In this document: positions 1-64,000 of the stretch, in pieces | How the letters are laid out: every line of letters begins with the position of its first letter | Position numbering within the stretch: position 1 is the first letter of the stretch | NCBI GenBank assembly: GCA_951406725.2 | Contig: OX597837.1 | Location: 11,966,001-12,030,000 of the forward strand | Direction of reading: 5' to 3' | Source of the DNA: Octopus vulgaris | Taxonomy: Eukaryota | Length of the DNA stretch: 64,000 bases | Position numbers and translations under genes: made by a program | Notes under the pieces: model-generated | Database searches by the model: none | Told to the model about the DNA's origin: nothing | Seen by the model: the letters and a program-made list of their open reading frames with translations, nothing else

Positions 1-2849
1 GCTGTGGGCACGTAACAAACACCATCTGATCGTGGCTGTTTGCCAGCCTCATCTGGTACCTGTGTCGGTGGCACATAAAAACACCATCCGAGCGTGGCTG
101 TCTGCCAGCCTCGTCTGGCACCTGTGTCGGTGGCACATAAAATCACCCACTACACTCTCGGAGTGGTTGGCGTTAGGAAGGGCATCCAGCTGTAGAAACA
201 CTGCCAGATCTGACTGGCCTGGTGCAGCCTTCGGGCTCCCCAGACCCCAGTTGAACCGTCCAACCCATGCTAGCATGGAAAGCGGATGTTAAATGATGAT
301 GATGATGATATATGTATATGTGTATTGTTCTTTTGAACACCATTTACACATGTAGTATATGTTATTCTGTTAAACACCATATATGCATACAGTATTGTGG
401 ACCAATCAAATGCAGGCAAACATAATTAGGTCCGTATGTGCACAGTTTAATTAGACACGCACGCACCCACAGTATATTTTGTTTTAATTCACATGGCAGA
501 CACGCATTCAAACAGGTCAGAGTCTAAACCCTTGTCGACTCATTTTACCTGAGTCCTTCTCCGTCCCCCACTCTTCAGTGTTGTGCTCTTCAGAGAGTGT
601 TTGTGGGGGGAGGTGTGGAAGGGTTTGGGATAACAAAAGAGAAAAAATAAGTGACCCGGTTTTTCACTGTTGACCTTGTTTTTATTGGAACAAGTCAGAA
701 CGCCAGAGAAGAGGTACTTGTGAGATTACATACAGCAACAACCACAACAACAATGGTACTGAATGGTAAGGAGAAGGGGATGATAGTGGCACAAAAATAT
801 TGCTGATGTTGTTGTTGTATTAATGGTTGTTGTTGCTAATGTCAAATTCAGAGATGATGTTGATAACAACTTGACAATAGCAACAACAATGGTATGCTGT
901 GAGAAGTGTGGTTGTTTAACTCTAGGACTGCACTCGACCAGTAGATCAACATGTGATCAAAAACATTCCAACCATGACCATCACAATTATGATTTTTTTG
1001 TTTTGCAAAGGAGCAGACATGTAAAAACTTGCTTCTCAACCACATGGTTCCAGGTTCAGTTCCACTCTGTAGCACCTTGGGCAAGTATCTTCTACTATAG
1101 CCCCAGGTCGACCAAAGCCTTGTGTATTTGGTAAATGGAAACTAAAAGAAGCCTCTTGTATACATAGATATCTATATGTGTGTCTTTGTACCTCTTGGAG
1201 TGGTTGGCGCTAAGAAGAAGGGCATCAAGCCGTAGAAACCAAGCCACATCAGATTGGAACCTGGTGCAGATCCCCGACTTACCAGTTTTCAGTCAAACCG
1301 TCCAACCCATGCCAGCATGGAAAAACAGATGTTAAATGATGATGATGATGATGATGATGGGTTCAACAAGGCAGACCTATGATAAACACATTTTTTATCA
1401 GGCATATCATCAGCATCATTTTCATTTGACGTCCAATCTTCCATGTTTCCATGACGCAAATGGAATTTGTTGAAGCAAATCTTCTACAGCTCGATGCCCT
1501 ACCTGTCACCATCCTTCACCTGTTTCCAATCAAGGTAATATTTCCTCATGACCAGACAGGTTTTCCATGGAAGACTGGAAACGAACGACACTGTTTCTAT
1601 GACAACGACGCTTGTTTACAACTATCATGCGATGCCAAGACAAGGGTACAGACAAGGCGGTGAGCTGGCAGAATCGTTAGCACACCGGGTGAAATGCTTA
1701 GCGGTATTTCGTCTGTCGTTACGTTCTGAGTTCAAATTCTGCCGAGGTCGACTTTGCCTTTCATCCTTTTGGGGTCGATTAAATAAGTACCAGTTACACA
1801 CTGGGGTCGATATAATCGACTTCATCCGTTTGTCTGTCCTTGTTTGTCCCCTCTGTGTTTAGCCCCTTGTGGGCAATAAAGAAATAAGACAAGGGCACAC
1901 CCAAACACATGCGTGCACACACACACGTGTGGACACACATGATGGGCTTCTTTCAGTTTCCATTTACCAAATCCACTTTCAAGGCTTTGGTTGACTCTGG
2001 AGATATAGTAGAAGACAATTTTCCCCAGGTGTTGTTCATTTCTAGTCTTCTGTGGGAAAACGTGTATGGCCTTGGGAAATATTACCTTACCTGGAAACAG
2101 GTGAGAGTTGGCAGCAGGAATTGCATCTTCCATGACAAAATTTGCATCAACAAATTCCGTCTGGCCATGGGGAATATTACCTTGCCACAACTAACGGATG
2201 AGGGTTGGTGACAAGAAGCATATCTGATCAAGGAAAAATCTGCCTTGACAAATTCCATTTAACCCACAAAAGCATGGGAAGGCAAACCTTAAATAATGAT
2301 GGTGATGATGATGTTCCTCCTCTTCCTCCTCCTGAAAACGAATTGTATTGTTGCAGAATCCACTTTTTTGTATCAGCGATCTGAAGCGTGAGGTGCACGT
2401 GAGAGGTAAGCAAAAATCATCGGGTTAGCGAGGGCAATCATTTCAGAGCGGGGCAAAGTAAGCTGTGAGTCCTTGACGTCGGATGAGATAGGTTTTTACA
2501 AGTTCGGTGGTGGTGGTGGTTGGAGGGAGAAGAAGAAGCAGACAATGTATTCAGAGGAGAGGTGGGGGAGCAGGGGGTGGGATGGGGGTGAGGACGAAGA
2601 AAGTTTTTCAAGTGAAGTAGCTGTTTGTTCTTGTTGCTGATAACTTGCACATGAGAGAGAGGAGTCATTGTGGTGGTGGGGATGTTGCAGTTTTACCTAC
2701 ATGCAGACAATCGCATATTCTCAGATTAAAGTTTGAGTATAGAGTGTAACCCTTACAGCAGAGATAGACAATAGATAAGAAGGGCAAGAGAGATTTGTAA
2801 TCTGAAGTTTCTCAGCTGGCAGGAGGTGTTATGTGGCATCTGGGTTGCA

Positions 2850-3260
2850 CCAGAGTCTGTGAGGCTGAAGACGCTCGACCTTTATTCTCTAGAAAAACGA
2901 CGACGCTGTGGTGATCTCATTCTTGCTCACAACATCATAAGCGGAAAGTGTAACCTCTCGAAAGAGCTGTTCTTCACTCCTGCTCCAGAGCTTCGGCTGC
3001 GGGGTCACTCCGCAAAGCTCTATCTGCAACGATTTCATCTCAATCGAAGGAGAGGGGCTTTCTCCGTCCGGGTTGCGGATCCGTGGAATAAGCTGCCGGA
3101 CAAGATAGTGAAGATGCCGACGACCGCTCAGTTCAAAGTCTCCCTTGACCAGAAATGGCCTGAACTCTTTACATGAACACCACCCTGTACATAACTCCAT
3201 GTCCCCCTACATGGCCTTGCTTTTTGCTTTTTGAGCCAAAAAATTAACTAACTAACTAAA
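2850..3260 (+). mobile_element. LINE (CR1-like) ORF2 3' end and tail
   Basis: LDLYSLEKRRRCGDLI...LRGHSAKL...RRGAFSVRVADPWNKLP, typical of CR1/L2-group C-termini, with a (taac)n tail. Near-identical copies at 18320-18510 and 19963-20380. Confidence 0.8.
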
Positions 3261-3549
3261 GAATTGTCCAGAAGATTTAGTGTTGTTCTTTGAAGGAGGC
3301 GTTGTTATTTTAGTTGGGTTTATTTGTGGGTCAAGAGGAGACAACAGTAGCATAGCTAAAGATTAGGTCAGTCAAAGCTGTCCTTCATCTTCCTTTCTCT
3401 CTAGACAAAAAGCACAACAAAACACACCAAAAATTCCGCCCTGAAAACAGAATGATCTCCCTCGACCTCACCTTTAACCTATTCGATACCACCCAGCCTG
3501 AAACTGTCCCTGCTTCTCTAATACAAATGACCTGTTTTAAAGTAATCTA

Positions 3550-4290
3550 AATTACTAGGTTGAGGAAAACGCTTGTGCACCATGTTAAAATAATGATTTT
3601 TTATGCAAGAATTTATTCAAAAACAACAACTATTCTTCAAAATAAACATCATCATTTTCCACGACCTTCTGCCAATGATCTGCAAGATTTCAGATTTGGT
3701 CAAAGTACCAATGTTTCAGCTTTGAATGGAAAAATTCTTGACAGGCTTCTTCAACTTCATCGAATGATTCAAATCGGTGACCTTTCATAAAGTGCTGCAT
3801 TGATCGGAAGAGACCGTAATCAGGTGGAGCAAGGTCTGGACTATAGGCTGGATGCAGCAGAACATCCACATCGCCTAATTCTTCAATCCAGTTGCTGGTC
3901 TTTCTGGTGGTATGTGGCTTTGCATTGTCTTGTTGAAACAAAGCACGTTTTTGATGAACAATTCTTGGGTCCTTTTCAACCAGTGCATTGTAGACACAAT
4001 CAAGTTGCTTGCAGTACAGTTCAGCATTGATAGCACAACCATTAGATGTAATGTATATGACAATTTCAAACCACTTGAAAGAGATTGGAAAAACAAAAAA
4101 AACTTGAGAAACAGGTGCCACACGAATTGAATGACAACCAAAAAAAAGGCCGTTTTGAAGTGTTGTCTTCCCTTCTTTTATGCAACAAGAATGACCCATT
4201 TCTCGACCAGATTGTGACTTGCAATAAAAAGTGGATTCTTTACGACAACTGGTGATGCTCAGCTCAGTGGTTGGATGCCAACAAGAGTAC
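3550..4290 (-). mobile_element. Degenerate mariner (DD34D) transposon with an internal inversion
   Basis: Minus strand: QQDNAKPHT...LLHPAYSPDLAPPDYGLFRSMQHF. Plus strand ~4190-4285: DPFLDQIVTCNKKWILYDN. Confidence 0.8.
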
Positions 4291-4433
4291 GTTTAGGCAG
4301 CTATTTAATGGAACCATGGTGATGGTGTGGCATATATATATACACATATAAATAGATGAGTGTATTTTTACCTTGTTAACAATTAACACGGAAAAATATT
4401 TGATTTACACCTGCGTTAAACTCCATTTATTTA

Positions 4434-4481
<48 letters not shown>

Positions 4482-4489
4482 CTCATGCA

Positions 4490-4532
<43 letters not shown>

Positions 4533-4576
4533 GTATGTAAGCATGTATATGTATGTATATATATATGTATGTATGC

Positions 4577-4619
<43 letters not shown>

Positions 4620-4620
4620 C

Positions 4621-4666
<46 letters not shown>

Positions 4667-4700
4667 GTATGTATGTATGCATGTATATATATATATATAT

Positions 4701-5093
4701 ACTAGCAGTATCGCCCGGCGTTGCTCGGGTTTGTAAGGGAAATAATTATATAAGCATTTTTAGAGATGTAAAGTATAATAGCCATCTCAATATGGCTAAC
4801 CACAAAGGAGGGGTGTTACTGTAGCTTTTTACGTTCTGAGATTTAATAATAAATTTTAGAGAGTTACTTCCCTTATATATGTCAAAAATGGATTAAAAAT
4901 GGGAAAAATTGATGGTAAATTTTTTTTTAAATCGTAGACTCATCATAGACGCGCGCTAATACCCAGACGGTCTCGATATGAATCACGACTATAAGATACC
5001 CGGTTTTGGTTAAACTGCACCACAAAATGTGGGAGTAGTTAGGAATCTAAATCGTAGGAGACAGACACACAACCTCACTTTTATATATAAAGA
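4701..5093 (-). mobile_element. Non-autonomous Helitron-like element
   Basis: Minus strand starts TC(TTTATATATAAAAG) and ends with the hairpin cccgagcaacgccggg followed by CTAGT. A second member lies at ~8200-8586. Confidence 0.65.
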
Positions 5094-5179
5094 TTTCCTC
5101 TATTTACATAATATTGAGGTCTCTTTCTTTCTTTTGTTATCTTACTGTTTTTACCAATATACATATATATATATATATA

Positions 5180-5520
5180 AATATATATATAGTTACAGAG
5201 ATGTACTTGCATAGCAAGTGACTTAATCTGAGATCGTGTGCTGGAACGAAAACAGTTGCAGCGTTGAAGGTGTTTATAAGCCATTTAAGAAACACACAAA
5301 AACCGTTAGATTCACTTCAACATTTAAATTTAATTTGTCAAAATATTTTCGTCGCTTTGAGACCGCGACCTGTTAGCACGATATTTTTGTCAGTGAACAG
5401 GTGGCGGTCTCAAAGCGACGAAAATATTTTGGCAAATTAAATTTAAATGTTGAAGTGAATGTAACGGTTTTTGTGTGTTTCTTAAATGGCTTACAAACAC
5501 CTTCCACGCTGCAATATATA
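5180..5520. mobile_element. Fold-back, Penelope-like-terminus element in (TA)n
   Basis: Inverted arms 5256-5374 and 5396-5514, flanked by (TA)n, with a hammerhead-like core. Confidence 0.6.
5386..5436 (+). ncRNA. Putative type I hammerhead ribozyme, G3:C8 core variant
   Basis: Stem I tttgtca/tggcaaa; core GTGAACA; stem II gtggc..gcgac (gtcgc in the inverted arm); GAAA; palindromic AATATT; UUU cleavage triplet. Confidence 0.55.
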
Positions 5521-5871
5521 TATATATATACACATATATATATATGTATGTATGTGTGTATATGTGTATGCATGTATGTGTGTGTGTGTGCGTGTCTGTG
5601 CTTGTGATTGTCCTCCACCACTGCTTGACAACGAATGTTGGTTTGTTTACATCCCTGTCACCTAGTGGTTTGACAAAGGAAGCAGAATAAGTACAATGCT
5701 TACAAAAATAAAACTGGAGTTGATTCATTAAACTACAATTCTTCAAGGCATTGCCCCAGCATGGCCACAGACCAATGGTTGGAAAAAGCAGAAGAATAAA
5801 AGAATACATTCTCTGCTTTGGTCTTATGTTCAAGGCATGAGAAAGCTTGAGTTTACATGAGAAGGCCTAAC

Positions 5872-6137
5872 AGACCTGGTAGAAACAGCAGCCAAATCTC
5901 CCTCAAATCACACCTTACTGTCTTATGTATGTATATATATATGAGCCAATGAGGGGGACCTCTACATGGTAGCTAGACCTGGTAGAAATAGCAGCCAAAT
6001 TTCCCCCAAATCACACCTTACTGTCTTATCTATGTATATATGTATGTATGAGCCTATGAGGGAGACCCCTACATGGCAGCTAGACATGGTAGAAATAGCA
6101 GCCAAATCTCCCTCAAATCACACCTTACTGTCTTATC
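5872..6137. repeat. ~105-bp tandem triplication
   Basis: agac(c/a)tggtagaaa(c/t)agcagccaaat...tcacaccttactgtctta occurs three times. Confidence 0.8.
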
Positions 6138-6639
6138 TTTCTGCTACTTGGATATAGGTCTTATATTCGTCTAAAAAAACTTTCCTGTCACACACTCACG
6201 CACACACACACACACACACACACGCACCCTCACACACACACGCGCACACACACACACACACTCACACACACGCACGTTAGCTTACAATTTTATTTATATA
6301 TTTGCGTGTCTATGTGTTGAAAGAGGAAGTGGGAGGCAGAGTGAAAGAATGACTCACTACAGTAAGTGAATTACTATCATTTTATTCGTTGCCCACTGTG
6401 TGTGTGTGTTTGCGTGTGGTGTAAACCAGACTAAGAAAAGCATTTGACACACACACCAGAATGTGAGTTTTCTGTAAATTTTGCTTAATTGGAGTTTAAA
6501 TTTTAAAAACTGGACCTGGCATGACGCGATGCATTGTACTCTCAAAAATGCTAGGTAAATTGTAATTGAAGAAATCCTATATTGTAGATTTGTATAACTC
6601 CCAAAGGGAGGCAGATAAAATCTGCCTTTTATAATAAGA

Positions 6640-7037
6640 GATATATATATATATATGTATGTATGTATGCATGTATATATATGTATGTATGTATGCATGT
6701 ATATATATGTATGTATGTATGCATGTATATATATGTATGTATGTATGCATGTATATATATGTATGTATGTATGCATGTATATATATGTATGTATGTATGC
6801 ATGTATATATATGTATGTATGTATGTATGTATATATATGTATGTATGCATGTATATATATGTATGTATGTATGCATGTATATATATGTATGTATGTATGC
6901 ATGTATATGTATGTATGCATGTATATATATGTATGTATGTATGCATGTATATGTATGTATGCATGTATATATATGTATGTATGTATGCATGTATATGTAT
7001 GTATGCATGTATATATATGTATATGTATGTATGCATG

Positions 7038-7070
<33 letters not shown>

Positions 7071-7512
7071 ATATATGTATATGTATGTATGCATGTATGT
7101 ATATGTATGTATGCATGTATATATATGTATATGTATGTATGCATGTATGTATATGTATGTATGCATGTATGTATATGTATGTATGCATGTATGTATATGT
7201 ATGTATGCATGTATATATATGTATGTATGCATGTATATATATGTATGTATGCATGTATATATATGTATGTATGCATGTGTATATATGTATGTATGCATGT
7301 ATATATATGTATGTATGTATGCATGTATATATATGTGTATGTATGTATGCATGTATATATGTATATGTATGTATGCATGTATATATATGTATATGTATGT
7401 ATGCATGTATATATATGTATATGTATGTATGCATGTATATATATATGTATGTGTATATATATGTATGCATGTATATATATATGTATGTGTATATATATAT
7501 ATATATATATTT
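6640..7512. repeat. ~870-bp compound (ATAT/GTAT/GCAT) micro/minisatellite
   Basis: Repeating gcatgtatatatatgtatgtat units; source of several stop-free pseudo-ORFs. Confidence 0.95.
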
Positions 7513-8030
7513 ATACACACACATGATGGGCTTCTTTCAGTTTCCATCTACTAAATTCACTCGCAGGGCTTTGGTTGGCCTGAGGCTATAGTAGAAAACA
7601 CTAGCCCAAGGTGCCATGCTGTGGGACTGAACTCAGAACCATGTGGTGGGGATCAGGCATCTTACCACACAGCCATCCTTGTCCACATTTCTTTGTTTTT
7701 TCATTTCCTGTTGTCCCAGTTTCCTCCGTTCTACAAGACCAGCGTTCCATTGCTAACCAAAATCAGAACACAAACAAACAATTAGCAAAGAACAACCTTC
7801 AGCGTCTGGAAAAACAGGACAGCGACATTGCTATATTTGGATAATTGGATACAGCGAGGGGAGAGGGAGGATGAATGATGTTGTTGATGATGATGATGAT
7901 ATTTGAGAGTATGTTTAGGAAGCTATTTAATGGAACCACGGTGATGGTGTGGCATATATATATATATATATATCTAATCTCATGCGGTAAAATTCGTCCC
8001 CTGCCCTGGGCCTTTATTCACATTTGCAGC

Positions 8031-8676
8031 CAGGGCTGTGGAGTCGAAACAAAAAACTTTGACTCCGACTCCTCTGCTTTTAGCACCTCTGACTCCTCTT
8101 TATGTAATTAAGTGAGTGTGGTCTACATATCTCATAAAACACATGCATACGCTTGTACTTTGGGTAGGCCTATATGTTATAACTAGTTTAGATTAAAGAA
8201 CTAGCAGTATCGCCCAGCGTTGCTCGGGTTTGTTTCAACCCTTTAGAATTGGAATTTTTGAAAAGTAAAAATTTTGCGTTATGTAGCTTCTTTAAGTGAA
8301 CATTTTTCTGGTTGAAATACACTAAAAAACGGCGACACAGCAGTCAAAAAATTGTAAAAAAATAGGGATTTTCATAGAAAAAAAGCATCTTTTTGATGTA
8401 AATAATTTTTGGTGTTAACATGATCCGATTTGAAATTTTTCTTCTTCGGAAGGAAGAGCAAGCTTTCTTCTATCATACTCTCAATTTTGGTCAACTTGAG
8501 CCGCAGGGTCTCAGAGAAGATAGTGTTAGTTGAAGGCTACCAGACCTGCCATACACACACAACTTCAGCTTTATATAGAGAGAGATAAAGACATTGTGAG
8601 TCGGAGTTGGTATAGTTTTACTGACTCCAGCTGCAGCTTCCCCTTAATTGTTTTTGACTCCGACTCCACTGTCCTG
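8031..8676. mobile_element. hAT-like MITE with a nested Helitron-like element (~8200-8586)
   Basis: Termini cagggctgtggagtcg / cgactccactgtcctg; exact 8-bp TSD tttgcagc (8023-8030 and 8677-8684). Confidence 0.75.
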
Positions 8677-9106
8677 TTTGCAGCCCAAGATCCTTATTAA
8701 ACTGATTGGTGTTGTTATTGCTTAATTAATTTAAGGCGTTGAGCTGGTAGAATCGTTAGCACACCAGATGTCCGTCTTTACATTCTGAGTTCAAATACTG
8801 CCATGGTCGACTTTGCCTTTCATCGTTTCAGGGTTGATAAATTAAGTACCAGTCAAGCACTGGGGTCGATCTAATTGGCTGGTCCCTGTCCCCTAAACTC
8901 TCAGGCTTGTGCCTATAGAAGAAAGGGTTATTTACTTGGTTCATCAAAATCCACTTACTACCCCTTCCCAAGAGACTGAGTCTAAACATGTGTTTGTGTG
9001 TCTGTTTGTCTCTCAACACCACTTGACAACTGGTGTTGATGTGATGACTGTCCCCTTCCCCCAAACTTTAGGCCTTGTGCCTATAATAGAAAAGGGTTAT
9101 TATTAT

Positions 9107-9482
9107 TAACCTCTGCCTTAGCGAAGGCGGAGGTATTATTTTCACTGGTATTTGTTTGTTTGCTTGTTTGTCCATGGACAAGATATCTCAAGAACCGCTG
9201 GATGAATTCGGATGAAACTTTCAGGGATGTTTGACCTCGTGACTGGCACGAACTGATTAGAATTTGGGATCGATCCGGTACCAGACAAGGATTCTAGATT
9301 ATCTTTCCTGTTTTTTACTTAATCTCTGAAAACAGTTGGGTTCATTTTTAGTATTCTCGTTTGTGAGAGCAGTTGAGTTTATTTCAGATATTCTCATTTT
9401 AAAAATCATCTCTGGCTAATCGTTGAGAGGACATTGATGTTGCCTTGGCGGAGGTTTGCACTCTCTGAGTGCTCTTGTTCTT
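9107..9482 (+). mobile_element. HINE/DINE-1-like (Helentron-associated) element; inverted copy at ~42505-43135
   Basis: Subterminal cctctgcc/ggcggagg repeats, a gtttgttt microsatellite, and a 3' hairpin gcactctctgagtgc followed by tcttgtt. Confidence 0.6.
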
Positions 9483-10092
9483 GTTCATTATTATTATTAT
9501 TAATATTATTATTATTATTATTATTGCCTTCTCCTCCTCCCTCTCATCATTGTTATTATTATTGGCGTTAATGTTATTAATTTTACATATTTTAGACATT
9601 GACTAATTTATTTTAGTTATAGATGTTATTGTTATTTACTACTCCTACTACTACTGCTATTATTATCATTATTAGTATTATTATTATTATTATTATTACC
9701 ATCATCATCATCATCATCATCACAATCTTTGCTCTGCCAAACACAATAGCTTTTGTTTTTGTATAGTTGTTGCTCATTGATTTCTTGAAGTTGGAAGTGT
9801 ACCAACAGGTTAATAACACACATACACACGTGTATACATACACACACTCACACACATATGTATATATGTATGTATATATATATATATATATAATGTATAC
9901 TAACCAGTGTATTATGTGGACGTACGCCTGTATTAAACAGATTAACTTGAAACCATCTGACAATGCAGACTTGAAAGTTTACGGAGCACTTCTGATGAAA
10001 AAAGATTAAGCTGTACGTCAACTGTTTCTATGGGAACTAAACACCTGCAAAACAAAGAGGAGTTGGCTGGATTGGTGTTTATTGGTATAGAC

Positions 10093-10288
10093 CAGCATTT
10101 CTCAACCGGGGTTCCCCGGAACCCTGGGTTCTGCGGAAGGTTCCTAGGCGTTCCGTGAGATAAGCTAATGCTAATTTCATGATTGTAACATTACTGTGCA
10201 TGCACAACATATTATTGGTTAGGGGTTCCCTTGAGACATGTAATTTCTTTTAAGGGTTACGCAAGGGTAAAAGGGTTGAGAAACACTG
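10093..10288. mobile_element. hAT (Charlie-like) MITE
   Basis: TIR cagcatttctcaacc / ggttgagaaacactg; 8-bp TSD gtatagac / gtgtagac. Confidence 0.75.
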
Positions 10289-10802
10289 GTGTAGACATAC
10301 AACATGAAATTAAGGACCAGCCGCAGATAATAAGGGACGGAGGACCCGGGCACAGAGTTCTGAGATGCATCTCTGTTGTGACCACTTGAAGATTGTCATC
10401 ATCATCATCATTGTCATCATCTTTGTGTTAGTACCCACTTCCCTGAGCTTCTGATTAATACTTCGCATGTACCATGTCCTCGCGTTGTTTTTTTCTCTCT
10501 GTTTTTTTTTTTTTGATTAATCATATGCACACACATACACACACACATATGCCCTGCTGTTAAAGCAATGAGGACATCTCCATAGACAAAACCTATGTAC
10601 TTGCTGTCAAATACAGTGTGATGCACTTGTCGACACATTAGACATGGCTTCTCTTTTTTTTTACCCAACAACTCTCTCTCTCTCTCTCTTTCTCTCTTTT
10701 GCTTCTACCCACCGACACCACCAACTCATTTTGTGATTTTCCCTCATCCAGTTGTCACTCACTTGTCACCTATGTCATATTCATACAATACAAATGTGTG
10801 TG

Positions 10803-10850
<48 letters not shown>

Positions 10851-11297
10851 CACACACACACATATATATATGTATATATGTATGGACATGAGCACGTAGG
10901 GTGGTGGTGGAAAGTAATGTGGTTGCATAGTGTATGTTTTCAGGGTTATGGCAGTGGTCTGCAAATATCTCCTTCCACCTCCTTTTCCCATCTTCCCTCT
11001 CCTCCTTCTCCTATTTTCATGTCCATCTTCCATACGGGCATGGTTGGACTGCTTGACAAGGACCAAAACATGTCCCAAGGGCTGTGCTGTGCTCTGACGT
11101 CTGCTTTTGTCAAGCTTCCCCTCACTGGATGCCCTTCTTAAGGCCAACCACTTTGTAAACTGTACTGGGTGCCTGTTTTCATGCCAGCAGCAACAGCAAG
11201 ACCACTGTGCACCTCAGATCCCTTTTGGCTGAGTGGGGCTACATCAGAGAAGAGGGGGCTTTATGCTAGATCAGCGACTCTCAACTGCTTTTTTTTA

Positions 11298-11642
11298 CCT
11301 AACGACCCCTTTGCCAGCATTGCCTTACCGGCACTTGTGCCGGTGGCACGTGGAAAGCAACATTCGAGCGTGGTCTTTGCCAGTGCCGCCAGACTGGCTC
11401 CCATGCAGGTAGCACGTAAAAACACCTTTTGAGCATGGTCATTACCAGAACTACCTGACTGGCCCTAATGTCGGTCGCACGTAAAAGCACCCACTACACT
11501 CTCGGAGTGGTTGGCGTTAGGAAGGGCATCCTGCTGTAGAAACTTTGCCAGATCAAGATTGGAGCCTGGTGCAGCCATCTGGTTCGCTAGTCTTCAGACA
11601 AACTGTCCAACCCATGCCAGCATGGAAAGCGGACGTTAAACA

Positions 11643-11680
<38 letters not shown>
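11298..11680 (+). mobile_element. Interspersed retroposon family A with (GAT)n tail (representative copy)
   Basis: Conserved cacccactacactc..ggttggcgttaggaagggcatccagc...ccatgctagcatggaaagcggacgttaaa-(gat)n. Copies at 1-310, 15232-15555 (-), 19174-19465 (-), 30620-31005, 33600-34150, 37440-37715, 39420-39765 and 45570-45900. Confidence 0.85.
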
Positions 11681-11681
<1 letters not shown>

Positions 11682-11880
11682 CAAGGTTTCAATTGAGATC
11701 ACTTTAATCCTTTAGCTTTCAGATTACTCTGTCAAATGTAAAGCTTATTTATTCACATTGGTTTGAATTAATCTGGCATTATCTTGTAACTTTGAGATCA
11801 GGAAGATGTATTTGTTTATGGGAGCATCATATTGTAGGGCAGGTGTGAGAAGCCAGATCTAGCTGGTTTGAACCCACATA

Positions 11881-12112
11881 AGGTGGCGAGCTGGCAGAAA
11901 CGTTAGCACGCCGGGCGAAATGCTTAGCGGTATTTCGTCTGCGTTACGTTGTGAGTTCAAATTCCGCCGAGGTCGACTTTGCCTTTCATCCTTTCGGGGT
12001 CGATAAATTAAGTACCAGTTACGCACTGGGGTTCGATGTAATCGACTTAATACCTATGTCGGTCCTTGTTTGTCCCCTCTGTGTTTAGCCCCTTGTGGGT
12101 AATAAAGAAATA
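11881..12112 (+). mobile_element. tRNA-derived SINE, family C (representative copy)
   Basis: Head ggcgagctggcagaa...gagttcaaattc and core gcctttcatcctttcggggtcgataaa. Copies at 1655-1885, 45226-45455, 48545-49820 (cluster), 58850-59460 and 60360-60800 (-). Confidence 0.85.
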
Positions 12113-15100
12113 GGTTTGAACCCACAAAACAGGTAGAAAATTTGGGCTGGATATGGTTTGTTCAACCCTTTTGTTACCAACCCAGCTGAAATCACCTCAG
12201 GCTCTGTAATGCAAATGTCTTGTTTTCATAAGTTTTTTATCAAAATCTTCCACCAAACCTTAGTCACATTTTATGACCTTAGTCACATTTTATGATCCTA
12301 ACACTAGCTCAATGATAATTAAGTTATTTTACTAATTTTTTTTTATATTTAAAATTAATTGGAAGAAACACAGAGGATCTCAAAATAAATACGGTAACGA
12401 AAGGGTTCAAGGGCTAAAACAGGAAGGATGTATCATAAACTGTGGAGCAGAGTCCAGGTAGGTTAAGAGAAATTAATGCAAATTTATACAAGATTCTCAT
12501 TATAACTTCTTAAATAATAAACGTCTGTGTTGCTTTAAGAACATAGATTTTGGATATTCCATCCAGCAGAACTGGTGATATTTGGCAACACGATCTAATA
12601 CTACACAATAATTTCCAATTGATTTCAGTTTAGACAATAATAAATGAGAAGTGGTCGTTAAAAATAGTGCCACGATATTGGTGTTAAATAGCTTAGTAAC
12701 TTTTCTAATGCTTGTGTAGATCGACGGAGGTAAATGTTTCGGGCAATTACGATTTTCTAATAATCAATAAATCATAATCTATTTACGTCCTCGGCGGATA
12801 ATTGGGTTAAAAATCAATAAGTCAAGTGCTAATAGGCAGAACCTAAGCAACTACAGCAAGCTGGTCGTCAGAAAGATGACCGACAAGGTGTAAATTAGAT
12901 GAGAGAGAATACAAAGGTATGATACAGGCCTTACTGCGTTCACCTGGGCTGCCTTGATAAGACTGGAAGGACAGGACTTCATGTTGAATGTGGAAAGGGG
13001 TTAATGGTTACAGCATGCTGGGGTGCCACTTGGAAGGGTTTAGTTAAGCATATATATATATATGAGAGAGAGTGGTGTAGGCGTGGGTGTGTGGTAAGAA
13101 GCTTGCTTCCCAACCACATGGTTCTGGGTTCAGTCCCACTGTGTGGTACCTTGGGCAAGTGTTTTCTACTATAGCCTGGGCCCAACCAAAGCCTTGTGAG
13201 TGGATTTGGTAGACAGAAACTGAAAAAAGTCTGTTGTATATATGTATCGCTTCCTAATGCCAACCACTCCGTGCATGTAGAAAAGCACCCACTACATTCA
13301 CGGCGTGGTTAGTGTTAGGAGGAGCATCTAGCTGTAGAAATACTACCAGATCAGACTGGAGCCTGGTGCAGCCTCCTGTCTTCCCAGACCCCGGTCGAAC
13401 TGTCCAACCCATGCTAGCATGGAAAACGGACTTTAAACAATGATGATGTTGTATGTATATATCTTTGTATGTGTTTGTCTTAGTCCACCAACATCACCAC
13501 CACCTTACAACCAGTGTTGGTGAGTTTACATCCCTGTGACTTAGCAGTTTGGTAAAAAGACTGATAGAATAAGTACCAGGCTTGAAAAATAAAAATGGTA
13601 CTGGGTTGATTCATTCAACTACACACACACACACACACACACAATGGACTGAGGCCCAGTATCCATCTATCTATTTTATTCACAAGGTCATTGGTTGGCA
13701 TGGGGTTATAGTAGAAGATACTTGAGCCCAGGAGGGGGCCATGCAGTAGGACTGAACCATGCCTGTGCCTGTAGCTATATGCCTGTGGTACAAAACAATA
13801 AAAAGATAATAAAAATGTCAAAAGTATTGGTCATGAACCATTTTCTAATGACATATTTCTCACAAAGTGTTTTTAAATGAAATGTCAAATATTCATTAAA
13901 AAAAACTGAATTAAGACTGGTTTTAACATTCTCTGTTGAAAAGTGTGAATCAACAGATGTTGTGTGGCCAGCTTAATGTTTTTTTGTTTTTGTGCCATAT
14001 TTATGGAAGCAGAGTAGCAGATGGCTTTCTTGGTACGGCTGCATGTGGATGATGTAGCAACACCTTGCAAACAGTTGACCCTTTTGTTACTCCTTTACTT
14101 GTTTCAGTCATTTTGACTGTGGCAATGCTGGAGCATCGCCTGTAGTCGAGCAAATCGAACCCTGGACTTATTCTTTTTGTAAGCCCAGTACTTATTCTAT
14201 CGGTCTCTTTTTGCCGAACCGCTAAATTACAGGGACATAAACACATCAGCATCGGTTGTCAAGCAATGTTGGGGGACAAACACAGACACACATACATATA
14301 TATATATACATATATACGACGGGCTTCTTTCAGTTTCCGTCTACCAAATCCACTCACAAGGCTTTGGTCGGCCCCAGGCTATAGCTGAAGACACTTGCCC
14401 AAGATGCCACGCAGTGGGACTGAACCCGGAACCATGTGGTTTGTAAGCAAGCTACTTACCACACAGCCACTCCTACGCCTAAAATATTAACGTTAGCTGT
14501 ATTCATTTTGAGTTGCTCTGTGTTTCTTTCAATTAATTTTGAGTATAACAAAGAGTTGTGGAGGCGCAATGGCCCAGTGGTTAGGGCAGTGGACTCAAGG
14601 TCGGAGGATCGTGGTTTCAATTCCCAGACCAGGCGTTGTGTGTGTTTGTTGAGCGAAAACACCTAAAAGCTCCACAAGGATCCGGCAGGGGGTAGTGGCA
14701 ACCCTTGTTGTACTCTTTTGCACTCTCTCTTCCTGTTTCTTGAGTAACGCTGCGATGGACTGGCATCCCATCCAGCTGGGGGGAACACATACACCACAGA
14801 AACCAGGAAACTGGGCCCATGAGCCTGGCTAGGCTTGAAAAGGGCGATGTTTATCATTATAACAAAGACTTTAGTAAAATAACTTAGTTATCATTAAGCT
14901 AGTGTTGGGAGCATAAATTGTGGAAGATTTTAATTAAAAACTTATGAAAACAAGACATTTGTGCTACAGAGGGTTTCAGCCTGGTTGGTATCAAAAGGGT
15001 TAAGAATTGCTTCTCTATTATATATTTTAACCCTTTTGTCACCATATTTCTGTTAAGATGAACTGTGTTTCTTTCAATTAATTTTAAATATGACAAAGAA

Positions 15101-16554
15101 TTTAGTAAAATAACTTAGTTATCATTGAGCTAGTGTTAGGAACATAAATTGTGACTAAGGTTTGGTGGAAGATTTTAATTCAAAATTTATGAAAACAAGA
15201 CATTTGTAACAGGTAATTTTACATGCTACATATCATCATCATCATCGTTTAACGTCCGTTTTCCATGCTAGCATGGGTCGGACGGTTCAACTGGGGTCTG
15301 GGAAGCCAGAAGACTGCACCAGGCTCCAGTCTGATCTGGCAGTGTTTCTACAGCTGGATGCCCTTCCTAACGCCAACCACTCCGTGAGTGTAGTGGGTGC
15401 TTTTTATGTGCCACCTGCACAGGTGCCAGGCGAGGCTGGCAATGGCCACGATTCGGATGCTGCTTTTTACGTGCCACTGATATATATATATATATATATA
15501 GTCAAATCTTCCACCCCATGCCAGCATGGAAAGTTGACATTTAACGATGATGATTGCCTCAAGCATGACTGTGTAATTAAGAAGTTTGTTCCCACCATGT
15601 TTATGCGTATCTGATTTTACTGTCATGGATGTCGAGATCTGTGTTTAAATTCAGGAAGGTTAGGAAGCCGTGACTAAGATACCAGGCGGGATTAAAGCAC
15701 GTCAACTCACCAGACAGGAACACAATAACATTTCAATCTAATATCATACATATTCACCACAACAACAAGGAAGCATTGACCTGCTATAAATAGCAGCTAA
15801 ATTTCTTAGAAAAATGTAAACCATCTCTAGAAAACAAAACACCAAAAAACACGGGCATAGGAGTGGCTGTATGGTATGTAGCTTGCTTACGAACCACATA
15901 GTTCTGGGTTCAGTCCTACTGCGTGGCACCTTGGGCAAGTGTCTTCTACTATAGCCTCGGGCCGACCAAAGCCTTGTGAGTGGATTTGGTAGACGGAAAC
16001 TGAAAGAAGCCCCTCGTATATATGTATATGTGTGTGTGTGTGTATGTTTGTGTGTCTGTGTTTGTCCCACCAACATCACTTGACAACCGATGCTGGTGTG
16101 TTTATGTCCCCGTAATTCAGCGGTTCGGCAAAAGAGACCAATAGAATAAGTACTAGGCTTACAAAGAATAAGACCTGGGGTCGATTTGATCGACTAAAGG
16201 TGGTGCTCCAGCATGGCCACAGTCAAATAACTGAAACAAGTAAAAGAGTAAAAGATTGAAAAAAAAAAAAAACCAAACACAATTTGGGATGGGACAGCCA
16301 CAACTGGAATGTCTGTTATGTGTCTGTTTGATCAGGGCTAATTGATAGTAATTGTTTTTTTGTTTAAGGTACAGGGTGGATGTTTCCTTGTTTCTGTAGA
16401 AACAGGTTTAATAGTGGGGAAATATTACCTTATTTGGAAAGAAGTGAGGGGGTTTGGTGTCAGTGGTGGGGCATTTGGCTGTAGAAAGTCAGCCGCAACA
16501 GATTCTGTCTTTGCCATGGGATCATGGGAAAGTAGACTTTGAAATGATGATGAT

Positions 16555-16591
<37 letters not shown>

Positions 16592-17401
16592 TGTGTAGTA
16601 AGAAAAGAGAGAGAATGTAAAAAAGAAACAGAATGTCTGTGAGGGAGAGAGAGAGAGAGAGAGGTAATAGTGTGTTAGAAGGAAAAGGGAGTGTGTGTGA
16701 GAGAGAGGTAGAATGTAGCCTGTGGATGAGAGAGAGAAATAGATAGAATATATTATGAGGGAGTGGGAGAGAGAGAGATAGAAGATAGTGTGAAAGAAAG
16801 AGAAAAAGAGGAGATAGTGTGTGTGAGAGGAAGAGAGGAGATATAAGGTCTGTTTTATCTGTGTGTGTGTGAGAGAGAGAGAGTATTTCTTTATTTACCA
16901 TAAGGTTGAGAAAAAGAGGGGTCGATAGGAGGACAGGCAAAACAAACATTGGGGTCAGGGTATTGAATAAGATGAGACGAAACAACAATATGAGTAAACA
17001 AACAATTAATATATACAATTAAATGAGAATTAAACAAAAAATGAAGCGGGCAGTGTAATGGGTGTCACAAAAAAGGAATATGGGTGTGTATATATTTATT
17101 TATGTATAGTCATGTGTGTGTGTATATATATACATATATCTGTGTGTGGGTGTGGGTGTATACACTACTCTTTATATTTCTCTATGCATGTGTCTGTAAT
17201 TGTAGATATATCTGGCAGCCAAGGCAACCCAGCTAGTGACCACCCCCATCATTGTGTATACCAGGAACTAGATTATTCAATGTGTTTACTTTCATGTTTA
17301 AAGTAGCAGCGTGTATAATCTGAGGGTAATTTGACTGCTATTTCTGACAGTTTGAGTATCTACATAGAGGCTCCTTTGTTGGCCTCCATGTTCATTTCTC
17401 C

Positions 17402-17440
<39 letters not shown>

Positions 17441-17491
17441 GTGTAGGAAGAAATGGAGCTGAATGAAGATTTAACAAAATTCCTTTTTATT

Positions 17492-17577
17492 ATTTTCTAC
17501 ATATGTTTCAAAAGCTGCAAAGTCCATAATTCGGATTGAATAAGGAGTCCATTTTGCAGCCTTCTCTTCAGGAAAAT
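17492..17577 (-). ncRNA. Inverted copy of the 17702 hammerhead
   Basis: Near-exact reverse complement in the left arm of a ~180-bp inverted repeat. Confidence 0.7.
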
Positions 17578-17701
17578 CCAGGAACTTAATTCTCCAACAA
17601 AATGCACAGCAAGCTTTTCGACAAACGCTCACGAGGAGCCCTTGGAATAAATGGCACAAACTGTCTATGCTGTGCATTTTGTTGGAGAATTAAGTTCCTG
17701 G

Positions 17702-17787
17702 ATTTTCCTGAAGAGAAGGCTGCAAAATGGACTCCTTATTCAATCCGAATTAGGGACTTTGCAGCCTTTGAAACATATGTAGAAAAT
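17702..17787 (+). ncRNA. Putative type I hammerhead ribozyme
   Basis: Stem I attttc/gaaaat; CTGAAGA; 12-bp stem II gaaggctgcaaa/tttgcagccttt; GAAAC-atat-GTA with cleavage predicted after 17781. Confidence 0.8.
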
Positions 17788-18082
17788 AATAAAAAGGAAT
17801 TTTGTTAAATCTTTGTTCAGCTCCATTTCTTCCTACACTAAATATATAAAACTTAAAATTTCCGCACTAAGGCACGGATTTTAGGCCCCATGGCTGTAAT
17901 CTCAACCATGCTTTTTCTGTTGTGATTTTTGCTACCCAGGTGTCGGTTATCATTTGAATAATCCGTAATAAGATAATTCATTTATCTACTTCAATATATA
18001 TATATATATATATGTAAGAATGTTTATGGGTATATATGGGCACTTATACATACCATAGCTTGTGACATGTGTGTGCACTTAT

Positions 18083-18124
<42 letters not shown>

Positions 18125-18319
18125 GTTATTATGCAAAAGTGTCATAAGTCCAAAATGTTCAGATAACAAAAAAATAGTTTCACCGTTCCATTTCTTTTTA
18201 CATTAGCAACAGCTTCAGCCAAACAGTAATTCTTTGTTTGGTACATAAAATCTTACACTCCATGCATGTAGGATATTTTCAGTCAGAAATATTTTGGCAA
18301 AAACTGTCGTATGTGGGAC

Positions 18320-18510
18320 TTATCCGTGGAATAAGCTGCCAGACGAGATAGTGAAGATGCCGACGACCGCTCGGTTCAAAGTCTCTCTTGACCAGAAATG
18401 GCCTGAACTCTTTGCATGAACACCCTCCCTGTACATAACTCCCTGTCCCCCTACATGGCCTTGCTTTTTGCTTTTGAGCCAAAAAATTAACTTAACTTAA
18501 CTTAACTTAC
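18320..18510 (+). mobile_element. 5'-truncated copy of the same CR1-like LINE
   Basis: Matches ~3080-3260; (ttaac)n tail. Confidence 0.75.
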
Positions 18511-19530
18511 TATACTTTTGAAAAATGCTAAATTGTTCTACTACACTTTGACAATTTTCATATCTTGGCATCGGGAGCAACTGGAGATACGATAGTTTGA
18601 CCAAATGAATCAGCTGTTGTAAGTAAAATTAAATATTGTAAAAAAATGTATTTCAAAGCAGTGCTCCAGCATGGCCACAGTCAAACGACTGAAACAACTA
18701 AAAGAATAAAAGAATTAGCCAAATTTGGACACACAACAGTTTAACATAGTAACAATGATGTGTATATATATATATATATGTGTATATATATAGGTGCAGG
18801 AGTGGCTGTGTGGTAAATAGCTTGTTTACCAACCACATGGTTCCGGGTTCAGTCCCACTGCGTGGCACCTTGGGCAAGCCTTGTGAGTGGATTTGGTAGA
18901 CGGAAACTGAATGAAGCCCGTCGTATATATGTATGTATATATATATGCATGTGTGTGTTTGCCCCCCTAGCATTGCTTGACAACCGATGCTGGTGTGTTT
19001 ATGTCCCTGTTACTTAGCGGTTCGGCAAAAGAGACTGATAGAATAAGTACTGGGCTTACAAAAGAATAAGTACCGGAAGTACCGGGGTCGAGTTGCTTGA
19101 TTAAAGGCGGTGCTCCAGCATGGCCGCAGTCAAATGACTGAAACAAGTAAAAGAGTATATATATATATCTATATCATCATCATCATCATCATTTAACGTC
19201 CACTTTCCATGCTGGCATGAGTTGGACAATTTGACTGAGGACTGGTGAACTAGTTGGTTGCACCAGGCTCCAATCTTAATCTGGCAGAGTTTCTACAGCT
19301 GGATGCCCTTCCTAATGCCAACCACTCCGAGAGTGTAGTGGGTGCTTTTATGTGCCACCAGCACGAGGGCCAGTCAGGCGGTACTGGCAATGGCCACGAA
19401 AATATCGTGTATTTTTTTTATGTGTCACCTGCGCACCGGCACAAGTGCCAGGAAGGCGATGCTGAAAAACATAAATCCAAAAAAAGGAAGAATACTCTAA
19501 GAAATCGACCTTGTCTAGCTTTAATATATT

Positions 19531-19962
19531 TATTGGGTCATCCCATAAATAATGCGTTTTTTATATACTTTTTTTATTTTTCAAAATTAATATAAGCAAA
19601 TTTGTTTTTTAATCTAAAATATACTCTCCTTCGTTTTCTACAATGCTCTTCCATCTATCTGGTGGACTTGTAAAGCCCTTCTTCTGAAATTCACTTGTCC
19701 AAGACGAAAAATACTCTTCCAGTACTGTTCTGACCCCATCTACAGAATTCATATTTTATCCGTCTAAATGATTTTGAAGACTTCGGAATAAATAATAATC
19801 AGATGGAGCAATGTCCAGCGAATATGGTGGGTGGGGCATCGTTTTCCATTCAAACTGCTCCAGCCTTTGGAATGTCATCCTTGCTGTATGTGTCCAAGCA
19901 TTTTCCTGATGGAAGAACACCTTTCATCTTGAAACTAAAGATGGTCGCTTTTCTTCTACCAT
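19531..19962 (-). mobile_element. Degenerate mariner transposase 3' part and terminus
   Basis: Minus strand reads ...PHPPYSLDIAPSDYYLFRSLQNHLDG...; terminal tattgggtcatcccataaataatgcg. Confidence 0.75.
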
Positions 19963-20380
19963 TTGTCTTGTGAGGAAAGACTGAAGACGCTCGACCTTTA
20001 TTCTCTAGAAAAACGACGATGCCATGGTGATCTCATTCTTGCTCACAACATCATAAGCGAAAAATGTAACCTCTCAAAAGAGCTGTTCTTCACTCCTGCT
20101 CCAGAGCGTCGGCTGCGGGGTCACTCCGCAAAGCTCTATCTGCGACGATTTCATCTCAATTGAAGGAGAGGGGCTTTCTCCGTCTGGGTTGCGGATCCAT
20201 GGAATAAGCTGCCAGACGAGATAGTAAAGATGCCGATGACCACTTGGTTCAAAGTCTCTCTTGACCATAAATGGCCTGAACTCTTTGTATGACCACCCTC
20301 CCTGTACATAACTCCATGTCCCCCTACATGGCCTTGCTTTTTGCTTTTTGAGCCAATAAAAATTGAATTGAATTGAGTTG
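19963..20380 (+). mobile_element. CR1-like LINE 3' fragment adjoining a mariner fossil
   Basis: SCEERLKTLDLYSLEKRR...; in-frame stop; (aattg)n tail. Confidence 0.8.
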
Positions 20381-20434
20381 AAAATGATGATGACGATGAT
20401 GATGATGTTGCACACTTTCGTATAAATTTGTACC

Positions 20435-20606
20435 AGGCGCAGGAGTGGCTGTGTGGTAAGTAGCTTGCTAACCAACCACATGGTTCCGGGTTCAGTCCCA
20501 CTGCGTGGCACCATGGGCAAGTGTCTTCTACTATAGCCCCGGGCCGACCAATGCCTTGTGAGTGGATTTGGTAGACGGAAACTGAAAGAAGCCTGTCGTA
20601 TATATG

Positions 20607-20637
<31 letters not shown>

Positions 20638-20862
20638 GTATGAGTGTGTGTGCTTGTGTGTCTGTGTTTGTCCCCCTAGTATTGTTTGACAACTGATGCT
20701 GGTGTGTTTATGTCCCCGTCACTTAGCGGTTCAGCAAAAAGAGACTGATAGAATAAGTACTGGGCTTACAAAGAATAAGTCCTGGGGTCGAGTTGCTCGA
20801 TTAAAAAGGTGGTGCTCCAGCATGGCCGCAGTCAAATGACTGAAACAAGTAAAAGAGTAAAG
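20435..20862 (+). mobile_element. tRNA-derived SINE, family B (representative copy)
   Basis: Head ggcgcaggagtggctgtgtggtaag...gggttcagtccc. Near-identical copies at 15855-16255, 18792-19155 and 21552-21945 (+), and 14085-14480, 27891-28300, 35500-35878 and 39960-40318 (-), plus many fragments. Confidence 0.85.
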
Positions 20863-21941
20863 ACCAGTTTAAAAAAAAGAATATAGAGGAAAAGGAACGC
20901 ATATGTGTGTGTGTGTGTGTGTGTGTGTGAGGGGGGGAGATTGTGCTGAAGCAGGGCGTCCTCTTTTTTTACTCATCTGTTTACATTAAGCGATTGCAGC
21001 AAGAAGCGGGGGGGATGTGAGTGGGGGAGCGGGGGCGTGGGTGCCGTTTGGCTTATTTTGCTCTTCCCCCCCCACCTCCCTCCGTTTTGGTGATTACACT
21101 ATTAGTCTGTTTCGTTGAATAAAGCCAAACCCCCACCCCCCCGTGTACATCTGTTTTTCCCCCGTCCCCTACGCCTACGTCTGTTCTCCCCGTCCCCTAA
21201 TTCAAGTCTATTCTTTCCTGCACCCTTTGACTGTTTCAGTTTTACCTTTGCTCAATGCACAGCATGTTAAGAACCCTCCCCTCACACACACCCATATATA
21301 CCCATATATATATAATTATTTATGGGTGTGGTCACCAGTGAATGCATGTGTTTATATGTGGGTGGTAGTGGTGGGTCTTTGTGTGTGTGTGTGGAGCAGG
21401 GCATCTTTGCTTCAGCATCTATTCGCCCCTCCATGCTATCATTATATAATACGTATTTGCATACACACTTTTACAGATGCATGAGGGTTCACACTTTAAT
21501 TCCTCATCATATGCATGTCCCTGTCTGTTTATGTATATATGTGTTTAAAAATAGGAGTGGCTGTGTGGTAAGTAGCTTGCTAACCAACCACATAGTTCCG
21601 GGTTCAGTCCCACTGCGTGGCACCTTGGGCAAGTGTCTTCTACTATAGCCTCGGGCAGACCAATGCCTTGTGAGTGGATTTGGTAGACGGAAACTGAAGG
21701 AAGCCCGTCGTATATATGTATATATATGTGTGTGTGTGTGTTTGTGTGTCTGTGTTTGTCTCCCTAGCATTGCTTGACAACCGATGCTGGTGTGTTTATA
21801 TCCCTATTACTTAGCAGTTCGGCAAAAGAAACCGATAGAATAAGTACTGGGCTTACAAAAAGAATAAGTCCTGGGGTCGAGTTGCTCGATTAAAAGGCGG
21901 TGCTCCAGCATGGCCACAGTCAAGTGACTGAAACAAGTAAA

Positions 21942-21977
<36 letters not shown>

Positions 21978-22323
21978 AATAAAGGCTTGGCTGTGTGGTA
22001 AGAAGCTTGCTTCCCAACCACATGGTTCCGGGTTCAGACCCACTGTGTGGCACCTTGGGCAAGTGTCTTCTACTTTAGCCATGTTTATCTTTGTCATTAC
22101 CTGTATCCTATGAGCATAATATGCTTGCATATGTATGCCCAGGGTTAACATGGGTAATTTTACCGGTAATATAATGGATATTTTTATCCCTTAGACGGTT
22201 ATTCCAACCTCTAACTCTACTAACCTATATATATATATGTATATTCAAAATGTGACCGCGTGTGTACTGTTGGCGATTTTTTTTTCCTCTGTCTTCCCTT
22301 CTCTGGATCTTTCCTTCTCCTAT

Positions 22324-22358
22324 GTTTCCGACGAAGAGCTCCGCTCGAAACGTTAAAC
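22324..22358 (+). ncRNA. Putative minimal hammerhead (U4C variant)
   Basis: gttt-CCGACGA-a-gagc(tcc)gctc-GAAAC-GTT-aaac; stem I gttt/aaac; loopless palindromic stem III (AACGTT). Confidence 0.6.
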
Positions 22359-22462
22359 CCTCCTTCTTTCCTTAGCGTCCAATAATACTATATTTGTTCC
22401 ACGTCCTCGCGTTGTTGTGTTTTTTGTGCTTTCTTGTTTGGATTAACTATATGTATATATAT

Positions 22463-22780
22463 GTGGAGGTACAATGGTCCTGTGGTTAGGGCAGCGGACT
22501 CGCGGTCGTAGGATCGCGGTTTCGATTCCCAGACCGGGCATTGTGAATGTTTATTGAGCAAAAACACCTAAAGCTCCACGATGCTCCGGCTGTAGGATGG
22601 TGGTGGTGGCGACCCCTGCTGTACTCTTTCGCCACAACTTTCTCTCACTCTTTCCTCTGTTGGCCTGCTCACTTAGCCAGCGGGGTGGCGTCATTTGAAG
22701 GCTAAACCAATGCGAAGCGCTTTGTGACCAGCGATGTGTAACAACATCTGATAGCCTGGTCGGTCACGGTGATCACAGTG
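22463..22780 (+). mobile_element. tRNA-derived SINE, family D (representative copy)
   Basis: Head tggtcctgtggttagggcagcggactcgcggtcg...ggtttcgattccc. Related heads at 14558-14850, 27140-27470, 33255-33315 and 43220-43465 (-). Confidence 0.7.
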
Positions 22781-23371
22781 ATATATGTATATATACATAT
22801 CAAAGAAACTAATGAACAAGAATGCAAAACATTCAGAGCGCTTTAACAGCAAGGCATACACGGAGGGGCAATGACCTCTGGGCACAAGGTTACAGGTCTT
22901 TTGATATTCAAATTCATCTACGGCACTTAGTTGTTCTTTGTGTTATCGGCTACCCTCTCCCCATCCTACTTCCCAAAGTCAGACTATGGTGGTGGTGGTG
23001 GAATTTCAACTGGAATAAACGATGATAATATTTAAGTACATAAACGTAATGGAAATTTGAAAGCAGTTATAAAGTTCATTCAGATAAATGTCCCGTCTTT
23101 GTTTCTTGCTTAGATTGGCATGTCTGTTTTTATGTTGAAGTTTGTCTTAGAAATTACTTTGCTGATTGATAGCAAAAGGAAAGGTGAATTGATTGATAGA
23201 CAAGATAGCCAGGTAGATTGATAGATGTAGAGAAAGAGAAAGAGAGAGATTGATAGACATAGATAGGCATTCATAGATATATAGATACATATTTCAAAAT
23301 GTGACCTCGTGTGTACCGTTGGCGAATTTTTCCCTCTGTCTTCCCTTCTCTGGATCTTTCCTTCTCCTATA

Positions 23372-23590
23372 TTTCCGACGAAGAGCTCCGCTCGAAACGT
23401 TAAACCCTCCTTCTTCCCTTAGCGTCCAATAATACTATATTTGTTCCACGTCCTCGCGTTGTTGTGTTTTTTTGTGTTTTCTTGTTTGGATTAACTATAT
23501 ATATATATATATATTTTCCTCTGTCTTCCCTTCTCGGGATCTTTCCTTCTCCTTTGTTTCCGACGAAGAGCTTCGCTCGAAACGTTAAAC
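23372..23590 (+). ncRNA. Two tandem minimal hammerheads (23372-23404 and 23556-23590)
   Basis: Same motif as at 22324, repeated ~185 nt apart in a tandem dimer separated by (TA)n. Confidence 0.6.
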
Positions 23591-25372
23591 CCTCCTTCTT
23601 CCCTTCTTTCCTGAGCGTCCAATAATACTTTATTTGTTCCACGTCCTCGCGCTGTTGTGTTTTTTTGTGTTTTCTTGTTTGGATTAAACTATATATATAA
23701 ATAAATAGATGTGTAGAAAGACAAACAAGATGTCCACAAATTATCTTTACAGTTCAGAAAAAAAGTGAAAAAATAAGGATCAGTCATTAGGGGCCTCCAA
23801 ATCTTTTGAGTTCTTTTACAGGGCTTCGAAAAACTGAAGGACCACTGCAATAAGTGTGTGAATCTGAGAGGGGAATATGTTGAATAAAATCATAATCAAC
23901 TGATCCTCCTGTATTTTCGTTTACCCAAAACCAGGAACTTTTCAACCCCCTTTTATATACACCTTGGGAGCCAGGAAACCGACTCTATGAGCCTATATGA
24001 ATCGGGAAGGCTCTTTGTAGCCTAATTTTATCCCAGACACTCACCACTATAGGCTATTTTTATTACTGTATTCATGTAGGAGGTTTCCATTATCGTGATG
24101 GCTTGCTTCATATTCAGCTGTACAGCTAAATTACTTGTTTTAGAAACGGTGATATTTACTGCTGAAGTACTTTCGTGAAGTTTTGTAATGTACTCTTAGA
24201 TATCTTTAAGCATTGCCTGCTTTAATGCACAACAGGCAACTTTTCTCAGACATGAGCTGCTGAAACTGGGACGCATCTGATATGCCCATGCAGCCTTTAT
24301 GCTATCAAGTACAGGTAAGACAGGTAGATAGGTATGCAGGTAGGTAGGATATGGAGGTAGGTAGATACACAGACAGACAAACAGGCATGCACACAAGGAA
24401 GGGTGGTTAGAGTGATAAATAAATAAATAGGTTGATAGAAATGGTCTTGATGTAGGAATGACTTCACTTGGCTTTGATTCTGAGGCTTATGATGGGGGAA
24501 AAGGTGGGGATGTGTGTGTGTGTGTGTGGGGTTAGTGGAACAGAGTGCTCAACACGTGACTCTAGCACTTCAAAGGTAGATTTTGATGGCCTGTATCACT
24601 AAAATCACCAGAGAGGATGAAGAAGTGGGGAGAAACCCAGCCCATTTATATATGTGTATCCATCCATCCATCCATCCATTCATCCATCTGTCTGTCCGTC
24701 TATTTATCTATCTTTCGCTTGTTTCAGTCATTACACTGTGGCCATGCTGGGGCACAATCGTGGAGACTTTTAGTCAAATGAATTGACCCCCCTGGTACTT
24801 ATTATTTTTTTGTAAAGCCCTGTACCTCTTCTATCGATTTCTTTTGTCAAACTGCCAAGTTATGGGGATGTAAATGTACCAACACTTGTCAAGAATTGGT
24901 AGGATATACACACACACACACGACAGGCTTTATTCAGTTTCCGTCTACCAAATCCACTCACAAGGCTTTGGTCGGCCTGAGGCTATAGTAGGAGACACTG
25001 GCCCAAGGTGCCACGTGGTGGGACTGAACCCGGTACCATGTGGTTGGGAAGTAAGCTTCTTACCACACAGCCTTGCTCTTTTAACACTTTTGTTGTTATG
25101 TTTCTGTTTAAATAAGCTTCCCTTTTGTTTTAATTAATGCTGAAAATAACGAACGATTTAATGAAGCAACTTCTTTATTTTGCTGCTGTTTGGAACATAA
25201 CAGAAATTTTTTGATAAAAGCTTTTAATTTGAATTCCTCTTTTGTTTCCATGCGTCTGTTGAAATACAATGTCTTTCATCTTCAACATCATCATCATCAT
25301 CATTGTTTTAACCCCCTCAGCATTCAGATTATTCTGTTAAATGCAAAGTTTATTTAGTCACATCATTTTGAA

Positions 25373-26831
25373 TTAACCCCTTTTGTTACCATATTTCTGT
25401 TGAGATGCTCTGTGTTTCTTTCAATTAATTTTAATATAACAAAGAATTTAGTAAAACAACTTAGTTATCATTAAGCTGGTGTTAGGAACATAAATTGTGA
25501 CTAAGGTTTGGTGGAAGATTTTAATTCAAAACTTATGAAAACAAGACATTTGTACTCAGAGCCAGAGGTGGTTTCGGCTGGGTTGGTAACGAAAGGGTTA
25601 AGAATTGTTTCTCTATTATATATTTTAACCCCTTTGTTACCATATTTCTGTTGAGATGCTCTGTTTCTTTCAATTAATTTTAAATATAACAAGGAGCTTA
25701 GTAAAATAACTTAGTTATCATTCAACTAGTGTTAGGAACATAAATTGTGACTAAGCTTTGGTGGAAGATTTTAATTCAAAACTTATGAAAACGAGACATT
25801 TGTACTACAGAGTCAAAGGTGGTTCAGGTGGGTTGGTATCAAAAGGGTTAAGAATTGTTTCTCTATTATATATTTTAACCATTTTGTTACCATATTTCTG
25901 TTGAGATGCTCTGTGTTTCTCTCAATTAATTTTAAATATAACAAAGAATTTAGTTAAATAACTTCGTTATCATTAAGCTAGTGTTAGGAACATAAATAGT
26001 GACTAAGGTTTGGTGGAAAATTTTAATTCAAAACTTATGAAAACGAGACATTTGTACTACAGAGCCAGATGCAGTTTCAGTCAGGTTGGTAACAAAAGGG
26101 TAAAAGATCGTTTCTCTATTATATATTTTAACCCTTTTGTCACCATTTTTCTGTTGAGATGCTTTGTGGTTTCTTTCAATTAATTTTAAATATAACAAAG
26201 AATTTAGTAAAATAACTTAGTTATCATTCAGCTAGTGATAGGAACTGTTATGATGTGGGTGCTTCCCACAGTTATGATGTGCAGCTACTGTTGTGACTGT
26301 AGCTATTGTATAAATTTTAGTAGCCATGATATTTTACTGGTATTGGATATGGTGTATCTTTTCTATACCGGAATGTTAATACACCACTTCATCTATTGTG
26401 CTATTTCCGATAGCTCTGCAAGACACCGAATTTGAACTGTCTTCCTTGACTGTTACTCGAAACTCGACTATAAGATGTAACTGACACTTAACTCCAACTG
26501 AGAACTCAACGAGTCTACAACAACTGACACATGACCCCCTGCACTGGTTGACCTCTTTTCAGTTTTTAGTGACTTGTTCCTACCACTTGTCCCATGAGAG
26601 GAGTGTACCATTTCCACTACAACTGGAACATGAATTGTGGCTAAGGTTTGGTGGGAGATTTTAATTCTGAATTTTTGAAAACAAGACATTTGTACTACAG
26701 AGCCAGAACCGGTTTCGGCCAGGTTGGTATCAAAAGGGATAGGAATTGTTTCTCTATTATATATTTTAACCCTTTTGTTACCATATTTCTGTTGAGATGT
26801 TCTGTGTTTCTTTCAATTAATTTTAAATATA
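25373..26831. repeat. Tandem array (~250-bp period, about 5 units) of a TTAA/CCC-ended piggyBac-like MITE
   Basis: Each unit runs ttaaccc(c)ttt...aaagggttaa plus a 23-bp spacer. Related copies at ~12163-12408, 14870-15210 and 35041-35170. Confidence 0.8.
26246..26624. mobile_element. Solo-LTR-like insertion in the MITE array
   Basis: Flanked by a 5-bp duplication ggaac; ends TGT...ACA(act). Related inverted fragment at ~41670-41740. Confidence 0.5.
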
Positions 26832-27610
26832 GCATGGGTTGGACGATTTGACTGAGGACTGGTGAATCAGATGGCTGCACCAGGCTCCAATCTTGATCTG
26901 GCAGAGTTTCTACAGCTGGATGCCCTTCCTAACACCAACCACTCCAAGAGTGTAGTGGGTGCTTTTACATGCCACCGGCGCGAGGGCCAGTCAGGCGGAG
27001 GGCCATGATTTGAATTAGTCATACGTTATGTTGTAGCTTTGAGATTTTGGTGATGTGATTGTTTTCTTTTAGTAAAACATTGTAGGTTACGTGTAAGAGA
27101 CTGTAATTGGCCAATTTGTATTTGGCCAAATACTCCAACTCGCATGGCTCAGTGGTTAGAGCGTCGACCTTACGATCGTGAGGTTGTGAGCTCGAATCCC
27201 GGACCGGGCTGCGTGTTGTGTTCTTGAGCAAGACACTTTATTTCACGTTGCTCCAGTTCACTCAGCTCTAAAAATGAGTTGCTACGTCACAGGTGCCAAG
27301 CTGTATCGGTCCCTTTGCCTTTCCCTTGGATAACACTGGTGACGTGGAGAGGGGAGGCCGGTATGCATAGGCGACTGCTGGTCTTCCATAAACAACCTCG
27401 CCCGGACTTGTGTTTAGGAGGGTAACTTTCTAGGTGCAATCCCATGGTCTGTGTCGTGACCGAAGGGGGTCTGCGATTTGGCCAAAATATTGCATTTTGG
27501 CCGGGTATGTCTGGTTTAAATGCTAAAGGGCTGGAAATCCTCCAAGCAATCCTTGTCATCTCAACATCCATGCCTTATTCAATCTCTCTCTCTCTCTCTT
27601 CTTCTTTCAG

Positions 27611-27756
27611 ATAAATTTTATAGTGTGTCAGCTCGTGGCCCTTCTCCTGGGTATTCCATTCCGCAGAGTTTTGTCACCGAGGAAAACCAGTACGACAGTA
27701 CGGCATTTGGTGGAGGTGCTTGTTGGTGTCGCACTGACTGTCTTCTGTTTCGGATA
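27611..27756 (+). CDS. MBOAT1/2: MBOAT1/2-like lysophospholipid acyltransferase, first visible coding exon (INFIVCQLVALLLGIPFRRVLSPRKTSTTVRHLVEVLVGVALTVFCFG)
   Basis: Polypyrimidine tract ending cttctttcag, donor gtaagt at 27757. 146 nt, phase 0 to 2. Peptide matches the N-terminal 'NF.vCQl.AL...FR..L...RH.....G.....FCFG' pattern of MBOAT1/2 and oysgedart. Confidence 0.9.
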
Positions 27757-28645
27757 GTAAGTATTCCTTTCCAACTCTTCTTCACATTTACTCTCTTTGT
27801 CTCTCTCTCTCTCTGGGATTTTTTCCTACTTTTCTTAACATGAAACCAATGGTAGCCTTAATTCACAAATAAAGAATATATATATATATACTCTTTTACT
27901 CTTTACTCTTTTACTTGTTTCAGTCATTTGACTGCGGCCATGCTGGAGCACCGCCTTTAATCAAGCAACTCGATCCCGGGACTTATTCTTTGTAAGCCCA
28001 GTACTTATTCTATCGGTCTCTTTTGCCGAACCGCTAGGTGACGGGGACATAACCACACCAGCATCGGTTCTCAAGCGATGTTGGATGGGACAAACACAGA
28101 CACACAAACATACACGCACACACACACACACATATATATATATACATATATAAGACGGGTTTCTTTCAGTTTCCGTCTACCAAATCCACTCACAAGGCTT
28201 TGGTCAGCCCGAGGCTACAGTAGAAGTCACTTGCCCAAGGTGCCACGCAGTGGGACTCAACCTGGAACCATGTGGTTGGTAAACAAGCTACGTACCACTA
28301 TGTAAAACAGAGTAATTAGCGAGGGATTATCAATCCAGGCGAAATACTTACTAAGCTCTCTGTTAGTACTCCAGTCTGACAACATGTTTTCGATTAGTAA
28401 ATCTTTGCGTATTCTTGTGGCAGGGTCCAAGGTTATAAGTTCATCACCGAACGGGCTGATTGAGTAAACCTATCAATAACGAACCCTTAACGACTATTGG
28501 CAACAGGTGTAAGTCAAATTTACTGCAATAAACAAAAATAATTATTTATGCGCTGTCTTCTCTGCGTGTGTGTGTTGTGTTGTGTGGGTGTATATATGTA
28601 TGTATATATATATATATATATATACATACATACATACATATATAC

Positions 28646-28676
<31 letters not shown>

Positions 28677-29378
28677 CATATACATACATATATACTTATA
28701 TATATACATACATATATACATATATATATGCATATACATACATATATACATTTATATATATATACATACATATATATATATATATATGTATGTATGTATA
28801 CACACTCAGCTGTAGAAATGAGTTATGACATGACTGGTGCCAAGCTGTATTGGCCTTTTGCCTTTCTCTTGTCAAGCCATCCCACCCATGCCAGCACAGA
28901 AGGTGGATGTTAAACGACAACGATGATGATGATGATGTGTGTGTGTGTGTGTGTGTGTGTGATAGGCTTCCACACTGTTTCTATTTACCAAATTTATTCA
29001 AAGGGCATTGGTTGGCCCAGGACTATAGTCAAGGGCATTTGTCCAAGGTACTGCATAGTGGGCCTGAACCTGAAACCACCTGATTGCAAAGCAAGCTTCC
29101 TAGCCACCCAACCATGCCTGCATCAATTACTGTATAAAAAAATAAAATAAAATAAAATAAAAATAATACATTTTACAAAATGCTCATGTCTTGAACAGAA
29201 GTTCTGAAGCCTTAAATTTTATTTAAACCCCGCCCCCAAAATAGTGGGTTACCTAGAGACCCTTTTTTTTTCTGGTATTTGAGAACTACTGCCCCATAAT
29301 TGATGATTTCCATGTAAATTCCAACACTAATCAATTGTTTTTTTTTCTACTTTCTCTTTTGATTTTTTTCTTGTCCAG

Positions 29379-29549
29379 TCAAGTATGGCACATTGTGGCT
29401 CAGTCCGCTGTGACATACATTATCCTGTTAGTGGCGCCGGCGATGCTGGCCCATAAGATTGTTTTTGTGTTTGCCATGGGTTACCTGTCCTGTATGCACA
29501 TCTACCGGCAGTATTACGATTACGGAGGATATACAATGGATATAACTGG
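29379..29549 (+). CDS. MBOAT1/2: MBOAT1/2-like exon ((Y)QVWHIVAQSAVTYIILLVAPAMLAHKIVFVFAMGYLSCMHIYRQYYDYGGYTMDIT(G))
   Basis: Acceptor ttgtccag, donor gtaagt. 171 nt, phase compatible with the previous exon. Carries the conserved YLS..HI.R...DYG.Y..DITG motif. Confidence 0.95.
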
Positions 29550-29579
29550 GTAAGTAAGCGGAGCAATAAGATATCACCA

Positions 29580-29859
29580 TGCGTGCATGTGTGTGTGTAC
29601 GTGTGTACGTGTGTCTCCACGTGTTCTCTGTGCATGTATGTATGTATGTGTGTGTGTGTATGTATGTGTGTGTATGTATGTATGTGTGTGTATGTATGTG
29701 TGTGTGTATGTATGTGTGTGTGTGTGTGTGTATGTGTGTGTGTGTGTACGTGTGTCTCCATGTGTTCTCTGTGCATGTATGTATGTATGTGTGTGTGTAT
29801 GTGTGTGTGTATGTATGTGTGTGTGTATGTATGTGTGTGTGTATGTATGTGTGTGTGTA

Positions 29860-29898
<39 letters not shown>

Positions 29899-29915
29899 GT
29901 GTGTGTGTGTATGTA

Positions 29916-29956
<41 letters not shown>

Positions 29957-30030
29957 GTGTGTGTGTGTGTGTGTGTACGTGTGTCTCCATGTGTTCTCTG
30001 TGCATGTATGTATGTGTGTATGTCCATCTG
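29580..30030. repeat. (GT/GTAT)n minisatellite with three copies of gtacgtgtgtctcca(c/t)gtgttctctgtgcatg
   Basis: Direct inspection. Confidence 0.9.
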
Positions 30031-31189
30031 TGTGTGAGTCTACATGCTCTTAGTTATAGCTTTACCTGCTTCAAGTCCTGAAGTTAAAAAAATAATTGTT
30101 TCATGTTCTCTCAGAGTTTCTAAATTCTTATGTCATAAACCTCTTGCAATTCTTGATGGTAAAAACAAAATTTTCAAGGTGTGTAATGTTTGTCATTCCT
30201 ACACAAGATGGGGGTTCAAATCCCACCAGTGGCCTTTGAGTTTTTTTATCCAATGTTTTTTTAACCCAATATTTACAAGCTATTATAAATCGAATGACTT
30301 ATTTTTTTATAGGCCTAGTACTTATTCTATCAGGCTCTTTGGCCAAACTGCTAAGTTACAGGGATGTAAATACACCAACGTTGCTTGTCAAGTGATGGTG
30401 GGGGTACAAACACAGACACACACACATGTATATAGGACAGGCTTCTTTCAGTTTCCGTCTACCAAATCCACTCACAAGGTTTTGGTCAGCCTGAGGCTAA
30501 AGTAGAAGACACCTGCCCAAGGTGACACACAGTGGGATTGAACCTGGAACCATGTGGTTTGTTAGCAAGCTACTTACCACACAGTTACTCCTATATATAT
30601 ATATATATATCGATGCCGAGTCAAGTACATCAACATCAGCAATATCAAAATCAAATCAAATGGAAATTGTATTTGTGAGCCCCGTGCCGGTAGCACGTAA
30701 AAAGCACAATCCGAACGTGGCCAACGCCAGTGCTGCTTTGACTGGCTTCCATCCTTGTGGCACATAAAAAGCACCATCCGATCATGGTCGATGTCAGTTC
30801 TTCTGGCCCCTTGTGCCGGTGGCATGTAAAAAGCATCCACTACACTCTTGGAATTTTGGTGTCAGGAAGGGCATCGAGCTGTAGAAACACCACCAGACCA
30901 TATTGGGGTTTGGTGCAGCCTCCTGGCTTCCCAGACCCCAGTTGACCCATTCAACCCATGCCAACATGGAAAACGGACGTAAAATGATGATGATGATGAT
31001 GATGATACACACACATACACACAAAGAGCTTCTTTCAGTTTCCATCTGTCAAACCTACTCACAAGGCTTTGTTCGACCCAGTGCCATTGTAGAAGCCACT
31101 TGCCCAAGGTGCCACACATAGGCACTGAACTTTGTATATCTGTGTGTAAATGTATTTCTCTGTGTGTATATATATATATATATATATAC

Positions 31190-31531
31190 GTTTAAATATT
31201 TGTTGTGCAAGATTTTTTATGTGAAGTCGTGTGTTGAAACAGATATTGTTATATTTCGGAATGGTCATTTTGCTAGTTTAGCCAATAAAAACACACACAC
31301 TATATATTTGGTGTTATTTTGCTTCAGTGTTATCTATTTTTTTACATTAATCTTAATATTATTTCGGCCAATGATGCGGTCACAGGAGTGTGACGAAAGA
31401 ACTCTGGCCGAAATAAGATTAAGATTAATGTAAAAAATAAATAACACTGAAGCAAAATAACACCAAATATATAGTGTGTGTGTTTTTATTGGCTAAACTA
31501 GCAAAATGACCATTCCGAAATATAACAATAT
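31190..31531. mobile_element. Fold-back, Penelope-like-terminus element in (TA)n; relative at ~52905-53165
   Basis: Inverted arms 31243-31370 and 31405-31531 with a degenerate hammerhead at the apex. The relative keeps CTGAAGA...GAAA on the minus strand (53025-53052). Confidence 0.6.
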
Positions 31532-31605
31532 ATATATATATATTTGTACATACATAACATACACACTTTTTAATTAGCCGCTAATTATTGTTTTTTGATT
31601 GACAG

Positions 31606-31716
31606 GCCTCTCATGATCAGCAGCCAAAAGCTGACCAGTCTGGCATTCAACCTCTACGATGGCAGGTATCGCGACGACAAAGATTTATCGAAAAGCCAGC
31701 GCCAGTATGCTGTCAA
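31606..31716 (+). CDS. MBOAT1/2: MBOAT1/2-like exon (PLMISSQKLTSLAFNLYDGRYRDDKDLSKSQRQYAV(K))
   Basis: Acceptor ttgacag, donor gtacgt. 111 nt, in frame. Carries the conserved GPLM...QK.TSLAF...DG motif. Confidence 0.95.
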
Positions 31717-32945
31717 GTACGTAGATATTGGAGTATTTTAATCATGTGATCTCACGACCTCATGACCTTTGTGTTGTTCATCTTATTCTTGTTGTTATTG
31801 CTGAGCTCCAGATATCAAAGCTGTTCCAGATATGACCACTCCATCGTTTTTTTTTTATTTTTGGTTCTCCATGGTGGTTTGTGATTCGTTGAGGGAGTTT
31901 GGTTAGTATTTCTAGCAGATGTAGTGACCACATAGAAAATGCCCGTGATGTGTTGTTTTATTATTTTTTTGTATTTGTGTTTTGTATTTGCAATCCTTTT
32001 ATCTTTTTACTTGTTCCAGGCACTGTGCTGCGGCCATGCTGGGGCACCACCCTTGAAGGGCTTGAGACAAACGGGTTCAGCGCTAGCGCTCATTTTTAGA
32101 AGTTTGGTAGTTATTCTGTCAGTCTCTTTTGCCACAACTGCTAAGTTATGGGGATGTAAACAAACCAACACTGGTTGTCAAATTGTGGAGGGACACAAAC
32201 ACAGATACAAGAACAGACACAGACACACATATATGTACACTCACATGTGTACACACACATACATGTATATACACACACACACACATATATATACACACAC
32301 ACATACACATTCCCAAGATAGATAAAGGTCCTTCCTGAGTCTTATAGACTCATAAGGGCTGGTTTCCTGGCCTCCATAACATATATATTCCCCACCTGAG
32401 TGGGCTGGAGTATCGTGAAATAAAGAGTCTTGCTCAAGAGCACAATGCATTGCTCGGCGCAAGAATTGAAACCGCGATCTTACAATCACAAGTCCAACAC
32501 CCTAACCACTAAGCCCCCACCACACACACACACAGCAGGCTTCTTCATAACTTCCATTTATCAAACTCACTCACGGCCCCAGAACTGTAACAGAAGACGG
32601 TCAGTGAGATTGAACCCGAAATTACATGGTTGCAAAGCGACCTTCTTAGCCATGTAACCATGCCCGCTGTGTATTATATTAGACAAACTCATGCCAGAAG
32701 TATGTAATTTCATTACGAACTGCTGTGTGTGACGCCAGCCAAAATATTCAGACAAGCTGCTGCTGCTGCTGCTACTGCTGCTGCTGCTGCTGCTGCTGTT
32801 GTTGTTGTTGTAGTATGTGACATTAAACAAATCAAACTGTCTGTGTGACATTAGAGAAAGTTTTAAGCAGGTCTGTTGTGTCTCACGAGACTTTAGACTA
32901 ATAACTGGCAGCTGACTGGTATTTCATTACAGTAATTTATGCATC

Positions 32946-32982
<37 letters not shown>

Positions 32983-34589
32983 GTTAATTAACAAGCTGCT
33001 GTGCCGGTGATCGTTATTTACAACTGCTTAATTGTCTTAATGATTTTTCTCACCCACCCACCCACCCCCCGCCAATTATGAATAATGTGAAACTGAAAGT
33101 GTTTATGGTATCAGAGTCTCTCCTTATGCGTTCATTGACCCCCTGTTTTTACACCCTGTTGCAGGGGCGGACCGAGAGTATTAAGGGCCCTCGGGCATAA
33201 CTGTTTACTGGGCCCCTTTGAATGAGTGTTTTAGTAGAGTTAACATGGTAGTGTGGAGGCACATGGCCTAGTGGTTAGAGCTGCGGACTCGCGGTCGAGG
33301 GATCGCGAATTCAAACTACCTGGTCACAGGAGTAGTGTATAAGTGGCCGAGTATTCCACAGAAGCATGTCTTATAAACGTAATTGCAATGCTGTTGGTGG
33401 TAGTTGTTGAGTGACTGTGGTTTTTTTTTTTTTTTGTGGCAGTGGTGGGCGCATAAAGAATTATTGTTGTGGTGTTACCAATAGTTGCAATGATGGGATT
33501 TGAATGTTATAAAGGACCATAACCATAGCCCTAAAACACCTCCAAATATTTCCATTTTCAGCCGATGTTCAACGAACCCTTCAAATCCACCACCCTATCA
33601 AATTCGATGACTGGCGTCCATGCTAGCAGGGTGCAAAGAGCACCATACGAGCATGATTATTGACGGAACGGCCAACCGGCTTCTGTGTCAGTGGCACTTA
33701 AAGGGCACCATTCGAGCGTGATCGTTACCAGCATCGCCTTACTGGCACTTATGCCCATGCTAGTAGGGTGCCAAGAGCACCATCCGAGCGTCATCGTTGC
33801 CAGAGCAGCCAACTGGCTTCTGTGCCAGTGGCACGTAAAAGGGCACCATTCGAGCGTGATCATTACCAAAGTCGCCTTCTGGCACCTGTGCTGGTGGCAT
33901 GTGTAAAAGGATTCGAGCGAGGTCATTGCCAGTATCGCCTGACTGGCCCCCGTGTAGGTGGCACGTAAAAAGCACCCACTACACTCTCGGAGTGGTTGGC
34001 GTCAGGAAGGGCATCCAGCTGTAGAAACTCTGCCAGATCAAGACTGGAGCCTGGTGCAGCCATCTGGTTTGCCAGCCCTCAGTCAAAACCGTCCAACTCA
34101 TACTAGCATGGAAAACGGACGTTAAACAATGATGATAATAATAATAATAATGAAATTATTGTATACAGTGCTCAGGTGCACCACAACTTGTCAGAGTATA
34201 TGCAGTAATGCACAAATATCTGGAAAGCGAACAGTGTATGAGTCAGATACATGCTTGTGTGTGTATGGAGGGGAGAAAATCAGGTGTAGTGTTGGCGAAT
34301 CTCAGTAAGCATGGAAGTTTTGAAGGATGCAGTGCTCCGACAACTAACAACTGATGCCGGCAGTTTGTTCCATGCTTCAGCAACTCTCAGCGTGAAAAAA
34401 TGTTTCCTAAAGTCATGGGAGCTGTGCTGTTTTCTGACTTTGTAAATATGTCCACGGGTTTTAGACAGGTGGAGTTTGAAAAGGTGCTCAGAGTTATTGT
34501 TTGTACGATGGTTGATAATTTTATGATGATTATGATGATATTAATTATTATTATTATTATTGTTTTAATGCTTTGTCTTTTGGTTTCAG

Positions 34590-34719
34590 GTCGATGCCAT
34601 CGCTGCTTCACTTTACCAGTTACATGTTTTACTTTCATGGAATCATTATCGGTCCTCTTGCCTTCTATGCAGACTACATGCATTTTATAAACGGAGACTG
34701 GTACCGAGAGTGGGAAGTT
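34590..34719 (+). CDS. MBOAT1/2: MBOAT1/2-like exon (SMPSLLHFTSYMFYFHGIIIGPLAFYADYMHFINGDWYREWEV)
   Basis: Acceptor tggtttcag, donor gtaagt. 130 nt, in frame. Carries the conserved PSLL...SY.F.F.....GP...Y.DY..FI.G motif. Confidence 0.93.
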
Positions 34720-35335
34720 GTAAGTAAAACGTGTTCTTGGTATTAAGTACCATTCGTTTAGGGAGCATTCGGGTGGAACTATCAGCACCCCGGACACAAT
34801 GCGTGGCTGGGTTTCGTCTGTCTTTATGTTCTGAGTTCGAATTCCGCCAAGGTTGACTTTGCCGTTCATCCTTTCGGGGTTGATAAAATACGTAGCAGTC
34901 AAGTACTGGGGCTGATGTAATCAACCAGCCCTCTTCCCCCCCCATCCCCAAATTTCAGACCTTGTGCCTATAACAGAAAGGATTATTATTGATGCAAAAA
35001 TGGTGAGCTGGCAGAATCGTTAGCATGCTGAACGAAATGTTTAACCCTTTTGTGACCAACCCGGCTGAAACTGCCTCTGGCTCTGTAGTACAAATGTCTC
35101 GTTTTCATAAATTTTGAATTAAAATCTTCCACCAAACCTTAGTCACAATTTATGTTCCTAACACTAGCTGATTGCAAGTTCAATTCCAGGCAGTTACCTG
35201 AATAATAATAATAATAATAATAATACTAATGATAAAGATAATGATAATGATGATGATAATAATAATAATAATAATAAAAACAACAACATTGAAAAATTCC
35301 TTAGGAATGAGAACCCATGTTTGAAATTTCCCCAA

Positions 35336-35381
35336 AACACCTGATGAAGGCTGGAAGGTATATCAGCCGAAATGTCATGTT
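35336..35381 (+). ncRNA. Putative minimal hammerhead within a tRNA-headed SINE
   Basis: aacac-CTGATGA-a-ggctgg..tcagcc-GAAA-t-GTC-atgtt. Confidence 0.65.
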
Positions 35382-36201
35382 AACAACAAACAAGATGAGG
35401 ACAAATATCCATCAAATGTAAATAATGTAAATAATTCCTCATCTCTTAAATACAGAACTGTAAAGGCTAAACAATTAAACCAATGATAATCATATACACT
35501 TTTACTTGTTTCAGTCATTTGACTGCGGCCATGCTGGAGCACCGCCTTTAGTCGATCAAATCGACCCTGGGACTTATTCTTTGTAAGCCCAGTACTTATT
35601 CTATCAGTCTCTTTTTGCCGAACCACTAAGTGACGAAGACATAAACACACCAGCATCGGTTGTCAAGCAATGCTAGGGGGACAAACACAGACACACAAAC
35701 ACACACACATATACGACAGGCTTCTTTCAGTTTCCGTCTACCAAATCCACTCACAAGGCTTTGGTCGGCCCGGGGCTATAGCAGAAGACACTTGCCTAAG
35801 ATGCCACGCAGTGGGACTGAACCCGGAACCATGTGGTTGGTTAGCAAGCTACTTACCGCACAGCCACTCCTGCGCCTATGATAAATGATAATGAAATATT
35901 TTTTCCCCAGGATCTCAACTTTCTACATTTTTGTCCCTGCCTTCCCAGTTCCTTGTCCTTTTCCTTCCTCATGAGGTAGATACAGCTATTCCAAAACGCC
36001 ACTATTAAATTCTTTAAAATACTGAAATTTAAAAAGAAAAATTATTTTCTAAAAGTAAATTTTATTTCTAAAACATAACTTATATCTTAAAAGAATTAAC
36101 TAACATTTATTTATTTTATTTTAAAGAATTTAAAAGATTAAAACGAATTTTTTCCTATCTTATATTTCATTTATTATTATTATTATTTTTTCCTGTTCTA
36201 G

Positions 36202-36249
36202 GACGGCCGAATAGTTCAGAAGCCTTTAGAAAATGTGCCATCGCCAAGA
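36202..36249 (+). CDS. MBOAT1/2: MBOAT1/2-like 48-nt exon (DGRIVQKPLENVPSPR)
   Basis: Acceptor tttttcctgttctag, donor gtaagt. Symmetric phase 0-0. Ends in the 'PSP' that precedes the next helix in this family. Confidence 0.8.
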
Positions 36250-37018
36250 GTAAGTTTCTCTTCATCATTCTCTTTTTTTTTATATAATTTTATTTTTCTG
36301 TTATATCTTGGGAGGGTCATTATGCCAGTAAGGACACACACACAGACACACTTGTTCGGTTTCACTTCTTTTTATTCTAGTTAACCATTTAACTAATAAA
36401 TCAATCATTGAATCAGTCAACCAGACAGTCAGATTCGTCAAAGGCCATTCATTATCGTTCACAATCTCTATTCTGATTGACTGAATGATTAACCAAACAA
36501 TTGATTGCTTAAACAGTTAATTAGTTGACTAATAATCATAATGAAAGCAGTGAAATCGAGTTCCCAGGTTGAAGTCCCTGGTGTTAGCGTTTTCGCTGGG
36601 AGATCAGGTAAATTATCTCCCCTACAACAAGGGAGATAATCTATCATTACTAACTAAAACTGGGAGAGAAAAAACTGCCAAAATCTGTTCACACACACAC
36701 TCTCTCTTATGCATGCGTGAATTCTCGGGTAGTATATTGTCCGGACCAAGGGATCCAAGGAGACGCACAGAGATATTAAAAAAAAAAATTTAAAAAAAAA
36801 CGAGGGCGTGGAGTCTCATGAATTTTTGACGTGGTTGAGGTTGGTCTCACCCCTGTCCCATCCAGGGTCCTGAAAGCAACTTTGCTGTAGCTTGTAAAAT
36901 TTCTCCTGGAGGCCACACACAACTGGAACCCTCATCATGGTAACTGGTGGAGTTTCCCCCCCCCCTTCCCACTTGTTTATGTAAACAAGGTGGACAGATT
37001 TGTCCAGTTTTTAATTGT

Positions 37019-37248
37019 TTAACCCTTTAGCATTCAAACCGGCCATATCTGGCCAAAATATTTAACCTGTTTTATATTGAAACTGACCAGATCTTGCCTC
37101 TCACCTCAGCCCTACCATGTCCATTCTAAAACTAAAAAAATCACATCACTGAAATCTCTAAACTACAAGATAATGCAGGATTAATTCAAACCATTTTAAA
37201 TAAACAAACATCACATTTGACAGAATAATCTGAACATTAAAGGGTTAA
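37019..37248. mobile_element. Second TTAA-flanked piggyBac-like MITE family
   Basis: ttaaccctttagcattc...aaagggttaa. Fragments also at ~11704, 25308, 27010-27530 and 58757. Confidence 0.65.
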
Positions 37249-37327
37249 AATGTCAGAACCTCTTCTGTGATGAATGAGATTTGTTGTTCTGGTAACTGTG
37301 ACTTTGTTTTTGTTTTTCTGTTTGTAG

Positions 37328-37418
37328 GTGGCTGTTACGAAGAAGCTTATCGGCGCCTGTGTTTGTGCTGTCATCCTGCTCACAATGCCGAAAATCATCC
37401 CGCCACAGAAGATGCTGG
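37328..37418 (+). CDS. MBOAT1/2: MBOAT1/2-like exon (VAVTKKLIGACVCAVILLTMPKIIPPQKML(E))
   Basis: Acceptor tttgtag, donor gtacgt. 91 nt, phase 0 to 1. 'AV.KKL' followed by a hydrophobic helix. Confidence 0.88.
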
Positions 37419-38859
37419 GTACGTTAACATTAACAAACTTTTTTGTGCCAACCTCGTCTGGCACCTGTGCCAGTGACACGTAAAAGCACCATCCGATTGT
37501 GGCCGTTTGCCAGCCTCGTCTGGCACCTGTGCCGATAGCACATAAAAAGCACCCACTACACTCACTGAGTGGTTGGCGTTAGGAAGGGCATCCAGCCGTA
37601 GAAACATTGCCAGATAAGACTGGGCCTGGTGCAGCCTTCTGGCTTCCCAGACCCCAGTTGAACCGTCCAACCCATGCTAGCATGGAAAGCGGATGCTAAA
37701 CGATGATGATGATGACATCCGAATCTCCATCTCTTGTTCCTTGTTTGCTTGATGTCTGATGCTGTCAAGCTTTCTTCTGTCTGTAAACTTAATCACGTCT
37801 GTACTCCAACTTAAAAATTAAAGTACTGCTTATTTGTACTTGTGGTAGCATTCAACCAGGTTGAGTTGAGCCAGCTTCGACCAACGACTCCTGGGCTGCG
37901 CAGGGCATTGAGCTTCTTGCACGAAACACTTCATTTTATGTTGCTTTGTGATCACTTATGGCACAGTGCGCACCAGATCATCATCATCATCATTCCTTAT
38001 CGTCATCGCCACCATCATCATCATTGCCATTGCCATCATCATTCCTCATCATCTTTGCTACCATCATCATCATAATTATCACCATCATCATCAGGGATCA
38101 TCACATCCCTCACAAAAGCTGACCACATCTGACAGCTGGCCATAGTTGAGGCCTTAATGGTTGAAAAATGCCCCGCAGGGAGAGCAATGGCGTCGGATAT
38201 ATTACAGATGCTGTAGCTGCAGTAGTATTCACCAGAGGTGAGTTGAGCCGGCTCTGACCAACAAATTCATCAAGACCCTCTCAGATACTGACCACATCCA
38301 ACAGTTGGCCACAATCAAGGCTGTAATAGTTGACAAATGCCCCACATAGAGGGCAAATGCACCAGAGAGCGCAGGTGCTGTAGCCATAGTCATAATTCGC
38401 TGTTGAGGTGTAGAGTTCATGTGTACTTTCGTTAGTTTGTTACTCCCTTCCTGGCCCCTTTTCTCTCTTGCCTCTTATAATGCTGGATTACCTTAGATGC
38501 TCATCGTTTACACAACTCATCCTATCACTTTTTCAATTTTTGTTCCTCCCTTTTTTTTGCTTCACCTTTGCCAATGATCCCTTCCTTCTCTCCCTCATTC
38601 CTTGTCATACTCCCCCCATCCTCCTCTTACCTTTTCCTCATCACTCACTCATTCTTCTATTCTTGCTCAGTTATAGGGGCCACTTTAGGTGCATAACCTT
38701 GGTCTGACACAGGATTCCCCATTTTTGCCAGCTGAGTGGACTGGAACAACATGAAATGAAGTGTTTTGCTCAAGAACACAACACATCACTCTTATTTACA
38801 CAAAACATATGGAACTTTCCGTTTGAGTATATCGTTTTCTTTCTTTTTTTCCCTTTCAG

Positions 38860-38961
38860 AACCTGATTTCATGGAGAACACCAGTTTCCTGTGGAAGGTA
38901 CTCTACATGACGGTAGCCGTATCGTTTGTACGAGAGAAATACTATTTTGCTTGGGTCCTAA
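38860..38961 (+). CDS. MBOAT1/2: MBOAT1/2-like exon (PDFMENTSFLWKVLYMTVAVSFVREKYYFAWVL(T))
   Basis: Acceptor ccctttcag, donor gtaagt. 102 nt, phase 1-1. Carries the conserved R.KYYFAW.L motif. Confidence 0.95.
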
Positions 38962-39199
38962 GTAAGTTGGATGAATCCTACTTTCTGTAAACAGCACTGT
39001 CTTAACTTTCACTTGCTGCAGTCATTAGGCTGCGGCCATGCTGGGGCACCACCTTGAAAAATTTCTAGTCGAATGACTCAACCCCCCACCCCCAGGACTT
39101 GCCTGTGTTAAGCCAGGTGCTTATTCTGTTGATCTCTTTTTGTCAGATTGCTAAATTACGAGGATGTAAACACACCAACGCCGGTTGTCAAGGGGTGGT

Positions 39200-39243
<44 letters not shown>

Positions 39244-39806
39244 TCGTAGTCGTGGCTAATGCTGGTGTCATGTTACTGCTGGCACCTGTTCCAGTGGCAC
39301 ATAAATTTTAAGCCCCAAATATTAGGGGCTTCCTTATACACGTTAAAATGTGGTATTTCAAAGTTATTGTACCTTGGAAAATGGAGATCTTTCAAGTTGA
39401 TGTTTGTTTTTTATATGTAAAACCCTCCTTGTGAAGACCTGTTGAGGCAAGTGAAAATGAAAATGAAATTCAAAATCGAAATCGATCAACATCAATGGAA
39501 ATTGTAGCTGTGATACCAGTGCCGATGGCACGTAAGAGAACCATCCGAACGTGGCCGTTGCCAGCCTCGTCTGGCCTCCGTGCAGGTGGCACGTAAAAAG
39601 CACCCACTACACTCATGGAGTGGTTGGCATTAGGAAGGGCATCCAGCCATAGAATCACTGCCAGATCAGACTGGAGCCTGGTGCAGCCTTCTGGCTTCCC
39701 AGACCCCAGTTGAACCGTCCAACCCATGCTAGCATGGAAAGCGGACATTAAACGATGATGATGATCATGTAGTTGCTACACACAAAAAACGAACATTATA
39801 TATACA

Positions 39807-39863
<57 letters not shown>

Positions 39864-39864
39864 G

Positions 39865-40466
39865 CAGTTATACCCTGACTATCGCGGCTGTTACGTTCTA
39901 ACCCCACCACCCCACCCCGTGATAGGTGAAAATCCGCGAAGTAGAAACAGTACTGTACTTTACTCTCTTTTACTTGTTTCAGTCATTTGACTGCGGCCAT
40001 GCTGGAGCATCGCCTTTTTTTTAATCGAGCAACTCGACCCCTGGACTTATTCTTTGTATGCCCAGTACTTATTCTATCGGTATCTTTTTGCCGAACCGCT
40101 AAGTGACGGGGACATAAACACACCAGCACAATGCTAGGGAGACAAACACAGACACACAAACACACTCACACATATATACATATATACGAAGGGCTTCTTT
40201 TGATCGGCCCAAGGCTATAGTAGAAGACACTTGCCCAAGGCGCCACGCCATGGGACTGAACCCGGAACCATGTGGTTGGTAAACAAGCTACTTACCACAC
40301 AGCCACTCCCGCGCCTATACTGTACTGTATATTTTTTTAAGTTATTTTTATAATTTATATATATTTATTTTATTTTAAAGGCAAAAAACAACACCGCGGA
40401 GGAATCGACGTAAGCTTAAATAATAAAACCGCGATAGGTGAACCGCGATACTGCGCGGGGTTACTG
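39865..40466. mobile_element. pogo/Tigger-like MITE interrupted by a SINE (39960-40318)
   Basis: Termini cagttataccctgactatcgcgg / ccgcgatactgcgcggggttactg; the host sequence tactgtac resumes after the SINE. Confidence 0.55.
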
Positions 40467-41302
40467 TATACGCACACACACACACGCGCGAACAATAACG
40501 CAGCGGGGAGTGAGCATGATTCGACGATTGAAAGAAATCGTATGCAAAACGAAATACTTCAGTAGTTACCTCCCTTTGGCCACTCGCACGCGCGCCTAAT
40601 AATTCCATTGGTGTTTCAAAGTTTTTGTTTCCCAGATTCGATCGATCACACAAACACACACACACACACACACTGATAAACGGTGAACTGAATTGATATT
40701 TAGGCCAGGGAACGGTGGGTAGCTGTACTTTTCAAGGCCTTTTTATGTTTTTTTTTTCATTTTTATTTTAATGATATCTTTACTTTATGAAGCGATTGAG
40801 TGCTACACTAGTCGCTGAAAACCATACCACACACACACACACATATATATATGTATGTATGTGTGTATATATATATACATACATACATACATATATATAT
40901 GTATGTATGTATGTGTATATATGTATGTATGTGTGTATATATATATGTATGTATGTGTATATATGTATGTATGTGTATATATATATGTATGTATGTATGT
41001 GTATATATGTATGTATGTGTATATATATGTATGTATGTGTATATATGTATGTATGTATGTATGTGAATATATATATGTATGTATGTGTATATATATGTAT
41101 GTATGTGTGTATATATAGATAGATAGATAAATATCTGTGTGTCTATCTATCTATCTATCAATCTATATATATATATATATCCATGTGTATATTATCTATC
41201 TGCCTATCTATCTATCTGTCTATGTTGTTATTTTCATATATGTTGTTTTGTTGTTTTATTCCATGTGCTGTTGTTGTTGTTGCTGTTTACCTCCCAACAC
41301 AG

Positions 41303-41406
41303 CCGAAGCAGTGAACAACTCTGCCGGATTAGGATTCAATGGTTTCGACGAAAAGGGGGAAGCCAAATATGACCTGTTAGAGAACGTCAATATATACGGA
41401 GTGGAG
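41303..41406 (+). CDS. MBOAT1/2: MBOAT1/2-like exon (EAVNNSAGLGFNGFDEKGEAKYDLLENVNIYGVE)
   Basis: Acceptor caacacag, donor gtttgt. 104 nt, phase 1 to 0. Carries the conserved A.NN.AG.GF.G.D..G....DL..N..I..E motif. Confidence 0.95.
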
Positions 41407-42130
41407 GTTTGTATCCCTTTTAATTCTTCTCCCACCTCTGTCTGTCTGTCTGTCCGTCCCTCTCTCCTACATGTTCACTTGCACATGTGGGACACTTTTG
41501 CTGGTTTCAAATGCAGACATTCTAAACTGCATCCCAGGAAAGGCCACTCGGACCATACGTGTTATTAGGGATGAAACCACTCACCATCTACTCACTGCAA
41601 GTCTGCTCTTCACTCTGACAAGCATTTCTATTACTACTACTACTACTGCCTATGCCACCACCACCACAACCAGGAGGTCAGTAGTAGTAGAGTCAACATA
41701 TGAGTTTCTCAGTTGGAGTCAGTGTCAGTTATGTGATGTATAGAGAATACCAAACTAATTCCCTATGGATACCGTATTTATTACAACGAGTGGCTTTCGC
41801 TCGTTAGATACGTTTACAAGCCACGAGTTGTAATAAATACGGTATCCATAGGGAACTCGTTTGGTATTTTATTTATTACACACGAATAAACGACCATATT
41901 TTATTAACCCAATAACTAAATTCTTCACGTTTAGTTGTAACTTATGAATGACAAAAGTAGTGCCGTCACCGTGACCTCAAGTCATCACCATGGATTGACC
42001 AATCAGAAGCAGCGCTGTCACCGTGACCTCGGGTCATCACCATGGATTGACCAATCATAAGCAGCGCTCGCAGTATCTGACATATATTAGATACCAAAAA
42101 TATCTCAAAGTGTTCTCACTCACATGTGTG

Positions 42131-42183
<53 letters not shown>

Positions 42184-42187
<4 letters not shown>

Positions 42188-42368
42188 GGTCCGGGTTGAT
42201 TCGGGGTTAACCACAGTAAATAAGGTACTCAATACATAGCAGAGTAAAATTAATTTATTATATAGAAGGAGCTTCTACAGGACTAGTACTGTTTCATTCA
42301 AGAGAAAGCTTCCTGAAGATTTCTCTTGAATGAAACAGTTCTAGTCCTGTAGAAGCTCCTTCTATATA

Positions 42369-42374
<6 letters not shown>
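42184..42374. mobile_element. Fold-back, Penelope-like-terminus element in (TA)n
   Basis: Inverted arms 42253-42307 and 42320-42374, between long (TA)n tracts. Confidence 0.6.
42307..42357 (+). ncRNA. Putative type I hammerhead ribozyme
   Basis: Stem I agcttc/gaagct (6 bp); CTGAAGA; short stem II ttc-tctt-gaa; GAAA; stem III ACAG/CTGT; GUA triplet, cleavage predicted after 42351. Confidence 0.7.
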
Positions 42375-42419
<45 letters not shown>

Positions 42420-43484
42420 GAGTTTGAGTTACTGTCAAGGTAGACGTTTGAAGTCATTGTCTTGTGGAGCTATTAGCAATAGCACAATAGATGAGTCAAA
42501 GATAACAAGAGCACTCAGAGAGCGCAAACCTCCTCCAAGGCAATACCAATGTCCTCTCAACGATTAGCCGGAGATGATTTTTAAAATGAGAATATCTGAA
42601 ATAAATTAGATAATTACTATTTTTAAATCTCACAGCATGAGATATTCAGCAACAGTACTTTGGAGTAAAGATTGTTTGCCAACATAACATGGCAGTCCTG
42701 GTTTAGGACGAATGTTGCTGTAATTTAGCCCCAGGAGACATCGTCTCCAGCTGGCTACACAACATGATCTGTGTTCTTATGTGTCCTAAATTACAGCAAC
42801 ATTTGTCCTAAACCAGGACTGCCATGTTATGTTGGCAAACAATCTTTACTCCATCTGAAATAAACTCGACTGCTCTCACAAATGAGAATACTAAAAATGA
42901 ATCTGACTTCTCTCAAAAATTAAGTGAAAAGCAGGAAAAATAATTCAGAATACAGAATCCTTGTCTGGTAGCAGATTGATCCCTTAGCCTAATCAGTTCA
43001 TGTTAGTCATGAGGCCAAACATCTCTGAAAGTATCATCTAGATCCATCCAGCAGATATTGAGATATCTTGTGCATTGACAAACAAACAAACACAACTGAA
43101 AACAACACCTCCACCTTTGCTAAGACGGAGGTAAGAAGAGGTGGAATACTGCCACAACATAATAGTGGCGACAAGAATATTCTTGTGCCAACAACAATAT
43201 ACAAGTGGACGAGGATCCTTCCTTCTTGAGCCATGCCAGACTCATAAGGGCCGGTTTCCTGGTTTCAGTGACGTAGAAATTTCCCACCTGGACAGGACGC
43301 CAGTCCATCACAGCATTACTCATTTTTGCCAGCTGAGTGGACTGGAGCAACGTGAAAATGAAGTGTTTTGCTCAAGAACACAACGCATCGCCTGGTCCAG
43401 GTATCGAAACCACAACCTTACGATCATGGGTTCAGCACCCTAACCACTAAGCCACGTGCCTCCACAAGGATCCACATTATAACA

Positions 43485-43575
43485 CTTTTACATGTCATCG
43501 GGACAGGTGCCTTTTAGATGTCATCGGGACAGGTGCCTTTTACATGTCATCGGGACAGGTGCCTTTTAGATGTCA
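43485..43575. repeat. 26-bp tandem repeat, about 3.5 copies
   Basis: Unit ctttta(c/g)atgtcatcgggacaggtgc. Confidence 0.9.
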
Positions 43576-43762
43576 CCAGTGCAGTGCCCTTTACGTGTCC
43601 TCCCCCAGTGCTGCTCACAAGCCTTTGATCATCCCCTTGTCCATAGTAAAAAAACACTTGCTGCGCAGTGAGATTGAACCTGAGACCTCATGTTTAGGAA
43701 ACAACCTTCCTACCCACCGACCCAATGTCTCCCTACAATTTTCCAATTCCTTTGTTTTGCAG

Positions 43763-43960
43763 ACTGCTGGCAGTCAGAAAGATATCATCGACAACTGGAA
43801 CAAAACATCGACGATTTGGTTGCGCCACACCGTCTACGACCGTGTGCCGAGGATGCGCACGATGTCCGTGTTTGCCGTGAGTGCGTTGTGGCATGGCTTC
43901 TACCCCGGGTATTACGTCACGTTTGCCACTGGGGCCATGTTTACAATTACGGCCAGATTG
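43763..43960 (+). CDS. MBOAT1/2: MBOAT1/2-like catalytic exon (TAGSQKDIIDNWNKTSTIWLRHTVYDRVPRMRTMSVFAVSALWHGFYPGYYVTFATGAMFTITARL)
   Basis: Acceptor ttttgcag, donor gtaagt. 198 nt. Contains the MBOAT catalytic Asn (WN) and His (SALWHG.YPGYY). Confidence 0.97.
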
Positions 43961-44006
43961 GTAAGTTAGCTGTTGATTTCTCTTTGAGCGGGTGTATATA
44001 TGTGTG

Positions 44007-44049
<43 letters not shown>

Positions 44050-44824
44050 GTGGTTGTGGGGTTATGGATTAAACAAGGAAAAGTTCAAGAATACTCTCCT
44101 CTCCACACACCCATATTTCATATACACACACACACACACACACATAAACACCCTCACATACATACACCCTCATACATACACCCTCATATACACACGCATA
44201 CACACACCCTCACATCCATACACCCATACATATACCCTCATATACACACATGCACACACATACACACACACACACACACGCATATACTCACCCTCATACA
44301 TACACCCTCATATACACACACGCACACGCACCCTCACATACATACACCCTCACACACACGCATACGAACCACACACATCACATGTGTAACTCCCCATTTA
44401 CACATTACTGACGTACACTTTAATTAATTATCTCTTCTCTCTCTCTCTCTCTCTCTCTCCTTTTTCTGTTTCATTTTAATATATCTCTTTGCCTCTCTTT
44501 CTCTCTCTCCCATTTCTCTGTATCTTTTCCATTTCTTCTCCCTGTCTCTCTCTATCTCTTTCTTCTATAATCTCTCTTTCTCTCTCTCATTTCTCAGTCT
44601 TTCTGTCTCTTCTCTCTGTCTCTTCCTTTCTCTTTTCTCTGTTTCTTTTTAATATACCATTTCTTTGTCTCTCTCTTTTTCTCTCTCTCATATCTGTCTT
44701 TCTAACATCTCCTCTCTTTCTCTCTACTCCTCTCACTCTCTCTCTCTCCCTCTTTTTCAATCTCTCTCTCTCTGCAATATTATACATCTCATCCCTTTTT
44801 TTTCTCTCTTCTCTCCGTCTCCAG

Positions 44825-44973
44825 GTACGAAGGAACATTCGCCCATTATTCATCAAAGCTAACCTACATCCTCTCTACAATGTAATCACAACGATATTCG
44901 CTCGAGTAACAAACTCCTATGGAGCCCTGCCGTTCGTCTATTTGGAATTCATGCCTGGAATAAAAGTTTACCT
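44825..44973 (+). CDS. MBOAT1/2: MBOAT1/2-like exon (VRRNIRPLFIKANLHPLYNVITTIFARVTNSYGALPFVYLEFMPGIKVY(L))
   Basis: Very long (CT)-rich tract ending ctccag, donor gtaagt. 149 nt, phase 0 to 2. Carries the conserved RR..RP.F...Y..IT.....SY...PF pattern. Confidence 0.93.
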
Positions 44974-46029
44974 GTAAGTATCTGACCATTTGACCATCCA
45001 ATCTTTCACTTCTGGCCACAGGTCGACAAGAATCCCTCAACCGTATTTGATGGCATCTTAGATGCACCCTAATTTCAACTGCTCATATTTTGGTTAAAAG
45101 GGAAACGTTTTTAGTACATTAAAGCTTACAGGTGGGGCCCAGCTTTGCATATAAGGACCTGGGACAATTTGGGGGCAGCGGGAAGTGGAGGCAGGGTGGA
45201 TGGGGTTATAAAAGTGCATCTTACCAAGGCGGCGAGCTGGCAGAAACGTTAGCACGCCGGGTGAAATGCTTAGCGGTATTACGTCTGTCATTACGTTCTG
45301 AGTTCAAATTCCGCCGAGGCCGACTTTGCCTTTCATCCTTTCGGGGTCGATAAATAAAGTACCAGTTACGCACTGGGGTCGATGTAAACGACTTAATCCC
45401 TTTGTCTGTCCTTGTTTGTCCCCTCTATGTTTAGCCCCTTGTGGGTAGTAAAGAAATATATAAAAGTGCATCTTATGTGCAATCAAATACAAAATAATTT
45501 CTGTCAAATGTTATATTTATTTATTCATGTTTTCAATTAATCCTGCGTTAATTAATTAATTAGTGCTTTATACCTGGCACCGACACTGGTGTTTCTTACA
45601 TGGCACCAGCATGGGTGTCTTCTACGTAGCAATGTCACAGACATTTTTTATGTGGCCAGCGCCGCCTTGACTGGCTTCCGTGCCGGTGGCATGTAAAATG
45701 CACCAATCCAATCGTGGCCATTGCCAGCCTCGCCTGGCAAGTAAAAAGCACCCACTACACTCACGGAGTGGTTGGCGTTAGAAAGGGCATCCAGCTGTAG
45801 AAACTCTGCCAGATCAGTTTGGTTCGCCAGACCTCAGTCAAATCGTCCAACCCATGCTAGCATGGAAAGCGGACATTAAACAATGATGATGATGATGACT
45901 GCACAGGATTAAACAAATCTACGTCCCACTCATTTTATTTCTTCCTGTCTTTTCATTTCCCTTTTCTCATCTCGTTTCTGCCATCGTCTGATTTTCCTCT
46001 CTCGTCTGTCCGTTTTGTCTCTTTCACAG

Positions 46030-46222
46030 GTCAGTCTACTGTTGGGCGCACGTCTGCTGTTTGTTGATCATTCTTCGGTATTCCCTGTTTGCCAGTCCAC
46101 ACAAGTCAAAGACAGACTCACACCATCGCTCAGTACAACAAACATCCACCGCAACAACAGAAACAACAACAACAACACCAACAACACCTCCATCAGACGG
46201 CTCAAAAGAAAAAGAACTCTAA
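46030..46222 (+). CDS. MBOAT1/2: MBOAT1/2-like last coding exon (SVYCWAHVCCLLIILRYSLFASPHKSKTDSHHRSVQQTSTATTETTTTTPTTPPSDGSKEKEL*)
   Basis: Acceptor ctttcacag; phase matches the previous exon; TAA at 46220-46222. The S.Y...H motif is followed by a hydrophobic helix and a terminal KxKxx. The 11 exons total 1443 nt (480 aa plus stop). Confidence 0.88.
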
Positions 46223-46361
46223 TGGACTCTTCTCTTATATAATACACTTAGTTATAAACACACACACATGCACACGCATATACACATACAGACATACACA
46301 CTCTCATAAGCACATTTGCTTGCGTGTGTGTATATACATACATGAGCACGTAATAAATATA

Positions 46362-46397
<36 letters not shown>

Positions 46398-46612
46398 GAA
46401 TATGTGTGTGGGTGTGTTTAAAGAAATAGTTCAGCTGAGTACCATGAATCTTTTTATCAAATCAATTTTTCAGGGCTTCTAGTTGGCAGTGAGCCCTTCA
46501 AACACACACACGTGCACGCACACACGCACATACACACAAAGATATATATATATATATATTACTCTGTGTGTATATGTATACATATGTGTTTGTGTTTGTA
46601 TATGTGTGAAAA

Positions 46613-46650
<38 letters not shown>

Positions 46651-46689
46651 CATGCACACAGACAGACATGACAATGAAATAGACACCCT

Positions 46690-47815
46690 TACATTCGTTA
46701 AAATTTATTCAAATCAGAAATCACACATTCAAATTGTTTATTAATTATTCTAATGTGAATATCCAATATTTAGTAGACATTCCCTTTGCATTTGTCAATG
46801 CAAGAACTCTGTGAGGCATGCTACTGATCAGATGACGATTATTCCCTTGAGGAATTTCTTGCCATGCTTCATGCAGTAATTTGAAAAGATCTGGCTTTGA
46901 GGATGTTTTCTTGTTCTTTTCATGAAGTATCCTCTACATTATACCCCAGAGGTGTTCAACAGAGTTCGTATCTGGTGACTGGCTTGGCCATGGAAGCCTT
47001 TTAATGTCATTCTCTGCCAACTAATTTTGGGTCCTTTTAGCCGTTTGACAAGGAGCCTCGTCTTCCACAAATAGAGAGGCTTCTTTAATCATTTCACCAC
47101 TGAAGAAGATTGGAAGGAGTCCTTTCTGCAATATGGACATATATTTATCTTAGTTTATGTTTCCCTCACACTTCACCAGCTTTGATCTACCATTGGTCCA
47201 AATTGCACCCCAGACCAACGCAGAAGAGCCGCCATGTTTCATTGTTGGCTGCAGTCTTTTCACATCAAATTCTTGATCACAGAGTCTCCAGACCCACACT
47301 CGACCTCTGTCAGAAAATACAGCAAATCTGGACCTATCAGAGAATATGATAGTGTCCCAAAATGCTAGAGGCCTCTCCACCATCTCACTGGCCCAATCTT
47401 TTCTCCGCTCGACATTGGCAGGTCGAAGCGGTGACTTCCTTCTTGCTGCTCTGCCATAGTAACCAAGTTTGTGAAGATACCTGGCAGCTGTTCTGGAGCT
47501 GACATCAACATGTTCTGCCATGTCAGTGACCTTAGAATGAGGATCATCCTCCACGCTTCTCTTAAAGCAAAGGGTCCTGTCACGGTCCTGGTTGACCTGG
47601 GCAAGGTGATGTGGACTCCTTCTCCTCTCTGGTGAATTGCGCAATCACTCTATTAACTGTAGAAAGTGGGATCCCAAGGTCTTCTATAATTTTGCGCTAT
47701 GTCCACCTTCAGATTGACCCCTAATATGGCCTCTTTGAAATTCGGACAGTTCCAAGGTTTCTTTTGTATGTGGCAGGATTAAACAGTCACATTTAGAACC
47801 TGAAACATAAAAATG
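46690..47815 (-). mobile_element. Degenerate Tc1-like (DD34E) transposon just downstream of the MBOAT stop
   Basis: Minus strand: [12 protein letters not shown]...IIFSDRSRF...[13 protein letters not shown]; LFVEDEAPC; PWPSQSPDTNSVEH. Frameshifted. Confidence 0.85.
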
Positions 47816-47987
47816 TCATTTAATAAAAAATATATAACTTTACTAGTTAAAATAAACACAAAACAATGTTTTATGGGTTGTCTATTTACCTCTGTCATGT
47901 GTGTGTGTGTTTGTGTGTATATGCATGTGTTTATGCGTGTGTGTTCATAATAGATACACACACACACACACACAAATACACACAAAT

Positions 47988-48018
<31 letters not shown>

Positions 48019-48216
48019 AGCACAAACACTTGCAACTTTTTTGATGCATTATCTTAATATATTATTTCCAATAAGAAAAAAAACAATTAATTACTACAAT
48101 TAAATAGATATTAATTATTAAAAAAAAAAAGCCACGAAAAATATAAAAAACATGGAAAGGAAAGATGGCGTTGGCTCTGACCAGGAGACAACCAAATTGT
48201 ACGAATGAGTGAGTGA

Positions 48217-48247
<31 letters not shown>

Positions 48248-48991
48248 TTGGGTCACCTTGTTACCAAAAGCTACCTTTGTTCTGCTTTTTTTTTTTGAAA
48301 TCTTTTCCATCTCCTTTTTTAATTACTTCTACTCCTGCTATTATTATTATTATTATTATTATTACTAGTACTACTACTAAGGCGACGATTTGGCATGTTT
48401 TTGTTTTTTTTATATGACAGATAGAATAAGTACTGGGCTTACGAAAGAATAAGTCCCGGGGTTGAGTTGCTCGATTAAAGGCGGTGCTCCAGCATGGCCG
48501 CAGTCAAAATGACTGAAACAAGTAAAAGAGTAAAAAGAGTAAACTGGGCAGAATGGAAACGCTCAGTGATATTTCGTCCGTCTTTATGTTGTGAGTTCAA
48601 ATTCTACCCAGGTTGACTCTGCCTTTCATCTTTTCATGGGGTAGTGGGGTCGATAAATTAAGTACCAGCTGAGCACTTGGGTCAATGTAATTGAATATCC
48701 TCCACCCTCTCCCTAAATTTCAGGCCTTGTGCCTACAGTAGAAAGAATTATTATTATTATTATTATTATTAAGACGGCGAGTTGGCAGAGTCATTAGCAC
48801 GCTGGACGAAACACTTAGCGGTATTTCGTCTGCCACTATGTTCCGAGTTCAAATTCCGCCGAGGTCGACTTTACCTTTCATCCCTTCGGGGTCGATAAAT
48901 TAAGTACCAGATGGATCCTGGGGAGTCGATCTAATTAACTTACACCCTTCCCCGAATTTACTTGGCCTTGTGCCAAAGTTTGAAACCATTA

Positions 48992-49028
<37 letters not shown>

Positions 49029-49226
49029 CATTATTAGCATGCTGGGCAAAATGCTTAGCATAATTTTGCTTGTTGCTACATTCTGGGTTCAAATTCCGCC
49101 GAGGTCAACTTTGCCTGTCATCCCTTTGGGGTCAGTAAATTAGGTACCAGTGAAACACTGGGGTCGATGTAATCGACTAGGACACTCCCCCACAAATTTC
49201 AGGCCTTTGTACCTTTATTAGAAAGG

Positions 49227-49264
<38 letters not shown>

Positions 49265-50145
49265 ACAGGGTGTGCATGTGTGTCTCTGTAATTGACTTCT
49301 CCTTAAAAATGCTGGCCTTGTGCCAAAAATTATAAAGAATTATTGTAAAAGTGACAAATTGGTAGAATCGTTGGTGCGTCAAACAAATTGCTTAGAGGCA
49401 ATTTTCCTGGCTTTTTTACATTCTGAACTTGAAATTCCACCAAGGTCAGCTTTGCTTTTCATCCTTTCAGGGTTGATAAAAAATAAAAGTACCAGTGGTA
49501 TACTTGGGGGTCGATGTAGCTGACTGAAATGTTTTCCTCGGCTTTCAGGGCTATGGAACTATAGTAGAAGCATTTCTAAGGCAGTTGAGCTGGCAGAATC
49601 ATCGGCGCGTCAAACAAAATGTTCAGCTGCTTTTCTTTTTAACTCTTTACATTCTGATTTCAAATTCTGCCGAGGTGAACTTTGCCTTTCATCCTTTCGG
49701 GGTCGATAAAATAAGGACCAGTTGAACACTGGGGGTCGATGTAATCGACTTGCACCCCCAACTCCCCACCACCCTCACCACCACCAAATTTCAGGTCTTG
49801 TGCCTATAGCAGAAAGTATTATTATTATTATTATTATTTATTTATTTTTTTATTACCACCACCACCGCCACACTATTCTTGACCCATCCTGTCTGAAACT
49901 TTCAGAACAAAACACACACAAAAAAAGAATTTTTTTATATTCTGTTGTTTTTCTTCCTTTTTTTTTAAATTAAAAAGAAAAATGAAAAGTAAAAAGAAAC
50001 ACTGAAAAATAAACCAAAAAGAAATATTAAAGCAGTTAATTATATTTAAAACGATTAATTAGTTTTCTTAAAAGTTTTTCTCATTCCACTTTTCTTCAGT
50101 TTTGCCTTTGTTGTACATTTATTGTATCAAGTATGAATTTATATG

Positions 50146-50530
50146 TTATTGGCTTTTTTTCTGTCCTTCATGTGTATGGCCCAACCAACATAAGGTTCTG
50201 TCAGTGAAGATTTGGATTCTAGGAGGCAAACCAGCACACTGTAGGATCTTTTCATTCCTGATTTTGTCAAAGACAGAACCGTTCATAATCTGCTGCAACT
50301 GTTGCGTCATATTTGCATCTAACTTGTCTACTTGAGCTTTATAGACTGTCCAGATTTCAGCTCCTGTGGTTGAAATCCTCATTGATAGAAATTTGCATTG
50401 GTTGGGCCCCGTACGCAGGATGGACAATAGCAGACTTCCAAGACAACTCCTTTACTCCCGACTGCGAGGGGAAAAGAAACCAAGGAAGACCTAGACTGAG
50501 ATTCAAAGATATTGCAAAAAAAGGAACGTG
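50146..50530. mobile_element. Two RTE-like LINE fragments in opposite orientation
   Basis: Minus: KIRNEKILQCAGLP...TLCWLGH. Plus: RNLHWLGPVRRMDNSRLPRQLLY. Confidence 0.6.
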
Positions 50531-50760
50531 AAGTGGAAAGGAATTCACTGTCATCATCATCATCATCATCACCATCATTTAACGTCCGTTGTCCATGCCG
50601 GCATGGGTTGGACAGTTTGACCATGGCTGGTAAGCGTCAGGATCCATTCTTATTTGCTCAGGAACACGTGTCGCCCGGTCCAGGAATCGAAACCACAATC
50701 TTACGATCATGTTGCTGACACCCTAACCACTAAGCCATTCGCGTCCACACACACACACAC

Positions 50761-50822
<62 letters not shown>

Positions 50823-52123
50823 CTCTCTCTCTTTCGGAGAGGCACTGAGCAGCTATACGCACACATACACACACGGCAGTAACTTCCACCTACCGAATTC
50901 AATTACAAAGCTCCGGTCGGCTCGGGGCTATAGTGGAAGACACCTACCCAAAGTGCCACGCAGTGGGACTGAACCCGAAACCATGTAGCTCGGAAGCAAG
51001 CTCCCTAACCACACAGCCATATATATATATATATATATATATAGGGAGAGAGAGGGAGTCATTCCCATCAATATATCTATCCTTAAAACCCTTAAAAATG
51101 TTTTAGCCCGAAGGCCGCGGCCATGCTGCGGCACCACCGCCGAAACATCGTTGAAACATTTGAAATTTTATTTCTTTTTACCACCACTCTTGTCAATCTT
51201 GTCCGCCTCTTTCGACCCCCAGACCTTCTTTATTCCCCCCATCCCAGTCTCCACGTCTCCATCTCATCGAGCCAGTCTCTCCCCACTTTAATCGCCTTCT
51301 TCTTCTTAGTTTTCGTATTAGCTGCCTCCGATTAAAGAAACTCGTCTGTTAATTATTTCCTGCTAAAATGGCCAACTGGTAGAATCATTAAATACTGCGG
51401 TTCCAATTATTCGTGTTGGGATGTAGAACTTCTTAACGATGTCCTGGCTCCCCGACCAATCTAGCGTAAAATTAAATATTGATGTAATAACTCCCAATTA
51501 AGTGTTTCAATGAGTTTGGTAATCCTGGTGGTACCCTTTTTTTCCGTATAATATTAGCGCTGGTGGTTCTTAGCGAATTCGCCAGCCTTCGACATGTTTC
51601 GAAGCTATTATTTTTCTTTTTGTTTTTTTTTACTCCTTCTGGATACTCGCATACACTTCTCATTGAAGAAACCTAGTAAGTGCTTAATTTAATCTCTGAC
51701 CATTCAATCAGGAAAAGGTTTTAGTTCAGGATTAAGTGGTTAAACGCTAAAAAGATTCTATTAGCCAACAGTAGTTCTGACCGCATAACATAAGAGTAAC
51801 GTCCCCTTATGCAAGTTAGAGTAATGTCCCCTTGAACACATTTTGAAAATTTTTTTGATAATCCTCGTCGTTATAGCAGTGAGGGTCTTAAAATATTCCA
51901 GATGTGGAAAGTCTGCGAAAGGCATCAACATTCCTGTTGAGTTCACAATGAATTTACAACGTTGAAGCATTAGCAACACCTGTGTGTGTATATCTGTACG
52001 TGCTTAAGTTTATAAATATCACAGAACTTGGGAAATAGTCGAGTGTTTTTTTAACAGGTCGGATCGGTGCGGAAAGAACCAGCGAAAATTCCACGACCGC
52101 TCGACCGCTTGGGAATAACAAAC

Positions 52124-52180
<57 letters not shown>

Positions 52181-52376
52181 GTGTCTAAAATAGCGAAAGC
52201 AAATGCTAGGTAATGTATTGTTAGATACGTTAAGTCTGCCTGAAAGACGAAATGGTCACGGCTGGAATCTATTTGATCATATGATCATACTTAATCATGA
52301 GGCAATGAAGGCAAAACAACAAATGGCTTCGTAGTCATTTTAGATGTATATATGTATGTATGCATGCATGTATGTG

Positions 52377-52413
<37 letters not shown>

Positions 52414-52426
52414 CACATACTCACAT

Positions 52427-52472
<46 letters not shown>

Positions 52473-54099
52473 CACATACATATATGTATGTATGTATATA
52501 TATATATATATAACACTGTGTGTGTGAAAGTTGGCCGGGCGAAATGCTTGGCGGGATTTCGTTTGTCTTCGTGTTCTGAGTTCAAATTCCGCCGCGGTCG
52601 ACTTCGCCTTTTCATCCTTTTGGGGGTCGATAAAATAAGTACCAGTAGTGTACTGAGGTCCATGTAATCGACTGTCCCCGTCCTTCAAATTTCAGGTCTT
52701 GTATCATTAGTAGAAAGGAATGTGTGTGTATTGGTTTGTTTACATCACCACAACTTAGTGGTTCACTAAAAGGATCTAATATAATAAGTAACAGACTTAT
52801 AAAATATTCACGGCGGTCGATTTGTTCGACTTAACCCTTCCAAATGGTACCCCAGCTGGCCGCAGTCCATTGACTACAAAAATAGAAGATAAAAAAGATT
52901 TTAAAATATTACTATATTTCGGAACGGTCATTTTTTATTCTGCTAAATAAACACACACACACACTATATATATATTCGTTCCTCATTCAGATTTATTGTT
53001 GTTTTTATTTCATGTCTGGAAATCTTTCGTCATACACCTGCAACCTCTTCAGCGATTCTCCATCCCACGTGTTTCCTCCTATTCTGTTTAGTCCAAATAT
53101 AACAATATCTGTTTCAACGCACGATTTCACATCAGGAATCTTGCAACGCAAATACATAAACAATAAAAAAATATTATCCATATGTTTTTACGTTACTTAT
53201 AATAATTTTATTTTTATTCATTTGTCAGAATTTTAGTTGATTTTAAACTGTTGACCGTTACCAATAAAGCTTTCACGGCGGGACATTCGCTTCATCAGCT
53301 CTTGGCTCTAAGGAAAATAACGGTCTCGACACCTTCCCACAGGACCGCTTTTTTCAGCTGTCCTGGGCAGCGATAATCTTACCAGAGAATGACGACGATC
53401 TGTTGGCCCACAATGCCGTAGCCCTTTTCTCTGTTCCTATTTTCCGTCATCCACGTTGTCACCTCAGCAAACCTGGAAATTCAGCTGAAACCATTCCGAA
53501 ATTTCATGGATTTTTTTTTTACCACATTCTACAGGATTTGTTCTTCGCTTGCAATTTTGTTTCTCTTTTCCTCATATATCTTTTCTGTCACGTGTGTGTG
53601 TGTGTGTGTGGGGGTGCTTGTATGCGTGCGTATGTGCGTGGGTGTTTGCACTTGTAGTTTATAGGTGTGTGTATGTGTATGTATATTTGTGTGCATGAGT
53701 ATGTTTGTGTGTGCGCATGGTTTCTTGGTGTGTATATGTGCATGTGTATACGTGGGCTTAGTGTTTATAGTGTGTGTGTGTGTGCATGAGTACGTGTGTG
53801 TTTGTCCTTGGTCTAAGTATATGTGTGTGTGTGTATTTGTGTTTGAGTGCAGAGAAAGTGGGGTGAGAGGGTTCGAGTACAAAGTTTTTGGCATCGAGTA
53901 CAAAACCTGACTGACACGTAAGATATACAACAACAACACCATGTAATGCAATCCAAAGTCAACAACACTAAAATAACAATAATCGTAAAAGGGAAGATGT
54001 AGCTTAAATGGTTCACGGATGAAGGAATAACGGTGGTGAGGATGAGGAAGAGGGTGATGATGAGGATGAAGAGGATGATGATTGCGGCAAGACTTGTTG

Positions 54100-55500
54100 C
54101 GTCATTTTCTTCTTCTACTATTACTACTACCCTTTATCTCTTCTTTTTCCTCTTCCTCCTCCTCTTCTACTCTTCTCTTCACTCCTCTTCCTCCTCTTAT
54201 TACTCCCCCTCTCCCACCTCCCTTCTTCTTCTTCTTCCACCTCCTCCCCTCCTCCTCTTATTCCTCCCCTCTCCCAACCTCCCTTCTTCTTCTTCTTCTT
54301 CTTCTTCTTCTTCTTCTTCTTCTTCTTCTTCCTCCCCCTCTCCCCCACAGAAAATTGCTATTCATTCAACCTTGCTTTTACTCTAAACAGAAAAAACAAA
54401 GCGAAACAAAACAAGAAAACCAGTGTCCGGTGGTGTCCGGTGGTGTCCGGTGGTGTCCGGTGGTGGTGACGACAGTCCCAAGTTGTAATGGTCATCGTAA
54501 TTTCGGTGGTGTTTGTGGCTTGCTCATTAGAACCTTTGGTCTTAGCCTCAGATTTTAATGGTGGTTGGTGGTAATTGGGGTGGCGGTGATAGTGTTGGGG
54601 GCTGTGATTGCGGGTGGTGGTGGTGATGCGATAGCATTGTTGATAGTGGTGATAACGGTGGTGGTGGTGGTTTGTGGTGGCGATAATTGTGATGGTGGTA
54701 TTGATGGTAGCGGCAGTGGTGGTGGTGGTGGTGGTATGAGTAATGGTTGGTGCTGGTCATAGCTGTGATGATGACGATGATAATGATGATGATGACTACA
54801 ACGATGATGATGATGATGATAAAGACAATGGTAATGGTGGTGATGATGATGATGATGATGCTATTGTCAGAGAGAATGTTTTTTTGTGTGTGTTATTTAT
54901 TTTTTTCCTCTCTTTAGGTTTCCTTTGTCCACGTTTCACCTCATTCACAATTCAGTTTCAGAGGAAAAGGACGAGGAGGGTGGGTGGGTGGGTGGGTAGA
55001 GGGGGTTACTTCATTTCTGACTATTTTTTGACATGCTTTCCTTCCTTTCTTCCTTTCTTTCATTCATTCCCTGTCTGTCTGTCCATCTATCTATCTCTTT
55101 TATTTTTCTTCCTTTCTTTCTTTCTTTTCTTTTCTTTCACCTGTCCTTCCTTCCTCCTTTCCTTCCTTCCTTTAATTCATTCTCTGTCTGTCTGTCTGTC
55201 TCTCTCTTTCTCTTTCATTTTTCTTCCTTTCTTTCTTTTCTTTCACCTGTCCTTCCTTCCTCCTTTCCTTCCTTCTTTTCAGCCTTCCTTCCTTTCATTC
55301 ATTCTGTCTGTCCGTCTCTCTCTCTTTCATTTTTCTTTCTTTTCTTTCACCTGTCATTCCTTCCTTCTTGTCTTTCTTTCTTTCTATCTTTCTTTATCTC
55401 TCTTACCTTCTCTTTCGTTCTCTCACACTTTTTCTTCCTTTCCTTTCATTTCCTCCTACCTCTCTCTCTCTCTCTCTCTCTCTTTCACTTTCCCTCCACC
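54100..55500. repeat. Low-complexity block: (CTT)n, (GGT)n, (GAT)n and long CT-rich tracts
   Basis: Direct inspection. Confidence 0.9.
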
Positions 55501-56019
55501 CCCCTTTCCCCCACCCTCTCCACTCACCCCTGGCCTTGTTAAAACCACCTCAATGGACCGGTCAGCACAACGTCCACTGTCCACCACAAGTAAACAATAA
55601 ACTCGTTAGTTTTGACTCCATCGAAAACACATCTTTTTTTTTTCTGTTATTTTATACTCATTATAGTGTTTTTGTTTTTATCTCCCCCCCTCTTAATTAC
55701 TTTGTTTGTAATTATTTATTTATTTATTTATCTGTTTATTTAATTAATTAACCTACCACCACCACCCACCATCGACCCACCACCTCACTCCACTTTCAAT
55801 GTCGGTCACTTAATTAAACCAGAAAGATCTCTAGCCTTGGTGTGTGTGTGTGCGCGTGTTTCTGTGTGTGTGTGTGTGTATGTTTCTGTGTGTGTGTGTG
55901 TGTGTGTGTCATTGAAAGAAGCTTTCACAAGTTTTAAGCTTTAGTATTTAGTATACACAAGTGTGTGCAGATGTGTGTGTGATGATTGTATATACACACA
56001 CACACATACACACATACAT

Positions 56020-56722
56020 TATTATGGCTTCCCCCTCGTTATTGAGTATGGCCATTGCGCGAAGCTTAACTGTTATTGGTGCTGTGATCGAATGTGACTT
56101 TTTAGCCCAGCTAAAGATCTACAATGTCTTGTACAAAATTGGTAACTAAAACCTTTACCGGTAAAAAGCCGGCTGTAGTTGTAACTGGGCTTCATGTACC
56201 TTTGCATGTCGTTTAGGTCCTCCTGCCGAATTACACTCTCTTCCACATGCCCGACAGATATGATTAGTATGGTGTGTAACACCACCACCAGTGGCCAGGT
56301 TGTCACTCATCTGTCTCGTTTTATGACTACGAAGATGACTCATGAGTCCAGCTTTACTGAGGCAGGGTCTTGCACAGACATTGCATGTCAGAATCAAAGG
56401 AAGACCCTTCCCTTCTGGAAGTGTAACAGCGATGCCCTTCCTGACATCCCTCCTTACTTTCTCAAGTGCTACTCGAGATTTCTCAAAAGTGGCTGTCCCC
56501 TCATGCACAATCCTTCTCCACCTGCTACGATCAATAGCTATGCCTTCCCATGTGTCAGGAGAGATGCAAGCATCTCTTAAGGAAGCCTTCAGCAAGTCCT
56601 TATACCTCTTTTTTTGGTTTATGTGGAGGTCATTCTCCTTTAGCTAACTCTCCATAAAAGAGTTGTTTTGGCATCCTTGAATCCTTCATTCTGACCAGAT
56701 GACCACTCCATCTGAGCCTTTA
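56020..56722 (-). mobile_element. RTE-clade LINE 3' end with C2H2 zinc fingers
   Basis: WSGHLVRMKDSRMPKQLFYGEL...RYKDLLKASL...WEGIAIDRSRWR, then CxxC...HxxxH motifs. Confidence 0.8.
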
Positions 56723-57163
56723 CTTTAAACATACATACACACATACATACATATATACACACATATATATGTATGTATATTTGCTTTATTAATAAATCTG
56801 CAAAGACATCACAAAAACTGTTACTCAGAGTTTCACAAACGGGAATGTGAAACTCTGAGTTACAAATTTTTTTTTTTATGTCTTCTAAGCTTTATTAATA
56901 ACTTTGATAGGTTTCGACCAGGAAAGGCTGAAACCTATCAACACCACTTTACTCTACCTCCAGTATTTGAGTACTATTTCCCCCCCCCCCCACCTTGTTT
57001 CACATTTATGTGCTTACTCTGGTATATATATATATATACATATATATATATAACATAAGGGGGATCAGCCATCTGAATGTGGCTAGGGTCAGGGTGGGGT
57101 GGTGGGGGTGTTACTGATGCATTTAGCCCCAGGCGAACATCAACTCGCTCAGAGATTTATTAT

Positions 57164-57204
<41 letters not shown>

Positions 57205-57614
57205 TATATATATAAACACATATAAATATATATATATTAGAAGAAATGAGGTACTCAGAAATCTGGATGGTTTTACATTTACAAATTTTTATTAGTATGT
57301 CTCATGTTTTTATAAATCATATATTAGCGCTTGCTTCTACTCTAGTAGACTCTCCAGATCTGAGTACCTTATTTCTTCTAATATATAATACCTGTACATC
57401 ATCTCCAAACCTTTTAATATATATATATATATATATATATTATTTACATTTGATGGATATTTGTCCTCATCTTGTTTGTTGTTAACACAACGTTTTGGCT
57501 GATAAACCCTCCAGCCTTCATCAGGTGTCTTGGGGGAAATTTCAAACTTGGGTTCTCATTCCTAAGGTATTTCTTGATGTTATCATCATCATTATTATTA
57601 TTATTATTATTAAC

Positions 57615-57878
57615 CACAGGCATATGGTATAGTGGTTAAGTGCACGAGCTACCAACCCCAAGATTCGGAGTTCGATTCCAGACAGTGACCTGAATAATAA
57701 TAATAATAACATCATAAAATACCTTAGGAATGAGAACCCAGGTTCGAAAATTCCTCAAGACACCTGATGAAGGCTGGAGGGTACATCAGCCGAAATGTCA
57801 TGTTAACAACAAACAAGATGAGGACAAATATCTGTCAATTGTAAATAATGTAGATAATTCCTCATCTCTTAAATATAC
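57615..57878 (+). mobile_element. tRNA-derived SINE with hammerhead-bearing tail; other copies ~35170-35460 (+) and ~57440-57585 (-)
   Basis: A-box-like tggtatagtgg, B-box ggagttcgattcc, (aat)n, then a conserved body ccttaggaatgagaaccca...cacctgatga...gaggacaaata...cctcatctcttaaata shared between copies. Confidence 0.65.
57759..57804 (+). ncRNA. Putative minimal hammerhead within a tRNA-headed SINE; inverted copy at 57484-57529 has G12 changed to A
   Basis: gacac-CTGATGA-a-ggctgg..tcagcc-GAAA-t-GTC-atgtt. The minus copy reads gacac-CTGATGA...AAAAC-GTT-gtgtt with a perfect stem I. Confidence 0.65.
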
Positions 57879-60800
57879 CCAGGTACTTATTCTTTTTCAA
57901 AACCTGGATTTATTCTATTGGTCTCTTCTGAGGATGTTAACAAACCAACACTGGTTGTTAGGTGGTGGTGGTGGTGAGAGACAAATGTTAACCCACAGAA
58001 AGGCTTTCCTCTGTCAGGTCTTTTTTATTTTTGTTTCTCTTAGTAGAAATGCCGGTCCTTTGCAAACCCATTTTTACTTCTGGGAAGAGGAGGTCTGTCT
58101 TCATCTGGTCTCTTAACCTTTGACCTGCCCAGCATGGGAGGCCCTACAAAATGCCTGTGCTCTGCTGGCAAAGCTCCCAGGGTCCTTAAGGCATACAAGC
58201 CTACACACCACAACATGGTGGATATAACTTGTTGCTCAGCTTAAATTTGTGTAAAGTGATGTAGTTTGGTGTTCAACTTGTGTGCATCCATGCACTTCGA
58301 TGTTAAACTTGTTTTTGTCAAAGAATCTATCACTCAGCTTAAAACAACACAAACAAATATAGTTTGGCCCTCAACTAAAACTTGAATTGCTTAAAACTTA
58401 GCTTAAACTTGTGGAGGCTCATGTAGTTAGGTGCTTGGCTTAAGCACAAGTAGGTTGATGTAGCTTGTTGCTCATTTTAAACTTGTGTAAACTGACTCAG
58501 GTTGGTGCTCATCTTGCATAGGTTTTTGCAGTTAGATCTTAGCTTAAACTTGAGTAGGTTAATAGTTTGGTGCTCAACTCAAATTGAGTAGATTTATGTC
58601 GTTAGATGCTCGGCTTGGCCCTTAGCACACTGCATTTTCCATAGAATTGTTTCCCCTGCCCTGTTACTACAGGGGATAGAACTCATACAGTAACATGATG
58701 CACCTTCAGTGTGCTAAAGGTTAAAAGTGTGTACACTCACACATTGTATTGCTCAGCTTAACCCTTTAGAATTTAAACTGGCCATATCTGACCCAAATAT
58801 TCTGTTTTATGTTCAAACTGACTGTATTTATCATAGAATAATGGTTTCAACTGGCAGAATCGTTAGCACGCCGGGCAAAATGCGTAGCCATATTTCATCT
58901 GCCGTTATGTTCTGGGTTCAAATTACGTCGAGGTCGACTTTGCCTTTCATCCTTTTGGGGTCGATAAATTAAGTACCAGTAATGTACTGGGGTCGATGTA
59001 ATCAACTTAATCCATTTGTCTGTCCTTGTTTGTTCCCTCTGTGTTTAGCCCCTTGTGGGCAGTAAAGAAACAGGTATTTCGTCCGCCTTTGCCTTTCATC
59101 CTTTCGGGGTCGATTTAAATAAGTACCAGTTACGCACTGAGGTCGATGTAATCGATTTAATCCCTTCCCCCAAATCTCAGGCCTTGTGCTTCCAGTAGAA
59201 AGGATTATTATTATTATTATTTTTATTAAGACAAAAAGCTGGCAGAAACGTTAGCACGCCGGGCAAAATGCTTATCGGTATTTCGTCTGCCGTTACGTTC
59301 TGAGTTCTAATTCCGCCGAGGTCGACTTTGCCTTTCATCCTTTCGGGGTCGATTAAATAAGTACCAGTTACGCACTGGGGTCGATGTAATCGACTTAATC
59401 CGTTTGTCTGTCTTTGTTTGTCCCCTCTGTGTTTAGCCCCTTGTGGGCAGTAAAGAAATATATATAATTAAGATTTAAACTGTAAATATATGAATGCGAA
59501 AGAGATAGTTGAATTACTGTAAACCTACTTTTGGGTCACCCTGTACATACGTGTGTGTGTGTGTGTGTGTGTATAAGATGGTCTTTCAGTTTCCGTCTGC
59601 CAAATCCACTGAGAAGGCTTTGGTCAGCCTGGGGCTATAATTGAAAATACTAGCCCAAGGGTGCCATGCAGTGGGGCAGAACTTGGAGTGATTTGGTTAG
59701 AAAGCAAACTTCTTGCCACACAGCCATGCCTGTGCCTATAAAACCAACAGATGGGATGGTCATGACTGGAACACTTTTAGATCATAAATCGGCTGGATAA
59801 GAATCGACCTGGAAGTGCCAAACATTAAACCAAGATAACAACAACAACAACAACAACGCATCAATTATGAAGCATCAAAAAAACATAATTTATTTTAGAA
59901 TAAAAATGTAATTACAAGAAACCGGATGAGGAATGGAATCGCAAAAAATTTACACCATTCCAAATATTTCAAGACAAAAAAAAAAAATATTTTCTGTTTT
60001 ATTTGTTTAATTTAAAAAAAAAAAAATTGGGTAGAAACAAACGAAAAATAAAAAAAAAATAAACAAGATAAACGAACAACAACAATGAAAAAAAAAGAGA
60101 AAAAAATCCAAATGTTTACCATAGATTTATTTTATACATGTGTGTGTGTGTGTGAGTGTGTGTGTGTGTGTATGATAGGTTTGCCTCCACACACAATTTA
60201 CAGCCATTTTATGATTCTTTTTTGTCAGCTAAATCAAACAAGTCTGTGGGGTGGGAGGGTCATGTTTTTGTTTTTTTTTGTTTTCAAACCACTCCCGAAA
60301 TTATACAAACATCAACATAATAATAATAATAATAATAATAATGATAATAATAATAATAATCCTTTCTACTATAGGCACAAGGCCTGAAATTTTTGGGGAT
60401 GGGGAAAGTCGATCACATCGACCCCAGGACATGACTGGTACTTAATTTTTTGACCTCCAAAAGGATGAAAGGCAAAGTCGACCTTGGCGGAATTTGAACT
60501 CAGAATGTAGCGACAGGCGAAATGTCGTTAAGAATTCTGCCTGGTGTGCTAACGATTCTGCCAGCATGCCGCCATAATTAATAATAATAATGATGATAAT
60601 GGTTTCTAATAAAAGCACAAAGGCCTGGAATTCGGAGGAAAGGAGGAACTGTCAATTGGTTGGCACTTTACTTTGTCGACCCCTGGAAAGGATGGAAGGC
60701 AAAGTTCACCTAGGCAGGATTTGAACTCAGAATGCAAAAGGGCCAGAGCAAAACACAGCAATGTGTTTCATCCGACACTTTAGCAATTCTGCCAGTCTAC

Positions 60801-61129
60801 CAATAATAATAATAATAATAAAAACTAACAAAACAACAGTAAAAATAATAGTAATGCCAATAATAATAATAATAATAATAATAACAAAAAAAATAATAAT
60901 ATTGATAATAATAATTTTTATAACATCAATGTCACCGTAACAAACATGTTTTTTTTGGATTTAATGTGTCCGTTTTCCAAGTTCATCTTCATCTTCTTGA
61001 AGTTCAATGTATGTTTTTTTTATCTCTTATATTTTTTTACATGTGTATGTGTGTATATATACATGTTTTGTAATTTTACACCTGTATAAATTTTGTATTT
61101 TCCATGCATTTCTTATGAAATGAACATTG

Positions 61130-61185
<56 letters not shown>

Positions 61186-62561
61186 TATATATATAGATAT
61201 AGATATATAGATATACATATATATATATATTATATACACATATGTACATATCATTTCCTTCATTATCGTTATTACTACTATACAACATATAAATTACACA
61301 TCTTTTTTTATATTGTTATTATAATTTTTATTATGTGTGTGTGTGTATATATATATATGTATGCAGTCTTTACATGTGTGTGTGTGAGTGTTTATGTGTA
61401 TATAACTCATATTCAAAATTTTTTAATATTTTTTTTTTTTTACACATTTGTATATATAAATATATTATGAGTTCATTATATAACAGTTTTAGCAAGTGTA
61501 TATATATGCCCTTTGTGTATGTGTGTGTGGCACAGTTCACAATGTTTTTTTTTAACCCCTACATATTTCCCCAGGGTTGGGGAGTTGAATCCCCACCCCC
61601 ACAAAAAAAACAAACAAGAGGTCCATGATTGTACATCAGTAAAAACAGTTCCATTTCTCATCACAAATTCACCAATTTTCAGACGATTGGTCAGTCCTCA
61701 AAGACATATACATAATATATATATACACTCACACATACATATATATATAATATATATATACACACTTTATTTGATTATTGTCTCAATTTGATTTTTTTTC
61801 TTTTTCTTTAAGTTAGGTTTTTCTTGTAATTTTCCAATTTGTTATTGTCATTTCTTTTGCATTTTTTGTTTTTGTTTTATGTTGGTGGTTTTGATTTTAG
61901 TCCAGCTGAAGAAATTTAAATAAAAAATATCCAATTTCTGTATCCTTGAAAATTATTTCGTCTGTCCATGTGTTCAGCCGTCCATCCATCAATCCATCCA
62001 TCCGTCCGTCCGTCCGTCCGTCGGTTCATCCAAATGTCAATCTCTTATTCCAAATATACATTATCCATATATACATTAACACATTATATTAGACATAAAC
62101 AAACAAACACACACATATATTTTATACATCAATTCCTTATCAATCCATCAATCCACCATCCAAACATCCGCCATTCTATCCTTTGGGAATATACACTCAT
62201 GATGTGAAAGAAACAATAGATATCTGTATGCAAGCGCATGTATATACATATATATACATCTGTAACATAGACAAATACTGGTATATCAAATACCGTATAA
62301 AATAAATTCTTGGCATATTAAAATAACCCCCACTTCTAGAGGATGTGTCATAAGAATTCTCCAAAGCTGACATGCCACTGAGGAAAAGGATAAGCTTATT
62401 GTTTGGAGATAAGGGGACAGTCATGGACATCTCTTTCTGCCTCAATAGGTGTTGTCAGCATGACGATTTTCCTACCTTATCTCCAGTAGCCAAGGGTCTG
62501 AGATATATATATATGTATATATATATATGTATGCAAAAAGAGTAGAACTCAGACACATATG

Positions 62562-62616
<55 letters not shown>

Positions 62617-62683
62617 ATCTGTGTGTTTGTATTTGAGTCTATTTTTGTGTGAGACTTTGTGTCTGTATGTAAACTTTTATGCA

Positions 62684-62714
<31 letters not shown>

Positions 62715-63573
62715 TTGGGGTTTGGAATAATTTGGAGATGAGAATCCATCATGTGTAGAGAATCTGTAGCAACGACCACTGATATCTTGCGATCCATCTT
62801 TTTTTTTCCTTTTTATTACATGGGTGATGTTACTCATTATTTTAGTTCAAAAGGGTCATCATATATCTACGTTATTTGGAAAAAAATTTTCAAGAACAAA
62901 AAGAGAAAAAATACGTAGTTTTATAAAGTGGGGATTCTACAGTGGAATTATGTAAGAAAAATTAAACAAATTTGACTGATTGTTCCAAGACAGGACAACA
63001 TGGTGTAGATCCGTAAAGGAATTCTACCATCGTATTGTCACAATACGAAAAGTAGGAATTAAAATGTAAAATATTTGATTGAAAATTGTTCTAGGGTGTT
63101 ATTATTGTCCAGATTATTCCGAAATGATTAAGATCTATTTATGTTAAGATTTAATTTATTGTTACGAAAAGTGGAATAACCATCGAAGACACCAGTCAAG
63201 TAAACATCTCCATTGGGATTTTTTGTTTGTTACAATAGGGGAAAAAAAAAGAGATTTCTGTGTGTGTCTGTGTGTGTTTGGTGAGGTGTTGTTTTTGTGT
63301 GATTTTGTCTGAGAATTATACATGGAAGATATATAGACATAATTTATATTATCTTTCGTTTAGTTTTTTCATGTGTTCATCTGCTGTTTTTTTTTCACGC
63401 AAAAAACAACAAAAAGAAAAGTAGGGATGTATTTTCCGAGCAAAAAAAAACAACCAACAACAACAACAACAACAACAAGAGAAAAAATGAAAGATTGTCT
63501 ATTTTCTAATGATTATGAGAAATGAAACGAGAAAGAGAAATGAACAAACAGCTGGAGAAACTATTACAATCAT

Positions 63574-63606
<33 letters not shown>

Positions 63607-63621
63607 CATACATATATATAA

Positions 63622-63658
<37 letters not shown>

Positions 63659-63849
63659 CACATATACATGTGTGTGTGTGAATGGCATAATATTTGGGGA
63701 AATCGGGAGTCGGGTGGATTGGGTTAGTGGTTGGTGATAAGGTAGGTGGGTAGGTGTTGAATTTTTGGAAGCGATATGAGTTTTTCAGATTCACCTCTGA
63801 CCCTTCTGGGCCTTACAAGAAATAAGCTGTATGCCAGTCATGGCAGTTA

Positions 63850-63882
<33 letters not shown>

Positions 63883-64000
63883 ATACATACACGTGCACAC
63901 GAGGAGATGCAAAGTTCTATTTGGGTTGGAGGGAATTATTTTTCAAGATTTTAACGTATTTAAAAAAAAAAAAAAAAATTCATCAATTTTAATGATATCA

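Follow-up and report, generated by a model that had tools for sequence, protein, structure and literature searches.

Hammerhead motifs in a 64-kb stretch of the Octopus vulgaris genome: probable pLTR remnants of Penelope-like elements and a tRNA-headed SINE

Many hammerheads of Penelope-like elements (PLEs) per invertebrate genome have already been published (Cervera & De la Pena 2014, PMC4209133). The window considered here, the whole 64-kb stretch of Octopus vulgaris DNA that was analysed, carries 11 hammerhead motifs of six families, A-F. In the accessible part of PMC4209133, the hammerheads of EN+ PLEs are alike in being minimal type I motifs with an extra base between 9 and 10.1 and a palindromic stem III, in forming many families per genome, mostly as solo copies, and in occurring as opposite-strand pairs 100-700 bp apart, with a U3:A8 core covariant recorded there; unlike the set in that part, G3:C8, A9C and U4C cores are here fixed in abundant families. 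Families B and F resemble PLEs of the Hydra clade as presented in the available part of Craig et al. 2021 (PMC8557442) in their DKT motif, (TA)n targets and canonical hammerhead, and F also in its CxCX5C linker; relative to that account, RWK is replaced by RWR in F, whose frame is broken in the copy that was read, B has an Asn-rich insert and no linker cysteines, and the 3′ UTRs of both are long. Families A, C and D share with Neptune/Nematis-type PLEs the DKS/DKG region, RT, CX2-5CxxC linker, CCHH GIY-YIG domain and (TA)n targets, from which C departs in having no inverted copies.

The closest functional comparison is the Poseidon element PAc of Anolis (Frangieh et al. 2024, PMC11167929). According to the part of that report available to us, both target strands are nicked and extended in vitro on an uncut RNA substrate, two internal RT start sites define the tail, the enzyme is dimeric by prediction, hammerhead cleavage is unnecessary, and C3G/G8C partly rescues the hammerhead. 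The octopus copies match this picture in their two putative internal starts, probable extension on both strands and likely uncut template, and differ from it, as there described, in that each insertion pairs a short with a tail end and that a whole family naturally has G3:C8. As the PAc start site is the same on both strands in that account, the assay leaves the rule of one short and one tail end unexplained. Family E is like the schistosome Sm-alpha/Sj-alpha SINE-like hammerhead repeats (PMC6765202, accessible part) in its tRNA-like Pol III head followed by a hammerhead, and unlike them in being dispersed, with PLE short and tail ends, head-to-head inversions and an end in common with a Poseidon-type ORF start; its head also likens it to the octopus tRNA SINEs OK/OR1/OR2, by name rather than by sequence comparison and from partial sources. 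Metazoan non-LTR retrozymes (PMC7229834; bioRxiv 10.64898/2026.07.22.740005), in the parts available, are similar as short non-coding type I hammerhead repeats with PLE affinity; unlike them, the present families show no tandem monomers or cut-site boundaries and are directly continuous with ORFs. The origin of PLE inverted ends and tails and the role of the hammerhead are posed as open questions in the accessible parts of PMC8557442 and PMC11167929, and searches of the accessible literature returned no report of octopus PLE hammerheads, of twin priming in PLEs or of a tRNA SINE with a PLE end.

We consider it probable that the 11 motifs are the pLTR hammerheads of five protein-coding PLE families and one tRNA-headed SINE sharing a Poseidon-type end, with the short copies likely made from uncut RNA, which in A and F likely had a capped 5′ end.

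Hammerhead motifs and insertions in the window

The features are as follows.

Core starts: A 5393+; B 17708+ and 17571-; C 22328+, 23375+ and 23560+; D 31371+; E 35341+, 57764+ and 57524-; F 42313+
4689..6640 (-): putative non-autonomous Helitron-like carrier, ~1.95 kb, terminal hairpin and CTAG end, inserted in TA, with the family A insertion as passenger
5191..5513: family A insertion, arms head to head; the left arm 5191-5374 (-) bears the tail but no core, the right arm 5375-5513 (+) ends short; flanked by TA on either side
5386..5436 (+): family A hammerhead; 7-bp stem I, core 5393-5399 with G3:C8 swap, palindromic stem III, predicted cut after 5429
17437..17993: family B insertion, arms head to head; the left arm (-) ends short and the right arm (+) carries a tail of ~140 nt; flanked by TA tracts
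17492..17577 (-): family B hammerhead, canonical core 17571-17565
17702..17787 (+): family B hammerhead; canonical core 17708-17714, long stem II, palindromic stem III, predicted cut after 17781
22244..22455 (+): family C solo pLTR copy; core 22328-22334 with U4C, 3-bp stem I
23292..23495 (+): family C solo copy, core 23375
23514..23690 (+): family C solo copy, core 23560, inserted in the TA tract behind the 23292..23495 copy
31189..31527: family D insertion, arms head to head and joined via stem I complementarity; the left arm (-) bears the tail, the right arm (+) ends short
31371-31377: family D core with A3 and C9, likely inactive
35170..35462 (+): family E SINE copy, 5′-truncated within the tRNA-like head; decayed hammerhead, core 35341; tail end; outside TA
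42185..42372: family F insertion, arms head to head; the left arm (-) bears the tail but no core, the right arm (+) begins at the inferred transcription start
42307-42357 (+): family F hammerhead; canonical core 42313-42319, predicted cut after 42351
52906..53161 (-): older D-related relic with tail arm and short arm; canonical core 53052-53046, decayed stems; missed by the first-pass annotation
57437-57878, left arm (-): family E head-to-head insertion, short end; core 57524, G12 lost
57437-57878, right arm (+): same insertion; tRNA-like head ~57617-57690, (AAT)n, core 57764, tail end

Sequence inspection and a descriptor applied to the 64-kb window confirmed the type I hammerhead layout at every site for which it had been proposed. 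A second family F match, an overlapping palindrome arm, is excluded from the 11 motifs. The strict descriptor gave five window matches compared with a mean of 0.05 (maximum 1) in 20 block-wise dinucleotide shuffles, and 21 matches in 800 kb of systematically spaced genome sequence compared with 0 and 2 in two shuffles. All six families form a three-way junction of stems I-III around CUGANGA / GAAA / NUH, and the proposal that stem I differs between families yet remains complementary is upheld: the stems are unlike in sequence and still pair. Fold z-scores of single copies are mostly weak (below −2.5 in 3/10). The proposed density of one motif per ~6 kb describes the window (1 per 5.8 kb) but not the 800-kb genome sample, in which 30 motifs of families A-F (1 per 27 kb) make the window ~4.6-fold denser. 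An Rfam search, suggested as a check, did not recover the hammerhead among the 150 of 349 window matches listed, nor among the 100 matches listed for five family A loci; Rfam misses these motifs here. The window holds no PLE protein fragments, and ARAGORN found no tRNA gene in it.

The expectation of Penelope-pLTR-type hammerheads in TA-targeted, often inverted insertions was likewise borne out. Families A, B, C, D and F adjoin (TA)n, but E mostly does not; inverted duplications are formed by A, B, D, F and the E copy at 57437-57878, but not by the three C copies or the E copy at 35341.

Helitrons end in a 3′ hairpin plus CTAG and insert between A and T with no TSD. The element at 4689..6640 has the 3′ hairpin and CTAG, lies between A and T without a TSD and has dispersed near-identical copies (94-97% matches over the same span on five other chromosomes), and on these traits it is taken to be a non-autonomous Helitron-like element. 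The listed family A loci have both flanks in common, with 30/30 aligning over ~680 bases upstream. The idea that A is a very young palindromic family was rejected, as its 100% copies have common flanks and ride the Helitron-like carrier.

Core variants, partner reading frames and family E

Among the window copies of the six families, only B and F have an intact canonical core; A shows G3:C8 (and one mismatch in stem II of its hammerhead), C shows U4C, D shows A3 together with C9, and all three copies of E have decayed. The core is canonical in the consensuses of B, E and F and altered in A (G3:C8), C (U4C) and D (A9C). The 3:8 Watson-Crick pair is present throughout, as C3:G8 in B-F and G3:C8 in A, and the invariant A9 and U4 are present in A, B, E and F, with A9 replaced in D and U4 in C. 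Family A has 3,354 exact copies genome-wide; among the first 100 of these 3,354 matches, 93 carry G3:C8 and none C3:G8. C9 is found in 96/100 listed copies of D and C4 in 65/100 of C, and these substitutions would be expected to impair cutting in both abundant families. A literature search found no report of a natural G3:C8 hammerhead, although the supplements of PMC4209133 and PMC8557442 may list such variants.

The premise that the copies are ribozyme-processed is not supported by their ends. Of 376 copies, 317 cover the whole hammerhead core and four begin within 2 nt of the predicted cut; because so few begin there, the copies appear to stem from uncut RNA, and cleavage, judged from these ends and from the altered D and C cores, seems not to be what generates them.

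The proposed link of the termini to PLE RT/GIY-YIG ORFs was found for A, B, C, D and F, in each of which a single ORF with RT and C-terminal GIY-YIG lies upstream of the pLTR. Families A, C and D extend upstream into Neptune/Nematis-type ORFs, B and F into Hydra-type ORFs. For A, the hammerhead lies downstream in 5/5 loci selected by the family A endonuclease, one of which (L394) retains an intact open frame of 1,025 codons (GIY-YIG PF01541, E 1.8e-5). Family B has a 934-codon frame with RT and Hydra-type EN; C forms a pLTR-ORF-pLTR element (L332/L333; RVT_1 E 1e-4, below the Pfam cut-off); D comprises RT, linker and EN (PF01541, E 0.0056); and F supplies the pLTR of L371, a Hydra-type element made of tandem 5.2-kb units, in which the ORF begins behind the tail. 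Pfam missed most RT and EN domains of these elements. With reference to the accessible part of PMC8557442, B and F show the Hydra marks of DKT, no CCHH, and CxxC/CxH flanking E and N, with the CxCX5C linker in F and absent from B. The CX2-5CxxC linker and CCHH EN suggest that A, C and D are Neptune/Nematis-type, an assignment by motifs that does not split Neptune from Nematis. The families are not six unrelated ones, since the A and D ORFs are 48% and the B and F ORFs 46% identical, nor is a set of many independent non-autonomous families supported, as at other places in the genome five of the six run on into PLE ORFs. Classing A and F as ORF-less fold-back elements was rejected as an artefact of top-40 ranking.

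Family E has a tRNA-like head with A and B boxes, a fixed 5′ end and no ORF; the head is present in most E loci, and ARAGORN with a lowered threshold recognized a tRNA-like fold there in 5/30. Its tail runs on into common sequence in 3/3 fetched loci, reaching in L401 an ORF start 40% identical to RT protein P0003. The 3′ end is thus shared with a Poseidon-type ORF start, the autonomous partner being recovered as this ORF start only, and no long open frame was found for it. A TSD search returned a repeat of at least 9 bases in 12/29 loci, a count that has no control set. By its make-up, E appears to be the sole true non-autonomous element among the six, a tRNA-headed SINE and not a retrozyme.

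Ends, junctions and 5′ stops of the copies

The ends of 103 head-to-head insertions, counted as one pair per locus with two Helitron duplicates removed, comprise 95 short+tail, no short+short and one tail+tail pair, with seven unclassifiable. An inverted 5′-truncated copy with a tail at a single end is seen in A, B, D, E and F; for C, only single-ended copies were seen. Among sampled A singletons, 17/18 end within ~25 nt upstream of the core. The two arms of an insertion tend to agree in sequence: at B site 61 the paired arms read TT in 15 cases, CC in five and CT in none, and non-consensus bases are common to both arms at 82/131 sites in B (2.8% between insertions) and 46/266 in A (3.8%); concordance is weak in E (25/251 vs 5.2%). 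The copies were mostly picked by likeness to the window copies, and arm concordance could also stem from gene conversion or from one source being active at a time. In family F, 14/23 pairs have one 4-base overlap in common, and the window junction recurs at four other loci (L152-L155), with the tail side differing between L152 and L155 on the one hand and L153, L154 and the window on the other. Four sequencing-run contig sets compared with the F pLTR contain both plain and fold-back forms, ends and expression being beyond such data.

The reading of an extra 5′ G as a copied cap comes from L1 elements. Short A copies break off at a single base, where 27/36 bear an additional G; the 36 are the non-continuing copies in the first 100 of 440 young-A matches (the other 64 run into genomic upstream sequence); copies stopping three bases further in have the G in 0/8. 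At the corresponding position of F, the first 100 of 2,348 matches have 11 G, 1 A and 88 T, the T being the element's own upstream base, and a second sample has 44 G, 2 C and 54 A. Several junctions carry the extra G on both arms. By analogy, the extra G is likely a copied cap in A and F. The signature is seen in these two only, since the guessed start sites of D (7 matches) and B (3 matches) gave neither pile-up nor G excess, and C has G in 1/53. A 3′ splice site as the source of the 5′ ends was set aside, as the stop precedes AG and carries a non-genomic G.

For many of the F 'G' cases, the opposite arm can have served as template.

The end rule, the 5′-end signature and the ORF links go beyond the accessible part of PMC4209133; as PLE traits, (TA)n targeting, tails and inverted ends have been described before.

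Origin of the head-to-head copies

On the probable reading given above, the element protein would nick both strands of an AT-rich target and prime a cDNA on either strand, starting in one case at the 'short' and in the other at the 'tail' site, both a little downstream of the hammerhead. Binding at the first pLTR of the message would leave only 130-250 nt from the start sites to the cap, so that both cDNAs could run to or near it and be joined 3′ end to 3′ end (blunt, with 1-2 added bases, or by microhomology) into a head-to-head palindrome, the template being produced with no need for self-cleavage. We give rather less than an even chance to a more far-reaching scheme, which treats the stumps as a fossil record of a dimeric enzyme that uses two starts on a single capped and uncut sense mRNA to prime both target strands. 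The same limited confidence covers its companion claims, taken jointly with this cap-end joining of two-strand cDNAs: that A is active with a natural G3:C8 pair and that E is a tRNA SINE riding a Poseidon element.

An unlikely, though the strongest, competing account has the tail-site cDNA fold back, or antisense RNA prime itself as proposed for rotifer Penelopes, with the endonuclease resolving the second arm at the short site. It would need no second primer to account for arm concordance and the short+tail rule, small palindromes or microhomology do lie at many junctions, and the available parts of PMC3846280 and PMC8557442 respectively argue for self-priming and attribute the tail to EN-mediated resolution. 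However, there are junctions at which both arms reach the same first base, each with an extra G and with 0-2 bases between them, which leaves no loop, and the extra G points to a capped sense rather than an antisense template. We give very little credence to the original notion of independent non-autonomous, retrozyme-like families excised by their hammerheads as monomers or circles and inserted by PLE enzymes, despite ORF-less short copies greatly outnumbering ORF-bearing ones in A and C, possible re-transcription of solo copies, and a stem III that is palindromic in most families and on cofolding pairs between two molecules in B and F. Five families are pLTRs of ORF-bearing elements, the copies lack cut-site boundaries, C9 and C4 prevail in D and C as counted above, and no tandem monomer arrays of these families occur in the loci read; the tandem, cleavage-bounded, non-autonomous monomers of non-LTR retrozymes are thus not what is found. 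No more room, if not slightly less, is left for the palindromes being themselves the mobile units, MITE-like or re-transcribed fold-backs of a few masters: the recurrent F junctions would fit this, but the tail changes sides among same-junction copies, arms are more alike within an insertion than same-side arms elsewhere, and the Helitron-like carrier accounts for the near-identical A copies.

If correct, two-strand priming with cap-end joining would yield the inverted pLTR together with its one-sided tail at one stroke, and template making would no longer call for the hammerhead. Two precise predictions open to test follow from the end rule and the extra G, and for an in vitro system the genome has young families whose frames are intact (A and B). 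A G3:C8 family, together with A9C and U4C families of thousands of copies, amounts to a natural experiment on the importance of cleavage, and with a tRNA SINE that has a pLTR as its base, PLEs would count among the elements that drive SINEs.

Hammerhead motifs in the window and the genome

A type I hammerhead layout is present at every site at which the first-pass annotation had placed one, and the motifs fall into six families (A–F), the cores of which are located as follows.

Core 5393: family A hammerhead
Cores 17708, 17571: family B hammerheads
Cores 22328, 23375, 23560: family C hammerheads
Core 31371: family D hammerhead
Cores 35341, 57764, 57524: family E hammerheads
Core 42313: family F hammerhead

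With a strict descriptor, 5 motifs were detected in the window, where 20 shuffles gave 0.05 on average; the same descriptor detected 21 motifs in a genome sample (80 evenly spaced 10-kb stretches, 800 kb of the 2.8-Gb genome), compared with 0 and 2 in shuffled controls. Exact-pattern searches of the genome returned 3,354 matches for family A, 7,447 for C, 3,304 for D, 4,000 for E and at least 2,348 for F, with 0 matches to the reversed pattern for each of these families. The suggested density of about one motif per 6 kb is correct for the window (11 motifs, 1/5.8 kb) but does not extend to the genome sample (30 in 800 kb, 1/27 kb). TA-tract density is equal in the window and the 800-kb sample; PLE (Penelope-like element) ends of different families are nested in one another's TA tracts at L080, L138, L112 and L072, and we ascribe the local clustering to this nesting. 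The proposed Rfam check left hammerheads unflagged among the matches listed for the window and the family A loci, and single-copy fold z-scores were mostly weak.

Elements to which the six families belong

The observation made from the sequence was largely right, and the interpretation placed on it held for half and failed for the rest. The link to PLE RT/GIY-YIG ORFs elsewhere in the genome, which had been put forward as a check, is present for families A, B, C, D and F. However, the six are not independent non-autonomous families: these ORF continuities, together with the tRNA-like head of family E, identify five as the pLTRs (pseudo-LTR end repeats) of autonomous elements and one as a SINE built on a pLTR. 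Retrozyme identity was rejected, as no tandem monomers were seen in the loci read and the cut site does not delimit the copies.

For family A, a short endonuclease fragment upstream of one copy was used as a query and gave 150 scored matches; the hammerhead lies 1.3–1.5 kb downstream in 5/5 fetched loci, and L394 holds an open frame of 1,025 codons that includes RT motifs and GIY-YIG as well as a Cys linker. Family D, 48% identical to A, runs on into RT, linker and GIY-YIG at L131, L135, L138 and L186, and the CA-rich UTR of family C leads to a pLTR–ORF–pLTR element at L332/L333. Upstream copies of family B extend to an ORF (934 codons open at one locus), and L371 comprises tandem 5.2-kb units of family F with the ORF start directly behind the tail; B and F are 46% identical and carry Hydra-clade motifs as given in section 11 of PMC8557442, with the CxCX5C linker seen in F but not in B. 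At L344 and L181 the RT and EN regions of the family B ORF are separated by an Asn-rich insert that resembles the N-rich inserts of rotifer Penelopes (PMC3846280). More hammerhead families, undetected in the window, occur at L105, L099, L268, L227, L263, L197, L357 and L370, and the one at L105 adjoins a GIY-YIG fragment.

In family E, a tRNA-like head (A and B boxes) is separated from the hammerhead by an (AAT)n spacer, the tail comes last, and insertion sites are mostly outside TA tracts. The tail extends into a shared stretch in 3/3 loci, which were fetched for recurring downstream sequence, and at L401 the sequence past the tail is the start of an ORF and shares 40% identity with an RT protein that we take to have a Poseidon-like N-terminus, the clade name being given from motifs.

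The family A copy in the window is the passenger of a 1.95-kb Helitron-like element, listed here with other features of the window.

4689–6640 (−): young Helitron-like element; it took up an old family A insertion and then spread it
47153–47644 (−), 3693–4292 (−): transposase fragments, presumably Tc1/mariner-like by their motifs
2775–3173 (+), 56158–56643 (−): C-terminal element fragments, presumably LINE by their motifs
25373–26245: 250-bp unit in 3.5 tandem copies of 90% identity, with no match to the hammerhead descriptor

A query from the family A centre gave 961 first-look candidates, many identical across 147 bases, and at L190–L195 the carrier lies within a larger duplication of at least 18 kb, 96–98% identical and common to chromosomes C28, C30 and C7.

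Variants of the catalytic core

Families B, E and F have the canonical core, and B-related subfamilies keep both core and palindromic stem III while the long stem II changes. Among the first 100 of the 3,354 family A matches, 93 have G3:C8 and 0 have C3:G8; across the subfamilies loop II varies and stems I and II remain paired. The C3G/G8C double change partially rescues in vitro activity (PMC8495972; PMC11167929) and a natural U3:A8 core is on record (PMC3088659; PMC4209133); no report of a natural G3:C8 hammerhead was found among the entries listed by a literature search. Family C has C4 in 65 of the 100 matches listed, and U4C reduces hammerhead activity (PMC3088659). Family D has C9 in 96 of the 100 matches listed, and an older relative is present in the window.

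52906–53161 (−): canonical-core relic, older and related to D

Relics of the same type occur in L181 and L381, which suggests that A9C arose inside the D lineage.

Copy ends and inverted insertions

In families A, B, D, E and F alike there are two positions for the 3' end, a short one and a tail one. The head-to-head (inverted, two-armed) insertions comprise 95 short+tail, 0 short+short and 1 tail+tail, with an end fitting neither position in the remaining 7 of 103 (one pair per locus; from the original 108, two Helitron duplicates were dropped, as were three pairs that came second at their locus). Family C has a single end type and no inversions. In A, B, D and F, subfamily variants are shared to a far greater extent between the two arms of one insertion than between arms of different insertions; in E this concordance is weak. 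Family E inversions often have their centre at the first nucleotide of the tRNA-like head. One family F insertion (L184:1-6100) is a palindrome of >6 kb, mostly of CA/TA-rich UTR that resembles simple repeat, yet is element sequence.

The core is wholly spanned by 317/376 copies of families A, B, C, D and F, and in 4/376 the first base is no more than 2 nt from the predicted cut; in two of these, both of them D junctions, stem I itself gives the microhomology. Short A copies pile up 17–26 nt upstream of the core, with an element-foreign G as the pile-up base in 27/36 non-continuing copies (a hand count among the matches listed) and G in 0/8 copies at a control position 3 bases further in. Family F has the same extra-G pattern 6 nt upstream of its core, where the opposite arm could supply many of the G's, and the extra-G test gave no such pattern at the sites we had guessed for families B, C and D. 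At several junctions a G is present on both arms, with 0–2 bases in between.

In PAc, the Poseidon PLE of Anolis studied in vitro, both strands are nicked and extended by a predicted dimer, uncut RNA is used, and RT begins at two internal positions that delimit the tail (PMC11167929). We propose that each target strand would prime one cDNA, one at the short site and the other at the tail site. In the message's first pLTR, the cap would lie only 130–250 nt away from these sites, so that a small, ORF-less product would result, and a start on the last pLTR would yield a long one. From work on L1 it is known that the cap can be copied as an additional C; here, such a C would give the G seen at 5' ends, and the palindrome would arise when the two cDNAs are joined by their 3' ends. 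The main rival is that one cDNA folds back, or antisense RNA self-primes, after which the endonuclease would resolve the second arm at the short site. Self-priming on antisense RNA has been argued in PMC3846280, but the zero-loop double-G junctions, though few, argue against this rival. Read-through RNA of such a palindrome would be predicted to form a long duplex, 72–86% paired, with the ribozyme buried in most cases.

Hammerhead-bearing PLE ends are of a kind already known. PMC4209133 describes genomes with many families of minimal hammerheads, most of them solo and some in opposite-strand pairs 100–700 bp apart; for inverted copies, one-sided tails and the (TA)n bias the descriptions are those of PMC8557442 and PMC3846280. 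An annotation of octopus repeats from 2026 reports 31 recently active PLE families, and a word search of it found no mention of ribozymes (PMC13282606). To this the octopus families make three additions: the rule for copy ends together with its additional G, an intact element whose whole family has the G3:C8 core, and a tRNA SINE built on a pLTR.

What the first reader, a model, noticed from the sequence alone, without database searches (positions are those of the whole stretch)
17432..17847. Near-canonical hammerhead duplicated in a ~180-bp inverted repeat
Seen: the + copy (17702-17787) has a perfect 6-bp stem I, CUGAAGA, a 12-bp stem II, GAAAC, palindromic ACAUAUGU and a GUA triplet. A near-exact mirror copy lies on the minus strand. 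The arms differ at only a few positions, which suggests a young insertion. Inference: a transcript from either strand contains one ribozyme plus its antisense, so hairpin formation would compete with self-cleavage and could act as a built-in switch.
Basis: partly seen in the sequence, partly recalled or inferred. Interest (0 to 1): 0.7.

Follow-up and report, generated by a model that had tools for sequence, protein, structure and literature searches.

The report
Penelope retroelement end inserted back-to-back
This hairpin is the short tail end of a common ribozyme-carrying jumping gene, lying twice back-to-back in an intron, a layout already known for this class of elements; the hairpin is predicted to keep the ribozyme off all the time, so it is likely not a switch.

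Summary
In detail: a 181-bp inverted repeat (4 mismatches) with a type I hammerhead motif on each strand. It is the 3' end of an endonuclease-bearing Penelope-like retroelement (PLE), closest to the Hydra clade. Longer copies lead into an RT + GIY-YIG ORF, and the ribozyme's 3' half has 493 exact matches in the genome. The real unit is 17431-17995: two 5'-truncated copies back-to-back in (TA)n, one ending at the pLTR end, the other carrying a ~147-nt tail. This layout is published for PLEs, and the scan noted it before in this genome. Of 59 mapped loci, 29 are such pairs and 9 carry two complete hammerheads. The switch idea is not supported: on either strand the antisense arm is transcribed first, and the hairpin beats the ribozyme fold by about 113 kcal/mol. 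The insert lies in intron 1 of an MBOAT acyltransferase gene. Two side results: all 29 pairs join one tailed and one untailed arm, apparently from one source, which favours two primings over fold-back; and the family lacks Hydra's zinc-finger-like linker yet still sits in (TA)n.

The parts
17404..17436 (.). (TA)n microsatellite on the left, the likely insertion target; overlaps the element's own TATATA at the pLTR end
   Evidence: Sequence; 87 of 90 family 3' ends are followed by at least 4 TA within 34 nt
17431..17668 (-). Untailed arm: 5'-truncated PLE copy covering positions -232..+5 relative to the pLTR end; includes the 56-nt 'spacer' 17612-17667, which the other arm lacks
   Evidence: Mapped to the long copy L035 at 97% identity
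17492..17577 (-). Type I hammerhead motif of the untailed arm; predicted cut 17498/17497; two private changes (one in loop II, one G-C to G.U in stem II)
17668..17848 (+). Tailed arm, pLTR part (-175..+5)
17702..17787 (+). Type I hammerhead motif: stem I 6 bp, CUGAAGA, stem II 12 bp (G10.1.U11.1) with a long structured loop, GAAA, palindromic stem III, GUA; matches the family majority at every position
17692..17802 (+). Predicted extension of stem I: 8 further base pairs (17692-99 with 17795-802) beyond an internal loop
   Evidence: RNA fold; prediction only
17849..17995 (+). PLE 'tail' (~147 nt), present on one arm only; its last ~10 nt match the start of the leader in front of the ORF in the near-full-length copy L037
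17995..18013 (.). (TA)n microsatellite on the right
   Evidence: Sequence
27608..27754 (+). Coding exon 2 of the host MBOAT lysophospholipid acyltransferase gene; exon 1 lies about 7.8 kb upstream of the window, so the insert is in intron 1 on the sense strand
   Evidence: tblastn of P0121

Best explanation
The locus is a 5'-truncated insertion of a Penelope-like retroelement in which two copies of the element's 3' end lie back-to-back in a (TA)n run, likely made when both cut ends of the target primed reverse transcription on one element RNA, and in the host pre-mRNA the resulting hairpin is predicted to keep the hammerhead permanently unfolded. Shown: family membership, the RT + GIY-YIG ORF in longer copies, the two fixed 3' end points (pLTR end and tail end), the one-tailed plus one-untailed pairing, the shared variants of the two arms, and the intronic position. 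Inferred: the endonuclease cuts both strands of (TA)n; one end primes at the internal TATATA at the pLTR end and the other at the tail end ~147 nt downstream; both cDNAs stop early and are joined head-to-head over a few shared bases. The hammerhead belongs to the parent element. There it would cleave weakly, as a dimer through its palindrome or with the element's protein, to process precursor RNA. In this dead copy it is a passenger.
For: The family is large: 493 exact matches to a 27-nt pattern, 0 for the reversed control. [quoted passage not shown] The same motifs stand in the Hydra proteins of the supplement of PMC8557442 (compared by eye). Architecture in 59 of 60 fetched loci that mapped: 29 back-to-back pairs, all one tailed plus one untailed, none inward-facing; 30 single arms. 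Chance of 29 of 29 under independent choice is about 1e-9. Arms differ 1.65% within a locus against 4.7% between loci (22 loci, 0 of 5000 permutations as low), and 56 non-majority alleles are shared by both arms. 5' ends lie within 45 nt of each other in 12 of 19 overlapping pairs (shuffle mean 5.8, p=0.002). In 16 of 29 pairs, and in this one, each arm holds sequence that the other lacks. Literature: inverted 5'-truncated copy with a one-sided tail (PMC8557442, PMC3846280); hammerheads on opposite strands 100-700 bp apart (PMC4209133); both target strands cut and extended from two internal start sites that define the tail (PMC11167929). Folding.
Against: Pfam found no RT or GIY-YIG in the ORF, and a PDB profile search gave only a weak retron RT hit, E=0.014; the assignment rests on motifs and homologs. 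No tandem direct pLTR upstream of an ORF was found; only 1 copy reaches the 5' leader. The tail is ~147 nt, not 30-40. Similar arms could also come from gene conversion, or from two RNAs of one active source. Over all 29 pairs the 5' ends do not correlate (rho 0.22, p=0.25); only the overlapping pairs do. PMC11167929 saw no difference in start site between the two strands in vitro. PMC3846280 proposed self-priming instead. Folding energies are predictions and ignore proteins and splicing kinetics.
Confidence: 0.88

Rival explanations
1. Regulated ribozyme switch: hairpin and hammerhead folds compete in the intron and control cleavage of the host pre-mRNA.
For: The insert is in intron 1 of a protein-coding gene with an unmutated hammerhead on the sense strand. 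A transcript starting between the arms, or heavy A-to-I editing of the hairpin (abundant editing in octopuses is recalled, not tested), could free it.
Against: The antisense arm comes first on both strands and the hairpin wins by 113-115 kcal/mol. The same layout occurs at 9 of 59 mapped loci. Even alone, monomer stem III has a pairing probability of 0.04-0.07, and metazoan PLE hammerheads cleave poorly even as dimers (PMC4209133). The arms carry ordinary decay, including both strands of one CpG.
Confidence: 0.04
2. Fold-back (self-priming): one cDNA snaps back and copies itself, which makes the inverted arm.
For: It explains near-identical arms and correlated 5' ends. It is possible for the 13 of 29 pairs in which the tailed arm reaches as far 5' as the other or further. 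Self-priming was proposed for rotifer PLEs (PMC3846280).
Against: At this locus the untailed arm has 57 nt that the tailed arm lacks, and the tailed arm has the tail, so neither can be a copy of the other. The same holds for 16 of 29 pairs, and 8 pairs do not overlap at all.
Confidence: 0.06
3. MITE: a non-autonomous DNA transposon with 181-bp terminal inverted repeats inserted at TA.
For: Long, near-perfect inverted repeats flanked by TA.
Against: Arm lengths differ at every locus, one arm always has a tail, half of the loci have one arm only, and long copies run into an RT ORF.
Confidence: 0.01
4. Non-LTR retrozyme: a tandem hammerhead repeat that yields circular RNA.
For: Type I hammerhead with a palindromic stem III; retrozymes are proposed PLE derivatives (bioRxiv 10.64898/2026.07.22.740005).
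Against: No head-to-tail units here. Among the 100 listed matches I saw 17 opposite-strand neighbours within 5 kb and no same-strand neighbours (counted by eye).
Confidence: 0.01

Closest known systems
EN+ Penelope-like elements with an inverted 5'-truncated pLTR and one-sided tail (PMC8557442 Fig. 2 legend; PMC3846280)
   Same: Head-to-head inverted copy, tail at one end only, strong 5' truncation, (TA)n target, hammerhead in the pLTR
   Different: Tail ~147 nt instead of 30-40; here the one-tailed plus one-untailed pairing is counted (29 of 29); no direct tandem pLTR found
Hydra clade of PLEs (PMC8557442 section 11), including Hydra-1_Obim (2507 bp)
   Same: DKT, DHK and GLYRDD motifs; CxxC..E..N..CxH around the C-terminal endonuclease; no CCHH; canonical-core hammerhead starting CUGAAGAG; (TA)n insertion
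   Different: CxCX5C linker replaced by a Cys-free Asn-rich stretch; RWF instead of RWK; ATG to pLTR end 3466 nt; hammerhead stems differ from Hydra-1_Obim; three exact strings of this family were absent from the held supplement text, whose long sequence runs are cut
Minimal or palindromic type I PLE hammerheads (PMC4209133)
   Same: Conserved core, long stem II, tiny palindromic stem III suited to dimer cleavage; dual motifs on opposite strands 100-700 bp apart were reported
   Different: Stem II of 12 bp plus a ~30-nt structured loop; G10.1.U11.1 rather than the conserved G-C; GUA triplet; no extra base after A9
Poseidon_Ac in vitro mechanism (PMC11167929)
   Same: Two internal RT start sites define the tail; both target strands are cut and extended; AT-rich target
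   Different: There the sites are adjacent, lie inside the ORF and show no strand preference; here they are ~147 nt apart, upstream of the ATG, and always used one each in pairs
Asn-rich ORF insertions of Adineta vaga Penelopes (PMC3846280)
   Same: Asn-rich in-frame insert between RT and endonuclease
   Different: Here it is ~150 aa, in a Hydra-like element, and takes the place of the Cys linker

Membership tests
EN+ Penelope-like element | Single ORF with PLE-type RT and C-terminal GIY-YIG endonuclease | tested here: met
   879-aa open frame in L035; motifs align with 15 homologs and, by eye, with published Hydra PLE proteins. Pfam itself gave no RT or GIY-YIG hit
EN+ Penelope-like element | Hammerhead motif in the terminal repeat | tested here: met
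   Core starts 135 nt before the pLTR end; 49 of 57 full-length arms have an intact core (loci were chosen by an exact match to the 3' half, so this is biased upward)
EN+ Penelope-like element | 5' truncation with an adjacent inverted 5'-truncated copy | tested here: met
   29 of 59 mapped loci
EN+ Penelope-like element | [quoted passage not shown] | tested here: met
   One tailed arm in 29 of 29 pairs; longer (~147 nt) than the published 30-40
EN+ Penelope-like element | Partial tandem forming a direct pLTR upstream of the ORF | tested here: inconclusive
   Only L037 reaches the leader; it begins with the last ~10 nt of the tail, as a tandem or circular template would give
EN+ Penelope-like element | Target-site duplication | not testable with these tools
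   Target is (TA)n; contigs of other DNA runs end at the microsatellite
Hydra clade | DKT motif in place of DKG | tested here: met
   SDKT in the ORF
Hydra clade | [quoted passage not shown] | tested here: met
   CxxC-x-x-E ... N ... CxH at the C-terminus
Hydra clade | N-terminal RWK motif | tested here: inconclusive
   RWF in L037, the one copy that reaches it
Hydra clade | CxCX5C linker before the endonuclease | tested here: not met
   No Cys in the 169-191-aa linker of 6 of 7 long copies; the seventh is frameshifted there. All 15 aligned homologs keep Cys residues at this place. Therefore filed as Hydra-like, not as Hydra
Hydra clade | Insertion into (TA)n | tested here: met
   87 of 90 3' ends
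Hydra clade | Phylogenetic placement with reference Hydra RTs | not tested
   Reference sequences were seen only as text in a supplement and were not available to the alignment tools
Type I hammerhead ribozyme (dimeric PLE type) | CUGANGA / GAAA / NUH core with stems I and II | tested here: met
   other motifs in fetched loci keep the core and change stems I and II compensatorily
Type I hammerhead ribozyme (dimeric PLE type) | Palindromic stem III allowing an intermolecular helix | tested here: met
   8-bp self-duplex, -7.0 kcal/mol; three other palindromes in other motifs; 0.1 such motifs per shuffled set of 310,906 bases (the scan kept only palindromic cases)
Type I hammerhead ribozyme (dimeric PLE type) | Self-cleavage | not testable with these tools
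   Only contigs were available, which cannot show RNA ends
MITE | Uniform length with the same terminal repeat at both ends | tested here: not met
Non-LTR retrozyme | Head-to-tail tandem units, each with a hammerhead | tested here: not met

The most novel reading that the evidence does not exclude
Each insertion of this family is made by one RNP that primes a single RNA twice, once at the pLTR end and once ~147 nt downstream at the tail end, one site for each cut target strand: a PLE form of twin priming. The family targets (TA)n without the Cys linker that was proposed to direct microsatellite targeting, so that linker is not the targeting module.
Probability: 0.5. Interest if true: 0.45.

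Novelty: new member of a known kind. Interest (0 to 1): 0.18.

Why it matters
The locus itself is ordinary: one of hundreds of truncated PLE ends, in a published layout. The family statistics are modestly useful for an open question, how PLE inverted structures form. The strict one-tailed plus one-untailed pairing, the shared variants and the arm-private sequence favour two primings on one template over the self-priming proposed earlier, and they name two sites to test in vitro. A (TA)n-targeting, Hydra-like family without the Cys linker is a natural counter-example to the idea that this linker directs microsatellite targeting.

Tried and rejected
Rfam: no hammerhead hit; the miRNA hits are by-products of the hairpin and of microsatellites. 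Pfam and PDB did not name the ORF. Presence/absence: contigs of 4 runs cover the left flank but end near the (TA)n, so no empty site could be read. Expression: no RNA holder listed. Contigs of 3 runs guessed to be RNA cover the arm and tail, some across the predicted cut site, with no joints; contigs cannot show ends and the family is multi-copy, so this is no evidence either way. The A>G difference at 17725 is also in the DNA run and is a subfamily variant, not editing. A pattern search for related hammerheads with shorter stem II gave 10 matches, mostly deleted family copies. The Lünse 2016 paper on dimer cleavage was not held; I saw it only as cited in passages of PMC6765202. Literature searches showed no paper on twin priming in PLEs or on this octopus family; most subscription journals and Repbase are not covered, and bioRxiv supplements were not seen.

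Full report
Observation. The inverted repeat is real: arms 17431-17611 and 17668-17848, 181 nt, 4 mismatches, 56 nt apart. The plus arm holds the type I hammerhead exactly as described (17702-17787, predicted cut 17781/17782) and the minus arm its mirror (17577-17492). My descriptor scan finds only these two in the 64-kb window, against 0.03 loose and 0 strict hits per shuffled window over 100 shuffles. Rfam does not detect them.

It is one copy of a repeat family. A DNA search of the window's genome gave 88 matches from 40 scored of 1545 candidates. A 27-nt pattern from the ribozyme's 3' half has 493 exact matches, against 0 for the reversed control. Copies share a further ~147-nt tail beyond the right arm and then end in (TA)n, so the unit in the window is 17431-17995. 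Longer copies continue upstream through about 890 nt of non-coding sequence into one ORF (879 aa open in L035, 5'-truncated). The start codon is seen in L037, 3466 nt before the pLTR end.

Which element. Pfam gave no RT or GIY-YIG hit and PDB only a weak retron RT. The ORF has 401 homologs among the 7996 candidates scored. Aligned with 15 of them it shows DKT, DHK, FYPSI, GLYRDD and a C-terminal region with CxxC..E..N..CxH and no CCHH. These are the marks of the Hydra clade of Penelope-like elements (PMC8557442; I read section 11, selected passages and search hits in the supplement). One Hydra feature fails: the CxCX5C linker is replaced by a Cys-free Asn-rich stretch in 6 of 7 long copies, the seventh being frameshifted there. 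Similar Asn-rich inserts are known from rotifer Penelopes (PMC3846280, passages). I therefore file it as an EN+ PLE, Hydra-like. It is not the published Hydra-1_Obim, which differs in length, hammerhead stems and protein sequence (by eye).

Architecture. I fetched 60 loci from the first 100 listed pattern matches: 58 in list order as 2-kb pieces, skipping five already held, and two chosen as long pairs. 59 mapped to the real copy L035; L076 belongs to a sister family and did not map. 3' ends fall at two points: the pLTR end (50), the tail end (39), other (1). 87 of 90 are followed by (TA)n. 29 loci are back-to-back pairs, always one tailed and one untailed arm, none inward-facing; 30 are single arms. 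The single count is an upper bound, because five long copies run off the fetched piece and arms under 22 nt were filtered out. 21 pairs overlap and so form an inverted repeat, 8 do not, and 9 carry two complete hammerheads like the window. The inverted 5'-truncated copy with a one-sided tail is published (PMC8557442, PMC3846280). Hammerheads on opposite strands 100-700 bp apart were noted in PMC4209133 (parts 1-2 of 4 read).

How the pair arose (inferred). Arms within a locus differ by 1.65% against 4.7% between loci, and share 56 non-majority alleles (22 loci). 5' ends are close in 12 of 19 overlapping pairs (p=0.002), though not correlated over all 29 (p=0.25). In 16 of 29 pairs each arm has sequence that the other lacks. 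In the window the left arm has 57 extra nt and the right arm the tail, so simple fold-back cannot make it. This fits both cut ends of the (TA)n target priming on one RNA at two internal sites. A Poseidon protein cuts and extends both strands and starts at two internal sites that define the tail (PMC11167929, parts 1-2 of 4 read). That paper saw no strand preference of sites, and gene conversion or two sibling RNAs remain possible. The window's four arm differences are all private departures from the family majority, two of them on the two strands of one CpG. They are ordinary post-insertion decay, and this copy is no younger than its peers.

The ribozyme. Alone, stem II forms (P 0.93), stem I partly (0.47) and monomer stem III hardly (0.04-0.07). 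The palindrome self-pairs over 8 bp at -7.0 kcal/mol and two copies co-fold through it. Other motifs in the fetched loci keep the core while stems and palindrome change together, which points to selection on the fold in parent elements. The window copy has G.U at 10.1-11.1, where a subfamily has the conserved G-C (16 of 78 arms). Metazoan PLE hammerheads showed no monomer and low dimer activity (PMC4209133), and the Poseidon one cleaves only with its protein (PMC11167929). Activity here is untested.

The switch idea. The insert lies in intron 1 of an MBOAT lysophospholipid acyltransferase gene on the plus strand: exon 1 lies about 7.8 kb upstream of the window and exon 2 at 27608 (the source names the matching protein P0121 as Octopus vulgaris). 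So it is likely transcribed in pre-mRNA. Both hammerheads face outward, so the antisense arm is made first on either strand. In simulated growing transcripts the right arm pairs with the left as it emerges, and forcing the ribozyme stems costs 113-115 kcal/mol. The predicted state is a constant OFF. At most this makes such intronic insertions harmless, and it gives a long double-stranded RNA that could be edited or diced (inference). Public contigs could test neither polymorphism nor RNA ends.

Earlier notes of the scan. Two notes from other pieces of this genome reached the same reading for similar hairpins. I had formed my reading before seeing them, and they are not independent evidence. 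One of them reports arms from different parent copies in another family, the opposite of what I measured here.

Verdict. A real, ordinary PLE remnant: new member of a known kind, interest 0.18. The family-level pairing rule and the loss of the linker are the only parts worth following up.

Noticed in passing
L031-L037, ORF between RT thumb and endonuclease (e.g. L035 minus strand): The Cys linker (CxCX5C) of Hydra-type elements is replaced by a ~150-aa Cys-free, Asn-rich stretch, yet 87 of 90 ends sit in (TA)n. This counts against the linker being the microsatellite-targeting module.
   Followed up: partly
Family positions -220..-204 relative to the pLTR end (about window 17640-17656, minus strand): 5'-truncation hotspot: 16 of 85 5' ends fall in this 17-nt interval, on the 5' side of a predicted hairpin. 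It could mark an RT stall or the start of the element's RNA.
   Followed up: partly
L037 about 1985-2170 (G000:C2:167915985): The only copy reaching the 5' leader begins with the last ~10 nt of the tail and has the ATG 47 nt further on. So the tail appears to be the leader that precedes the ORF in a tandem or circular template. AG-ending pyrimidine-rich stretches in tail and leader look like splice acceptors (untested).
   Followed up: partly
L042, L063, L076, L097, L102: A sister family with a more canonical hammerhead (CUGAUGA or CUGAAGA, G10.1-C11.1, GUC); L076 is again an inverted pair.
   Followed up: no
L015, L027, L033, L039, L041, L046, L098: Further, more distant hammerhead motifs with other stems and palindromes lie within a few kb of family copies, which suggests many PLE families in this genome.
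   Followed up: partly
L034 and L035 (G000:C1:206.34-206.35 Mb and C1:205.72-205.73 Mb): Two loci about 620 kb apart are ~98% identical over most of 10 kb in inverted orientation, including flanks: a segmental duplication or an assembly duplicate.
   Followed up: no
window 27608-46219 (+), exon 1 at G000:C24:11958157-11958243: MBOAT-family lysophospholipid acyltransferase gene with about 11 further coding exons in the window and a ~35-kb first intron.
   Followed up: partly
window 15853-16250, 18792-19157, 20435-20859; also 3690-4292 and 47150-47644: Several copies of a SINE-like repeat, and two ORF fragments that resemble mariner/Tc1 transposases by eye (not tested).
   Followed up: no
window 17245-17375: Left flank holds short stretches that match many other contigs at about 90%: fragments of another old repeat.
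   Followed up: no
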